Shown: positions 1-29,277 of the stretch, one piece after another | How the letters are laid out: every line of letters begins with the position of its first letter | How positions within the stretch are numbered: the stretch's first letter is position 1 | Assembly (NCBI GenBank): GCA_037724305.1 | Contig: JBBJOU010000001.1 | Coordinates: 1-29,277, forward strand | Reading direction: 5' to 3' | DNA from: Acidimicrobiales bacterium | Lineage (GTDB): Bacteria > Actinomycetota > Acidimicrobiia > Acidimicrobiales > JACDCH01 | DNA: 29,277 bases | The notes under the pieces: model-generated | What the model saw: only the letters and a program-made list of their open reading frames with translations | The model's database searches: none | Told to the model about the DNA's origin: nothing | Position numbers and translations under genes: made by a program

Positions 1-2
1 CT

Positions 3-134
3 GCCGGGATTCAGATCGGGCGAGATTTCCTGGCCGTCGGCGACGTCGATGCTCAGATGGGCGGGACGGCGAACGACAGCACGCCGAACGAGGCGCCGTG
101 GGGGTCGGCCAAACAGGGCCGGCCCGGCTGGTAG
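3..134 (+). CDS. Probable 3' end of a gene entering from the left edge (function unknown)
   Basis: Frame 3 reads AGIQIGRDFLAVGDVDAQMGGTANDSTPNEAPWGSAKQGRPGW then TAG at 132-134, with mostly G/C third positions. No motif recognised. Confidence 0.4.
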   Translation, partial: AGIQIGRDFLAVGDVDAQMGGTANDSTPNEAPWGSAKQGRPGW

Positions 135-234
135 CTCGCACGGATCGCCATGACGTCATCGTTGCACGCCGACGAGGACGTCGCCAGCGTCATCGAGCCT
201 TCCGCCGTGCGCCCCGCCGTCGGTCTAGGGACGG

Positions 235-265
235 TTGACAGTTAGTACCCGGGGTGGGCGACAAT
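235..265 (+). promoter_or_regulatory. Candidate sigma70-type promoter for the ABC operon
   Basis: Perfect TTGACA at 235-240 and GACAAT at 260-265, 6 nt before the in-frame ATG at 272. The 19-nt spacer is longer than optimal. Confidence 0.35.
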
Positions 266-271
266 GCGGAC

Positions 272-1315
272 ATGAGCGACGGTGCGTCGGCGCCGGCGGC
301 GCTCGTGGGGGCTACCACCAAGGCCCGCCCCGGACCTGTCTCGGCGACGCCGGGCGAACCGGCCCTGGCCCGTCCCCCCGACATCATCCGCACCACCGGC
401 CTCTCCAAGACCTATCCTGACGGGCGCACGGCCGTCGACCATCTCGACCTGGCGGTGCGAAAGGGCGAGATCTTCGCCCTCCTGGGGCCCAACGGGGCGG
501 GCAAGACCACCACCGTCGGCATGCTCACCACCAGGGTCGTGCCCACGTCGGGGACCGCGCTCGTCAACGGGGTCGACATCGTCGCCGATCCGGCGACGGC
601 CAAGGCGAGCGTCGGGGTGGTCCCCCAGGCCAACACCCTCGACCGCAGCCTCAGCGTCTGGGAGAACCTCTACTTCCACGGTCGGTACTTCGGGCTCAAG
701 GACCGCGCCGCCAAGGCGGCCGCCGACCGGCTGCTCGAGAAGTTCCGGCTCACGGGCCGGGCCACGGCGGCGGTCACCACCCTCTCCGGCGGCATGGTCA
801 AGCGGGTCATGCTGGCCCGCGCGTTCCTGCCCCGGCCGGCGGTGATCTTCCTCGACGAGCCCACCGCCGGTCTCGATCCGCAGAGCCGGCTGGCGCTGTG
901 GGAGATCGTGGGCGAACTGCACGCCGAGGGCGAGACGGTCCTCATGACCACGCACTACATGGAGGAGGCGGAGCGCCTCGCGCAGCGCATCGCCATCATG
1001 GATCGCGGGCGGCTCCTGGCGCTCGACACGCCGGAGCGGCTCCGGCGCTCGGTCGCCTCGGGCCCGGTGCTGGTCGTGGATGCCGAGGGCGATCTCGACC
1101 GGCTGGGACGGGTGCTGCGCCACCTCCCGGGGGTCGTCGACGTCACGCCCGTCGACGGACGGTTGCGGATCCGCCTGGACGGTGCCGCGGGCACGGTTGC
1201 CGCGGTGGCGGCCGCCGCCAACGGCGACGGCTTCTCGCTCCGTAGCCTGTCGGTGGGGGAGTCCAGCCTCGAGACGGTCTTCATCGAGCTGACCGGGAAG
1301 GATCTGCGCGAGTGA
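272..1315 (+). CDS. ABC exporter ATP-binding subunit (DrrA/NodI-like)
   Basis: Walker A GPNGAGKT, signature LSGGM, Walker B IFLDEPT, H-loop TTHY. The ORF opens at GTG 254; ATG 272 is preferred as start. Confidence 0.95.
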   Translation: MSDGASAPAALVGATTKARPGPVSATPGEPALARPPDIIRTTGLSKTYPDGRTAVDHLDLAVRKGEIFALLGPNGAGKTTTVGMLTTRVVPTSGTALVNGVDIVADPATAKASVGVVPQANTLDRSLSVWENLYFHGRYFGLKDRAAKAAADRLLEKFRLTGRATAAVTTLSGGMVKRVMLARAFLPRPAVIFLDEPTAGLDPQSRLALWEIVGELHAEGETVLMTTHYMEEAERLAQRIAIMDRGRLLALDTPERLRRSVASGPVLVVDAEGDLDRLGRVLRHLPGVVDVTPVDGRLRIRLDGAAGTVAAVAAAANGDGFSLRSLSVGESSLETVFIELTGKDLRE

Positions 1316-2148
1316 GCCCACCGCCGGACGTCGCGACGGTGCCGCCTCGGGCCACCTCCACTGGGGCGGTGATGCGCGGGCTGCTGCTGCGCGACCTCAC
1401 CGTGCTCGACAAGTCGCTCGGCGAGTTCCTGCACAACACCGTCACCCAGCCCCTGCTGCTGGTGTTCGTGTTCACCTACCTCTTCCCCCTCATCGGCCAG
1501 GGGCTGGGCGGCGGCACCGACGCGGCATCGTCGAGGTTCGCCAGCCTCCTGCTGGCCGGTCTCATCGCCCAGGCCATGGCGTTCCAGGGCGTGTTCCGGG
1601 TGGCCGTGCCGCTGGCGAGGGAGATCGACGTCACCGGTGAGCTGGAGGGCAGGTTGCTCGCCCCGACGTCGATCTCGGTCCTGGCGATCGAGAAGATCAT
1701 CTTCGGCGCCATCCTCGCCCTGTTCGCCGCCCTGGTCGTCTTCCCGGTGGGCGCGTTCCTGCCGAGCACACCGATCTACCTCGCCGTCGACTGGCTGGTG
1801 CTGCTCACCCTGGTGCCGCTCTCGTGCTTCACGGCCGCCGCCCTCGGGCTCACGGTCGGCACCCTCCTGAAGCCGGAGTCGGTGCCCATGCTGTCGGGGA
1901 CCGTCGCCCTCCCCCTGGCCTTCGGTGGCGCCGTCTTCTACACCTGGGCGTCGCTCGACCCCGTGCCCTGGCTCAAGTACCTGGTCCTGGTCAACCCCAT
2001 CGTGTACATGAGCGAAGGGTTGCGGGCCGCCCTGTTCACCGGCGTCGACCACATGCCGCTCCCCGCCGTCTACGGCGCCCTCTCCGGCTTTGCCGTCGTC
2101 TTCAGCTTCCTCGGCATGCGCGGCTTCAAGCGGCGGGTGCTGACGTGA
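1312..2148 (+). CDS. ABC-2 type exporter permease
   Basis: About six hydrophobic segments and the ABC-2 C-terminal motif NPIVYMSEGLR. GTGA overlap with the ATPase stop. Confidence 0.92.
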   Translation: MSPPPDVATVPPRATSTGAVMRGLLLRDLTVLDKSLGEFLHNTVTQPLLLVFVFTYLFPLIGQGLGGGTDAASSRFASLLLAGLIAQAMAFQGVFRVAVPLAREIDVTGELEGRLLAPTSISVLAIEKIIFGAILALFAALVVFPVGAFLPSTPIYLAVDWLVLLTLVPLSCFTAAALGLTVGTLLKPESVPMLSGTVALPLAFGGAVFYTWASLDPVPWLKYLVLVNPIVYMSEGLRAALFTGVDHMPLPAVYGALSGFAVVFSFLGMRGFKRRVLT

Positions 2149-2155
2149 ACCGGCG

Positions 2156-2593
2156 ATGAGGCGGATCTGGCGGTTGGGCGTCCTGGCGACGGTGGCCGTC
2201 GTCGCCTTCGCGGTCGCCGTCGAGCGCTTCGACGACGCCGCCGAGACCGGCTGTGCCCAACGGGCGCGCGAGGACCCCTCCTACGAGGCGCGCTTCATCG
2301 ACGAGCCGCAGATCGAGGTCCTCACCTACCGCGTGGCCATCACCCGCGAGGGCGAGGAGGTCGAAGGAGCGGACGTCTGCCTGAGCGCGTACATGCAGGG
2401 CATGTCGGCGATGGCCACCACCGGTGCCGGCCGAGAGGTCTCACCCGGGGTCTACGAGCTGTCGCTGACCTTCGAGATGGGCGGGCGGTGGTCGGGTCGC
2501 GTGCTGGTCGCCGAACCCGGGCAGTCGGTGGCCGCCATCCCCCTCACCCTGGAGATCCCGCCCGAGGAAGAGGCGACGGCGCCATCGGGATGA
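2156..2593 (+). CDS. Secreted/membrane-anchored YtkA/FixH-like protein
   Basis: Basic plus hydrophobic N-terminus (MRRIWRLGVLATVAVVAFAVA), Met cluster YMQGMSAM, and GVYELSLTFEMGGRW matching the YtkA-like G-x-Y...M-x-G-x-W pattern. Confidence 0.65.
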   Translation: MRRIWRLGVLATVAVVAFAVAVERFDDAAETGCAQRAREDPSYEARFIDEPQIEVLTYRVAITREGEEVEGADVCLSAYMQGMSAMATTGAGREVSPGVYELSLTFEMGGRWSGRVLVAEPGQSVAAIPLTLEIPPEEEATAPSG

Positions 2594-3348
2594 CCTGCTC
2601 CGGGTCGGCGAGCGAGGCGGGCCCACGGCCCGTTCCCATCGCACTCGTTGCGGCCGAGGTTGCCATCGTCGCGGTCGACCTGGCGAACGAGCAGCTCCGC
2701 ACACCCGAGCTGCTCGCCACCCTCGACGACGTCGAGCAGTCGGTGGCCGCACGATTCGTCCGTCCCGGTGACCGATGCCGCTACGAGGCGGCGCACGTCG
2801 GGCTCCGGGTGGTGCTGGCAGCGTGCGAGCGCACGGGGATGGCCGCGGTCACCATCGTCCGCACCGCCTGCAGGCGGTGCGGTGCGCCCCACGGCAAGCC
2901 CGTCCTGCTCGACCGGCCCGACGTCGGCTTCTCCCTCGCCCGTGCCGGCACCCTCGCGCTCGTCGCCGTCGCCGCGGGACCCGTTGGCGTCGACCTCGAG
3001 CCGGTCGACGGCCGGCCGCCGCCGAACCTCGTCCGCTCCATCTGCACTCCCGGCGAGGTGGGTGCGCTCGAGGCGGCGGGCGCACCGTCGGCGAACGTCC
3101 TGCGGATGTGGACCCGCAAGGAGGCCCTGCTCAAAGCGACCGGCGAGGGTCTGACCCGTGACCCCAGGACCGTCGAGGTCGGGCGGGGCGGGGCAACGAC
3201 CGTCGACGGCTTCCGGGTGACGGACGTCGATGTCGGCGTGGCCGGCTACGTCGCGGCGGCGTCGTGGGCCGGGAGCGCGCCGCGTCGCCTACGGCTCGGC
3301 GCCGTCGTCGTCGACGGGGGACAGCCCTCGTGGGTGATCGACGGGTAG
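2590..3348 (+). CDS. Sfp-type 4'-phosphopantetheinyl transferase
   Basis: Motifs HGKP, VGVDLE and WTRKEALLKATGEGL. ATG at 2590 overlaps the upstream TGA (ATGA). Confidence 0.93.
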   Translation: MTCSGSASEAGPRPVPIALVAAEVAIVAVDLANEQLRTPELLATLDDVEQSVAARFVRPGDRCRYEAAHVGLRVVLAACERTGMAAVTIVRTACRRCGAPHGKPVLLDRPDVGFSLARAGTLALVAVAAGPVGVDLEPVDGRPPPNLVRSICTPGEVGALEAAGAPSANVLRMWTRKEALLKATGEGLTRDPRTVEVGRGGATTVDGFRVTDVDVGVAGYVAAASWAGSAPRRLRLGAVVVDGGQPSWVIDG

Positions 3349-6300
3349 CGGCTCAGCGCCCCTCACCGGCAGCTGCGACACGCGCTGCTGGCGGTCGTCG
3401 ACCACGGCGGCGAGCAGGGCGTCGAGGCCCTGGGCCAGGTACTCGATCGTCGGCTGGTCGTAGAAGTCGACCTTGTAGCTGAACTCCCCCCAGAGTTGGG
3501 CGCCGTCATCGAGGACGGTGACGACGAGCGGGTGCAGGTGGCCCCGGAAGAACAGCTCGTCGGGCCCCTTGTCCGGGCCCGGGCGCTCGACGACCGCCGC
3601 GCCCGGGGTCCACTCGTCGTGCGCGGTGTGGAAGTACTGGAACTCCACCGGGACGGCGGCGAGCAACGCCGGGCCACCCTTGGGGAGGTCGGCCAGGACG
3701 GCCTGGCGGACCCGCATGAACGGGATGTCCTGGTGCTCGAACAGGCCGAGGACGGTGGCGCGTGCCCGGGCCACGACGGTCTCGAAGCTGGGGTCGCCGG
3801 ACAGGTCCGTGCGAATCCGCCCGACACCGTGGAAGCAGCCGACGAGCCCGTCCAACTGGGACTGCTGGCGCCCGCTGAGCGTCGTGCTCAGCACGATGTC
3901 GGTCAGGCCGCCGGCGCGACAGAGCAGGGTCTGCAGCGCCGCGGCGATGACGACGAAGACCGTGCTCTGTGTCGTCCTCGCCAGCTCGCGCAGTCCCGCG
4001 TACAGGTCGCCGGCGACCGAGATCGGTTGCGTCTCGATGCGTCTCGTGGGCTGTTCCGGGATCCGGTCCAGCGGCACCGCCGGACCGAGGGGCATCCCCG
4101 TCAGCGTGGCCTTCCAGTAGTCGAGCTGCGCGTCCAGCAGCTCCTCGCTCAACCAACTCCGCTGCCACAGGGCGAAGTCGGGGTACTGGACGGGAAGCGG
4201 TCGCAGCGTGGGTGCCGAGCCGGCGGCGAGCGCCTCGTAGGCGGCGTCGAGCTCGCTGAGGAAGATGTAGGCGGAGGTGCCGTCGCAGACGAGGTGGTCG
4301 AAGGTGACGGCGACCATGGCGCTGCCGTCGGCGAAGCGGTACGACCGCGAGCGTGACAGCGGGGCACGCGTCAGGTCGAAGGGCGCCGCGTCCTGCTCGC
4401 TGAGCTGTCGGTGGAGCACCTCGTCGAGTTGGTCGGGCGCAACGCCGGTCAGGTCGCAGGTCTGGAGGTCCGCCGGTACGTCGTGTTCGACCCGCTGGTA
4501 CGGGCCGTCGGCGTCGGTGTGGAAGCTCGTGCGCAGCGTCTCGTGGCGCGCCGCGAGGTGCTCGAGCGCCCGGCGCAGGACCGCCTCGTCGACGCCACCG
4601 ACGAAGCGGTGCTGGGCGGTGACGTTGAAGAGACCGGGAGGATCGGCCGACGCCTCCAGCTGCCACATCTGTTGCTGGGAGAGGGTCAGCGGGATACGCG
4701 TCGCGGCGTCGCGCTCCTGCGGCACGAGCGGCGGCCGGTGATCGTGATCGTCGCTGCGCATCGGGGCCACGAACGCCGCCAGGCGGGCGATCGTCGGCGC
4801 CTCGAACAGCGCCCCCACGCCGATCTCGACCCCGAACGCCTGGCGCACGTCGGCGATCACCTGGGCCGCCTGCAGGGAGTGCCCGCCGAGCTCGAAGAAG
4901 TCGTCGTCGACCCCGATGACGTCGATGCCGAGGATCCGCGACCAGACCTCGGCGATCGTCTGCTCGGCGGGGGTCCGGGGCGCCACCCGGTCGCCGGTCA
5001 GCTCGGCGCTCGGGTCGCCCGGCGGTGGCAGCGCAGCCCGGTCGACCTTGCCGTTGGGCGTGAGCGGGAGCCCGGAGAGTCGCACGAAGGCGCTCGGGAC
5101 CATGTACGGCGGTAGCCGGTCGGACAGGAAGCGGCGCAACTGGACGGGCGCGGCGGCGCCGTCGACGGCGGCCACGACGTAGGCGACCAATCGACGCCGG
5201 CCGGGTTCGTCCTCCCGGGCGACCACCGTTGCCTCGGCGACCTCGGGGTGCTGGCCGAGGGCGCGCTCGATCTCGTGGCACTCGATGCGGAAGCCGCGGA
5301 TCTTGACCTGCTCGTCGGCCCGGCCGGCGAAGTCGAGGTTGCCGTCGTCGAGCAGGCGGACGAGATCGCCGGTGCGGTACAGGCGCTCGCCCGGGCGGTC
5401 GGGATCCGCGACGAAGCGCTCGGCGGTCAGATCCGGGCGGTTGAGGTAGCCGCGGGCGATGCCCACGCCGCCGATGTGCAGGTCGCCCACGTCGCCGGCG
5501 GGGACGTCGTTCCCGCGCTCGTCGAGGATCCTGGCAGTCGCGTTGGCGATCGGCGTGCCGATCGGTGGGTCGCCCACCATCGGCTCCGACGCTGACGCCG
5601 GGGGCTCGTAGATGGTGGCCACCACGGTCGCCTCGGCGGGCCCGTAGGCGTTGCACCAGCGCACGCGCCGCCCACCGAGCTCCAGCCACGAGCGGTAGGC
5701 GGACCCAAGGGCCTTCTCCCCGCCGACGATCACGAGGCGGACGCACTTGGGTACCTGCTCTCCGATTGCCTCGAGGTCGCGGACCCATTCGTGCCAGTAC
5801 GCCGTCGGGAGGTTGAGCACGGTGATCTCCATGCGCCGTACCCACTCGAGCCAGGGCCGTCCGAGGACCGGGAGGTCGTCGGGCCGCAGCACCAGGGTGG
5901 CGCCCGACGTCCACGTGGGGAAGATCTCCTCGATGCTGGCGTCGAAGGCGATGGAGCAGAACTGCAGGACTCGGTCGCCAGGCGCCAGCTCGTACAGCGC
6001 GCTGACGGCGACGCTGTGGTTGACCAGCCCGCGATGGGTCAGCATGACCCCCTTGGGGACCCCGGTCGATCCCGAGGTGTAGATGACGTAGGCGAGGTGC
6101 TCGGCCCCCGTCGTGCGCGCCGGCGCAGCCGCCACCGGACCGTCGTCCGCGGTGCCGTCGACATCGACGAGGACGACGTGCCCGCCGTAGGTCGGCAGTC
6201 GCCGGGCGTGACCTTCGTGGGTCAGCAGCACCGGCGGGGCGGCGTCGTCGAGCACCAGCCCGAGGCGCGTCGCCGGGTACGACGGATCGAGCGCCACGCA

Positions 6301-6609
6301 CGCCCCGCCCGCCAGTTGGACGGCGAGCAGACTGACCGCCAGGGCCACCGAACGGTCGAGGAACACGGCCACCACGACGTCCGGTCCGACCCCGTGGTGG
6401 CGGAGGCGGCGGGCGAGCCGGCCGGCCCGTTCGTGGAGCTCGTCGTAGGTGAGCACCACGTCGCCGCCGATCAACGCGACGGCGCTGGGCGTGGCCGTGG
6501 CCTGCGCCTCGAGGAGGTCGGCGAGGGTCGCTTGTTCGGGGAACGGCGCCGGCGGCCCCGCGATCCGGCTGACCCCCGCCGCCGACACCTCCGACCCCGC
6601 CGCGTCCAT
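3289..6609 (-). CDS. Non-ribosomal peptide synthetase, A-T-C architecture, no thioesterase
   Basis: A-domain motifs YTSGSTGVPKG, FDAS, NAYGPAE, YRTGD, KIRGFRIE, LTPNGKVD. Carrier FFELGGHSL (GGHS at 4876-4887). C domain with RHETLRTSF and DHLVCDG (4279-4299). Start is ATG 6609 or GTG 6615. Confidence 0.95.
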   Translation of the reverse strand: MDAAGSEVSAAGVSRIAGPPAPFPEQATLADLLEAQATATPSAVALIGGDVVLTYDELHERAGRLARRLRHHGVGPDVVVAVFLDRSVALAVSLLAVQLAGGACVALDPSYPATRLGLVLDDAAPPVLLTHEGHARRLPTYGGHVVLVDVDGTADDGPVAAAPARTTGAEHLAYVIYTSGSTGVPKGVMLTHRGLVNHSVAVSALYELAPGDRVLQFCSIAFDASIEEIFPTWTSGATLVLRPDDLPVLGRPWLEWVRRMEITVLNLPTAYWHEWVRDLEAIGEQVPKCVRLVIVGGEKALGSAYRSWLELGGRRVRWCNAYGPAEATVVATIYEPPASASEPMVGDPPIGTPIANATARILDERGNDVPAGDVGDLHIGGVGIARGYLNRPDLTAERFVADPDRPGERLYRTGDLVRLLDDGNLDFAGRADEQVKIRGFRIECHEIERALGQHPEVAEATVVAREDEPGRRRLVAYVVAAVDGAAAPVQLRRFLSDRLPPYMVPSAFVRLSGLPLTPNGKVDRAALPPPGDPSAELTGDRVAPRTPAEQTIAEVWSRILGIDVIGVDDDFFELGGHSLQAAQVIADVRQAFGVEIGVGALFEAPTIARLAAFVAPMRSDDHDHRPPLVPQERDAATRIPLTLSQQQMWQLEASADPPGLFNVTAQHRFVGGVDEAVLRRALEHLAARHETLRTSFHTDADGPYQRVEHDVPADLQTCDLTGVAPDQLDEVLHRQLSEQDAAPFDLTRAPLSRSRSYRFADGSAMVAVTFDHLVCDGTSAYIFLSELDAAYEALAAGSAPTLRPLPVQYPDFALWQRSWLSEELLDAQLDYWKATLTGMPLGPAVPLDRIPEQPTRRIETQPISVAGDLYAGLRELARTTQSTVFVVIAAALQTLLCRAGGLTDIVLSTTLSGRQQSQLDGLVGCFHGVGRIRTDLSGDPSFETVVARARATVLGLFEHQDIPFMRVRQAVLADLPKGGPALLAAVPVEFQYFHTAHDEWTPGAAVVERPGPDKGPDELFFRGHLHPLVVTVLDDGAQLWGEFSYKVDFYDQPTIEYLAQGLDALLAAVVDDRQQRVSQLPVRGAEPLPVDHPRGLSPVDDDGAEP

Positions 6610-6635
6610 GATCACTGAGGCTATGGTTCGTGGCC
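6610..6635. promoter_or_regulatory. Candidate bidirectional promoter with overlapping -10 elements for two leaderless mRNAs
   Basis: TATGGT (+, 6622-6627) lies 8 nt before ATG 6636. TAGCCT (-, 6623-6618) lies 8 nt before ATG 6609. Neither start has a Shine-Dalgarno. Confidence 0.5.
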
Positions 6636-7631
6636 ATGGCCGCTGCCGGTGGGACGCGTCTCGTGCTGTTGGGAACCGCCGGCGGGCCGCTCCCGTCGCC
6701 GGTCCGCTCGGGGATCTCCCAGGCGGTGGTCGTCAACGACCGGGTGTACGTCGTCGACTGCGGCACCGGGGTGACCGGGCAGTTGCGGCGCGCCCGCCTC
6801 CTGTCGCAGCTCCACGCCGTGTTCCTCACCCACCTGCACTCCGACCACGCCTGCGACTACTTCAACCTCTTCCTGCTCGGCTGGCCGATCATCCAGCACG
6901 GGCCCCCCGTGCGTGTCTACGGCCCGGGGTCGGCGGGACCGATGTGCGCACTCCCCGAGGAAGGGCCGGACGAGCCGGCGATCCCCCTGGTGAACCCGGA
7001 GAACCCGACGCCCGGTCTGGTCGACGTCACCGAGCACCACGTCAGGGCCAACGCCTTCGACCTCAACATCCGCATGCGGGAGTCCGGGCGCAGCGACCTC
7101 ACCGAGCTGATCCTGGCTGAGGAGATCGGTGTCCCCGGCGACCTCGGGGCCAACCCGTTCGACGTGGCCCCGACGATGGCCCCGATGCTCGTGCACGAGG
7201 ACGACGCCGTCCGGGTCACGGCCGTCCTCGTGCAGCACGCACCGGTGTTCCCGGCGTTCGCCTTCCGGTTCGACACCGACGACGGCTCGATCGTGATCTC
7301 CGGTGACACCGCCCCCTGCGCCAACGTGGTCGCGCTGGCACAGGGAGCCGACGTGCTCGTGCACGAGGTGTTCAACGACGGCGCGCCCGACGAGTGGGAC
7401 GACGAGGAGACGTGGGAGGCCAAGCAGCGCCTGCACCACCTCCTCACGTCGCACACGCCCCTCAGCGAGGTGGGCCAGATCGCCGCCCGGGCCGACGTGG
7501 GCCGGCTCGTGCTCACCCACTTCATCCCCGGTGACGACACGCTGCCCGACGCCCACTGGCTCGGCGGCATCGACAGCAGCTTCACCGGCGAGGTCGTCGT
7601 CGGTCATGACCTGCTCGAGATCCCCCTGTAG
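6636..7631 (+). CDS. MBL-fold metallo-hydrolase, RNase Z/arylsulfatase-like subfamily
   Basis: LLGTAGGP N-terminus, VVDCG, HLHSDH (HxHxDH), SGDT, VHEV, SHT and LTH motifs. Confidence 0.88.
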   Translation: MAAAGGTRLVLLGTAGGPLPSPVRSGISQAVVVNDRVYVVDCGTGVTGQLRRARLLSQLHAVFLTHLHSDHACDYFNLFLLGWPIIQHGPPVRVYGPGSAGPMCALPEEGPDEPAIPLVNPENPTPGLVDVTEHHVRANAFDLNIRMRESGRSDLTELILAEEIGVPGDLGANPFDVAPTMAPMLVHEDDAVRVTAVLVQHAPVFPAFAFRFDTDDGSIVISGDTAPCANVVALAQGADVLVHEVFNDGAPDEWDDEETWEAKQRLHHLLTSHTPLSEVGQIAARADVGRLVLTHFIPGDDTLPDAHWLGGIDSSFTGEVVVGHDLLEIPL

Positions 7632-7650
7632 GGAGCGTCTCGGAACTGCC

Positions 7651-8301
7651 TCACCCGGACAGGGTGTCGAGCAGGTCCTCCATCTCGGGGATCATCGCCT
7701 CCTGCTCGGCCTTGATGGATTCGGCCAGCGCGACGACGTCGGTCTCGTCGCCGTCGCTGATCTCGCGATCGGCCATCGCCACCGCGCCCTCGTGGTGGGT
7801 GATCATGCCCTCGAGGTAGAGCTGATCGAACTCGGCGCCGCTCGCTTCCTCCAGCTCGGCGAACTCGTCCTGGGTGAGCATGCCGTCCATGCGGTCCATG
7901 GTGCTCATGTCCATGCCACCCATGGCGCCGAGCTCTTCCTCGCCGAGCGATTCGAGCAGGGTCTGCATCTCGTCGATCTCGGTGACATGGGTGGCGTCGA
8001 TCTCCTCGGCGAGGGCGACGACGTCCGGGCTCTCGGCGGCGTCCGCCGCCAGGGCGTTCATCGCCACGGCCTGCTCGTGGTGGACGAGCATGTTCTGGAG
8101 GAACTCGACGTCGGGGTCGACGTCCATGCCCTCCTCCATGTCCTCCTCCATGTCCATGTCGCCCATGTCGTCGTCGCCCTCCTCGCCGCCCTCCCCGGTC
8201 GTGACATCGGCACCGGTGTCGACCTCGGGATCGTCGTCGCTCGCGCATGACGCGCCGAACAGCACGATCAGCGCACAGGCAGCTGCAGATATGGGACGCA
8301 T
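7651..8301 (-). CDS. DUF305 (CopM-like) lipoprotein, Met/acidic-rich
   Basis: AGGAGA SD just upstream of ATG 8301. Signal peptide ending FGAS-C (lipobox-like). Two DUF305 repeats (FLQNMLVHHEQAVAM; YLEGMITHHEGAVAM). Confidence 0.9.
   Translation of the reverse strand: MRPISAAACALIVLFGASCASDDDPEVDTGADVTTGEGGEEGDDDMGDMDMEEDMEEGMDVDPDVEFLQNMLVHHEQAVAMNALAADAAESPDVVALAEEIDATHVTEIDEMQTLLESLGEEELGAMGGMDMSTMDRMDGMLTQDEFAELEEASGAEFDQLYLEGMITHHEGAVAMADREISDGDETDVVALAESIKAEQEAMIPEMEDLLDTLSG
8130..8159. repeat. Short coding tandem repeat (CCTCCTCCATGT x2 plus partial)
   Basis: The 12-bp unit occurs at 8130-8141 and 8142-8153. It encodes part of the DMDMEEDMEEGM Met/acidic linker on the minus strand. 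Confidence 0.6.
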
Positions 8302-8343
8302 GGTGTTCTCCTAGCTTTCAGTGCCGACGAAGGTCGCCGGCAG

Positions 8344-9561
8344 GTGATCGTGGACGATGGTGTCGGACCCGCGCGATCCGCTAGAACCGCCGGCGTGCCA
8401 ACACCGGCGGACGACGACCTCTCGGTCGAACGGTTGACGGCGAAGGCGACCCGCATCGCCGGCGTCGGGGACGGGGGGGCCGGCGCCGCTGCGCCGGCAC
8501 TCGAGCTGCTGGTGGGCTCGTGCCGACGAACGGCTGCGCTGAACCCGCTCGGGCGCAAGGTGCTCGCCAGTGCGGTCGTCCGCCACCTGGTGAACCGGTT
8601 GCTGGTCGGCGCCGAGACGGCGGCCCGTCCCGACGTTGCGGCCGGCCCGGTCGGTGCGGCGGTCGTGGTGACGGGGCTCCCCCGCACCGGCACCACGATG
8701 TTGCACAACCTGCTGGCGCTCGACCCGTCGCACCGGGTCGTGCGCCTGTGGCAGGCGCTCCACCCCGTGCCCCCCGACCCGGCACGAGGCGAATCGGAGG
8801 GGGAGTTGGTGCGCCAGGCGGCCACGTGGCTCGAACGGCTGTACGCGGCGGTCCCCTGTTTCCGCAGCATCCACGGCGCCACGCCGGACGGTCCCGAGGA
8901 ATGCGACGCCCTGCTCCAGAACGACTTCGCCAGCCAGCACTTCGACGACATGTTCGACGCGGAGGAGTACTCGGCGTGGTTGGCGACGGCATCGCTGCGC
9001 CAGGAGTACGAGTCCTACGCCCGCCAGCTCGCCCTGCTCGTACGCCCTGACGACGGCGCGACGACGTGGGCCCTGAAGTCGCCGAGCCATCTCGGCCACC
9101 TCGACGACCTCCTGACGGTGAGCCCGCAGGCGACGATCGTGCACTGTCACCGCCACCCGTCCGAGGCGGTGCCGTCCTATGCCAGCCTCGTGCTCTGCCT
9201 GCGCCGCGCCTACAGCGACGATGTCTCCGCGGCGACGGTCGGCCGCCAGGCGTCGGCGCGCAGCGTCGTCGCCCTCGACCGGGCGCTCGACGTGCGGGAG
9301 CGGGCGCCGGCCAACTTCGTCGACGTCGCCTACGCCGATCTCGTGCGCCGCCCGGTCGCCACCGTCGCCGAACTGTACGAGCAGCTCGGTCGCCCGTTCC
9401 CGGCGCCGGTCAGCACCGCCATGGCGCGCTGGGTCACCGACCACCCCCAGCACCAACACGGCGTCCACCGGTACTCGGCCGAGGACTTCGGGCTCAGCGC
9501 CGGCGTCGTCGCCGGGCAGTTCGAGCGGTACCTCGAACAGTTCGCCGACACGGTTCGCTGA
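8344..9561 (+). CDS. PAPS-dependent sulfotransferase (Sulfotransfer_3 / mycobacterial Stf-like)
   Basis: 5'-PSB loop TGLPRTGTT, GPEEC, WALKSPSHL, 3'-PB HRHP...SYASL, and C-terminal HGVHRYS..DFGL. The start may be slightly downstream. Confidence 0.9.
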   Translation: MIVDDGVGPARSARTAGVPTPADDDLSVERLTAKATRIAGVGDGGAGAAAPALELLVGSCRRTAALNPLGRKVLASAVVRHLVNRLLVGAETAARPDVAAGPVGAAVVVTGLPRTGTTMLHNLLALDPSHRVVRLWQALHPVPPDPARGESEGELVRQAATWLERLYAAVPCFRSIHGATPDGPEECDALLQNDFASQHFDDMFDAEEYSAWLATASLRQEYESYARQLALLVRPDDGATTWALKSPSHLGHLDDLLTVSPQATIVHCHRHPSEAVPSYASLVLCLRRAYSDDVSAATVGRQASARSVVALDRALDVRERAPANFVDVAYADLVRRPVATVAELYEQLGRPFPAPVSTAMARWVTDHPQHQHGVHRYSAEDFGLSAGVVAGQFERYLEQFADTVR

Positions 9562-9587
9562 GCGAGCACGCCCGAACCGTCGGCAGC

Positions 9588-11141
9588 TCATTCGACCGAC
9601 CCGGCGGCGCCCGAGCGGAGCACGAACCGTCGCAGCTTCCCTGTGGGCGTGCGGGGCAGCCCGTCGACGAAGGCCACCGACCTCGGCACCTTGAACGGTG
9701 CCAGGCGGGCGCGCGCCAGGGCGGTCAGCTCCTCGGCCAGCGAGTCGTCACCCGAACCGGGAGCCGCCGGTACGACGAACGCTCGCAGGCGCGAGGCACC
9801 GTCGGCGTCGGTGACGGCGACGACCGCGACCTCGGACACGGCGTCATGGCCACCGAGCAGCTCCTCGATCTCGGCGGGGGCGACCGAGATCCCGCCGACC
9901 ATCTCCATGTCGTCGGCGCGCCCGTGCAGCTGGACGAAGCCGTCGGTGCCGACCGACGCCAGGTCCTCGGTGCGAAGCCAACCCTCGTCGTCGGTGGTGG
10001 CGGCGTCGGGGCGCCCGAGGTACTCGAGGAGGACGGTCGGGCCCCGCACCCACAGCGCGCCGACCTCACCCGGCGCCACGGCCGTCGCGTCCCGCCCGCA
10101 GACGGCGAGCTCGTAGGGCGGCAACGCCCGGCCGACGGTGCCGGGTCGAACCGTGTCGGCGGTGTTGCTGGCGAACGTCTGGCCGACCTCGGTGGAACCG
10201 AGACCGTCGAGCACGGGACAGCCGAGCAGACGGGACGCCTGGGTGGCGAGGTCGGTGGTGAGGCGTTCGCCGGCGGACACGGCGACGCGTACCGACCCGA
10301 AGGCGCCGTCCGCCGCCGGTGCGCACTCCCGGACCAGATTGGCGTAGAAGGTGGGAACGGCGAACAGGACACTGACCTGGTGCCGCTCGACGAGCGCGGC
10401 GGTCTCGGCGGGGCGGGGGCGCAACGCCAACAGGACGGCCCGGGCGCCGCACAGCAACGGGAAGAAGAGCGAGTTGCCGAGGCCGTAGGCGAAGTACATC
10501 TTCGACACCGAGTGCACCACGTCGTCGGGGGCGAGGGTGATGGCACCGTGCGCGAACGCCCGGGTGTACACGAGCGGATCGCCATGGCGGTGCACGGCCG
10601 CCTTCGGAGCGCCCGTGGTGCCCGACGTGTACTGGGCGTAGGCCGGCGCCCCGGCGTCGACGGGGACGGCGGGATGGGGGGAGACAAGGGCGAGCGAGCG
10701 GAGCAGCTCGGGGGCGGTGACGACCTGCGGTCCTCCGTCGAACCGGGACCGGAGCTCGTCGCTGCACACCACGACGCCGGCGCCGCTGTCCTTGGCGAGA
10801 CAGAGGTGGTCGTCGGTCGTCAGCTCGGGGTTGACCGGCACGGCCAGCGCGCCGAGGCGGACGGCGCCCAGGAACGACCACACGAACTCGATGCCGTCGG
10901 GGAGGACGATCAGCACGACGTCTCCGCACCCGACACCCAGCCCGGCCAGCACGGCGGCGGCGCGGGCGGCGCCGTCGTGCACCTCGTCGTGGCTCACCGC
11001 GGTGGCCTCGACGAGGAACGCTGTCCTGGCCCCCCACCCCTGCGCTCGGGCGGTGGCCTCGATCGTTGCCGCCAGGTTGTGCCCGGCCCCGGTGGCGACC
11101 GGGTGCGCCCAGGACGCCGGTGCGCCCGTCAGCCGTCCCAC
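9588..11141 (-). CDS. Aryl-acid adenylating ligase, FadD22/benzoate-CoA-ligase-like (probable 4-hydroxybenzoate-AMP/CoA ligase)
   Basis: YTSGTTGAPKAAVHRH, MYFAYGLGNS, LDGLGSTEVGQTFASN, RADDME, FKVP and PRTPTGKL closely follow mycobacterial FadD22 as recalled. It lacks the FadD22 C-terminal carrier domain. In-frame GTG 11141 overlaps the upstream gene by 13 nt. Confidence 0.85.
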   Translation of the reverse strand: MGRLTGAPASWAHPVATGAGHNLAATIEATARAQGWGARTAFLVEATAVSHDEVHDGAARAAAVLAGLGVGCGDVVLIVLPDGIEFVWSFLGAVRLGALAVPVNPELTTDDHLCLAKDSGAGVVVCSDELRSRFDGGPQVVTAPELLRSLALVSPHPAVPVDAGAPAYAQYTSGTTGAPKAAVHRHGDPLVYTRAFAHGAITLAPDDVVHSVSKMYFAYGLGNSLFFPLLCGARAVLLALRPRPAETAALVERHQVSVLFAVPTFYANLVRECAPAADGAFGSVRVAVSAGERLTTDLATQASRLLGCPVLDGLGSTEVGQTFASNTADTVRPGTVGRALPPYELAVCGRDATAVAPGEVGALWVRGPTVLLEYLGRPDAATTDDEGWLRTEDLASVGTDGFVQLHGRADDMEMVGGISVAPAEIEELLGGHDAVSEVAVVAVTDADGASRLRAFVVPAAPGSGDDSLAEELTALARARLAPFKVPRSVAFVDGLPRTPTGKLRRFVLRSGAAGSVE

Positions 11142-11863
11142 GTGCTGCTCACGTCCGGGTAGTCGAGCCCGGCCTCGTCGACCACGAACTGGCGGCTGCG
11201 ATCGATGAACGCCGCCCGGGCCTCGTCGTTGGTGCGGGACTTGATGCCCCAACGTCGGAACGCCTCGTTGTTGGACGAGCGGCTCCGCCCGAAGAACGGG
11301 AGGGTGAACGGGACCAGGTCGTCGACGGCCTGCTGCACGAGCGGCCGGGTGTCGGCGCTCCGGGCCAGGTTCTTGGCCCTGACCTGGCCGAACGAGACGT
11401 GGAACCGCTCCTCGGGGAGCAGCGCCACCGCCAGGTCCCGCAGGGGCAGGTAGGTCGTCTCGAGCAACTCGTCCATCAGGACGACCTCGGCGAGGTCAAC
11501 GATCGCCTTGAGCACGACGAACTCGACCCAGGTGGTCAGCTCGTACTCGAACACCGACAGTGGGGCACCGGTGAGGGCGTCGGGGAGCTCGAGCTCGGTC
11601 GCCAGCTTCTGGAACCGCAGATGGTGCCCGTACTCCTCCATGGCGATGCGGCAGGCCAGCCACTTGTCGCGCGGGGTGGGCGCCAGGCCGATCGCCGGCT
11701 CGTCGAAGATCGCCGCGCCGGTGTACTCGTTGCGCACGTGGCTGGCGATGACCTTGCCCACCGCGCTCACGTAGTCGGCACCGATCTCCCGTGCCTCGGC
11801 CGGGCCCCGCACCTCGCCGGAGAACGGCGCGTCGACGGTCGGGGCCGCGGTCGGCGCACTCAT
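11129..11863 (-). CDS. Stand-alone PaaA-like ferritin-fold diiron protein (aryl-CoA oxygenase family)
   Basis: Likely ligands NEY, EEYGH (11624-11638), VDLA and EERFH (11399-11413), plus PaaA-like WGIKSRTNDEAR. ATG 11863 overlaps the SDR stop (ATGA). Confidence 0.8.
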   Translation of the reverse strand: MSAPTAAPTVDAPFSGEVRGPAEAREIGADYVSAVGKVIASHVRNEYTGAAIFDEPAIGLAPTPRDKWLACRIAMEEYGHHLRFQKLATELELPDALTGAPLSVFEYELTTWVEFVVLKAIVDLAEVVLMDELLETTYLPLRDLAVALLPEERFHVSFGQVRAKNLARSADTRPLVQQAVDDLVPFTLPFFGRSRSSNNEAFRRWGIKSRTNDEARAAFIDRSRQFVVDEAGLDYPDVSSTWDG

Positions 11864-12804
11864 GAGCGCACCCGGCCGGCGACCGCGATCGGCGGGCCCC
11901 CGAAGAGGTCGAACTCCGACTCGAGCGGGGTGAGGTGGTCGGCGAGGGCGCCGGGCGCGGTGGCGGTGAGCGCCGCCGCATCCCAGCCGTGCGCCTCCAC
12001 GAGCTGCGCGATGGGGCGCGGTTGCGACCAGATCCCGATCTCCGCACCGCGGGCGCCGAACACCTGCCCGGTGATGCCGGCGGCGGCGTCGGAGCAGAGC
12101 CAGGCGATCAGCGGGGCGACGTTGTCGGCCGTGGCCCCTCCGGCCGTCCGGAGGTACTCGCGGAGCTGGTCGGTGGCGGGAGGGATCGACTCGGTCATGC
12201 GGGTGAAGGCGAAGGGGGCGACGTAGTTGACGCAGACGTCGCGACCGGCCATCTCCAGGGCGACCGCCCGGGTGAGCCCGAACAGCCCGGCCTTGGCGAC
12301 GGCGTAGGCGGCCTGCCCGACGCTCCCGACCAGCCCGGCCGCGCCCCCCAGGTAGACGATGCGGCCGGCTCGCTGCGAGCGGATGGGCCCGGCCATGGCG
12401 CGGGTGAGCTCGATCGCCACCGCGAGGTGGGAGCCCATCACCTCGGACCAGTCGTCGTCGTCGGCCTTGTGCACCATGGCGTCGCGCAAGGTGCCGGCGC
12501 TGTGCACGAGGACGGTGGGTGCCCGCCCGGACCACGCCGCCGTCGCCGCCACGATCTGCTCGGCACCGGCGCTCGTGCGCCCGTCGGTGACCTCGACCAT
12601 GGCGAGCCCACCGCGACGGCGGATGTCCTCGACCGTCGCTTCCGCCGGCTCGCGGTCGGGGTCACGACCGCCGACCGTGACGCCGGTGTCGTTCACGCAC
12701 ACAGGGTGACCGGCGGCGCCCAGCGCCAAGGCCACGGCCCGCCCGATGCCGCGACCACCCCCGGAGACGACCGCGACCGGGGGCTCGACGGTGTCGCCGG
12801 TCAT
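11860..12804 (-). CDS. Short-chain dehydrogenase/reductase (MFE-2/3-hydroxyacyl-CoA dehydrogenase-like)
   Basis: SGGGRGIG, VNDTG, AGTLRD, YAVAK (YxxxK), VNYVAP and C-terminal TGQVFG. Start at ATG 12804. Confidence 0.9.
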   Translation of the reverse strand: MTGDTVEPPVAVVSGGGRGIGRAVALALGAAGHPVCVNDTGVTVGGRDPDREPAEATVEDIRRRGGLAMVEVTDGRTSAGAEQIVAATAAWSGRAPTVLVHSAGTLRDAMVHKADDDDWSEVMGSHLAVAIELTRAMAGPIRSQRAGRIVYLGGAAGLVGSVGQAAYAVAKAGLFGLTRAVALEMAGRDVCVNYVAPFAFTRMTESIPPATDQLREYLRTAGGATADNVAPLIAWLCSDAAAGITGQVFGARGAEIGIWSQPRPIAQLVEAHGWDAAALTATAPGALADHLTPLESEFDLFGGPPIAVAGRVRS

Positions 12805-12853
12805 CGCTGCTCGAGGGTGCGCTGCCGGGTCCCGGCGTCGCGCTCGCCCACCG

Positions 12854-13480
12854 TCACGCGGCGCCGCGACCGGCGATCGGGGCGAGGTCCGCGACGGACC
12901 GCGTCTTCGCCGCGATGGTGGCGTCGGGCACCCTCTGGCGGATCGGTGCGAAGCCGGACTTGGCGAACTTCTCGGTGATCCGGGCGAAGGGGCGTCCCCC
13001 GGCGACGATCTCGTAGGTGCGGGCGACCAGCGTGTCCGTGGAGGCGATGCCGAGGTGCGCGGCGACAGCGCCGGCCGGTTCTTCCCACACCGCCAGGATG
13101 TGCCGGAGCGTCTCGAACCGGCAGTCGATGAGCAGCTTGCCGATGGGCCGGTCGGTCTCGAGCACACCGTGCTCGACCGATGGCGGCAGCCGGTCGATGA
13201 CAACGATCGACTCGGCGTACACGAACGCCGTCCCGCTGTCGCGACCCTGGAGGAGGATGGTCCGGCGCAGCGCCCGCTCGCCCTCGTCGAGCGTTGGCTC
13301 CACCGGCTCGCCGGCCGCGACGAGCTCGTTGTCGAGCTTGACCAGCTCTACCGGCTCCCCGGCGTAGGCCTCGAGGATGTGGGTCAGCGTGCCGTCCGTC
13401 GTCAACGCGATCCGCCCGACCACGCTCAGCGCCGACACATCCACGATGCCATCCCAATCCATCACCATTTCAGCAGCCAT
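12854..13480 (-). CDS. Chorismate pyruvate-lyase (4-hydroxybenzoate synthase; Rv2949c/DUF98-like)
   Basis: TTDGTLTHILEAY, R..LLQG...FVYAESIV, PIGKLL, ETLR and RTYEI...PFARITEKF. AGGAGG SD at 13496-13491 upstream of ATG 13480. Confidence 0.85.
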   Translation of the reverse strand: MAAEMVMDWDGIVDVSALSVVGRIALTTDGTLTHILEAYAGEPVELVKLDNELVAAGEPVEPTLDEGERALRRTILLQGRDSGTAFVYAESIVVIDRLPPSVEHGVLETDRPIGKLLIDCRFETLRHILAVWEEPAGAVAAHLGIASTDTLVARTYEIVAGGRPFARITEKFAKSGFAPIRQRVPDATIAAKTRSVADLAPIAGRGAA

Positions 13481-13522
13481 GCGCTGCGTACCTCCTCTGC
13501 CGCCCAGCTTGCCCCACCGGCC

Positions 13523-13550
13523 ACCATAGTCCCATCCGAAAGTATTCGGA
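13523..13550 (-). promoter_or_regulatory. AT-richer spacer with inverted repeat TCCGAA-AGTA-TTCGGA and a TATGGT -10 candidate upstream of the 4-HB operon
   Basis: Perfect 6-bp inverted repeat at 13535-13550. Minus-strand TATGGT at 13528-13523. Confidence 0.4.
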
Positions 13551-13606
13551 CGAGTCGGCGGCATATCACTGGTAGGTGCATTTCGCAGTTAGTTAGAGGG
13601 TCGACA

Positions 13607-14806
13607 TCAACTCGCGTCGCGCTCGGGTCGACTGTCGTCGGCGCCCGTCACCAGCGTGACGAGTGTCGCCACCACCGCGGCGGGACCGGGCATGGCGGCG
13701 ATCTCGGTCGCCACCGCCCCGGCGCGCACCCGCCCCCCGGGCTCGTCCAGCAGGCGGGTCACGGCGTGGCGCACCGCCGCCGGCGTGAGGTCGTCCGGCC
13801 GGATCGTGTGGCCGGCACCGAGGGCTTGGGCGCGATCGGCGTTCCAGAACTGGTTCGCGTCCTGGGGGAGCAGCAGGAGCGGCAGGCTGCGGGCGAGGGC
13901 GGCCAGGGTGGTGCCCGAACCGGCGTGGCAGACGACCAGCTGGCAGTGTTCGAGCAACAGCGACTGCGGCAGGTAGCGCTCGACGTGGACGTTGGCGGCG
14001 AGACGACCGAGCTCGGCCGGGTCCCGGTCCCGCCCGACCGTCACGATCACGTTCCACGGCCCGTCTGCCAGCCCCTCCACGACGCGTTCGAGCACCTCGG
14101 GCGAGTGGTTGACCACGGTCCCCAGCGTGACGTACACCGTCGGCCCTGGCGGGAGCTCGGCGACCCATGGCGGCAGCGGCGCCTGCTCGGGGTTGTCGAA
14201 CGCCACCGGCCGCAACGGCTGGGCGACGCTGATCTCGGCGATCTCGTCGGACTGGAAGCTCGGCGGGCAGACGTCGAGGTAGAGGTGGCGGAACATGGCG
14301 CCCCGTGGCTCCGGCTCGACCCCCCAGGCAGCCCACGTCGGTGCGACCAGCTCGCCCGCCAGGTCCCAGAACTCGCCGGGTTGCAGCGCGCCGAAGCTGT
14401 GCCCCACCCACGGGATGCCGCGATGGGCGGCGGCGACGGGCGCAGCGAAGTCGGTCATGTCGTGGACCACCAGGTCGGCTTCCCATTCGGACGCAGCGGC
14501 GACGAGGTCCTCCACCTTGGGAGGGGCCGCCACCCCGGCGAACATCCGGGCGCCGAAACGCCACACCTCGGCCTCGCCGGCGTCGGCCTTCGGCTGCCCG
14601 TAGCGCTCGAGCGTGCGCTCGTGGGCGACGATCGGGCTCAGCCCGGCGGCGAAGGCGGTGAAGCCGGCCGGTTCCACGACGCGGCGGCAGAACCGCTCGG
14701 CGGTGGCGAACGCCACCTCGTGGCCGGCGGCGGTGAGCGCCTGGGCCAGCGGCACCATCGGGTGGAAGTGGCCGAAGCCGGGAACGCAGGTGCACAGGAC
14801 CCTCAT
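13607..14806 (-). CDS. GT1/MGT-family glycosyltransferase (GT-a)
   Basis: MRVLCTCVPGFGHFHP, HEVAFAT, VYVTLGT, RYLPQS, CHAGSGTT and DQ-like DANQFWNA. GGAGG SD upstream of ATG 14806. Confidence 0.93.
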   Translation of the reverse strand: MRVLCTCVPGFGHFHPMVPLAQALTAAGHEVAFATAERFCRRVVEPAGFTAFAAGLSPIVAHERTLERYGQPKADAGEAEVWRFGARMFAGVAAPPKVEDLVAAASEWEADLVVHDMTDFAAPVAAAHRGIPWVGHSFGALQPGEFWDLAGELVAPTWAAWGVEPEPRGAMFRHLYLDVCPPSFQSDEIAEISVAQPLRPVAFDNPEQAPLPPWVAELPPGPTVYVTLGTVVNHSPEVLERVVEGLADGPWNVIVTVGRDRDPAELGRLAANVHVERYLPQSLLLEHCQLVVCHAGSGTTLAALARSLPLLLLPQDANQFWNADRAQALGAGHTIRPDDLTPAAVRHAVTRLLDEPGGRVRAGAVATEIAAMPGPAAVVATLVTLVTGADDSRPERDAS

Positions 14807-14852
14807 GTCGCGCTCCTCCGCTCGAGTGCAGCTCGAGCCACGTGGACGGTTC

Positions 14853-14894
14853 AGTATGGTCGCCACCCCGCTGACCGGACGCCCTGCGGTCAGC
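14853..14894. promoter_or_regulatory. Divergent promoter region with 8-bp inverted repeat GCTGACCG-N9-CGGTCAGC
   Basis: Inverted repeat at 14870-14894. TATGGT (+) at 14855-14860 and CATACT (-) at 14858-14853, between GT-a and the ligase. Confidence 0.35.
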
Positions 14895-14916
14895 TCGCGC
14901 AGGAAGGCTCGCCGCC

Positions 14917-16515
14917 GTGACCTCGACGACCTCGTGGAGCCCGCCGACCCTCGCGCCGAGCCTCCAGGCGGCCTGCGACCGGTGGGCCGACCGGCCGGCC
15001 CTCACCTTCCACGGCACCACCATCACCTACGCCGAGCTCGCCCGCCAGGTCGGATCTCTGGCGGCCGCCTACCGTGAGCTGGGGATCGTTCCGGGCGACC
15101 GGGTCGTGTGCCAGTTCACCAACTGTCCCGAGCACGTGGTCGCCATGCACGCCGCCTGGGCCTGCGGCGCCATCCACGTCGGTACCGACAACGACCTGAC
15201 CGGCGAGGAACTGGCGTGGTTGGTGCAACGCACGGGCGCCGCCGCCCTCCTGTTCCAACCGCGGGCCGATCGCGCCGACCCGCTGGCTCCCCTCGCCTCG
15301 GTCCGCGCCATCTCCCCGTCGACGCACATCCTCGTGCACCACGCGGCGGCGTCGGGCCCGCCCGCGGGCACGGTCGCGTTCGCGTCGTTGACCCAGGCGC
15401 CGGCGCCGCCGCCGGCGCCCCCCGCCCTGGCCGACGACGACACCGCCCTGCTGCTGTTGACGTCGGGGACCACCGGCAAGCCGAAGGCGATCATGGAGAC
15501 GCTGCCGCACTGCTGGGCCAAGATGCAGTTCTTCGCCGACGCCTTCGATCCCGGGCCCGACGACGTGCACCTCGTGTTCCTGCCGATCGGCCACGTCTTC
15601 GGCCTGCGCCTCGCCGCCCTGGCCCTGCTCACCGGTGGGCGCCTGGTGCTGCTCGACCGCTTCTCCCCCGAGGAGGCGCTCCGCCTCGTCACCGAGGAGG
15701 CGGTCACCGTGCTGCCGGCGATGCCCGCCCACCTGCGCCTCCTGATCGACCGCCTCGACCCGGGGCGCCACGACGTGTCGCACCTTCGGTGGGCGATCTC
15801 CGCCGCCGCCACCCTGCCCCGACCGCTCTCGGAACGCGTGTACCGCGACACCCCCGCCGAGGTGCTGTTCGTCTACGGGTGCAGCGAAGGGTTCACCACC
15901 CTCACCACCGACCGCGAGGAGATCCTGGCGGGATCGGTGGGCGCCTCGGTGTTCGTCGGCCCCCCCGGCACCGCGCCGGCGGGCACCGTCGCCATCCTCG
16001 ACCCGGCCGACCACCAGCCGCTCCCGGTCGGCGACACCGGCGAGATCGCCTTCGGGGCGCGCCAGCCCGTGCGCTACTGGCACGACCCCGAGGTGGCGAC
16101 CGACGGCTGGTACCACACCGGCGACCTGGGGCGCATGGACGACGAGGGGCGCGTGTACATCGTCGGGCGGCTGAAGGAGCTGGTCAACCGGGGCGGGCTG
16201 AAGGTGGCGCCCAGCGAGATCGAGGCCGCCCTCAGCCGTCACCCCGGTGTCGTCGACGCCGGGGTCGTGGGGACGCCCGACCCCGTGCTCGGCGAGGCCA
16301 TCTGCGCCTGCATCGTCGTCGCCCCCACCGACGCGCCCTCCCTCGCCGAGGTGCGCGCCTACCTCGGCGAGTCGCTCGCCCGCCACAAGCTGCCCGACGA
16401 GCTCTGCCTGATCGAGCACGTGCCGCGGACGAACATCGGCAAGGTGGACCGGACCGCGCTCACCCGCCTCGTCGTCGACGACGACGTCCCCCGCGAGCGA
16501 CTCCGACCCCGTTGA
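14917..16515 (+). CDS. Free-standing class I adenylate-forming enzyme (acyl/aryl-CoA ligase-like)
   Basis: TSGTTGKPK, PIGHVFG, YGCSEG, YHTGDLG, GRLKELVNRGG, HKLPD and PRTNIGKVD. No carrier domain. Confidence 0.92.
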   Translation: MTSTTSWSPPTLAPSLQAACDRWADRPALTFHGTTITYAELARQVGSLAAAYRELGIVPGDRVVCQFTNCPEHVVAMHAAWACGAIHVGTDNDLTGEELAWLVQRTGAAALLFQPRADRADPLAPLASVRAISPSTHILVHHAAASGPPAGTVAFASLTQAPAPPPAPPALADDDTALLLLTSGTTGKPKAIMETLPHCWAKMQFFADAFDPGPDDVHLVFLPIGHVFGLRLAALALLTGGRLVLLDRFSPEEALRLVTEEAVTVLPAMPAHLRLLIDRLDPGRHDVSHLRWAISAAATLPRPLSERVYRDTPAEVLFVYGCSEGFTTLTTDREEILAGSVGASVFVGPPGTAPAGTVAILDPADHQPLPVGDTGEIAFGARQPVRYWHDPEVATDGWYHTGDLGRMDDEGRVYIVGRLKELVNRGGLKVAPSEIEAALSRHPGVVDAGVVGTPDPVLGEAICACIVVAPTDAPSLAEVRAYLGESLARHKLPDELCLIEHVPRTNIGKVDRTALTRLVVDDDVPRERLRPR

Positions 16516-16518
16516 ACG

Positions 16519-17850
16519 TCAGGGGGCGATGCGGTTCGGGCCGCGGTGCAGGTAGGTCACCTCGCGCACGTCGTCGATGCCCAGGATCGACATGAGGGCG
16601 CGGGTGAGCCCGAGGCCGAACCCGCCGTGCGGCGGGCAGCCGAACTTGAAGTAGTCGAGGTAGAACTGGATGGGCGGCAGGTCGATGCCGCGGCTGGCGG
16701 CCTGCTCGACGAGGCGCTCGTAACGGTGCTCCCGTTGGGCGCCGGTGGTCACCTCGAGGCCCTTCCACAGCAGGTCGAACCCGCGGGTGGCGGTCGAGCC
16801 GTCCTCGAGGAGCATGTGGTAGAAGGGCCGCACGGCGGCGCCGTACTCGGTCACGAACACGAACTCGTGGCCGTGGGTGGCGGCGACGTGGGCGGCGAGG
16901 AGCTGCTCGCCCTCGCGGTCGATGTCGCCGGGACGGTGCGGGCCGACCCAGCCGCGGCCGCGGAGGATGTCGTAGGCCTCCTCCATGGGGACCCGGGGGA
17001 ACGGGAGCTCGGGGACGTTGACCTCGACCCCGAAGGTCCGCCGGATGTCGTCGCCGTGCTGGTCGGCGACGGCGGCGATCACGTCGCGGAGCCAGCGCTC
17101 CTCCAGCGCCATCACGTCCTCGTGCGAGGAGATCCAGGAGATCTCCATGTCGACGCTGGTGAACTCGGTGTCGTGGCGATCGGTGGCGTGCGGGTTGGCG
17201 CGGAACACCGGGCCGACCTCGAAGACGCGGTCGAACCCGGCCGCCATCGCCATCTGCTTGTGGAACTGCGGTGACTGCGCCAGGTAGGCGGGCCGTCCGA
17301 AGTAGTCGATGGTGAACAGCTCGCGGCCGGACCGGTTGGACACGGCCCGGATCTTGGGCGAGTGCAGTTCGATGCAGCCGTCCGCCTCCCAGAAGGCCCG
17401 CATCGCCCGCTCGGCGGTGGTCTGCACCTCGAACACGAGCCGGGCGGACCGTCGCCGCAGGTCGAGGAAGCGCCAGTCGAGGCGCTCCTCGACCGGCGAG
17501 TGCTCGTCGATGGGCACCTCGGCCACCGCCGGCCCGACCACCCGCACCTCGGCGACGGTGATCTCGGGGCGCCCATCGCCGGACGGGGCGGCGACGACGC
17601 CGACGGCTTCGACGGCCGACTCGGCGACCAGGCCGACGAGCGCGGCGGCGAGCGGCCCGGTGCCCGCCTCGGCGTCGGCCCCGTCGACGAGCGTCACCCG
17701 ACCGCGGCGATCGCGCAGGACGAGCGAGGGGGCGCCGTCGGCGGCGGTCGGTTCCGCCCAGCCGCACACGCGCACCGTCGCACCCGTCCGGTCGGCGAGG
17801 TCGGTCGCCAGCGACCGGGGGAGGGGAGGGGTAGGAGGAGGCGTCGCCAT
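16519..17850 (-). CDS. aspS: Archaeal-type (non-discriminating-like) aspartyl-tRNA synthetase paralog
   Basis: Class II catalytic core: RLDWRFLDLR, YLAQSPQFHKQ, VFEVGPVFRAN, RHDTEFTSVDME, FDLLWKGLEVTTGAQREH and PPHGGFGLGLTR. The N-terminal OB-fold is divergent. ATG 17850 is preferred over 17934. Confidence 0.88.
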   Translation of the reverse strand: MATPPPTPPLPRSLATDLADRTGATVRVCGWAEPTAADGAPSLVLRDRRGRVTLVDGADAEAGTGPLAAALVGLVAESAVEAVGVVAAPSGDGRPEITVAEVRVVGPAVAEVPIDEHSPVEERLDWRFLDLRRRSARLVFEVQTTAERAMRAFWEADGCIELHSPKIRAVSNRSGRELFTIDYFGRPAYLAQSPQFHKQMAMAAGFDRVFEVGPVFRANPHATDRHDTEFTSVDMEISWISSHEDVMALEERWLRDVIAAVADQHGDDIRRTFGVEVNVPELPFPRVPMEEAYDILRGRGWVGPHRPGDIDREGEQLLAAHVAATHGHEFVFVTEYGAAVRPFYHMLLEDGSTATRGFDLLWKGLEVTTGAQREHRYERLVEQAASRGIDLPPIQFYLDYFKFGCPPHGGFGLGLTRALMSILGIDDVREVTYLHRGPNRIAP

Positions 17851-17952
17851 GGTGGAAGTCGTCGTCCCGCCCGCCCCAGGGCACGGCCTCGGGCGGCGGG
17901 AGGCTGGTACGGTACTCGCTCCGTCCGGCGGCACAGGTTGGGGGAGAGAGCC

Positions 17953-17985
17953 ATGGCTGTATCCGATCGCGGCGCCGGCTCGTGA
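17953..17985 (+). other. Putative 10-aa upstream ORF (MAVSDRGAGS) coupled to GT-b
   Basis: GGGGAGAGAG purine tract at 17941-17950, ATG at 17953, and a TGA that overlaps the GT-b GTG (GTGA, 17982-17985). Confidence 0.35.
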
Positions 17986-19190
17986 GGGCCCTGTTCACCT
18001 GCCTCCCGGGCCACGGGCACTTCAACCCGATGCTGCCGCTGGCGCTGGCCACGGCCGGGGCCGGCCACGAGGTCGCCTTCGCCACCGCCGACGACTTCTG
18101 TCCCCGGGTCGAGAAGGCCGGGTTCCGTGCGTTCCCGGTGGGGTTGAGCCTCGAGTCGCAGCTCACCCAGGCCCGGGCGCGCTACCCCGAGCAGGCGGCC
18201 ATGGTCGGCGAGGAGCGCTTCGAGAACTTCGTCCCGCGGATGCTCGCCGGGGTCGCCGCACCCGCTCGCGCCGCAGACCTGATGGAGGCGGCGCGCGACT
18301 GGCGCCCTGATCTCCTGGTGCACGACGAGGCCGACTTCTCAGCGGCCGTCGTGGCCGAGGCCCTCGGGGTGCCGTGCGCCGACCACAGCGTGGGCATCCT
18401 GCGTCCGCTGGCCATGGCCCGCCTGGCGGGCGAGGTCCTCGAGCCGTTGTGCGCGCAGTACGGGGTCGACGTGGGGGAGTTCGGTGGGCTGTTCCGCTGG
18501 CTCTACCTCGACGTCGCCCCGCCCAGCCTCCAGTCGGGTGAGATCGGCCAGGTCGCCGTCGCCCACCAGGCCCAGAACGCCACCCTCGACGCCGGTGCCG
18601 AGGGCGAGACCCTCCCGGCGTGGGTGGAACGGTTGAGCGGGGCGCCGGTCGTCTACGTGAGCCTCGGCACGGTGTTCAACGAGCGGGCCGGTGCGGTGTT
18701 CTCGGCCATTCTCGATGGCCTGCGGTCAGAACCCGTCGAGGTGATCGTGACGATCGGCTCCGGGAACGACCCGTCGGTCTTCGGGGCCCAGCCCGACCAC
18801 ATCCACGTGGAGCAGTTCATCCCCCAGTCGCTGCTGCTGCCGTTCTGCGACGTGGTGGTGAACCAGGGGGGCACGGCGATCCTGCCGATCCTCGCCAACG
18901 GCCTGCCTCTCCTCCTGCTCCCCCAGGGGGCGAACCAGTTCCACAACGCCGAGGCGTGCGTGGCGGCGGGCGTCGGTCGGCGCCTGCTGCCGGGCGAGGT
19001 CACCGCCGAGTCCGTACGGGAGGAGGTCCGGCGCCTCCTCGACGAACCGAGCTTCCGCGATCGGGCGACCACCGTGCAGGCGGAGCTCCTCGCCATGCCC
19101 GGGCCCGAGCACGGCCGCGAGTTGCTCGAAGCGCTGGTGACGACGGGCCAGCCGATCCCGGGCACGGGCCACGAGCCCGCCGCCCCGTGA
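17982..19190 (+). CDS. GT1/MGT-family glycosyltransferase (GT-b), paralog of GT-a
   Basis: MRALFTCLPGHGHFNP, HEVAFAT, VYVSLGT, QFIPQS and GANQFHNA. Colinear with GT-a. Confidence 0.92.
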   Translation: MRALFTCLPGHGHFNPMLPLALATAGAGHEVAFATADDFCPRVEKAGFRAFPVGLSLESQLTQARARYPEQAAMVGEERFENFVPRMLAGVAAPARAADLMEAARDWRPDLLVHDEADFSAAVVAEALGVPCADHSVGILRPLAMARLAGEVLEPLCAQYGVDVGEFGGLFRWLYLDVAPPSLQSGEIGQVAVAHQAQNATLDAGAEGETLPAWVERLSGAPVVYVSLGTVFNERAGAVFSAILDGLRSEPVEVIVTIGSGNDPSVFGAQPDHIHVEQFIPQSLLLPFCDVVVNQGGTAILPILANGLPLLLLPQGANQFHNAEACVAAGVGRRLLPGEVTAESVREEVRRLLDEPSFRDRATTVQAELLAMPGPEHGRELLEALVTTGQPIPGTGHEPAAP

Positions 19191-20590
19191 CCGCGTCCGA
19201 GGTGGACCTCACCGACGGAGGTGCCGTCGACGACCTCGACCCGGAGTCCGCGCCCCGGATCGTCACCGAGGTCCCCGGCCCCCGGTCCCGGGAGCTGTGG
19301 GCGCGTGACGCCGCCCACCACGCCGGCAACTCCTCGCCCGCCGCCCAGTTCCTGCAGCTGGTGCTGCACGACGGGCGCGGCGCGGCCGTGCGTGACGTCG
19401 ACGGCAACGTCTTCATCGACTTCTGCTCGGGGGCCGTCGTCGCCAACCTCGGTCACGCCCCGCCACCCGTGGCCGAGGCGCTGGGCGCGGAGGCCAAGCG
19501 ACTCATGCACGCCTTCGACTTCGCCACGCCGTCGCGGGCGGCGTTCTTCGAGCGCCTGGCCCGCACCCTCCCGGCCAGCCTGCAGACCTTCCAGATGTAC
19601 TCCACCGGGGCCGAGGCGGTCGAGGCGGCCCTGCGCCTGGCGAAGTCGTACACCAAGGGCTACGAGGTCATGGCGTTCCACCAGGCGTGGCACGGGCGAA
19701 CGTCGGGGGCGATGGCGCTCATGGGCGGCTTCGGGCTCAAGCACGGCTACGGCCCGTTCGCCCCCGGCGCGATCCACAGTCCCAACGCCAACTGCTACCG
19801 CTGCCCGGTGGGGCTCACCGAGGACCGCTGCCAGGTCGCCTGCGCCGGGCTGGCAGAGCGCATGTACGAGCAGGTGAGCGAGCGCAAGCTGGCGGCGGTG
19901 ATCATCGAGGTGATCCAGGGTGTCGGCGGGGTGATCACCCATCCCCCCGAGTTCCTCGCCCGCCTGCGCGAGCTGTGCGACCGCACGGGGGCGCTGCTCA
20001 TCTTCGACGAGATCCTCACCGGGGTCGGCCGCACCGGACCGATGTGGGCCTTCGAGCCCACGGGCGTGCTGCCCGACGTCCTGATCGCCGGGAAGGGCCT
20101 GGCGAGCGGCTACCCGATCTCGCTCATCGCGTCACGGCGGGAGGTGCTCGACGCGCTCCCCTTCGGCATGCCCGGTGCGGGGGCGTCGACCTTCGCCAGC
20201 GGCGGGCTGGCCTGCGCCGCCGGCGTCGCCACCCTCGACATGCTCGCCGACGGGTCGATCCTGGAGCACGGTCGGCGGGTGGGTGCCGTCATGCTGGCGG
20301 CGCTGCACGAGCTGGCCGAGCGCCACCCGATGATCGGCGACGTCCGCGGTGCGGGGATGCTCATGGCGCTCGAGTTCGTGCGCGACCGGGCGACCAAGGC
20401 GCCGATCGCCCCCGTCACCGGACGGCGGCTGCTGCTGGCCCTGGCCGCCCGGGGGGTGCTCGTGGCCGGCGCCGGCCCGGTGCTGCGCATCACCCCGCCG
20501 CTCGTCATCAGCGAGCGCGCCGCCCTGCGAGGTATCGAGCTGCTCGACGACGCCCTCGCCGAGGTCGCCGCCCAGGCCGAGGAGGCCTGA
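19187..20590 (+). CDS. Class III PLP-dependent aminotransferase (GabT/omega-aminotransferase-like)
   Basis: DVDGNVFIDF, NLGH, TGAEAVE, WHGRT, FDEILTGVGRTG and PDVLIAGKG (PLP Lys at 20093-20095). GTGA overlap with GT-b. Confidence 0.93.
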   Translation: MTASEVDLTDGGAVDDLDPESAPRIVTEVPGPRSRELWARDAAHHAGNSSPAAQFLQLVLHDGRGAAVRDVDGNVFIDFCSGAVVANLGHAPPPVAEALGAEAKRLMHAFDFATPSRAAFFERLARTLPASLQTFQMYSTGAEAVEAALRLAKSYTKGYEVMAFHQAWHGRTSGAMALMGGFGLKHGYGPFAPGAIHSPNANCYRCPVGLTEDRCQVACAGLAERMYEQVSERKLAAVIIEVIQGVGGVITHPPEFLARLRELCDRTGALLIFDEILTGVGRTGPMWAFEPTGVLPDVLIAGKGLASGYPISLIASRREVLDALPFGMPGAGASTFASGGLACAAGVATLDMLADGSILEHGRRVGAVMLAALHELAERHPMIGDVRGAGMLMALEFVRDRATKAPIAPVTGRRLLLALAARGVLVAGAGPVLRITPPLVISERAALRGIELLDDALAEVAAQAEEA

Positions 20591-20595
20591 GCGCG

Positions 20596-21114
20596 GTGTG
20601 CGGGCCCGAGGCCGGCGAGCCCGTCTCGACGGGTGAGGCCGGCGCCGCTCGACCCTCGACCGCCCCCGGTGGTTGGGCCGCGGTCCACCACGTCGGCGTC
20701 ACGGTGCGCGATCTCGACCGCTCGGCCGCCTTCTGGGAGCGGCTCGTCGGATCTGCGGCACGGGACCGCCGGGTCCTGCAGGGGCCCCAGCTCTCGACGA
20801 TGGTCGGCTACGAGGGCATCCGCATCGACTCGTGCTGGGTCGACCTCCCGGGCGGGGTGGCGCTGGAACTGCTCCAGTACCTCGACCGCAACGATGCGGC
20901 CTATGACCCCGGCACCGCGCACCCCGGCAACGTGCACGTGTGCCTGCGCGTCGACGACATGGACGCCGCCCACGCCCATGCCGTGGCGTGTGGTGCCCAC
21001 CCGGTGAGCGAGCGGCCGATCGAGGTCGCCGCCGGCCCCAAGGCCGGGACCCGCCTCGCCTACCTGCGCGACCTCGACGGCGTGACCATCGAGCTGATCC
21101 AGCCCTCACCGTGA
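20596..21114 (+). CDS. VOC-family protein (glyoxalase/methylmalonyl-CoA epimerase-like)
   Basis: HHVGVTV, LELLQY, HVCLRVDD and DLDGVTIELIQ give a complete His/Glu/His/Glu metal ligand set. Start uncertain. Confidence 0.85.
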   Translation: MCGPEAGEPVSTGEAGAARPSTAPGGWAAVHHVGVTVRDLDRSAAFWERLVGSAARDRRVLQGPQLSTMVGYEGIRIDSCWVDLPGGVALELLQYLDRNDAAYDPGTAHPGNVHVCLRVDDMDAAHAHAVACGAHPVSERPIEVAAGPKAGTRLAYLRDLDGVTIELIQPSP

Positions 21115-22868
21115 GCGAGCTCGCGAGCACCGCCCCCGTCGTGCCCGACCTGCTCCGGGCCCGGGCCGCCGACGATCCGGACGCCGTGGCCCTCCGAGTG
21201 GGCGACGCTGGCGAGCTGACGCTCGGCGACTGGGAACGACGGTCCAATGCCGCCGCCCGAGGCCTCGTTGACCGGGGCCTGCGACCGGGCCAGCTGGTGG
21301 CGCTGCTCCTCGACAACGATGACCTGGTCGAGTACGCGGTCGGCTATCTCGCCGTGCTCAAGGCCGGTGCCGTGGCCGTGCCGTTGGGCCGCCGCTTCGC
21401 CGGCCCGCAGCTCGACCACATTCTGCGCTCCGCCACCGTCGTCGGCGTCCTGTCGGGGACCGGTGCCCCGCCGCTAGCGGCGGGCGCGTGGGTGGCGCGA
21501 CCCGCCGCGCTGGAGGCCGACCAGGCGGACGACCGCTACCAGGTCGGCGTCGAGAGCACCGAGCTGGCCGAGGTGATCTACACGTCGGGCACGACCGGGA
21601 TGCCCCAGGGCGTGACCTGCACCCACGCCAACCTCATGGCCCACGACGTCCCGCCCGACGCCGCCGCGGTGCACGGCACGATCTCGTTCCTGCACTGTTT
21701 CCCGATCGGGACCCAGGCAGCACAGGAGGCGATGCGGGTGCCGCTCCGGGTGGCGAAGCGCGTGGCGGTGGCGCTCCCCGTCTTCGACCCGGCCCAGTTG
21801 TGCGCCCTCGTCGCCCGCCACCGGGTCGCCCGGCTCCAGCTGGTGCCGGCGTTGGCCCAGATGCTGGTCAGCTCGGACGCCCACCGCCACCACGACCTGT
21901 CGTCGGTGCGCCGGGTGATCCTGTCGTCGGCCCACGCCCCTCCGGCGCTGTTCGCCCGCCTCACCGAGATCTTCCCCGAGGCCACGCTGTGGAACGCCTA
22001 CGCCCTCACCGAGGCCGGTGGTGCCCGCACCCTCATGCAATGGGACGAGCGCCGCCCCTCTTCGGTCGGCCGGCCGGTGGGCGAGACCGAGCTGCGCATC
22101 GTCGGCGAGTCCGGCGACGACCGGGGGACGGGCGAGACCGGTGAGGTGTGGCTGCGGCGCCGGGCGACGCCCACGCGGGGGTACTACCGGGACCCCGCCG
22201 CCACCGCCGCCGTGTTCGTCGACGGCTGGGTGCGCAGCGGCGACCTCGGCCACCTCGACGCCGACGGGTACCTGCACCTCGACGACCGCCTGAAGGACGT
22301 CATCATCTCCGGCGGCCTCAACATCAGCTCGGTCGAGATCGAGGATGCCCTCAGCGAGCACCCGGCGGTGGTCGAGGCGGCGGTGTTCGGCGTGCCCCAC
22401 CCGGTGCTCGGCGAACAGGTCGCCGCCGCCGTGGTGGCCGCTCCCGGCACCACCGAGCGCGACCTGCGCAACTTCGTGCGCACCCGCCTGGCCGAGCACC
22501 AGGTGCCGCGCCGCCTGGTGCTGGTCGACGAGCTGCCCCGCAACCCCTCGGGCAAGGTGCGCAAGACCGACCTGCGCCGGCGCTACGGCGAGGACGGGTC
22601 AGCCGCCCCGAACGTTGCCCCCACGGGGACGATGGAGGAGGCGGTGGCGGCGGTGTGGGCGGAGCTGCTGGGCGTGCCGGCGGTCGGCGCCCACGACGAC
22701 TTCTTCGCCCTCGGCGGCCACTCGCTCGTCGCCGTGCAGATCACCGCCCGCCTCGGTGAGGCGTTCGGCATCGAGCTGGATGCCGGCGCCGTGTTCGAGG
22801 CGCCGACGGTCGCCGAGCTGGCGGTCGTGCTTGCCGCGGCCCGCGCTGCGAGCGGGGCCGGCACGTAA
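21111..22868 (+). CDS. Acyl-CoA-ligase-type adenylation domain fused to a peptidyl carrier (A-T loading protein)
   Basis: YTSGTTG, YALTEAG, RSGDLG, DRLKDVIISGG and PRNPSGKV, followed by FFALGGHSL (GGHS at 22713-22724). GTGA overlap with the VOC stop. Confidence 0.92.
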   Translation: MSELASTAPVVPDLLRARAADDPDAVALRVGDAGELTLGDWERRSNAAARGLVDRGLRPGQLVALLLDNDDLVEYAVGYLAVLKAGAVAVPLGRRFAGPQLDHILRSATVVGVLSGTGAPPLAAGAWVARPAALEADQADDRYQVGVESTELAEVIYTSGTTGMPQGVTCTHANLMAHDVPPDAAAVHGTISFLHCFPIGTQAAQEAMRVPLRVAKRVAVALPVFDPAQLCALVARHRVARLQLVPALAQMLVSSDAHRHHDLSSVRRVILSSAHAPPALFARLTEIFPEATLWNAYALTEAGGARTLMQWDERRPSSVGRPVGETELRIVGESGDDRGTGETGEVWLRRRATPTRGYYRDPAATAAVFVDGWVRSGDLGHLDADGYLHLDDRLKDVIISGGLNISSVEIEDALSEHPAVVEAAVFGVPHPVLGEQVAAAVVAAPGTTERDLRNFVRTRLAEHQVPRRLVLVDELPRNPSGKVRKTDLRRRYGEDGSAAPNVAPTGTMEEAVAAVWAELLGVPAVGAHDDFFALGGHSLVAVQITARLGEAFGIELDAGAVFEAPTVAELAVVLAAARAASGAGT

Positions 22869-22973
22869 GGGTCGCGGGACGACGAGTGGCGGCGGAGTCG
22901 GTCGGTGGCGGAACGCCTCGCGACCGAGGAGGAGTTGATCGACGCCGGCAACGGGTGTGCTACTGACGTCGGC

Positions 22974-24281
22974 GTGTCCTTCGTCGAGGTCTGCGTCATC
23001 GCCCTCGCCCTGGTTTCCTATGCGCTGATCTCCAAGCGGATAGAAGGTTGGCCGCTGAGCATGCCCATGGTCTTCGTCGGCCTGGGCTGGATCACTGAAG
23101 CCACCGGCGTGGTGTCGTTGTCGACCGAGACAGGCCAGGTGGCCGTGCTCGCCGAGGTCACCCTGGCGATCATCCTCTTCGGCGACGCCGTACGCATCAA
23201 CGTCCGCGCCCTCGGCCACGACCTGTCGCTTCCCGCCCGCTTGCTGCTCATCGGACTCCCGCTGAGCATCGCCACCACCACCGCCGTGGTGGCGTTGGTG
23301 TTGCCCAGGTTGTCGCTGGCCGAGGCGGCCCTGGTGGCGGCCGTGCTCGCCCCCACCGATGCCGCCCTGGGCAAGGAGGTGGTCGAAGACGAGTCGGTCC
23401 CTCAGCGGATCCGGCGATCGCTCAATGTCGAGTCCGGGCTCAACGACGGGATGGTGCTCCCGGCCGTGCTGATCTTCCTGGCGCTGGCCAAAGGGGAGGA
23501 GACCACGGCCGGGTTCTGGAGTCGCTTCGTCTTCCAGCAGGTGGGCCTGGGTGTGGTCATCGGCATCTCGGCCGGGGCCGCCGGGGCCTGGCTGCTCCTC
23601 CGGGCCCAGGACCGGGACTGGGTCGAAGGGATCTACGCCCAGTTGGGCACCTTGGCCGTTGCCGTCTTGGCCTTCGCCGGTGCCGATACAGCGGGAGCCA
23701 ACGGCTTCATCGCCGCCTTCGTGGCCGGCTTGGCCTTCGGGGCCATCGCCGGGCGGGGCCGGGGGGACCACCTGGTCGAGTACACCGAGGACAGCGGCCA
23801 GCTCTTGGCCGTGGTCGCCTTCTTCGCCTTCGGCAACCTCTTCGTCAACGATGCCCTGCGCGCCCTCTCGCCGGGGGTGGTGGCCGCCTCGGTGGCCGCC
23901 TTGACGCTCGGGCGACTCCTGCCGGTGGCCTTGGCCATGACCGGCACGGGGGCGGCCTGGCCCACCAAGGTCTTCGTCGGTTGGTTCGGGCCGAGGGGGC
24001 TGGCCTCCATCGTCTTCGGCCTGTTGCTTCTCGAAGAGGACCTGGCCGGCGCCGAGGAGCTGTTCGCCATCATCGCCTTGACGGTGGTGGCCAGCGTGTT
24101 CGCCCACGGCGCCTCGGCCGCCCCGTGGTCTCGGGCCTACGGGCGCTGGTTCGCCGCCATGTCGACGCACGAGCGCCAGTCCATGCCCGAGTCCCTGCCC
24201 GTCCCGCCGGGACGCAGCCGGTGGTCGACGGCTCGGTCACATCCGGACGCCGATCCTGGTGGGGGCAGCGGGTCCCGGTAG
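22974..24281 (+). CDS. CPA1/NhaP-like cation:proton antiporter
   Basis: Many transmembrane segments with LAPTDAALG, ESGLNDG and GWFGPRGLASIV. The ORF opens at GTG 22905; GTG 22974 is preferred. Confidence 0.92.
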   Translation: MSFVEVCVIALALVSYALISKRIEGWPLSMPMVFVGLGWITEATGVVSLSTETGQVAVLAEVTLAIILFGDAVRINVRALGHDLSLPARLLLIGLPLSIATTTAVVALVLPRLSLAEAALVAAVLAPTDAALGKEVVEDESVPQRIRRSLNVESGLNDGMVLPAVLIFLALAKGEETTAGFWSRFVFQQVGLGVVIGISAGAAGAWLLLRAQDRDWVEGIYAQLGTLAVAVLAFAGADTAGANGFIAAFVAGLAFGAIAGRGRGDHLVEYTEDSGQLLAVVAFFAFGNLFVNDALRALSPGVVAASVAALTLGRLLPVALAMTGTGAAWPTKVFVGWFGPRGLASIVFGLLLLEEDLAGAEELFAIIALTVVASVFAHGASAAPWSRAYGRWFAAMSTHERQSMPESLPVPPGRSRWSTARSHPDADPGGGSGSR

Positions 24282-24344
24282 TAGCGCCGAGATTGCGTCG
24301 GATGACGGGGACTCGACTTCCGCCATCTCGCCCTCCCTTCGGAT

Positions 24345-26372
24345 CTATGCCTCAGCATGGCGCATCGGTCCGGCGGGTTGGGCGGCGAGCGCCACCGCCA
24401 GCATCTCGGGGGTCCGGCACCGGGTGAGCTGCTCGTCGGTGAGGGCCAGGCCGGCCTGACGGGCCTCCGCCAGCGCGGTCAGGAACGAGAAGTCCTGCCA
24501 GTAGATGTCGGTGGTGGACATCGGTTCGCCGCGCGCCTCGCTCCACAGCCCCGCCAGGAGCGTGGCGGCAGGGTCGGGGTCCTCGGCGCCGTGCTCGCCG
24601 GTGGTCGCCATGGCCTCGACGTCGAGGGTGGCGTCGGGACGGCGGTGGAGGGCGTCGACGGTCACGAGCCGGGCGGGCCAGAGCGAGCCCGGGAGCTCCG
24701 CCCAGAGCGCGGCGCGTAGCCCCGAGAGCGTCGGTCGGTCGTCGTCGTCGGCCACGACGAACGCCACCAGTCGGGGGCCGTCGTCCGCGTCGACGACGGC
24801 CACGCCCACGTCCGCCACGTCCGGGCACCGCTCGAGCGCGGCCTCGATGCGGGAGCGTCGGGCCCGGAACCCCCTGAGCTCGACCCGGTCGTCCGCCGGG
24901 AGGACCTCGGGGGAGACGTTGGGAGGCGGGACGGCGGCGGCGATCTCGCTGACGCGCCGGTGGGGGTCGGCGGCGACGGCGGCCAGCAGCGCTTCGAAGT
25001 GCTCGAGCAGCTCGGCGACGACGGGCCGGTCGAACACGCCCCTGGCCACCAGCGCCATCTCGTCGGGGTTGGCGAGCAGGGACAGGATCAGGAACGTGCC
25101 GGCATACGCACCATCGCCCCAGACGGGCGCAGGGCTCGGGTCGCCCTCCGCCTGGTCGTCCTCCCGCGCCCCGGCGCTGAAGTGGCGTTCCCGGCGGGAG
25201 TCGACGGGGGTGTCGTAGCCGGTCGTCCGGATCCCCGGCAACACGAGCTTGGTGGGCTGCGGGGTCTCGCCCTGGAAGACGACGGCGATCTGGGGCACGA
25301 CCCCGTGGGCGGCGGCGGCGGGGCCGAGGGTCTCGGCCACGACGGCCTCGAACGCCGGGTCCTGGTGGGCCATGGCGCCGAGGACGCTGCTGCGGCCGCG
25401 AGCGACCAGCTCCGGGAACGAGGGGTCGTCGTCGAGCGACAACCGGACCAGGATCTTCTTGGTGAAGCAGCCGATCAACGGTTCGAGCTCGGTCCGGTTT
25501 CGGTGGGCCACGACCGAGGCCATGACGAGATCGAGCTGACCGGTGATCCGGGCGACCAGCACCGCGAACGCCGCCAGCGCGGTCATGAACGGGGTCGCCC
25601 GCAGCTCACGAGACAGGGTGCGGAGGCGGGTGGCGAGCTCGTAGGGGAGGTCCCGGCGCACGGGTTCTCCCGACGGCGGGCGTCCCCGGCCGGCCCCGTC
25701 GGGCGCAGCGATCGGGAGCTGCACGCTCAGGGGGGCGCCGGCCAGGTGCGTCCGCCACCACGCCAGCTGCGCCGCTCCCACCTCGCCGGCGACGACGGAC
25801 CGCTCCGTGCGGGCGAAGTCGACGAAGGTCGTGGCCAGCTCGGGGAGGGGCGACGACCGGCCGTCGAGGAACGACGCGTAGAGCGCGGAGAAGTCCTTGC
25901 GGAACACCTCGACCGACCAGTCGTCGAAGACCGTGTGGTGGAGCCGGACGACGAGAACGTGGTCGTCGGTCCCGAGACGCACGAGGCGGGGGACGAACAG
26001 CGGACCGTGGACGAGGTCGAACGGCCGGCTGGACGCGTCGGCGAGGAGGCGGGTCATCTCGGCGTCCCGGGCTTCTTCCGGTCGGTCGGCGAGGTCCGTC
26101 ACGGCCAGCGCGAACGTCCCGGGCTCACCCACGACCTGCCACGGGGTCCCGTCGACGAGCTCGAAGGTCGTGCGCAACGGCTCGTGGCGGCGGATGAGCT
26201 CGGACAACGCGCGCTCCAGGGCGGCGGTGTCGAGCGGGCCCCGGTAGCGGCGGACGAGGCACGGCAGGTTGAAGCTGCCCGGCGAGAACTGCTCATGCCA
26301 GAGCATGGCGTCCTGGGAGATCGCCACTGGGCCGGCCGGCTCTGGGGAGGGGGCCCCGGCCGGGTCGGTCAC
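24345..26372 (-). CDS. NRPS-like protein: condensation domain + isolated A-subdomain + degenerate carrier remnant
   Basis: C domain with RRHEPLRTTF and HHTVFDD (25920-25940). Then ADDRVELRGFR from 24896, RLVAFVV and LPGSLWPAR (A8-A10 region with no A core). Then LWSEARG..., T-like but without GGxS. GTGA overlap with the CoA-transferase stop. Confidence 0.85.
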   Translation of the reverse strand: MTDPAGAPSPEPAGPVAISQDAMLWHEQFSPGSFNLPCLVRRYRGPLDTAALERALSELIRRHEPLRTTFELVDGTPWQVVGEPGTFALAVTDLADRPEEARDAEMTRLLADASSRPFDLVHGPLFVPRLVRLGTDDHVLVVRLHHTVFDDWSVEVFRKDFSALYASFLDGRSSPLPELATTFVDFARTERSVVAGEVGAAQLAWWRTHLAGAPLSVQLPIAAPDGAGRGRPPSGEPVRRDLPYELATRLRTLSRELRATPFMTALAAFAVLVARITGQLDLVMASVVAHRNRTELEPLIGCFTKKILVRLSLDDDPSFPELVARGRSSVLGAMAHQDPAFEAVVAETLGPAAAAHGVVPQIAVVFQGETPQPTKLVLPGIRTTGYDTPVDSRRERHFSAGAREDDQAEGDPSPAPVWGDGAYAGTFLILSLLANPDEMALVARGVFDRPVVAELLEHFEALLAAVAADPHRRVSEIAAAVPPPNVSPEVLPADDRVELRGFRARRSRIEAALERCPDVADVGVAVVDADDGPRLVAFVVADDDDRPTLSGLRAALWAELPGSLWPARLVTVDALHRRPDATLDVEAMATTGEHGAEDPDPAATLLAGLWSEARGEPMSTTDIYWQDFSFLTALAEARQAGLALTDEQLTRCRTPEMLAVALAAQPAGPMRHAEA

Positions 26373-28216
26373 GGCGTGAACGCCCAGGGGGTCGACGGGG
26401 CCCGGCAGCTGGCGGCGAGCGTCTCGAACATCGCCGCCACGGCGGGATCGGTGGTCAGCGCCGCCAGCTCGGTGGTGACTGCTGCGCAGGCGATGCCGGC
26501 CTCGGTGAGGAGCCGCACCACCGCCTCCGAGGATTCGTCACCGATGCGCCCGGCCACCCGCACGTCGAGTGGTGCGCCGGGGCCGTCGAGGTCGAGCTCG
26601 TAGAGCTCGCCCAGCCGGCGTTGCGTCTCCCGGTCGCCGGCATCCACCACGATGAAGCCGTCGCTCGTCGCCACCGGGACGTCGAGGGCGCCCCACACCG
26701 GCCGGCCCCGGCGGCGACCCGGGTCGCCGCCGGCGACGACGCCGTCGAGCACATGGGCCTGCAGCGCCATGGCGCCGGACTGCAACGACGTGCGCACTCG
26801 GGTGCCGCGCCCGTCCAGCGCCTGGCGGTACAACCCGGAGAGCACGCCCTCGCAGGTGACCAGCGCGCCGAGGAAGTCGGTCAGGAGGACACGGCTCGGG
26901 AACGGCGGCTCGTTCTCGGGGTTGATCCCGTAGCCGAGGCCGGTGTGGGCCTGGACGAGGAAATCGGTGCCGATCACCCCGGACGCGCTCGAACCGGGCT
27001 CCCACCCGGCGGCCTCGGTGTAAACGAGCCCCGGGTTGCCCCTCGAGAGGTCGGAAGCGCTCAGGCCCCACTCGGCCGCCTTGCCGGGCCGCCAGTTGTG
27101 CAGGAAGGCGTCGGCGCTCGAGGCGAGCTCGGCGAGCTCCGCCCGTCCGGCGGGGGTGGCGAGGTCGACCTCGATGGTGTGCTTGGCCCGGTTGAAGCAG
27201 AGGAAGAACGAGCCGGTGTCGCCGGCGAGCGGCGGCACCCCCCGGCCCACGTCGCCGCCGGGTGACTCGACCCGGGTGACGTGAGCGCCGAGCATCTGGA
27301 GCAGCAGGCCGGCCAGTGGTCCCTGGAGGCGGCTCGTCGCCTCCACCACCCGCAACCCGGCGAGGGGCAGGTCGTCACCGGGCCCGCCGTCGGCGATCGG
27401 CGCGACCGCGGGAGGGCCGCCGGCACCGTCGCCGGCCGGAAGGAGCGCGTCGACGAGCGGGTGGCCCCCCGACGGTGCTCCCTCGGCCAGCACCTCGTCG
27501 TAGTCGCGGACGAGGCTGAGGCTGACCCCGCACTCGCTGGCCACGCCGGTGACCGCCTCGAGGGTGACGGCGGCGGTCGCCTCGTGGAAGCCGACGGGCG
27601 TCGACGAGGTGCCCCTGTAGTAGCGGGGCCGGAACTGCGTCCACGCCCGGCCGATCTCGGCCTCGGGTGCGCCGAGGCGCAGCCAGAACGCCTTCCACGC
27701 CTCGGGGTCGAAGGTCTCGATCTCGAACCAGCGACCGTCGGCGGTGGCGAACGGCGGCCCGGGCGCCGGGTTCGGCGCCGGCCACCAGTCCTGCGGGCAC
27801 GTCGCCGCCGCCAGGTAGTGCGACGCCTGGAACAGGCCGGCCTGCAGCACCGAGGTGTGGACGGTGCTGGTCGAGCGGCCCCGCCGCCCGCCGATGGCCA
27901 TGGCGAGCATCGCCTGGGCGGCGAACATCCCGGCCGCCACCGAGGCGACCTCCACCCCGATGCGCCGGGGCCCGCCGTGATCGCGCCCGTGGAGGTGCAT
28001 CAGCCCCGTCGCCGCCTGCACCAGGGCCTCGCTGCCGGCCTGGTCCGGCGGTCGTGCCGACCCCCACCAGGAGATCTCGCACGACACCGGCCGGTCGGCG
28101 CCGGCGCCGTCCGGCCAGGTGACGACGCCGGTCGCCCCGGTGCTCGTCTCCGGGCGGGCGCCGAGCGCCGCCAACCGCCGCACGCAGGTCTGCACCGCCA
28201 ACTCCGGTCCCGTCAC
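26369..28216 (-). CDS. Tandem-domain family III (CaiB/BaiF) CoA-transferase
   Basis: Second half has PLAGLRVVE, MLGAHVTRVESP, FNRAK, ADAFLHNWRPG and LLTDFLG. First half has SEALVQAATGLM...ASVAAG and DGRWFE. GGAGG SD 5 nt before GTG 28216. Confidence 0.88.
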   Translation of the reverse strand: MTGPELAVQTCVRRLAALGARPETSTGATGVVTWPDGAGADRPVSCEISWWGSARPPDQAGSEALVQAATGLMHLHGRDHGGPRRIGVEVASVAAGMFAAQAMLAMAIGGRRGRSTSTVHTSVLQAGLFQASHYLAAATCPQDWWPAPNPAPGPPFATADGRWFEIETFDPEAWKAFWLRLGAPEAEIGRAWTQFRPRYYRGTSSTPVGFHEATAAVTLEAVTGVASECGVSLSLVRDYDEVLAEGAPSGGHPLVDALLPAGDGAGGPPAVAPIADGGPGDDLPLAGLRVVEATSRLQGPLAGLLLQMLGAHVTRVESPGGDVGRGVPPLAGDTGSFFLCFNRAKHTIEVDLATPAGRAELAELASSADAFLHNWRPGKAAEWGLSASDLSRGNPGLVYTEAAGWEPGSSASGVIGTDFLVQAHTGLGYGINPENEPPFPSRVLLTDFLGALVTCEGVLSGLYRQALDGRGTRVRTSLQSGAMALQAHVLDGVVAGGDPGRRRGRPVWGALDVPVATSDGFIVVDAGDRETQRRLGELYELDLDGPGAPLDVRVAGRIGDESSEAVVRLLTEAGIACAAVTTELAALTTDPAVAAMFETLAASCRAPSTPWAFTP

Positions 28217-28467
28217 CGTGGCCTCCGATCGTCCGACGTACCCGTCTCCCGACGACGGCCGCCATGATCGCGTGACCGCCGTTCGCCCCGGAGGGACGCT
28301 ACCGGCCCCCGCCGACGAGCTGGCACGCCGCTCCGTACCGGCGAAGCCACCGTTTCCGTCCCCGATCCGGGTGACAGGACAGTCTTTACATCGCCGCTGG
28401 CCCTCTTTGCACCTTGCAAGTACGACGAAGGCGCTCTACGGTGCCAGCTGTTCAGGGAGGGTATCGG

Positions 28468-28486
28468 TATGTGCAACGCGCACATA
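28468..28486. promoter_or_regulatory. Inverted repeat TATGTGC-N5-GCACATA in the 323-bp divergent spacer
   Basis: Perfect 7-bp arms at 28468-28474 and 28480-28486 in an AT-richer intergenic region. Confidence 0.4.
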
Positions 28487-28539
28487 ACGACGGTCACTTC
28501 ACATCAGCTGGGTGACCTCAACGGGGAGGATGGCAACGC

Positions 28540-29277
28540 ATGGTTGGACTTCGGAAGGTGACCCGCGCGCTCGTGGGTTCATCGCTGCTGCTGGGAGGCT
28601 TCGCCTTTGTGGCCCAGCCCGCCTCGGCGGACCACCTCGCCTGCGGGGCGACGGTGACGCAGAACGTCACGCTGGACAGTGACATCGGCCCGTGCACCGG
28701 CGACGGCCTCGTCGTCGCCACCAGCAACGTCACCATCAACCTGAACGGGTTCCGGATCTTCGCCGACAACGGCGCCGGCGACAACGCCGGCATCCGGATC
28801 CGACCGGGCGCAGCCGGGCTGACCACCGGGGTGACCATCATTAGGGGCACCGTCGAGGGCTTCGACGCCGGCATCGGCATCTTCGGCGGCGGCAACAACC
28901 TGGTCCGGAACATGACCATCCAGAACAACATCAACGATCAGATCCCGACCGTTCCCGCCGGCGGCGACAACCCCTGCGACCTGGGTGATGGCATCGCCAT
29001 GCTCAACTCGAGCGACAACGACATCATCAACAACCGGTTGGTGAGAAACGGGCCGTTGGGCGGTATCACGGCCATCGAGAACTCCGACCGGAACTACATC
29101 GCCGGGAACACGCTGGCGGATCACAACCTCCGCGGGGTCCCCGGTGGTGGTTGCGGCAACGCCAACCAGAACGAGGGCGTCCGCATCGAAGGCCCCGGCG
29201 CCAACGACAACATCGTCGAGAACAACACCGTCACGAACAGCGGGCTCGCCGGCATCGGCCTGCACGGCTACGTGTGC
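28540..29277 (+). CDS. Secreted right-handed parallel beta-helix (pectin-lyase/NosD-like) protein, truncated by the window end
   Basis: Not in the supplied ORF track because it runs off the end. ATG 28540 follows GGAGG. It reads MVGLRKVTRALVGSSLLLGGFAFVAQPASA-DHLACGATVTQNVTLDSDIGPC...TINLNGF...GI...NN repeats and is open to 29277. Confidence 0.85.
   Translation, partial: MVGLRKVTRALVGSSLLLGGFAFVAQPASADHLACGATVTQNVTLDSDIGPCTGDGLVVATSNVTINLNGFRIFADNGAGDNAGIRIRPGAAGLTTGVTIIRGTVEGFDAGIGIFGGGNNLVRNMTIQNNINDQIPTVPAGGDNPCDLGDGIAMLNSSDNDIINNRLVRNGPLGGITAIENSDRNYIAGNTLADHNLRGVPGGGCGNANQNEGVRIEGPGANDNIVENNTVTNSGLAGIGLHGYVC

Follow-up and report, generated by a model that had tools for sequence, protein, structure and literature searches.

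A conserved orphan NRPS-type gene cluster of uncultured Actinomycetota and Dormiibacterota with a putatively remodelled AspRS paralog

The window analysed here, a stretch of 29,277 nucleotides that is the complete contig of an uncultured MAG, raises the question whether its NRPS, tailoring and synthetase-like genes form one biosynthetic cluster and, if so, what such a cluster would make. Gene calling by GC3 frame plot in combination with Pfam and NCBIfam scans resulted in 23 genes (Table 1). All families listed in the original prediction, which had described a TE-less, split-NRPS cluster, were recovered, including four ANL adenylating enzymes, two carriers, two C domains and a PPTase; the many NTGA couplings were likewise confirmed, with six overlaps (at 1312, 2590, 11860, 19187, 21111 and 26369) read directly from the sequence. 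The predicted span (254-28216) ends too early: the truncated beta-helix gene is a conserved member and the cluster continues beyond 28216. In addition, the conserved MBL gene had been omitted. An independent rock-metagenome contig (24 kb, ~99% identity) shows a matching layout in which the C-Asub gene is likewise core-less. A search for RNA runs containing the sequence found none.

Table 1. Genes called in the window, with position, strand and basis of assignment.
Feature	Position	Strand	Basis
DrrA-like ABC ATPase	254..1315	+	Pfam ABC_tran, DrrA1-3_C
ABC-2 permease	1312..2148	+	Pfam ABC2_membrane
YtkA-like small envelope protein	2156..2593	+	Pfam YtkA, E 1e-10; N-terminal hydrophobic segment
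Sfp-type 4'-phosphopantetheinyl transferase (PPTase)	2590..3348	+	Pfam ACPS, E 7e-15; NCBIfam HetI-like
NRPS A-T-C	3289..6615	-	Pfam; carrier GGHSL; terminal C with DHLVCDG
MBL-fold hydrolase, arylsulfatase-like	6630..7631	+	Pfam Lactamase_B(_2); HLHSDH motif
DUF305/CopM-like lipoprotein	7651..8301	-	Pfam DUF305, E 3e-40; NCBIfam CopM domain; lipobox-like N-terminus
PAPS-type sulfotransferase (Sulfotransfer_3)	8344..9561	+	Pfam, E 8e-40; motifs PRTGTT, RHPSE
FadD22/benzoate-CoA-ligase-like aryl acid ligase	9588..~11132 (start codon uncertain)	-	NCBIfam
PaaA/PaaC-like di-iron protein, 244 aa	11129..11863	-	Pfam PaaA_PaaC, E 1e-17
SDR oxidoreductase	11860..12789	-	Pfam adh_short
Chorismate pyruvate-lyase (Rv2949c-like), 4-hydroxybenzoate supply	12854..13564	-	Pfam PF01947, 49 bits (cut-off 22)
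GT1 glycosyltransferase a (extra paralog)	13607..14866	-	Pfam EryCIII-like, UDPGT
Acyl/aryl-CoA ligase, stand-alone, accessory	14917..16515	+	Pfam AMP-binding
Archaeal-type AspRS paralog	16519..17850	-	NCBIfam NF003483, 401 bits (cut-off 353)
GT1 glycosyltransferase b (core member)	17982..19190	+	Pfam
Class III PLP enzyme (aminotransferase or racemase type)	19187..20590	+	Pfam Aminotran_3, E 3e-90
VOC/glyoxalase-fold metalloenzyme	20596..21114	+	Pfam Glyoxalase_4; H/E/H/E ligand pattern from sequence
A-T loader	21111..22868	+	Pfam; acyl-CoA-ligase-type A domain; intact carrier GGHSL
CPA K+/H+ antiporter	22905..24281	+	Pfam Na_H_Exchanger
C-Asub protein: C domain (HHTVFDD), vestigial A-subdomain, serine-less carrier-like tail	24345..26372	-	Pfam
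Family III CoA-transferase/racemase-like protein	26369..28216	-	Pfam CoA_transf_3, E 6e-73
Beta-helix protein (NosD-like), secreted, right-handed	28540..29277	+	Pfam Beta_helix, NosD; truncated at contig end

The cluster is genuine; copies of it occur in dozens of uncultured Actinomycetota from soil and rock, and also in Dormiibacterota. Orthologues of the A-T-C protein numbered more than 100 (54-87% identity), and across a set of 25 related loci from MAGs of Solirubrobacterales, Egibacteraceae, Acidimicrobiales and Dormiibacterota a common group of partner genes was seen repeatedly: MBL, GT1, aminotransferase, VOC, A-T, AspRS paralog and CoA-transferase and, furthermore, the beta-helix protein, chorismate lyase and sulfotransferase. 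This co-occurrence across genomes bears out the proposed clustering, including the membership of GT1 and sulfotransferase. The gene combination had been called unfamiliar, and the orthologue search indeed yielded no cultured organism carrying the cluster; the family is an orphan and uncharacterised. On the whole, the contig is probably one member of a conserved, horizontally scattered NRPS-type cluster family with the pathway proposed below.

The minimal assembly line of the family has three parts: the A-T loader with its A domain of acyl-CoA-ligase type, a C domain carrying dead remnants of A and T, and an A-T-C protein whose A domain is of the basic-amino-acid type; the intact carriers in the window are two in number, each with GGHSL. 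The A-domain code of the A-T-C protein (DAENIGAVVK) is basic-amino-acid-like, the family consensus reads D[VA]EN[IV]GA..K (D[VA]EN..GA..K and the C-domain motif DHxxxD[GM] are kept among 87 orthologues), and the Lys-activating MxcG was the top named NRPS model (521 bits across the A-T part), all in agreement with the basic amino acid expected on this protein. The A-T loader (orthologues of 53-64% identity at 14 loci) has fatty-acyl/feruloyl-CoA synthetases and FadD5/FadD13 as closest solved structures; an aryl or acyl starter is thus compatible with its A domain, but 4-hydroxybenzoate as the loaded unit received no support: the NCBIfam comparison revealed no FadD22 likeness of A-T, and the FadD22-like ligase of the window is carrier-less. 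The C-Asub protein looks broken, but this is misleading: when it was aligned with NRPS2 of L016 and G041 and the architectures were surveyed across the family, the C motif of the second NRPS (HH[ST]V[FY]DDWS) proved invariant at 10 loci, with A and T parts dead or deleted. The second NRPS of the family is thus decaying, and the C-Asub protein, whose layout is borne out in independent assemblies, represents its universal minimal form. The start of the PPTase gene overlaps the stop of the YtkA-like gene (ATGA), and a PPTase gene lies within the cluster also in L014 and L081.

The active site of the AspRS paralog was read by alignment to 1B8A/3NEL, with 117 relatives as family sample. The Asp- and ATP-binding residues are retained (QSPQxxK, DxE, GAQREHR, motif 3); the Glu of motif 2 is replaced by Asn or Gln in 116 of the 117 relatives (FRAE to FRAN/Q), and a Glu in the flipping loop occurs in none of them. 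In AspRS, the motif II Glu contacts the adenine amino group, the flipping-loop Glu binds the amino group of aspartate, and the loop itself anchors A76 (PMC12262901). According to a different reading, which we consider unlikely, the paralog would be a self-resistance or back-up synthetase still charging tRNA(Asp), and the product an AspRS inhibitor, e.g. an aspartyl-adenylate mimic. Its score exceeds the equivalog threshold of the NCBIfam model of aspartate--tRNA(Asn) ligase, every adenylate-forming residue is kept, a separate housekeeping AspRS is encoded on contig C225, as is usual with resistance copies, and AspRS is a known target of hijacking by natural sulfamates (PMC12262901), the cluster having both a sulfotransferase and an aminotransferase. 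However, nucleoside-modifying genes are absent from the cluster, and the family-wide loss of the aspartate-binding Glu does not favor tRNA charging. Likewise, the OB-fold Phe and Gln, which we take to be the anticodon-reading residues of canonical AspRS, are not conserved among the 117 relatives, and the N-terminal domain is far less constrained than the core (pairwise identity 47% versus 68%; conserved columns 26% versus 57%). As judged from its sequence, the AspRS paralog is best regarded as an integral, remodelled enzyme of the cluster family and not as a passenger. Presumably, it is analogous to tRNA-independent synthetase paralogs such as MshC (mycothiol), AsnA and the amino acid:carrier-protein ligases: as in these, the core keeps the adenylate chemistry, tRNA determinants erode and the neighbours are biosynthetic; in contrast to these, its parent is an archaeal-type AspRS and the N-terminal OB domain is retained, if weakly conserved. 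Modelling of the paralog together with the carrier of A-T yielded no supporting result, which counts neither for nor against; a literature search found no papers on AspRS paralogs within gene clusters.

Among the aromatic-acid genes, the chorismate lyase has orthologues at 10 loci but carries a partial deletion in L079, a near-identical strain, so that 4-hydroxybenzoate supply may be dispensable. The SDR gene overlaps the start of the PaaA-like gene (ATGA) and the pair travels together in 6 loci; the PaaA-like protein possesses two ExxH motifs (orthologues of 65-94% identity, 6 loci), and no PaaBCDE partners are found in the window. The aryl acid ligase, which has no carrier domain (orthologues of 61-73%, 5 loci), reached 439 bits over positions 4-489 of the FadD22 model, which has 705 positions and a cut-off of 1228, and 357 bits with the benzoate-CoA ligase model (cut-off 375). 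Because the FadD22-like, PaaA-like and SDR genes are missing in most related loci, NRPS line and aromatic branch may be separate from each other. The stand-alone acyl/aryl-CoA ligase has orthologues at 4 loci, and those of the sulfotransferase (8 loci) are frequently coupled translationally to the chorismate lyase.

The MBL protein, for which no signal peptide was read in the sequence, has the MBL-fold arylsulfatase 8gyg as top solved relative (E 5e-29), the likeness being confined to two segments. It is a candidate for desulfation or chain release, a thioesterase-like role appearing equally possible as an arylsulfatase role. The Pfam and NCBIfam scans detected no TE among the window genes, as predicted, and no R domain; with the MBL gene adjoining A-T-C in 18 related loci, the terminal C domain proposed for release is only one of the options. 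The aromatic and sulfate genes might also constitute a side module for 4-sulfooxybenzoate or for transient phenol sulfation with the MBL protein as desulfating enzyme, i.e. a protecting-group, prodrug or sulfate-shuttle cycle, while the NRPS starter would be another acid derived from the PLP enzyme, VOC and CoA-transferase. Such an arrangement, to which we assign a low probability, would be consistent with the arylsulfatase likeness, with the resemblance of A-T to fatty-acyl/feruloyl-CoA synthetases and not to FadD22, with the location of the coupled lyase/sulfotransferase pair away from the NRPS operons in Solirubrobacterales-type loci, and with the single operon formed everywhere by GT1, PLP enzyme, VOC and A-T (or MBL and A-T-C). 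Yet RNase-Z-like MBL enzymes are functionally diverse and the likeness covers two segments only, the cluster has no aryl-sulfate sulfotransferase, and the FadD22-like ligase in the window's subtype points to hydroxybenzoate activation. Compared with the S4-family MBL-fold arylsulfatases (8gyg; classification in PMC5066984) and the two-step sulfation of caprazamycin, the window is similar in having an HxHxDH MBL close to a sulfotransferase of the PAPS type and to an enzyme that produces a phenol; it differs in that the MBL protein has no signal peptide, the likeness is confined to two segments and an aryl-sulfate sulfotransferase is lacking.

In the pathway favored here, a carboxylic acid would be loaded on A-T; it may be 4-hydroxybenzoate from chorismate lyase, in the window's subtype possibly altered beforehand as CoA thioester (FadD22-like ligase, PaaA-like protein, SDR). 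The free-standing C domain would couple it to Lys or Orn bound to A-T-C. The acyl-amino acid would then be released by one of two routes, namely transfer to an amine or hydroxyl acceptor by the terminal C domain (DHxxxDG) or hydrolysis by the MBL protein. Aspartate activated by the AspRS paralog would be attached without tRNA, the GT1 enzymes would supply the hexoses (one or two) and the sulfotransferase a sulfate, and a DrrAB-like pump would export the product, plausibly a glycosylated and sulfated acyl/aroyl basic amino acid amide.

The joining of a carrier-bound aryl/acyl acid to a lysine-type amino acid by a C domain recalls the myxochelin-type MxcE/F/G system. However, the A-T-C protein falls far short of the equivalog cut-off of the MxcG model (2300), the order is A-T-C instead of C-A-T-R, reductase, TE and dihydroxybenzoate genes are lacking, and GT1, sulfotransferase, AspRS paralog, PLP enzyme, VOC, MBL and CoA-transferase are added. 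The free-standing C domain and the possible free acceptor presumably resemble VibH. With the mycobacterial toolkit for p-hydroxybenzoic acid derivatives and phenolic glycolipids, the window has in common an Rv2949c-family lyase, a FadD22-like ligase and GT1; in contrast, this ligase is carrier-less and far below its cut-off, Pks15/1 or other PKS are absent, the genes are tied to an NRPS, and most members of the cluster family contain the lyase without the ligase.

Among the tailoring enzymes, GT1 b has orthologues (56-68%) as first gene of a GT1-aminotransferase-VOC operon at 19 loci; most relatives have a single GT1, with which GT1 a shares no more than 43-49% identity, and a second GT1 is present also in L079, L080 and L083. 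The PLP enzyme (orthologues of 69-78%, 16 loci) is closest to solved GABA aminotransferases and amino-acid racemases/epimerases, and VOC orthologues (64-78%) likewise occur at 16 loci. The CoA-transferase carries a 280-aa N-terminal extension, solved relatives covering residues 283-540 only; its orthologues (51-64%, 8 loci) have the equal length of ~615 aa. The DrrAB-like ABC pair, by its family assignment the probable exporter, has orthologues (56-80%) that accompany the cluster at 8-10 of the related loci, chiefly of Acidimicrobiales. The beta-helix protein exhibits a visible signal peptide and has orthologues of 34-52% identity in 15 related loci.

That the window is a chance mosaic of unrelated neighbouring genes is highly improbable: its gene order is unlike that of most related loci, the CPA antiporter, DUF305 and second ligase genes are conserved poorly or not at all, and close taxonomic relatives lack the cluster, but at least 12 genes recur jointly in MAGs of four lineages despite rearrangement, and 4-nt start/stop overlaps are numerous. 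The CPA antiporter, with no counterpart in the related loci except in L079, probably lies outside the cluster. The YtkA-like gene comes after the ABC genes at 9 of the related loci, and the DUF305/CopM-like gene is found in 3 loci only; small secreted copper-protein-like genes repeatedly adjoin the cluster.

The gene set of the window represents a real cluster rather than a chance mosaic, in line with the original prediction: the same set of partners recurs among 25 related loci that were searched with the window proteins by tblastn (see the table). At a G+C content of 72% throughout the window many spurious ORFs arise, and reading frames were therefore chosen by third-position G+C; scans of the resulting 23 proteins against Pfam and NCBIfam recovered all gene families listed beforehand, and the proposed NTGA couplings were read as four-base start/stop overlaps at six positions. 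The PPTase and A-T-C genes are convergent, and their 3' ends overlap by 60 nt. Neither a tRNA gene nor an Rfam match was obtained in the tRNA and Rfam scans of the window, and its sequence was present in no RNA run searched. The source MAG is fragmented (2.47 Mb, 421 contigs, 79% complete), the window being its entire contig C1; the beta-helix gene truncated at its right edge belongs to the conserved set, and the cluster therefore extends to the contig end. The CPA antiporter was not counted as a cluster gene because its counterpart occurs only in a near-identical strain. Neighbourhoods were compared on eight long contigs: in Solirubrobacterales the gene order is fixed, with a first operon of A-T, AspRS paralog and CoA-transferase and a second, divergent operon of GT1, PLP enzyme, VOC, MBL and A-T-C; the genes of both operons are present in shuffled order in the window. 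The Solirubrobacterales/Egibacteraceae versions (L014, L015, L016) also hold a split rifampin-phosphotransferase/PEP-synthase-like kinase (PEP-utilizers and PPDK_N) and a SnoaL_2 protein adjoining the second NRPS, neither of which was seen in the window.

Features of the cluster and its relatives: positions in nt (window, unless another locus is named) and related loci with a counterpart (of 25; lower bounds, because many loci are short contigs)
Feature	Position	Strand	Loci of 25
GT1			19
MBL-fold hydrolase (MBL)	6630-7631	+	18
Class III PLP enzyme	19187-20590	+	16
VOC			16
AspRS paralog (archaeal-type AspRS copy)	16519-17850	-	15
Beta-helix protein (NosD-like)			15
A-T (loader)	21111-22868	+	14
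Chorismate lyase			10
C-Asub (C + A-subdomain protein)	24345-26372	-	9
CoA-transferase			8
Sulfotransferase			8
ABC pair with YtkA			8-10
FadD22-like, PaaA-like, SDR trio			5-6
A-T-C (NRPS protein)	3289-6615	-	
Sfp-type PPTase	2590-3348		
PPTase/A-T-C overlap	3289-3348		
CPA antiporter	22905-24281	+	
Four-base start/stop overlaps	1312, 2590, 11860, 19187, 21111, 26369		
Second NRPS, full length	L016 15979-20847; G041:C1:11710-15948		
Split PEP-synthase-like kinase and SnoaL_2 protein	L014 16816-19403; L015 17210-19746; L016 22361-23237		
Cupredoxin-like lipoprotein	L080 11304-11708; L082 8361-8837; L083 11310-11768		
Opp/Nik-type ABC importer	L014 1-216; L015 1-400; L082 16802-20459		
Stretch with 31-mer matches	14000-23900		
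Stretch matched by 24-kb rock contig	10000-29277		
Extra DNA in rock contig, site	22874-22910		
Deletion in L079 chorismate lyase	12785-13407 (L079 10778-10909)		

An orthologue of A-T-C was absent from 40 GTDB relatives, which gave generic NRPS matches only (best 49% identity over A-T), and the AspRS paralog occurred in one of 150 genomes of a class-level sample, i.e. its distribution is patchy and not lineage-wide. In a large protein collection, A-T-C had more than 100 orthologues equal to it in length (54-87% identity) and the AspRS paralog more than 117 (58-72% identity); every named source belonged to the uncultured Actinomycetota. When 185,579 species genomes were scanned with six exact peptide patterns, which distant orthologues could escape for that reason, orthologues were found only in MAGs (Egibacteraceae, Solirubrobacterales, Acidimicrobiales, Candidatus Dormiibacterota), while cultured organisms yielded only generic NRPS matches of at most 40% identity. 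The cluster is known from uncultured bacteria only, yet is common there (more than 100 distinct orthologue clusters). By 31-mer matching, 11 studies of soil, rock, hypolith and terrestrial samples together contributed at least 20 public metagenome runs with near-identical DNA, which shows a wide geographic spread of the organism or of the cluster. In view of this abundance and recurrence, the metabolite probably has an ecological role in soil, rock and hypolith habitats.

The A-T-C adenylation domain exceeded the TIGR01733 cut-off (428 versus 317 bits) and contains the core motifs FDAS, NAYGPAE, YRTGD, GRADEQVKIRGFR and PNGK. Its code by motif position, DAENIGAVVK (D[VA]EN[IV]GA[VI]xK in 87 orthologues), includes Glu 239 and Asn 278, which would fit a basic side chain; with the Lys-activating MxcG as best named model, the substrate is read as Lys- or Orn-type, either one. 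The A-T loader is of the acyl-CoA-ligase type, its nearest solved structures being fatty-acyl/feruloyl-CoA synthetases, FadD5 and FadD13, and it gave no match to the FadD22 model. Both carriers show the phosphopantetheine-serine motif GGHSL. Compared with the HHxxxDG consensus, the C-domain motifs read DHLVCDG in A-T-C and HHTVFDD in C-Asub; each keeps the second His and the Asp, and each variant is fixed throughout the family (terminal C domain of A-T-C: DHxxxD[G/M]). The teixobactin Txo1/Txo2 C domains were nearest to both in the PDB search, by which starter and elongation type could not be separated. According to these motifs, the working assembly line is predicted to comprise two carriers and two C domains. 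Its description as TE-less was confirmed, as no TE or R domain (Pfam Thioesterase, NAD_binding_4) was matched among the 23 window proteins; the MBL hydrolase and the terminal C domain are candidate stand-ins for a release domain. The working parts are compatible with the proposed passage of a starter via a C domain to an amino acid and on to the terminal C domain, which does not amount to proof; the product and pathway model as a whole is reasonable and found support in part only, the cluster itself being real.

C-Asub (675 aa) aligns to the second NRPS of the relatives, A1-T1-C-A2-T2 (1622 aa) in the related locus L016; module 1 and precisely the A2 core of the latter are missing from it. Among ten surveyed loci, the universal part of the second NRPS was restricted to the C domain, the A2-subdomain and a T2-like tail, and the A2 core was absent in six. 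The surviving copies of A2 (L016, G041, L043) retain none of three catalytic residues (P-loop Lys, A7 Asp, A10 Lys) and are dead; the T2-like tail is serine-less everywhere (YWQ-xFSF instead of FFxLGGxS), and no locus departs from the C motif HH[ST]V[FY]DDWS. The A1 domain of L016 likewise lacks the P-loop and the A10 Lys. By these motifs, the full-length second NRPS looks like a decaying scaffold surrounding one live C domain. Because A2 is dead, the T2 tail serine-less and the C motif invariant, C-Asub of the window represents the minimal conserved form and not a broken gene. An assembly artefact or fresh pseudogene was rejected, as C-Asub recurs in other samples and the core-less form in five other loci. 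The missing first module was not found in a search of the organism's own genome (79%-complete MAG). The question arises why a C domain is kept alongside dead A and T remnants.

The AspRS paralog passes the NCBIfam equivalog cut-off for an archaeal-type aspartate--tRNA(Asn) ligase; the housekeeping, bacterial-type AspRS resides on contig C225 of the same MAG. According to PMC12262901, the amino group of aspartate is bound in AspRS by the Glu of the flipping loop, a loop that subsequently fixes A76 for the transfer step; the amino group of adenine is contacted by the Glu of motif II. The residues of the paralog were compared with the Thermococcus enzyme and across 117 relatives: the aspartate/ATP site is kept (QSPQxxK, RH, DxE, GAQREHR, motif 3; at least 95% conserved), the flipping-loop Glu is replaced by R, Q or K in 117/117 relatives, and the motif 2 sequence FRAE is changed to FRAN or FRAQ in 116/117, the Glu being kept in a single one. 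At the Phe and Gln positions of the OB fold the residues vary, and mean pairwise identity amounts to 68% in the catalytic domain versus 47% in the N-terminal domain. Because the replacements are fixed at exactly those sites and the adenylation core is preserved, the alignment points to a new acceptor rather than to decay or plain resistance. On balance, the protein would probably act as a tRNA-independent ligase for aspartate (or an aspartate-like substrate), sharing with such aaRS-paralog ligases a strongly constrained adenylate-forming core. A self-resistance copy is unlikely: in contrast to copies of that kind, the paralog lacks the full set of tRNA-binding/transfer residues. Roles other than these two take up the remaining probability. 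That the paralog replaced an Asp-activating A2 domain was rejected, as the surviving A2 is already dead; with its P-loop Lys, A7 Asp and A10 Lys lost, the former specificity is unreadable. The window contains neither a free-standing carrier nor a tRNA gene as acceptor, and a modelled complex between the A-T carrier and the paralog dimer (score 0.00) was uninformative, neither for nor against. A literature search for AspRS paralogs in gene clusters retrieved nothing relevant. The role of an AspRS that lacks tRNA-handling residues yet retains aspartate activation poses a second enzymological question.

Among the partners, MBL adjoins A-T-C in 18 loci. It shares with the S4 MBL-fold arylsulfatases the HxHxDH metal motif (HLHSDH) and sequence kinship to a solved member (PDB 8gyg, E 5e-29, two aligned segments) and has no signal peptide; it may desulfate a phenol or represent the missing chain-release hydrolase. 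The sulfotransferase shows the PAPS-type motifs PRTGTT and RHPSE. The PLP enzyme is nearest to GABA aminotransferases and fold-type-I amino-acid racemases, the VOC protein has an H/E/H/E metal pattern and the CoA-transferase an unexplained N-terminal extension of 280 aa; formation of an unusual acid/amine building block, or thioester epimerisation, would be the likeliest function of these three. The PaaA-like protein contains two ExxH motifs and matched only generic PaaA/PaaC clusters in a protein atlas query.

In its logic, the cluster comes closest to the myxochelin type of aryl-capped lysine assembly, combined with a free-standing C domain; it also resembles the mycobacterial p-hydroxybenzoate/FadD22/glycosyltransferase toolkit and recalls tRNA-independent synthetase paralogs, e.g. 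MshC. By the tests that define each of these systems, it appears to fall outside all three. With the mycobacterial p-HBAD/PGL pathway it shares, at family level, a predicted Rv2949c-type chorismate pyruvate-lyase (PF01947, 49 bits, cut-off 22); the FadD22 A-ArCP didomain and the Pks15/1 extension are missing, and no PKS was found in the window. Its FadD22-like ligase reached 439 bits against NF004716 (cut-off 1228) and covers profile positions 4-489 of 705 and, therefore, has no carrier. A literature search for the combination of chorismate lyase, sulfotransferase, GT and NRPS returned nothing relevant, and no description of the cluster was found. The finding is real, its novelty being that of an orphan family of clusters whose enzymology is unusual in some respects; no new principle is suggested.

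Next to the cluster, genes for small secreted proteins or lipoproteins of copper-protein fold are found repeatedly (YtkA-like in 9 loci, DUF305/CopM-like in 3), and the NosD-like beta-helix protein (15 loci) groups with them. A cupredoxin-like lipoprotein with an LAGC lipobox and a Cys/His/Met tail resembling a copper site is the immediate neighbour of the AspRS paralog in three loci; the window has DUF305/CopM-like and YtkA-like genes in its stead. A peptide/nickel-type ABC importer (SBP_bac_5 and BPD_transp_1) adjoins the cluster in three loci and might serve to take up the product. These neighbours provide a lead, and nothing more, towards a metal-related role. Because cupredoxin-, YtkA-, CopM- and NosD-like proteins and such importers repeatedly adjoin the cluster, a copper-linked metallophore of desert/rock Actinomycetota is conceivable as the product; the complete scheme, in which an AspRS-derived tRNA-independent aspartate ligase and a pared-down NRPS (A-T, lone C, A-T-C) yield a glycosylated, sulfated acyl-peptide of this kind, is tentative and rather doubtful. 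With two carriers and two C domains in approximately 29 kb, the minimal form in the window is small enough to be synthesised and expressed heterologously in practice.

A 24-kb rock-metagenome contig of another study matched the window at approximately 99% identity, the matched stretch taking in the complete chorismate lyase as well as the junction between CoA-transferase and C-Asub; the contig carries approximately 1.9 kb extra between A-T and the CPA antiporter. The 71-kb JGI contig L079 of a related strain showed a mosaic of identities to the window (96%, 90%, 86%), which suggests recombination between populations, and its chorismate lyase has a deletion of approximately 490 nt.

Follow-up and report, generated by a model that had tools for sequence, protein, structure and literature searches.

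A conserved Acidimicrobiales operon with a PaaA-type diiron protein as a candidate source of oxygenated aryl-CoA units

The window analysed here is a stretch of 29,277 nucleotides from an Acidimicrobiales bacterium (GCA_037724305.1, JBBJOU010000001.1:1-29277). By combining GC3 frame analysis with Pfam searches, we placed four co-oriented minus-strand genes at exactly 9588-13480, encoding a lyase-like protein, an SDR, a PaaA-like diiron protein and a ligase (Table 1). Coordinates and domains agree exactly with the original prediction of a co-oriented four-gene set whose last three members overlap. The lyase-like gene carries a GGAGG upstream of its ATG start and is separated from the SDR gene by a gap of 49 nt, after which the genes overlap successively: one ATGA contains both the stop codon of the SDR gene and the start codon of the PaaA-like gene, and the ligase begins at a GTG 13 nt within the PaaA-like gene, the sole canonical start around the frame switch. 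The PaaA-like gene shows strong coding GC3 and translational coupling at both ends.

Table 1. Coordinates of the operon genes, diiron ligands and context genes within the window
Feature	Position	Strand	Remarks
Sulfotransferase (context)	8344..9561	+	PF13469; conserved neighbour of the SDR/PaaA-like pair
Aryl-CoA ligase (predicted), AMP-binding	9588..11141	-	517 aa; NCBIfam/PDB matches
PaaA-type diiron oxygenase (putative), short	11129..11863	-	244 aa; PF05138 PaaA_PaaC
Second ExxH motif, E152-R-F-H155	11399..11410	-	aligned to PaaA; translation checked
Ligand D123 codon	11495..11497	-	aligned to PaaA; translation checked
First ExxH motif, E77-Y-G-H80	11624..11635	-	aligned to PaaA; translation checked
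Ligand E46 codon	11726..11728	-	aligned to first Glu ligand of PaaA; invariant in homolog alignment; translation checked
SDR, NAD-type, C-terminal extension	11860..12804	-	314 aa; Pfam adh_short + adh_short_C2
Rv2949c-like (DUF98) chorismate pyruvate-lyase family protein	12854..13480	-	208 aa; PF01947
Double-length family III CoA-transferase (context)	26369..28216	-	

The PaaA-like protein belongs to PF05138 (67.1 bits over residues 31-239; gathering threshold 28.5), and in the alignment with E. coli PaaA its residues E46, E77-x-x-H80, D123 and E152-x-x-H155 occupy the positions of the E, ExxH, D and ExxH ligands. All six ligands are present in every close homolog, and the protein keeps about 90 nearly invariant positions of the homolog alignment; a relative at 38% identity (P0127) has lost two of the six. 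The AF2 model (pLDDT 95.6) has E. coli PaaA as its top Foldseek match (TM 0.80, rmsd 1.7 A, 28% identity), and the profile of the PaaA-like family ranks known structures in the order PaaA (108 bits), SSO1313 (74), BoxB (33) and PaaC (about 19). Ligand alignment, profile ranking and fold match agree in supporting the catalytic PaaA type that had been proposed, with all six ligands, over PaaC. The latter, a non-catalytic subunit, was considered as an identity and rejected given the intact ligands, the low profile score and 22.7 bits with TIGR02158 (cut-off 133). BoxB was rejected too, the protein being 244 aa long against about 470, with profile similarity extending over 73 residues and a TM by hit of 0.38.

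The PaaA equivalog model (TIGR02156) gives 61 bits, far below its cut-off of 280. In the tree, the protein lies in a clade of its own (SH-aLRT 97), apart from PaaC and outside the PaaA clade (SH-aLRT 100). Lys68 of PaaA, which is catalytically important and, together with Glu49, is one of the pocket residues mutated in PDB 4II4, aligns with Ile73 in both pairwise and multiple alignments, and the pocket is therefore unlike that of PaaA. In the pairwise phmmer alignment, Asp54 stands opposite Glu49; in the multiple alignment PaaA has a gap at position 54.

Every sizeable ORF of the window could be assigned, and none encodes PaaB/C/D/E, a second PaaA/PaaC, a ferredoxin, a Fer2 protein or a PaaE-type reductase, which matches the earlier reading of the window. 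In the MAG as a whole (79% complete, so that a gene missing from the assembly may still be present in the genome), PF05138 matches the PaaA-like gene only, PaaB (PF06243) and NAD_binding_1 have no match, and Fer2 matches are confined to contigs other than that of the window. A relative genome that is 97% complete (G245) contains a single PF05138 gene. A full paa operon elsewhere in the genome, which would speak against the original prediction, was thus found neither in the MAG nor in this relative.

The description of the diiron enzyme as standing alone fits this genome but not the family. We examined eight subfamily contexts, this window counted, and in six of them the gene immediately downstream of the oxygenase encodes an orphan protein, X. 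This protein is predicted to bind the oxygenase, the complex model scoring 0.86 against 0.02 for the best control. X was found neither in this operon nor in the assembled MAG (79% complete), profile search included, and may be encoded in the 21% of the genome that is missing from the assembly. The predicted docking surface on this oxygenase is unchanged despite the absence of X, and the same X-less gene order occurs on another contig (P0013 context).

Upstream, the lyase-like protein falls within PF01947 (49.8 bits; cut-off 22), and the one solved relative found is the unannotated entry 2NWI (E 1.8e-15). Rv2949c and the known PF01947 members are lyases that yield 4-hydroxybenzoate directly, and the lyase-like protein is presumed, from its sequence, to be the source of 4-hydroxybenzoate. 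The SDR carries the motifs SGGGRGIG, VNDTG and Y167-AVA-K and has 2ET6 as its best PDB match (196 bits), followed by 1GZ6 and 1ZBQ; by sequence it is closest to the (3R)-hydroxyacyl-CoA dehydrogenase domain of MFE-2 and has the features of that type. It adjoins the PaaA-like gene in all subfamily contexts except one (L024), including a context at 48% identity, and at least 20 contigs are apparently common to the two homolog lists. Two proteins (P0275 and P0276) are natural fusions of a lyase-like domain to an SDR.

Calling the ligase FadD22-like is apt for its adenylation part, which covers positions 4-489 of the 705 in the NCBIfam FadD22 model and scores 439.7 bits, short of the equivalog cut-off of 1228. 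The label fails for the rest: Pfam finds no carrier (PP-binding) domain in the ligase, and its best PDB matches are the benzoate-CoA ligases 2V7B and 4EAT. With the benzoate-CoA ligase family model (TIGR02262) it scores 358 bits (cut-off 375). Because the ligase lacks a carrier domain and has benzoate-CoA ligases as its best solved relatives, the substrate of the oxygenase is likely a CoA thioester.

The four genes lie in an NRPS-type cluster that is conserved at 50-78% identity across several Acidimicrobiales genomes. This supports a unit of biosynthetic rather than catabolic use, as first suggested. The surroundings of the pair vary among relatives. In the SDR-less context, an oxygenase and a ligase at 59% and 54% identity stand beside a fused PabAB aminodeoxychorismate (ADC) synthase instead of the lyase, which backs a chorismate-derived para-substituted benzoate as substrate. 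In three other contexts (L002, L004, L023), no FadD22-like ligase lies within 10 kb, and the SDR/PaaA-like pair has a CoA-transferase or a fatty-acyl-type ligase as its neighbour; the lyase-like gene is near the pair in some contexts but not in all. The 4-hydroxybenzoate link is therefore not universal. In relatives, the gene for a family III CoA-transferase follows the PaaA-like gene downstream at a distance of one to a few genes.

Our preferred reading, which we regard as evenly poised between right and wrong, is that the operon makes an oxygenated aryl-CoA, most likely from 4-hydroxybenzoyl-CoA, for a conserved Acidimicrobiales NRPS-type product. The Rv2949c-like enzyme would convert chorismate to 4-hydroxybenzoate, as its family membership suggests, and the carrier-less ligase of benzoate-CoA-ligase type would turn this into 4-hydroxybenzoyl-CoA. 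The carboxylate-bridged diiron site (E46, E77/H80, D123, E152/H155), with O2 and two electrons, would then oxygenate the ring of the CoA ester, presumably, as in PaaA and BoxB, at the carbons beta/gamma to the thioester. On chemical grounds, opening of a 2,3-arene oxide on a 4-hydroxy ring would favour 3,4-dihydroxybenzoyl-CoA. The NAD-type MFE-2-like SDR would take a non-aromatic beta-hydroxy thioester intermediate as its substrate and either re-aromatise it to a catechol/pyrogallol unit or fix a keto form. As no ferredoxin system is encoded nearby, a housekeeping one would have to supply the electrons, and in this lineage the enzyme would work without PaaB/C/D/E and without X. The product would be handed to the C domains, A-T proteins, glycosyltransferases and sulfotransferase of the cluster. 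Several observations count against this pathway, namely Ile73 in place of Lys68, the contexts without a nearby FadD22-like ligase or lyase-like gene, the SDR-less PabAB relative, the absence of X and the lack of an electron donor nearby. A further one is the lyase-SDR fusion, which may point to an SDR that acts on a chorismate-derived acid and not on the oxygenase product.

PaaA and BoxB are epoxidases, and a 2,3-epoxide of 4-hydroxybenzoyl-CoA might instead ketonise, and the SDR would then fix a building block whose ring is non-aromatic, in epoxy-ketone, keto-ol or beta-keto form. This corresponds to the dearomatised unit of the original prediction. An SDR of beta-hydroxyacyl-CoA dehydrogenase type, tightly coupled to the oxygenase by the ATGA overlap and by conserved adjacency, would fit such chemistry. 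We nevertheless consider this outcome unlikely: the Asp-type NAD motif of the SDR (VNDTG), typical of oxidative MFE-2, suits a re-aromatising dehydrogenation at least equally well, and the cluster holds no Box/Paa-type hydratase, isomerase or ring-cleaving enzyme.

A similarly improbable alternative would have the lyase-like protein and the SDR act on chorismate by the logic of EntB/EntA, with enolpyruvyl removal followed by NAD-dependent dehydrogenation to dihydroxybenzoate, while the diiron enzyme would use another thioester, such as an acyl-CoA from a second ligase or CoA-transferase. This would account for the two natural fusions, for the three contexts in which a CoA-transferase or fatty-acyl-type ligase is found and no FadD22-like ligase is nearby, and for the PabAB relative, which has the oxygenase and no SDR. 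On the other hand, the nearest characterised relatives of the SDR use CoA esters and not free acids, known PF01947 lyases give 4-hydroxybenzoate directly, and the oxygenase-ligase pair persists (59%/54% identity) beside a different chorismate enzyme.

The option that led the original prediction, hydroxylation with an NIH shift to gentisyl-CoA as by PhgA, now appears very unlikely, and none of the present results favours it. PhgABC are documented, in literature citing Zhao et al. 2018, to turn 4-hydroxybenzoate into gentisate by a CoA-dependent route, but kinship between PhgA and PaaA was not confirmed in the literature searched. Swiss-Prot fold matches of the oxygenase include no PhgA-like protein, the window has no gentisyl-CoA thioesterase-type (hotdog) gene, and ipso attack is foreign to PaaA and BoxB. 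Least credible of all is that the PaaA-like protein is no oxygenase here but a remnant or a structural or iron-binding protein, inactive without X (absent from operon and assembled MAG) and without a reductase nearby, since it keeps the six ligands and some 90 nearly invariant positions, its gene shows strong coding GC3 with translational coupling on both sides, and the X-less gene order recurs in the P0013 context.

Several known systems can be compared with this operon. With E. coli PaaA (PDB 3PVR, 3PW1, 4IIT), which is the catalytic subunit in the phenylacetyl-CoA 1,2-epoxidase PaaABC(D)E, the protein has in common the Pfam family, the fold, the six ligands and, as implied by the neighbouring ligase, an acyl-CoA substrate. 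It differs in its separate clade, its equivalog score (61 vs 280 bits), its length (244 aa against 309, the C-terminal part missing here), Ile73 in place of Lys68, its biosynthetic context and the lack of PaaB/C/D/E in the sequences searched. BoxB (benzoyl-CoA 2,3-epoxidase, Aromatoleum evansii; PDB 3PER, 3PM5) is a diiron enzyme acting on a benzoyl-type CoA ester without PaaB/C-like subunits; it is much more distant in profile (33 bits) and fold (TM 0.68 over a 473-aa protein), depends on BoxA as its dedicated reductase and serves a pathway of ring cleavage. SSO1313 of Sulfolobus solfataricus (PDB 4MUD) is likewise short and PaaA-like; it resembles the protein in length and in fold (TM 0.80) and scores 74 bits with the profile, but it is only 19% identical and is a structural-genomics entry without assigned function.

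In the mycobacterial Rv2949c/FadD22 module (phenolic glycolipid, p-HBAD), a lyase of the same Pfam family adjoins a p-hydroxybenzoate-activating enzyme, with GT1 glycosyltransferases nearby. FadD22 includes an aryl carrier domain and supplies a PKS; the ligase here has no carrier domain, and the mycobacterial module is not known to include a diiron oxygenase or an SDR.

By analogy, the nearest published logic for this operon is that of CysL/CysC. In cystobactamid biosynthesis, the BoxB homolog CysC and the pABA-CoA ligase CysL are proposed to carry out aryl-CoA hydroxylation, a step assumed from a knockout and not reconstituted, and related genes occur in albicidin biosynthesis (PMC7966384). 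The shared logic runs from a chorismate-derived para-substituted benzoate through its CoA ester and diiron ring hydroxylation to an NRPS. All elements of such a module (ligase, diiron oxygenase, chorismate-derived benzoate route and NRPS cluster) are present in the window and in L024, which with its PabAB is an even closer parallel than this operon. Compared by description and not by sequence, CysC is BoxB-like and the PaaA-like protein is half its size; no MFE-2-like SDR, lyase fusion or X is reported for CysL/CysC.

The employment of a catabolic-type diiron oxygenase for aryl-CoAs in biosynthesis thus already has a precedent in the CysC/CysL proposal (PMC7966384). What is new here is the clade of its own, the conserved adjacency of the SDR, the lyase-SDR fusions and the downstream protein X.

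With a G+C content of 72% in the window, third-position G+C was used to pick real genes, and the resulting gene calls, together with the Pfam matches, bore out the original prediction in its coordinates, gene identities, orientation and overlaps. An ATGA is common to the SDR stop and the oxygenase start, and the ligase begins with a GTG 13 nt inside the oxygenase gene.

Locations of the operon genes, of other cluster genes and of features in related contexts (X, orphan protein encoded next to the oxygenase in most relatives; L, G and C numbers, contexts, genomes and contigs)
Feature	Location	Strand	Remarks
Rv2949c-like chorismate pyruvate-lyase family protein, 208 aa	window 13480..12854	-	PF01947, 49.8 bits vs cut-off 22; GGAGG before ATG
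SDR, 314 aa	window 12804..11860	-	
PaaA_PaaC protein (oxygenase), 244 aa	window 11863..11129	-	PF05138, 67 bits vs 28.5
AMP-binding ligase, 517 aa	window 11141..9588	-	
AspRS paralog inside the cluster	window 16519-17934	-	aspartate-tRNA(Asn) ligase model, 401 bits vs cut-off 353
Family III CoA-transferase, ~615 aa (about twice the usual length)	window 26369-28216	-	Pfam match covers C-terminal half only
X	L004:10714-11415		
X	L002:10933-11382		
X	L023:10725-11417		
X	L024:3540-4157		
X	L025:10939-11427		
X	L016:19117-19503	-	
Variant cluster with PabAB	L024:2833-7872		
PaaA-like protein P0127	L033:1-1027		
Second Rv2949c-like gene of the same genome	G000:C75 (L028) 4994-7215	-	directly downstream of an animal-haem-peroxidase-like gene

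The fold and the ligand set of the diiron protein are established. In a pairwise alignment, the ligands of E. coli PaaA are matched by E46, E77-x-x-H80, D123 and E152-x-x-H155; these six residues are invariant or nearly so in an alignment of 31 homologs, and a large set of ~240-aa PaaA-like proteins retains them too. The AlphaFold model is confident (pLDDT 95.6) and finds its best structural match in PaaA (TM 0.80, rmsd 1.7 A, 28% identity), with SSO1313 of Sulfolobus (4MUD), PaaC and BoxB next in order; no reviewed protein other than PaaA, PaaC and BoxB is close in fold. Family profile scores were 108 bits for PaaA structures, 74 for 4MUD, 33 for BoxB and about 19 for PaaC. That the protein is simply a PaaA ortholog was ruled out by a TIGR02156 score of 61 bits against a cut-off of 280, by a length 65 residues shorter and by Ile73 in place of PaaA Lys68. 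Furthermore, in a maximum-likelihood tree the protein and its relatives form a clade of their own (SH-aLRT 97), apart from canonical PaaA (100) and PaaC (100).

Several other short PaaA-like proteins deserve mention. Representative proteins P0148-P0270 make up a large, apparently uncharacterised radiation with the full E/ExxH/D/ExxH ligand set and without PaaA's Lys68. Another branch of the same radiation is seen in one Acidimicrobiales relative, where two different short paralogs lie ~3 kb apart on one contig (L008 and L015, G234:C189), one with the full ligand set and the other with Asp for the first Glu. In the 38%-identical P0127, two of the iron ligands are replaced (E77 to A, E152 to Q), and the gene just upstream, which overlaps its start, ends in the plant-type 2Fe-2S ferredoxin motif CQAGMCGECRC, an arrangement which may represent a multicomponent form of the system.

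The absence of paa partners from the window is equally clear: all its sizeable ORFs could be assigned, and none encodes PaaB/C/D/E, a ferredoxin or a reductase. Across the whole MAG (2.47 Mb, 79% complete) this is the only PF05138 gene, there is no match to PaaB or to a PaaE-type NAD_binding_1 domain, and the Fer2 matches are on other contigs. In a related genome that is 97% complete (G245), a 64%-identical ortholog is likewise the sole PF05138 gene. A paa operon elsewhere that could claim the protein as a subunit was thus looked for and not found in either genome, within these limits of completeness. As for distribution, a large protein collection holds 482 homologs, the best 120 being 65-85% identical, and the few with source names are labelled Acidimicrobiales MAGs. 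On the other hand, none of 200 evenly sampled genomes of the class has the protein (E<=1e-20) and a close ortholog occurs in only one of 60 relatives, namely G245. The family is patchy and rare in reference genomes, though frequent in metagenomes.

The whole neighbourhood recurs on long contigs at 50-78% identity with shuffled gene order, and it amounts to a conserved cluster for biosynthesis rather than an island for catabolism. Complete versions are available from G245 and the L002 contig; the contexts of the distant relatives P0131, P0144 and P0148 were left out as uninformative, their contigs being too short. Besides the SDR and the PaaA-like protein, the recurring genes encode a sulfotransferase, the double-length family III CoA-transferase (which in relatives follows the PaaA-like gene at a distance of one to a few genes), a second acyl-CoA ligase, a class III aminotransferase, a VOC protein, an A-T protein, an A-T-C NRPS, a C-domain protein, an MBL-fold hydrolase, GT1 glycosyltransferases, YtkA and an ABC exporter. 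The AspRS paralog is kept in all related clusters (56-61% identity) and could serve as a resistance copy or in amide formation.

What the oxygenase acts on can be approached through its neighbours. The best family models for the ligase are FadD22 (439.7 bits, adenylation part only, with the carrier domain absent) and the benzoate-CoA ligase family (358 bits vs a cut-off of 375), and its best solved relatives are benzoate-CoA ligases; it is of the aryl-CoA ligase type. Given the missing carrier domain and these relatives, its likely product is a CoA ester and not a carrier-bound ester. The lyase-like protein is a clear PF01947 member whose sole solved relative, 2NWI, is unannotated; its putative lyase activity is inferred from its family. 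The same genome has a second Rv2949c-like gene, with a TauE sulfite exporter and a phytoene/squalene synthase gene nearby. With the exception of L024, all subfamily contexts have the SDR immediately upstream of the oxygenase, even that of a 48%-identical relative with an unrelated neighbourhood, and the homolog lists of the two proteins have at least 20 source-contig sizes in common. The SDR is nearest to MFE-2 (3R)-hydroxyacyl-CoA dehydrogenase domains (2ET6, 1GZ6, 1ZBQ); this likeness, the intact YxxxK and the Asp-type NAD motif suggest that it carries out an NAD-dependent reaction with a beta-hydroxy CoA ester.

Comparison with relatives also bears on the substrate. In two independent metagenomic proteins of 522-524 aa (P0275, P0276), the Rv2949c-like domain is fused to the SDR via a Pro/Ser/Gly-rich linker, which ties the two functionally; the fusion contig also has a second, separate Rv2949c-like gene. 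On the contig of P0121, a relative with 59% identity, the gene after the oxygenase encodes a 54%-identical ligase ortholog, beyond it lies that of a fused GATase/chorismate-binding protein scoring above the pabB equivalog cut-off, and neither a lyase-like gene nor an MFE-2-like SDR is found there. This variant cluster (L024), comprising an NRPS, the PaaA-like protein, X, the aryl-CoA ligase ortholog and fused PabAB, suggests a 4-aminobenzoyl-CoA version of the same module. As it keeps the oxygenase without the SDR, it also makes it less likely that the oxygenase depends on the SDR; the SDR may serve the lyase side instead. The constant theme is an aryl-CoA ligase and an oxygenase beside an enzyme making a para-substituted benzoate from chorismate. 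In L002, L004 and L023, the FadD22-like ligase is absent within 10 kb, and a CoA-transferase or another ligase adjoins.

This theme supports the core of the original prediction, an oxygenase acting on a chorismate-derived aryl thioester. Of the interpretation as a whole, the aryl-CoA-ligase/chorismate logic and the biosynthetic setting stand, while the option of a PhgA-like NIH shift finds nothing in the window that would speak for gentisyl-CoA, such as a hotdog thioesterase. In that system PhgC, PhgA and PhgB are ligase, 1-hydroxylase and thioesterase, and a paper that makes use of PhgABC assigns no family to PhgA. A nearer published parallel is found in cystobactamid biosynthesis, where CysL is assumed to make pABA-CoA, and the BoxB homolog CysC to hydroxylate it to 3-hydroxy- and 2,3-dihydroxy-pABA before NRPS loading; deletion of cysC abolishes production (PMC7966384). 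That an aryl-CoA diiron oxygenase of catabolic type can serve biosynthesis is therefore already in the literature as a proposal. Our literature search returned no relevant report of PaaA-like or PaaA-homolog biosynthetic enzymes or of dihydroxybenzoyl-CoA-forming hydroxylases. New in the present case are the enzyme itself, which is of the PaaA type, much smaller and in a clade apart, the MFE-2-like dehydrogenase with which it is paired, the fusions of lyase and SDR, the orphan partner X, and a host cluster from uncultured Acidimicrobiales.

A plausible route would lead from chorismate to 4-hydroxybenzoate and on to 4-hydroxybenzoyl-CoA, whose ring would be oxygenated by the diiron site with O2 and with electrons supplied by a housekeeping ferredoxin system. 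In PaaA and BoxB, the oxygen goes to the carbons beta/gamma to the thioester. By chemical reasoning, a 2,3-arene oxide of the 4-hydroxy ring would be expected to open to 3,4-dihydroxybenzoyl-CoA. The MFE-2-like SDR could restore aromaticity by oxidising a non-aromatic 2-hydroxy intermediate to a catechol or pyrogallol or, alternatively, fix a keto form. More speculatively, a catechol-type unit would fit the metal-related genes of the cluster (YtkA, DUF305, NosD-like).

An unexpected feature is the orphan gene X. Of the eight subfamily contexts covered, a total that counts the window, six have it immediately after the oxygenase gene (L002/L003, L004/L005, L023, L024, L025 and G245). X has 128-233 aa and shares a conserved core of ~130 aa, at the end of which, near the C-terminus, stands a WP-I/V-GP motif. 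None of its 114 homologs is annotated, it has no Pfam match even at E 10 and no Atlas match, and its confident structure model found no match in the PDB with Foldseek and only uncharacterised proteins among AFDB clusters. The best VIA-align match, to a helical immunity protein, has a Z of 9.8, in the expected range for helical bundles, and no convincing structural relative emerged. Complex prediction for the cognate oxygenase and X of L004 scored 0.86, against 0.02 for the best control, which, as a model, supports binding of X to the oxygenase without proving it; 58 of 80 solved complexes and 2 of 110 mismatched pairs score as high, counts that are only roughly valid here because our own alignments were used. 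The predicted interface on the oxygenase involves the helices bearing E77/H80 and E152, including the invariant K-W-L-x-C-R-x-A-M-E-x-Y-G-x-H-L, and the corresponding surface is identical in the window's protein.

The window operon, where the oxygenase and ligase genes overlap, has no X by tblastn, and neither a protein search nor a profile search of all six-frame ORFs found it in the assembled MAG; the P0013 contig has the same gene order, also without X. The description of the diiron enzyme as 'lone' thus holds for this genome and fails for the family. In the family the lone state looks derived; alternatively, X lies within the missing 21% of the genome. A proposal which we put forward as doubtful is that the short PaaA-like clade represents a new two- or three-component type of aryl-CoA oxygenase, in which a diiron subunit, an MFE-2-like dehydrogenase and, in most lineages, X docked over the ligand helices would jointly give a benzoyl-CoA, either polyhydroxylated or dearomatised, from which uncultured Acidimicrobiales would build a metallophore-like product bearing sulfate and sugar groups. 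In such a system X could have a role like that of the effector proteins of multicomponent monooxygenases.

To our knowledge, PaaA and BoxB are the only aryl-CoA oxygenases of this type to have been biochemically characterised; both are catabolic and both need dedicated partners. If true, a minimal 244-aa biosynthetic version, with an MFE-2-like dehydrogenase and (in relatives) an orphan binding protein as its accessories, would add to the chemistry known for ferritin-like diiron enzymes. The assumed CysC-type aryl-CoA ring hydroxylation in antibiotic pathways would gain a biochemical footing as well. Our tree reveals a large, unexplored radiation of short (~240 aa) PaaA-like proteins that keep all six ligands, and the finding, if true, would open a conserved, unstudied natural-product cluster of uncultured Acidimicrobiales.

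Follow-up and report, generated by a model that had tools for sequence, protein, structure and literature searches.

[quoted passage not shown] The gene (Table 1), which lies in the 29,277-nucleotide stretch of DNA analysed here (hereafter, the window), has a GC3 of 0.93 and an alternative GTG start at position 17934, and encodes an archaeal-type AspRS homologue. The top PDB match of its product was T. kodakarensis AspRS (E 7.6e-82), and the AF2 model of the 443-residue protein (pLDDT 87) led in Foldseek to the structure 3nel with a TM of 0.85. The only Pfam match was tRNA-synt_2 (residues 121–433), and tRNA_anti-codon (PF01336) gave none in this protein, even at E ≤ 10. The score against NCBIfam NF003483, the model for aspartate--tRNA(Asn) ligase, was 401.6 and thus above the cut-off of 353, an observation that stands as a counterpoint to the non-tRNA function favoured below, and the score against TIGR00458 (297.6) was below its cut-off of 368.4. 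The strings quoted in an earlier, sequence-only reading of this DNA were all found in the translation, namely, GWAEPTAADGAPSLVLRDRRGRVTLV (residues 30–55), SNRSG (171–175), QSPQFHKQ (192–199), FRAN...RH (216–226), VDMEISW, GAQREHR (370–376), and GFGLGLTR of motif 3. That reading had also advised a search for a separate housekeeping aspS; a bacterial-type aspS is present on another contig of the same genome, and the AspRS-like gene is therefore not the sole AspRS but the second AspRS-type gene there.

Table 1 Features of the AspRS-like gene, its product, and its neighbours, with positions in the window
Feature	Position	Strand	Remarks
AspRS-derived paralogue, 443 aa	16519..17850	−	ATG 17850, stop 16519-16521
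N-terminal OB-fold domain, residues 12–106, fold kept	17533..17817	−	AF2: five strands and a helix, pLDDT 82–96
OB strands β1–β3, residues 30–55, GWAEPTAADGAPSLVLRDRRGRVTLV	17686..17763	−	Arg/Phe/Gln readout lost: A36, S42, T53
Readout Glu position	17563-17565	−	E96 in the AspRS-like protein, unconstrained in the clade
Flipping loop IRAVSNRSGRELF, residues 167–179	17314..17352	−	Glu of xE(G/S)G replaced by Arg173; Asn172 invariant in the clade
QSPQFHKQ, aspartate-binding motif	17254..17277	−	S193, P194, Q195, K198, Q199 invariant
Motif 2 PVFRANPHATDRHDTEFT	17158..17211	−	R217, H226, E229, F230 invariant; tip 221–222 relaxed relative to sister enzymes
GAQREHR	16723..16743	−	R373: 99% in the clade, 97% in the outgroup
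Motif 3 PPHGGFGLGLTRALM	16591..16635	−	R417 invariant
Stand-alone AMP-binding ligase	14917..16515	+	Convergent with the AspRS-like gene, 3-nt gap
GT1 (EryCIII-like) glycosyltransferase	17982..19190	+	Divergent from the AspRS-like gene; first of the GT-aminotransferase-VOC-A-T operon
Class-III (omega-type) aminotransferase	19187..20590	+	
VOC/glyoxalase-family protein	20596..21114	+	
Acyl-CoA-ligase-like A domain fused to a carrier (T) domain (A-T)	21111..22868	+	

The protein belongs to a group of 118 homologues forming a monophyletic clade (support, 1.0; stem, 0.405 substitutions per site), whose nearest neighbours are canonical enzymes. The hosts are uncultured Acidimicrobiales and Solirubrobacterales, in which the cluster is widespread. 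Among 200 sampled genomes of the class, one contained a relative at ≥50% identity, and that relative was canonical and lay outside any cluster. Our search of the literature on AspRS paralogues in clusters, aminoacyl-tRNA synthetase (aaRS)-like NRPS loaders, and AspRS self-resistance found no published account of the clade, an undescribed branch of AspRS relatives.

The catalytic core of the enzyme appears intact. Class II motifs 2 and 3, QSPQxxK, D..E, and the Arg of GxQR are all kept in the protein and throughout the clade, and S193, P194, Q195, K198, Q199, R217, H226, E229, F230, D234, E236, E366, R373, H375, and R417 are invariant in 52 clade members, bearing out the earlier proposal that the adenylation core is kept. 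R373 is the Arg of GAQREHR, the residue that in AspRS pairs with the side-chain carboxylate of aspartate. By alignment, every residue needed for binding ATP and the aspartate side chain is kept.

The situation is different in the N-terminal domain, where the AspRS residues Phe33, Gln44, and Glu76 read the anticodon, a major identity element of tRNA(Asp) (10.64898/2026.05.03.722492). Alignment to the structures of T. kodakarensis AspRS (3nel/1b8a) and Thermus AspRS2 (1n9w) placed S42 at the readout Phe, T53 at the readout Gln, and R173 at the Glu of the flipping loop. In 109 canonical relatives, the readout sites are strongly conserved (Phe, 94%; Gln, 94%; Glu, 98%), whereas no residue exceeds 27% at the same sites in the 118-member clade; the readout Arg (80% Arg and 12% Lys in the canonical relatives) is likewise lost. 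Since these losses hold across 118 members against 80–98% conservation in 109 relatives, they are not due to chance, and the loss of the anticodon-reading Arg, Phe, and Gln suspected from the single sequence is confirmed. Moreover, the readout Phe, Gln, and Glu, together with the flipping-loop Glu, are the only positions that are conserved at ≥80% in the canonical relatives and yet unconstrained in the clade. The same reading had described the anticodon domain as eroded, a description that does not fit a fold predicted with the confidence given in Table 1 and a within-clade pairwise identity of 0.43 (0.66 for the catalytic domain); the domain rather appears re-tooled. It carries a net charge of −3.7, compared with +0.3 in the canonical relatives, with about 40% of the basic residues gone, and has the clade-specific residues R27, C29, and H48/T49. 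The N-terminal domain is full-length and under purifying selection, whereas AsnA and EpmA, which are tRNA-independent class IIb paralogues, have lost theirs, and this is a further counterpoint to the function favoured below. The reassignment of ACA to Asp in Acidimicrobiales, which involves an AspRS whose anticodon reading has changed, was also considered as a context for the gene and set aside: the preprint reporting it (10.64898/2026.05.03.722492) describes no AspRS duplicate, and the gene contains no ACA codon.

The flipping loop has changed in parallel. Its Glu, conserved at 97% in the outgroup, is distributed in the clade as Arg 35%, Gln 30%, Lys 27%, Met 5%, and Ala 3%, and the change from xEGG to SNRSG noted earlier was thus verified, with R173 standing where the Glu is expected. 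In AspRS, this Glu binds the α-ammonium group of aspartate. In 92% of the clade, Arg, Gln, or Lys stands in its place; this replacement, together with a dicarboxylate-type family III CoA-transferase also encoded in the cluster, might point to an aspartate analogue without a cationic α substituent (for example, N-acyl-aspartate, malate, or a β-substituted aspartate) as the substrate instead of free L-Asp. We regard this as quite unlikely: S193 and Q195 of QSPQ and the side-chain triad K198/D234/R373 are invariant and fit aspartate itself, and the Glu-replacing position is so variable, including Met and Ala, that a specific contact with the ligand is improbable there.

[quoted passage not shown] In the motif-2 loop, the tip residues S221 and F222, found in 99% and 96% of 76 sister loci, respectively, are variable in the clade, whereas T223, R225, and H226 are conserved. 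The replacement of FRAE by FRAN, formerly taken as an alteration of motif 2, proved uninformative, as N219 is not specific to the clade but common to canonical sisters; FRAN was rejected as a mark of lost function because FRANPS also occurs in sister AspRS2 enzymes of Solirubrobacterales whose OB residues are canonical. The hinge motif RLDWRFLDLR is also conserved in the clade; given this hinge and the retained T223, R225, and H226, the enzyme may still bind an acceptor stem, which is another counterpoint to the function favoured below.

These residue patterns bear on the alternative offered by the sequence-only reading, namely, that the gene is a self-resistance copy, whose archaeal-type enzyme would keep charging tRNA(Asp/Asn) during production of a compound inhibiting the bacterial-type AspRS. 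A second AspRS-type gene of another phylogenetic type in the cluster, with the housekeeping copy elsewhere, is the arrangement known from aaRS resistance genes (PMC5388404), and a mimic of aspartyl-adenylate might in principle be kept out by the altered flipping loop and motif 2. Such a copy must, however, still charge tRNA(Asp), of which the anticodon is a major identity element, and the Arg/Phe/Gln/Glu readout has no conserved replacements and is unconstrained over 118 members; the relaxed motif-2 loop tip and flipping-loop Glu and the acidic N domain also argue against it. We therefore disfavour self-resistance as unlikely.

The AspRS-like gene is a fixed member of one cluster, in agreement with its earlier placement inside a cluster. 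Each of the 16 distinct clade contexts that we examined places it inside the same NRPS/glycosyltransferase/aminotransferase cluster, in contrast to 0 of 76 canonical sister genes. At least three cluster genes occurred within 10 kb in 12/12 motif-typed clade loci and in 0/76 canonical loci; the other four clade contexts, making up the 16, were scored from Pfam gene tables. Neither of the two outcomes that the earlier reading had named as speaking against itself was thus observed: the genome has another AspRS, and in these 16 contexts no enzyme with the substitutions lay beyond the cluster. This linkage also bears on whether the gene is an ordinary second, non-discriminating AspRS2 that merely happens to lie beside the cluster and serves tRNA-dependent asparagine synthesis, as the AspRS2 of Thermus and Deinococcus does. 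The NF003483 score would fit such an enzyme, as would the presence of gatB in the window's genome, 79% complete, in which no AsnRS was found. Against these stand the cluster linkage (16/16 versus 0/76), the readout residues, which Thermus AspRS2 keeps and the AspRS-like protein has lost, and the bacterial-type AspRS found in 6/6 genomes checked (the window's genome and five other clade-bearing genomes). This explanation is largely refuted and, in our estimate, very improbable.

The closest association of the gene is with the glycosyltransferase (GT), aminotransferase, VOC, and A-T genes (Table 1), a direct tie to this unit being found in 13/16 contexts. The pairing of GT1 with the AspRS-like gene recurs at clade loci L004, L005, L010/11, L097, L098, L100, and L021; orthologues of the aminotransferase (69–78% identity) occur in clade loci and also in the genomes of L018 and L025; and an A-T orthologue lies immediately upstream of the AspRS-like gene and co-directional with it in five other clusters (L006/7, L099, L017, L019, and L020). 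In L008, the AspRS-like gene is translationally coupled to that of a conserved RNase Z-like MBL protein, and the two genes are adjacent in L009/L018 and L025.

A dedicated enzyme of the VlmL type, which supplies aminoacyl-tRNA to VlmA, offers a precedent for a further reading, in which tRNA would be charged through acceptor-stem contacts only and the resulting Asp-tRNA used by another cluster enzyme. The full AspRS architecture, in which the OB domain and the hinge motif are retained, the conserved T223, R225, and H226, and the neighbouring RNase Z-like protein are consistent with it. The cluster, however, contains none of the Pfam families of known aminoacyl-tRNA-dependent transferases (Fem/GNAT, CDPS, and LanB-type), no tRNA gene was detected in the window by ARAGORN, and no T-box or other RNA element by an Rfam scan of positions 16000–18500. 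Moreover, charging without anticodon readout would be inefficient and unspecific, and the housekeeping enzyme already produces Asp-tRNA. We consider this supply role rather doubtful; both it and self-resistance are made less likely by their requirement for tRNA recognition.

The A-T protein raises another possibility, to which we assign a minor but appreciable chance: the AspRS lineage could be a trans-acting NRPS loader, whose OB domain (R27, C29, and H48/T49) docks the A-T carrier and which transfers Asp to the phosphopantetheine arm or to a carrier-bound amine. No stand-alone carrier protein is encoded beside the AspRS-like gene. The predicted complex of the AspRS-like dimer with the T domain of A-T scored 0.00 (mark, 0.34), a value that counts neither for nor against an interaction. 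A related idea, that the enzyme makes up for the absent A core of the window's C-Asub protein, fails generally, as other clusters contain both an A core and the AspRS-like gene.

Collectively, it may be proposed that the gene has most likely left translation and adds aspartate to a natural product, because the activation chemistry is kept, the tRNA-reading residues are lost, and the gene is found only in one conserved cluster of antibiotic type. Translation itself is served by the separate bacterial-type AspRS, together with GatB in the window's genome. The protein is rather probably an aspartate-adenylating enzyme that passes the aspartyl group to a non-tRNA acceptor, a reading favoured by the retention of the adenylation core alongside the loss of the anticodon residues and of the flipping-loop Glu. 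Transfer from Asp-AMP to such an acceptor had already been suggested, and this part is favoured by the residue pattern, which does not single out a carrier protein, an amine, or a sugar among the acceptors then named. As an archaeal-type AspRS descendant neofunctionalised for secondary metabolism, the enzyme would convert aspartate into aspartyl-AMP, or a close analogue of aspartate into its adenylate, and pass the aspartyl group on to a nucleophile other than tRNA that the GT, ω-aminotransferase, VOC, and A-T genes would supply; the acceptor is probably linked to this adjacent unit. In EpmA/GenX, a LysRS paralogue, and MshC, a CysRS paralogue, an activated amino acid is transferred to an amine carried by a protein or by an amino-sugar, and by analogy the GT and aminotransferase neighbourhood suggests the same logic. 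The nucleophile could be an amine or hydroxyl of the intermediate, as with MshC and EpmA; alternatively, the thiol on the phosphopantetheine arm of the A-T carrier could serve, as with the amino acid:carrier-protein ligases. The kept but re-tooled OB domain probably docks the new partner.

The only AspRS paralogues treated in reviews are AsnA/AS-AR and fungal ErdS (PMC9437257). A third lineage, full-length, catalytically intact by sequence, anticodon-blind, and fixed in a cluster, would be new, and would offer a clean natural example of an aaRS leaving translation, with its tRNA-reading residues released from constraint. Annotation pipelines name the clade proteins aspartate--tRNA(Asn) ligase, which misleads both resistance-guided genome mining and inventories of tRNA charging. 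For the chemistry of the cluster, the proposed function provides a concrete handle, namely, an aspartyl unit to be sought in the product, and if the enzyme were indeed an NRPS loader, an enzyme of translation would effectively have taken the place of an adenylation domain.

Among known systems, the archaeal-type non-discriminating AspRS (AspRS2; 3nel/1b8a, 1n9w) shares with the AspRS-like protein its two-domain architecture, length, 35–36% identity, a TM of 0.85, the class II motifs, and the residues binding Asp and ATP. It differs in that conservation of the Arg/Phe/Gln/Glu readout, of the Glu in the flipping loop, and of the tip of the motif-2 loop has been given up in the clade, and in that the AspRS-like gene is found only in a biosynthetic cluster, alongside a housekeeping AspRS. 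Self-resistance synthetases of clusters (mupM/IleRS2, albomycin SerRS2, and borrelidin ThrRS) are likewise second aaRS-type genes with the housekeeping copy elsewhere (PMC5388404), but these copies keep the full tRNA recognition that the clade lacks. MshC is a class I enzyme, whereas the AspRS-like protein has class II motifs; EpmA lacks the OB domain that the AspRS-like protein retains, and the score against the EpmA/GenX model TIGR00462 (49.5) is below the cut-off of 286.9. The amino acid:[carrier protein] ligases, as presented by Mocibob et al. (cited in PMC9437257), are class II aaRS homologues that act beside carriers without using tRNA, and A-T adjoins the AspRS-like gene in five clusters; they form a SerRS-like family without the tRNA-binding domain, whereas the AspRS-like protein keeps its N domain. 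AsnA, or archaeal AS-AR, is a descendant of the AspRS catalytic core that activates aspartate with ATP and transfers it to a non-tRNA nucleophile (PMC9437257). Unlike the AspRS-like protein, which has an OB domain and is encoded in a secondary-metabolite cluster, AsnA has no N-terminal domain, and the score against the AsnA model NF005052 (131.6) is far below the cut-off of 368.

The AspRS-like gene (443 amino acids, starting from the ATG at 17850; GC3 0.93) lies on a contig of 72% GC from a 2.47-Mb MAG that is 79% complete. An upstream GTG (17934) is unlikely to be its start, since homologue alignments begin at about residues 6–12, and all motif strings quoted in the sequence-only reading were found in this ORF. 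Pfam detected the class II D/K/N catalytic domain alone (residues 121–433), with no match to tRNA_anti-codon even at E ≤ 10. The protein passed NCBIfam NF003483 (aspartate--tRNA(Asn) ligase; 401.6 vs a cut-off of 353) and did not reach the cut-offs of TIGR00458 or of the AsnRS, bacterial AspRS, AsnA, LysRS, and EpmA models; among structures in the PDB it is closest to T. kodakarensis AspRS (3nel/1b8a; E 7.6e-82) and to Thermus AspRS2 (1n9w). In an AlphaFold2 model made with a 52-homologue input (pLDDT 87, pTM 0.84), the OB barrel is complete and five-stranded (residues 12–106, pLDDT 82–96), and Foldseek returned AspRS structures (TM 0.85), from which the OB domain is predicted to be folded, not eroded as the sequence-only reading had it.

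Besides the AspRS-like gene, two class IIb synthetase genes are present in this genome: a bacterial-type aspS on contig 225 that includes the insertion domain (NF001750, 756.6 bits vs a cut-off of 443) and a lysS fragment on contig 313. gatB and an AsnB-type asparagine synthase are encoded as well. Thus, the AspRS-like gene is a second gene of AspRS type, and translation is served without it. Bacterial-type AspRS and LysRS are likewise encoded in each of five other genomes with a close relative of the gene.

A search of 5.8 billion proteins gave more than 120 relatives at 58–72% identity, most of them encoded in MAGs of Acidimicrobiales or other Actinomycetota and named aspartate--tRNA(Asn) ligase where annotated, all with the flipping loop PN[KQR]SG[RS]ELF, motif 2 FRA[NQ]P, and TTGAQREHR. 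With remoter relatives drawn from an HMMER scan of 1.84 billion cluster representatives, 227 full-length sequences were aligned, and the flipping loop divided them cleanly into 118 with N-[not E]-S/T-G (the clade) and 109 others (the outgroup), almost all with x-E-[G/S]-G. The clade is monophyletic (support 1.0), and the stem leading to it is long (0.405 substitutions per site); its closest tree neighbours are two canonical sequences, P0125 and P0122. Among 200 genomes sampled from the window's class, a relative at ≥50% identity turned up in one only (52%); this relative is canonical, matches PF01336, and has helicase, ABC, and two-component genes as its neighbours.

Screening for positions ≥80% conserved in the 109 relatives yet unconstrained in the clade yielded four only, namely (T. 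kodakarensis-type numbering) Phe36 (outgroup 94% F; S42 in the window protein), Gln47 (94% Q; T53), Glu89 (98% E; E96), and the flipping-loop Glu170 (97% E; R173); the Arg immediately ahead of the first loop, which in the outgroup is R in 80% and K in 12%, has been lost as well. The first three line up with Phe33/Gln44/Glu76, the core anticodon readout of Thermus ND-AspRS (10.64898/2026.05.03.722492), and the 3' end of tRNA(Asp) is contacted by the flipping loop and motif 2 (PMC3824080). Two residues at the motif-2 loop tip, S (99%) and F (96%) in 76 sister genes, are variable in the clade. The loss of anticodon-reading residues and of the flipping-loop Glu, noticed in the one sequence, is thus borne out for the clade of 118. 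The change of FRAE to FRAN is not diagnostic, because FRANPS also occurs in Solirubrobacterales sisters with canonical OB residues and the flipping-loop Glu. A large archaeal-type AspRS2 sister group outside clusters (loci L022–L096, e.g., L023, L042, and L056; Solirubrobacterales, Streptomyces, Kitasatospora, Anaerolineae, and Microbacteriaceae) has canonical OB residues and ASESGA / FRA[NDE]PSFTSRH; many of its enzymes have Asn or Asp for the motif-2 Glu, yet resemble functional synthetases.

Residues S193, P194, Q195, K198, Q199, R217, H226, E229, F230, D234, E236, E366, R373, H375, and R417, which by AspRS structures form the ATP and aspartate side-chain sites, are invariant in the clade. 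Constraint persists in the N domain (43% pairwise identity), though relative to the catalytic domain it is weaker than in sister enzymes (ratio 0.64–0.66 vs 0.74–0.76). About 40% of the basic residues of the N domain are gone (net charge −3.7 vs +0.3 in canonical relatives), and the domain has gained conserved, clade-specific R27, C29, and T49, as the catalytic domain has R168, N172, D227, and several Trp and His. Because the OB domain is kept, the protein probably still binds a partner that is macromolecular or bulky. A self-resistance copy would need tRNA recognition and is unlikely, since the readout positions are free to vary, not re-specified, and neither a tRNA gene nor an RNA element was found near the gene. 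The same points weigh against Asp-tRNA supply or a tRNA-linked step, also requiring tRNA recognition; no known aminoacyl-tRNA-dependent transferase family occurs in the cluster, and this explanation is unlikely, although three features in its favour are still conserved: T-x-R-H in motif 2, the hinge motif, and an RNase Z-like MBL protein encoded nearby.

Features of the window, which is one biosynthetic cluster, and of related loci in other genomes
Locus	Feature	Coordinates	Strand
Window	ABC exporter	254-2148	
Window	YtkA-like	2156-2593	
Window	PPTase	2488-3348	
Window	NRPS A-T-C	3289-6615	-
Window	RNase Z-like MBL	6630-7631	+
Window	DUF305	7651-8301	-
Window	Sulfotransferase	8344-9561	
Window	FadD22-like 4-hydroxybenzoate ligase, PaaA-like protein, SDR, chorismate lyase	9588-13564	-
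Window	GT1	13607-14866	-
Window	AMP ligase	14917-16515	
Window	AspRS-like gene	16519-17850	-
Window	Divergent intergenic region (131 bp)	17851-17981	
Window	Divergent operon: GT1, class III aminotransferase, VOC, acyl-CoA-ligase-type A-T	17982-22868	
Window	Na/H exchanger-family transporter	22905-24281	
Window	C-Asub protein (675 aa)	24345-26372	-
Window	Family III CoA-transferase	26369-28216	-
Window	NosD-like beta-helix	28540-	
L004	920–960-aa protein	2191-5034	
L005	920–960-aa protein (as two genes)	2205-5035	
L008	920–960-aa protein	6151-8919	
L009	920–960-aa protein	4255-7128	
L004	YtkA-like, DUF305, or cupredoxin-like gene	11304-11708	
L005	YtkA-like, DUF305, or cupredoxin-like gene	11310-11768	
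L009	YtkA-like, DUF305, or cupredoxin-like gene	8361-8837	
L099	Variant cluster	2604-20008	

The intergenic region between the AspRS-like gene and the divergent operon, which gave no Rfam match, suggests a shared promoter region and hence co-regulation. The MBL protein is most like ribonuclease Z (NF000806, 121 bits, below the cut-off) and guanitoxin GntH, and could serve as a release hydrolase or point to a step involving tRNA; its gene adjoins the AspRS-like gene in L009/L018 and L025, and in L008 the stop codon of the MBL gene overlaps the start of the AspRS-like gene. In related clusters, AMP-binding and Condensation (with a weak AMP-binding_C in some) share one 920–960-aa protein, divided between two genes in L005, of which the window counterpart, directly after the CoA-transferase, has the C and A-subdomain part alone; one possibility is an A domain split by a C domain, with the A core lost in the window. 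In several genomes the cluster includes YtkA-like, DUF305, and cupredoxin-like genes, which suggests a link between copper handling and the product or its export.

Ten contigs with clade members at 56–72% identity carry the same gene set. Scanning 185,579 species genomes returned 80 loci, and loci were scored by tblastn with the window's genes and by motif typing. At least three cluster genes lie within 10 kb in 12 of 12 clade-motif loci; tblastn found cluster genes at ≥40% identity in none of the 76 canonical-motif loci (Solirubrobacterales, Streptomyces, Kitasatospora, Anaerolineae, Microbacteriaceae, and Latescibacterota). With four further contexts added and overlapping loci merged, all 16 distinct clade contexts are inside the cluster, and no ortholog with the same substitutions was found outside one among them. 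At some loci the aminotransferase is absent within 10 kb, yet present in the genome (once 17 kb off on the same contig). The AspRS-like gene is directly downstream of the A-T gene and co-directional (L006/7, L099, L017, L019, and L020), within the GT-aminotransferase-VOC operon (L097, L098, and L021), or divergent from it (the window, L004, L005, L010/11, and L100), and is thus tied to the GT/aminotransferase/VOC/A-T unit in 13 of 16 contexts; in L008, L009/L018, and L025 it lies behind the MBL gene. An AspRS2 adjacent to the cluster by chance, which would also need tRNA recognition, is essentially excluded.

One MAG, GCA_017884215.1, has two copies of a sulfotransferase/ligase/SDR/PaaA/aminotransferase/GT/AspRS-like sub-cluster on different contigs (L011 and L100), each containing a separate clade paralogue (P0119 and P0085); GT4, a methyltransferase, and a further sulfotransferase are extra in the second copy. 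The L099 variant keeps the A-T gene followed by the AspRS-like gene and adds an O-methyltransferase, a DegT-type sugar aminotransferase, an NDP-sugar epimerase/dehydratase, MbtH, and an NRPS-ABC ATPase fusion.

Collectively, the residues for adenylation are intact and constraint has been lifted selectively from the positions that read tRNA; the clade sits on a long stem, has acquired conserved residues of its own, and is strictly linked to the cluster, and the housekeeping enzyme is encoded elsewhere. Such a combination is expected of an aaRS paralogue gone from translation, from which we infer, with moderate confidence, that the AspRS-like protein is a ligase activating aspartate (or a close analogue) for an acceptor other than tRNA. 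Given the linkage, the putative acceptor would be what the A-T/aminotransferase/GT unit makes, offering either an amine or hydroxyl, by analogy with MshC/EpmA, or a carrier's phosphopantetheine arm, as with aa:CP ligases.

Judged by its residues, the protein should not be classed as a working AspRS, since it was checked for two features that define such an enzyme and has neither the anticodon readout nor the flipping-loop Glu. A literature search found no publication describing the clade, which would be a new case of a known kind of event, the repurposing of an aaRS paralogue for biosynthesis. The AspRS paralogues named in reviews are AsnA/AS-AR and ErdS (PMC9437257). AsnA has lost the N domain, whereas the clade keeps it; ErdS still charges tRNA; and aa:CP ligases are SerRS-like, whereas the clade is AspRS-like.

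Follow-up and report, generated by a model that had tools for sequence, protein, structure and literature searches.

The gene at positions 24345 to 26372 of the window, by which we mean the whole stretch of 29,277 nucleotides analysed here, is, judging from its sequence and those of its relatives, a working variant of a known enzyme type and not a product of decay. We conclude this because its architecture is conserved and because its Asub-T* part is under purifying selection equal to that on its C domain. The protein of 675 aa consists, from the N to the C terminus, of a condensation (C) domain, a deletion scar, the C-terminal subdomain of an adenylation (A) domain (Asub) and a pseudo-carrier (T*). 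The explanation that we favour, with slightly better than even confidence, is that of a live stand-alone enzyme of the LCL type whose own A and T domains are fossils, and which would receive its donor from an A-T protein and its acceptor in trans. The gene and its parts are as follows.

24345..26372, minus strand: the C-Asub-T* gene (open frame, Pfam domains, AF2 model).
24963..26330, minus strand: condensation domain, LCL-like, residues 15-470 (Pfam, structure and sequence matches).
25920..25940, minus strand: catalytic motif HHTVFDD, residues 145-151 (translation checked).
24891..24938, minus strand: 16-residue scar AAVPPPNVSPEVLPAD, in the place of about 405 A-core residues (BLASTP against P0123).
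24603..24890, minus strand: Asub, residues 495-590, which begins at the A8 hinge motif.
24621..24650, minus strand: A10 remnant LHRRPDATLD, residues 575-584 (translation checked).
24375..24581, minus strand: pseudo-carrier T*, a four-helix bundle, residues 598-666 (AF2 helices, hhalign).
24480..24503, minus strand: signature YWQDFSFL of T*, which occupies the site of FFxLGGHSL.

The sequence features listed in the initial annotation (the C domain, the missing A core, ADDRVELRGFR, LHRRPDATLD, the lack of GGxS and HHTVFDD) all hold by Pfam, BLASTP and translation. So does its description of an intact frame coupled to a CoA-transferase gene: translation gives 675 aa uninterrupted, and the GTG start codon shares the letters GTGA with the TGA stop of the CoA-transferase in the junction sequence (codon 16 is a second possible start). 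Since the A core, the A10 lysine and the carrier motif have all been lost, one could think of a functionless, broken NRPS module, i.e. a decaying relic or an assembly artefact. We give this idea almost no credence, with the frame intact. The C-Asub junction is not an assembly artefact, because the scar is read through without gaps in contigs of four independent studies: a 24-kb rock-metagenome contig covers the entire gene with 28 substitutions and no gap, and contigs of three further studies pass through the scar without indels. The architecture is not unique to this genome either. The 675-aa query matches 605 proteins at E ≤ 1e-5, and among the best 120 of these most show 95-98% query coverage and 50-60% identity. 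These hundreds of conserved homologues speak against a relic.

Selection tells the same story, and the earlier proposal that the gene did not arise by random decay is upheld. Purifying selection is as strong on Asub-T* as on the C domain, and conservation along the alignment is of the same degree in Asub and T* as in C. With NG86, whose estimates are biased by the 92% GC3 of these genes, dN/dS is 0.33-0.42 for Asub and T* together against 0.31-0.38 for C, 0.30-0.61 for Asub alone (0.30-0.37 in five of six pairs) and 0.31-1.03 for the scar and linker, the latter on 18-24 codons only. Values are thus well below 1 in all three domains.

The family occupies 57 loci from Acidimicrobiales, other Actinomycetota, Solirubrobacterales and Dormiibacterota MAGs. 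The proteins are metagenomic, with hundreds from uncultured soil actinobacteria, and no member has a cultured host. Its distribution is patchy, since 300 genomes sampled from the same class gave just weak generic NRPS matches and no member of the family. Giant multimodular NRPSs, with about 35% identity per module, dominated a HMMER search with Asub-T* against 1.84 billion representatives; it revealed only ordinary homology to the Asub-T of NRPSs. Our literature searches retrieved no description of the family or of its cluster. Two Streptomyces loci considered as C-Asub proteins (L063 and L065) were rejected, as each consists of two ORFs in different frames. Separately, the ESM Atlas lists actinomycete clusters of 647-673 aa with Condensation, AMP-binding_C and PP-binding.

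The C domain itself resembles working condensation domains. Pfam Condensation (PF00668) matches residues 17-366 (E = 1e-55; 189.8 bits for a cut-off of 30.6), and the domain shows the two-lobed, CAT-like C fold, with VIA-align Z scores of 25-27 and an rmsd of 3.0-4.5 Å to Txo2, CmnI, SrfA-C and DhbF (Z is 26-27 for the first three, and CmnI, at Z 26.2, is among the best structural matches). Txo2 is the closest solved sequence (E = 5e-69), and the nearest C domains, Txo2 and DhbF, are LCL elongation types. In this gene family the Gly of the HHxxxDG motif is replaced by Asp, with both His and the first Asp kept: H145, H146 and D150 are invariant in all 120 members aligned, and residue 151 is Asp in 119. 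Because HH...DD and many other C-domain residues are invariant in the family, a catalytically live, stand-alone condensing enzyme is the best reading; our slightly better than even confidence applies to the whole explanation, including the A-T donor and the acceptor in trans. The substituting Asp sits where, according to a review, the donor acyl group enters, and it could change or impair donor binding.

The DD ending of the motif also brings to mind the X domain of glycopeptide synthetases, a C-like domain with the motif HRxxxDD (4TX2) that has lost its catalytic His and recruits P450 enzymes. By analogy, our protein might be a non-catalytic recruitment platform that holds tailoring enzymes or carriers. 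The two share the C fold and the Asp at the motif Gly, the X domain ranks high among the structural matches (Z 25.8, 29% identity), all other domains of the protein are dead, and the pTM of its AF2 model implies a rigid multi-domain body. Yet X domains lose the second His, which is kept in the family together with the first His and the first Asp; no P450 is found among the genes of the window; and the similarity to Txo2 is far stronger than that to the X domain (E = 5e-29). This makes a scaffold very unlikely, and the X-domain analogy drawn in the initial annotation does not hold. The same annotation saw a repurposed protein, either a stand-alone condensing enzyme or a docking scaffold for ligases or an AspRS-like protein. 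The first of these options is now the best reading. Nothing points to the second, and both stand-alone ligases of the cluster keep their own Asub.

Downstream of the C domain, the protein retains little of an A domain. Residues 12-478 and 495-665 align by BLASTP with P0123, a relative whose A region is full-length. The missing part extends from the C-A linker to the A8 hinge, and the scar is the least conserved stretch of the protein. Pfam finds no match to the AMP-binding core (PF00501, motifs A1-A7) in the 675 aa, and matches AMP-binding_C (PF13193) at residues 509-575 with 25.9 bits (cut-off 24.5). The A8 hinge ADDRVELRGFR lies at residues 492-503 with VELRGFR present, and the AF2 model has the strand-helix topology of Asub. 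The A10 motif PxxxxGK(V/I)D reads RRPDATLD, with Thr at the position of the catalytic Lys, and this column is variable over the family (R, G, T and others). We considered whether Asub could complement in trans a ligase without this subdomain. We rejected this possibility, since AMP-binding_C is present in each of the two stand-alone ligases and two A domains of the window.

The T* region has kept the fold of a carrier and lost its motif. The AF2 model places its helices at residues 601-614, 629-639, 646-651 and 655-664, and hhalign aligns it to real T domains with a probability of 92% (E = 5e-7) and a 4-residue deletion that removes the LGG(H/D) loop. There is no PP-binding match (PF00550) in the whole protein at E ≤ 0.1; the tail alone has no Pfam match even at E ≤ 1, nor a GGxS motif. 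Over the 120 family members, Y624, W625, Q626, F628 and F630 are nearly invariant, and neither candidate position for the phosphopantetheine Ser is. Residue 629 is Ser in 99 (83%), Thr in 11, Ala in 8 and His in 1; residue 627, opposite which hhalign sets the canonical Ser, is Asp in 95, Ser in 11, Arg in 9 and Ala in 3.

An A-less module with a live, non-canonical carrier should nevertheless be considered. S629 would then be phosphopantetheinylated, a different adenylating enzyme would load T* in trans, as happens in CmnI/VioI and FbsE, and T* would act as the acceptor carrier. S629 caps helix 2 in the AF2 model, which is the canonical position, and T* lies at the acceptor face. The window encodes a PPTase (at about 2488-3348, plus strand; ACPS match, E = 7e-15) and four adenylating enzymes for only two obvious carriers, and trans loading was demonstrated for CmnI (PMC12400406). 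Against this, whole clades have Ala or Thr at position 629, His occurs there in one member and Pro in two core-bearing relatives, and the C-domain invariants are intact in all of these. The loss of the loop, the variable D627 and the lack of a PP-binding match point the same way, and the invariant aromatics beside S629 suggest a packing surface more than a PPTase site. We consider a live carrier improbable. CmnI/VioI (PMC12400406) and FbsE, which has a truncated A domain (PMC11661926), do resemble our protein in that a carrier comes after the C (or Cy) domain with no working A domain between them. Their carriers are live and loaded by the A domain of another module, whereas in T* the motif is deleted and no Ser is invariant.

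The dead domains seem to form one body with the C domain. The AF2 model of the protein (pLDDT 93.3, pTM 0.92) superposes as a whole on TycB1 in the condensation state (9BFD; 583 residues, 3.5 Å) and on SrfA-C (2VSQ; 596 residues, 5.3 Å), and within these whole-module alignments the T* region overlays their PCP. In such condensation states the carrier occupies the acceptor site of C (PMC10510592). By this prediction, made with AF2, which was trained on SrfA-C-like structures, Asub and T* pack onto C the way Asub and carrier do in a C-A-T module in its condensation state, and T* lies on the acceptor face. The SrfA-C and TycB1 structures capture a transient state of modules whose A core is live and whose carrier moves; our protein lacks the core, and its predicted arrangement would be fixed.

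The relatives suggest how this arrangement arose. Some have a full-length A core with the motifs A3 YGSGxSxVERG, A4 TDDA, A5 FGPPE and A7 YDTAQ; these lack the A10 Lys and already have YWQxFSF in T*. Because the A motifs are dead and the T* motif is present in these full-core proteins, their sequences show that the loss of catalytic residues from the A and T domains of the ancestral C-A-T module came first. The core, already dead, was deleted later, and probably several times: core-bearing members nest among core-less ones, with at least 4 changes by parsimony, or about 8 or more losses if regain is disallowed, and the breakpoints differ. The A core was thus removed at the hinge, as earlier described, with the loss of some 405 residues, but it was not cut from a working module. 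T domains fused upstream of C in relatives are also dead (the Ser is absent in 12 of 12). The family thereby provides a natural series, from C followed by a full-length A and a T, both dead, to C-Asub-T*, with or without dead upstream A'/T relics.

Most relatives have, ahead of C, a fused A' relic that shares 33-37% identity with the A core of the A-T protein (E = 1e-29 to 1e-37). We asked if A' and Asub could be a single A domain in which C was inserted. This was rejected, because A' is far closer to the A-T protein core than to the dead core of the C-A-T* relatives (E = 1e-37 against 7e-11), and because A' and Asub jointly superpose on ANL enzymes at 14-15 Å rmsd only.

Two neighbours could supply the donor.

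20940..22868, plus strand: A-T loading protein with a live carrier (GGHSL; Pfam, translation), the proposed donor module; its true start probably lies further downstream.
26369..28216, minus strand: family III CoA-transferase of 615 aa with two CoA_transf_3 halves (Pfam), upstream of the C gene.

The A-T protein is the most frequent neighbour of the family (24 loci), and its gene is directly upstream and co-directional in the basal loci L004, L024, L031 and L033. Given this synteny and the fusion relics, sequence data point more strongly to its carrier as the donor than to CoA thioesters from the CoA-transferase, as had been envisaged. In the predicted complex, the A-T carrier contacts residues 255-335 of the C-terminal lobe, i.e. 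the donor side. This complex supports the A-T donor weakly: it scores 0.35 against 0.01 for the best control, a value that may reflect memory of solved PCP-C complexes. Of 80 solved complexes, 55 attain the mark used for such scores, as do 3 of 110 mismatched pairs; scores of 0.60 or less, however, are seen in only 7 of the 80 solved complexes but in all 5 mismatches that passed.

The use of CoA thioesters is an unlikely alternative, albeit the least unlikely of those that compete with an A-T donor. The protein would be a CoA-dependent acyltransferase, with an acyl-CoA made by the coupled CoA-transferase or by the two stand-alone AMP-ligases of the cluster, a free acceptor and no carrier; the pseudo-carriers would merely fill the old docking sites. 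This would fit the GTGA overlap, the two ligases, which have an Asub each and no carrier domain, and the death of all carriers fused to C in the family. In 16 of the roughly 33 larger loci, including the A-core-bearing clade and one Dormiibacterota MAG, the CoA-transferase gene adjoins the C gene or lies no more than about 3 kb away, and starter C domains are known users of acyl-CoA (review). However, roughly half of the loci lack a CoA-transferase within 10 kb. The live A-T protein accompanies the family more constantly, the fused A' relic evolved from it, and the nearest C domains are elongation and not starter types. The CoA-transferase is also no substitute for A', since both occur together in L013, L020, L034 and L043. 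As a side observation, the cluster is repeatedly linked to copper-handling genes.

Returning to the A-T donor, the live carrier of the loading protein would bring the acyl group to the donor face, on the C-terminal lobe, and C would pass this group to an acceptor supplied in trans, because the 675-aa protein has no live carrier of its own. This acceptor would most likely be a free nucleophile, with release of the product, as in GdnB C13, VibH and OaaC; the aminoacyl carrier of the A-T-C protein is a less likely candidate. Besides the dead carrier, the pointers to a free acceptor are a minimal locus (L004, where only A-T and T-dead-C-Asub-T* lie within the 21 kb read) and fusions to a DrrA-like exporter ATPase in relatives (P0100, L021, L031 and L033). 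In the other common type of locus, the C gene precedes further NRPS modules in collinear order. This fits an ordinary first elongation onto a trans carrier, for which T* would have to move away. Asub-T* would brace the structure and perhaps contribute to the acceptor pocket.

Free-standing C enzymes of this kind have precedents. VibH joins an acyl donor bound to a carrier with a soluble amine and releases the product. OaaC also uses a carrier-bound acyl donor and a free acceptor, and is a member of a starter-like clade that has an active-site motif of its own (PMC13310621). Both are bare C domains of about 430-450 aa and, unlike our protein, have neither Asub nor carrier relics. The closest precedent by published architecture is module 13 of the glidonin synthetase GdnB (C13-A*-T13-TE), which shares the C domain, an A remnant (A*) that is Asub only and a T fold; its C domain condenses a carrier-bound acyl group with free putrescine, and the A*-T pair is reported to be needed for folding and stability, not for loading (PMC10587159). 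T13 keeps the conserved Ser, whose mutation abolished production (PMC10587159). This module closes a very large NRPS and precedes a TE, whereas our protein is free-standing, has lost the T motif, has a C motif that ends in DD and belongs to an unrelated actinobacterial family.

Several of these elements can be combined in a joint reading, about as improbable as CoA-dependent acyl transfer. A C domain turned into a carrier-independent, acyl-CoA-dependent transferase would have its old docking sites permanently filled by dead carriers (T* on the acceptor face, and a second dead T upstream in relatives). The invariant YWQxFSF loop would make up part of the acceptor pocket, and the enzyme would form a complex with the translationally coupled, pseudo-dimeric CoA-transferase. 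In some relatives it is fused directly to the exporter ATPase, and on this reading these fusions would couple product formation to export.

More and more NRPS modules without a working A domain are being recognised, and their leftover pieces are usually dismissed. In this family the A core is dispensable, whereas Asub and a serine-less carrier fold are always kept, so that a specific structural role of Asub-T beside C becomes testable. C domains excised without their neighbours are often insoluble, and such a role bears on NRPS engineering. For the organisms themselves, the C-Asub-T* protein serves as the signature of a gene cluster that is conserved among uncultured Actinomycetota from soil and rock.

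The C-Asub-T* gene lies on a contig with 72% GC from a 2.5 Mb MAG that is 79% complete, and its product carries two Pfam domains.

Features of the C-Asub-T* gene
24345-26372, minus strand: C-Asub-T* ORF, 675 residues encoded
residues 17-366: Condensation domain (Pfam, E 1e-55)
residues 509-575: AMP-binding_C (Pfam, barely over the cut-off)

The 675-residue protein has no Pfam match to an AMP-binding core or a PP-binding domain, and the tail by itself matches zero families at E ≤ 1. Translation locates HHTVFDD, ADDRVELRGFR and LHRRPDATLD each where the initial annotation had placed them, and GGxS is indeed absent from the tail. The C gene also overlaps the upstream CoA-transferase gene, its GTG start and the TGA stop of the CoA-transferase sharing GTGA, although an alternative start is possible at codon 16. 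Residues 395-425 of P0001 (window about 25098-25190) form a family-specific insertion in the C-terminal lobe of C, modelled with low confidence and bordered by the invariant motifs RERHF and WGDGxY.

The absence of the A core could have been produced by an assembly deletion, or be a peculiarity of one genome. Near-identical sequence (window 24300-26450) is present in at least 18 public metagenome runs from soil, rock and hypolith, in about 11 studies, and the organism is therefore widespread in arid soil and rock habitats. One 24 kb rock-metagenome contig spans the whole gene with 28 substitutions and 0 gaps, and contigs of three further studies cross the scar, i.e. the 16 residues standing in place of the A core, without indels. 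Independent contigs thus exclude an assembly deletion. The architecture is not restricted to this genome either: at E ≤ 1e-5 there are 605 matching proteins, and among the 120 listed most have 50-60% identity and 95-98% query coverage. Among species-representative genomes we found 57 loci, all in MAGs and 0 from cultured organisms, distributed across Acidimicrobiales, other Actinomycetota, Solirubrobacterales, Egibacteraceae and one Dormiibacterota. No true family member turned up in 300 genomes sampled at random from the same class. The ESM Atlas has more actinomycete clusters of about 650-675 aa with Condensation, AMP-binding_C and PP-binding; going by this domain content, C-Asub-T proteins that stand alone may be common.

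Asub-T* is as constrained as C. Per-column conservation of Asub (501-575) and of the tail (601-650) is at the level of the C domain, and free variation is limited to the scar and the linker joining Asub to the tail. Pairwise dN/dS in four relatives was 0.33-0.42 for Asub plus T* and 0.31-0.38 for C (Nei-Gojobori; the values are biased by a GC3 of 92%, yet the comparison between domains inside one gene holds). Hence, Asub-T* does not evolve neutrally.

Relatives retaining the core reveal how the architecture arose. The A region is full-length in the relative P0123, and in a BLASTP alignment about 405 of its residues correspond to 16 in the window's protein. The deletion begins where the C-A linker ends and extends to the A8 hinge. 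The core-bearing relatives have an A3 motif YGSGxSxVERG without the P-loop Lys, TDDA at A4, FGPPE at A5 and YDTAQ, without the Asp, at A7. They also lack the A10 Lys and already possess the YWQxFSF tail, which, judged from these motifs, shows that the death of the A and T domains preceded deletion of the core. In the C-domain tree (FastTree), core-bearing members are nested within core-less ones, some with good support (e.g. L046 and P0115 at 0.996). Parsimony requires at least 4 changes in core presence, or about 8 or more independent losses if regain is disallowed. Breakpoints vary, since the spacing from HH to YWQ ranges from 422 to 544 residues across members; P0105 and P0111 retain A6-A7. 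The proposal that the gene was repurposed rather than decayed at random is supported, with its history corrected: A and T were dead first and the core was cut later.

Other relics accompany C in relatives. Most have an N-terminal A' of about 300 aa (P0011 1-310 and about 80 other long relatives), which lacks the P-loop and has the fold of an ANL large domain (Z 28 over about 300 residues, 3 Å). With 33-37% identity to the A core found in the window's A-T protein, it derives from a loading protein of this type. The long-form model has a pTM of 0.92, so A' is predicted to be rigidly packed. In some relatives Pfam also detects a T, which lies between A' and C or precedes C; in 12 of 12 the Ser is replaced (GGDAL, GGDEL, GGNQF and similar) while the PP-binding match persists.

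Serine-less N-terminal T domains
P0097, P0098, P0103, P0104, P0106-P0108, P0110, P0114, P0118, P0122, P0123

In the C domain, H145, H146 and D150 never vary, and 119 of 120 members have D151. By its motifs, every domain attached to C is thus shown to be dead, while the C motif is kept. The initial annotation likened the Asp in place of Gly in HHTVFDD to that of X domains; an X domain is excluded because both His are retained and the window has no P450. At least four relatives have C-Asub-T* joined in a single open frame to a DrrA-like ABC exporter ATPase, which the window encodes as a separate gene (254-1315).

Exporter ATPase fusions
P0100
L021, 9866-13045
L031, 3364-7041
L033, 1939-5670

T* is homologous to real T domains (profile-profile probability 92%, E 5e-7). 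A 4-residue deletion removed LGG(H/D), and the Ser aligns opposite D627; helix 2 begins at S629 in the AF2 model. Neither column is invariant, entire clades having Ala or Thr at 629, while Y624, W625, Q626, F628 and F630 are nearly so. We thus read the YWQ-F-F surface as probably serving for packing or lining a pocket rather than for phosphopantetheinylation. The AF2 model, built from 117 family sequences, has pLDDT 93.3 and pTM 0.92. Taken as a single body, C, Asub and T* superpose on TycB1 crosslinked in its condensation state (583 residues, 3.5 Å), on SrfA-C (596 residues, 5.3 Å) and on the McyA2 C-A-PCP (586 residues). In such structures the carrier sits at the acceptor site of C (PMC10510592), which leads to the prediction that the protein is a C-A-T module minus its A core, fixed in the condensation state, and that T* is docked on the acceptor face of C. 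This arrangement is to be read knowing that AF2 has seen condensation-state structures of C-A-T modules.

The gene is part of a conserved cluster that repeatedly includes an A-T protein, an A-T-C protein, two AMP-ligases, an MBL-fold protein, a class II aaRS-like protein, GT1 glycosyltransferases, a PaaA-like protein, an Rv2949c-like lyase, a sulfotransferase, a DrrAB-like ABC exporter, YtkA and NosD, with cupredoxin in the gene tables of several relatives. The most constant neighbour is the A-T protein (24 loci), directly upstream and co-directional in basal loci; this position and the origin of A' mark it as the upstream (donor) module. When the carrier of the A-T protein (556-642) was modelled with the C protein, the complex scored 0.35 (best control 0.01), a weak hint of docking. 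In the calibration, 55 of the 80 solved complexes reached the mark, as did 3 of the 110 mismatched pairs, but scores at 0.60 or under comprised just 7 of these solved complexes and all 5 passing mismatches. The interface is predicted on residues 255-335 of the C-terminal lobe, the donor side of C according to a review (PMC10510592). The longest ORF of the A-T gene opens with about 60 Arg/Pro-rich residues (20940-21120) overlapping the end of the VOC gene, and translation probably begins further downstream, near VSELAST.

Of about 33 larger loci, 16 have the CoA-transferase next to the C gene or no more than about 3 kb away, and these loci span deep branches. It is missing from the second common type of locus, which has instead an extra NRPS gene (partial C, A(MT), T, C). 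In L003 this gene (12871-18162, 1763 aa) sits between the C-Asub-T* and A-T-C genes and encodes a partial N-terminal C stretch, a methyltransferase-interrupted A, T and C. Over the 21 kb covered, L004 has only A-T and T(dead)-C-Asub-T*, adjoining a CsoR-CopZ-CopA operon. The window's CoA-transferase (26369-28216, minus strand, 615 aa) is built of two CoA_transf_3 halves, the first incomplete (residues 44-245, profile positions 115-320) and the second full, a 1.5-copy form kept in 16 related loci at 46-63% identity. The class II aaRS-like gene (tRNA-synt_2; 16519-17934, minus strand) also occurs in 14 related loci (51-67% identity), usually adjacent to the MBL-fold gene. A PPTase gene (ACPS superfamily, E 7e-15; about 2488-3348, plus strand) lies between the YtkA and A-T-C genes; an opposite-strand high-GC3 ORF (2781-3245) has no family match.

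For this conserved family, in which all domains but C are dead and A and T died before core loss, we propose that the acyl donor would be delivered on the A-T carrier, and that the acceptor, most likely a free nucleophile, would be provided in trans. Condensation with a free acceptor would release the product near the exporter, and Asub-T* would act as a brace or a portion of the pocket. VibH is a bare C enzyme taking a free amine acceptor. So is OaaC (PMC13310621). The closest precedent of C-Asub-T* is module 13 of GdnB (glidonin), whose A* retains Asub only, whose C13 joins free putrescine, and whose A*-T13 is required for stability (PMC10587159). Unlike T*, the carriers of A-less modules loaded in trans are live, both in CmnI/VioI (PMC12400406) and in FbsE (PMC11661926). 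The donor acyl group enters the N-lobe cavity at the position of the motif Gly (review), and the Asp found there, D151, may select a small or cationic donor. Such a donor would be consistent with the aminotransferase and VOC genes, which lie immediately upstream of the A-T gene and run in the same direction.

Copper-handling genes (YtkA-like, DUF305, cupredoxin, NosD-like) recur beside the cluster, and in L004 the CsoR-CopZ-CopA operon is directly downstream of it.

Copper-handling genes
window, 2156-2593
window, 7651-8301
window, 28540-29277
L004, 12309-16194
L003, 8292-8768
L005, 12181-12645
L008, 1638-2153

The product of the cluster may be linked to copper, e.g. as a chalkophore or in detoxification.
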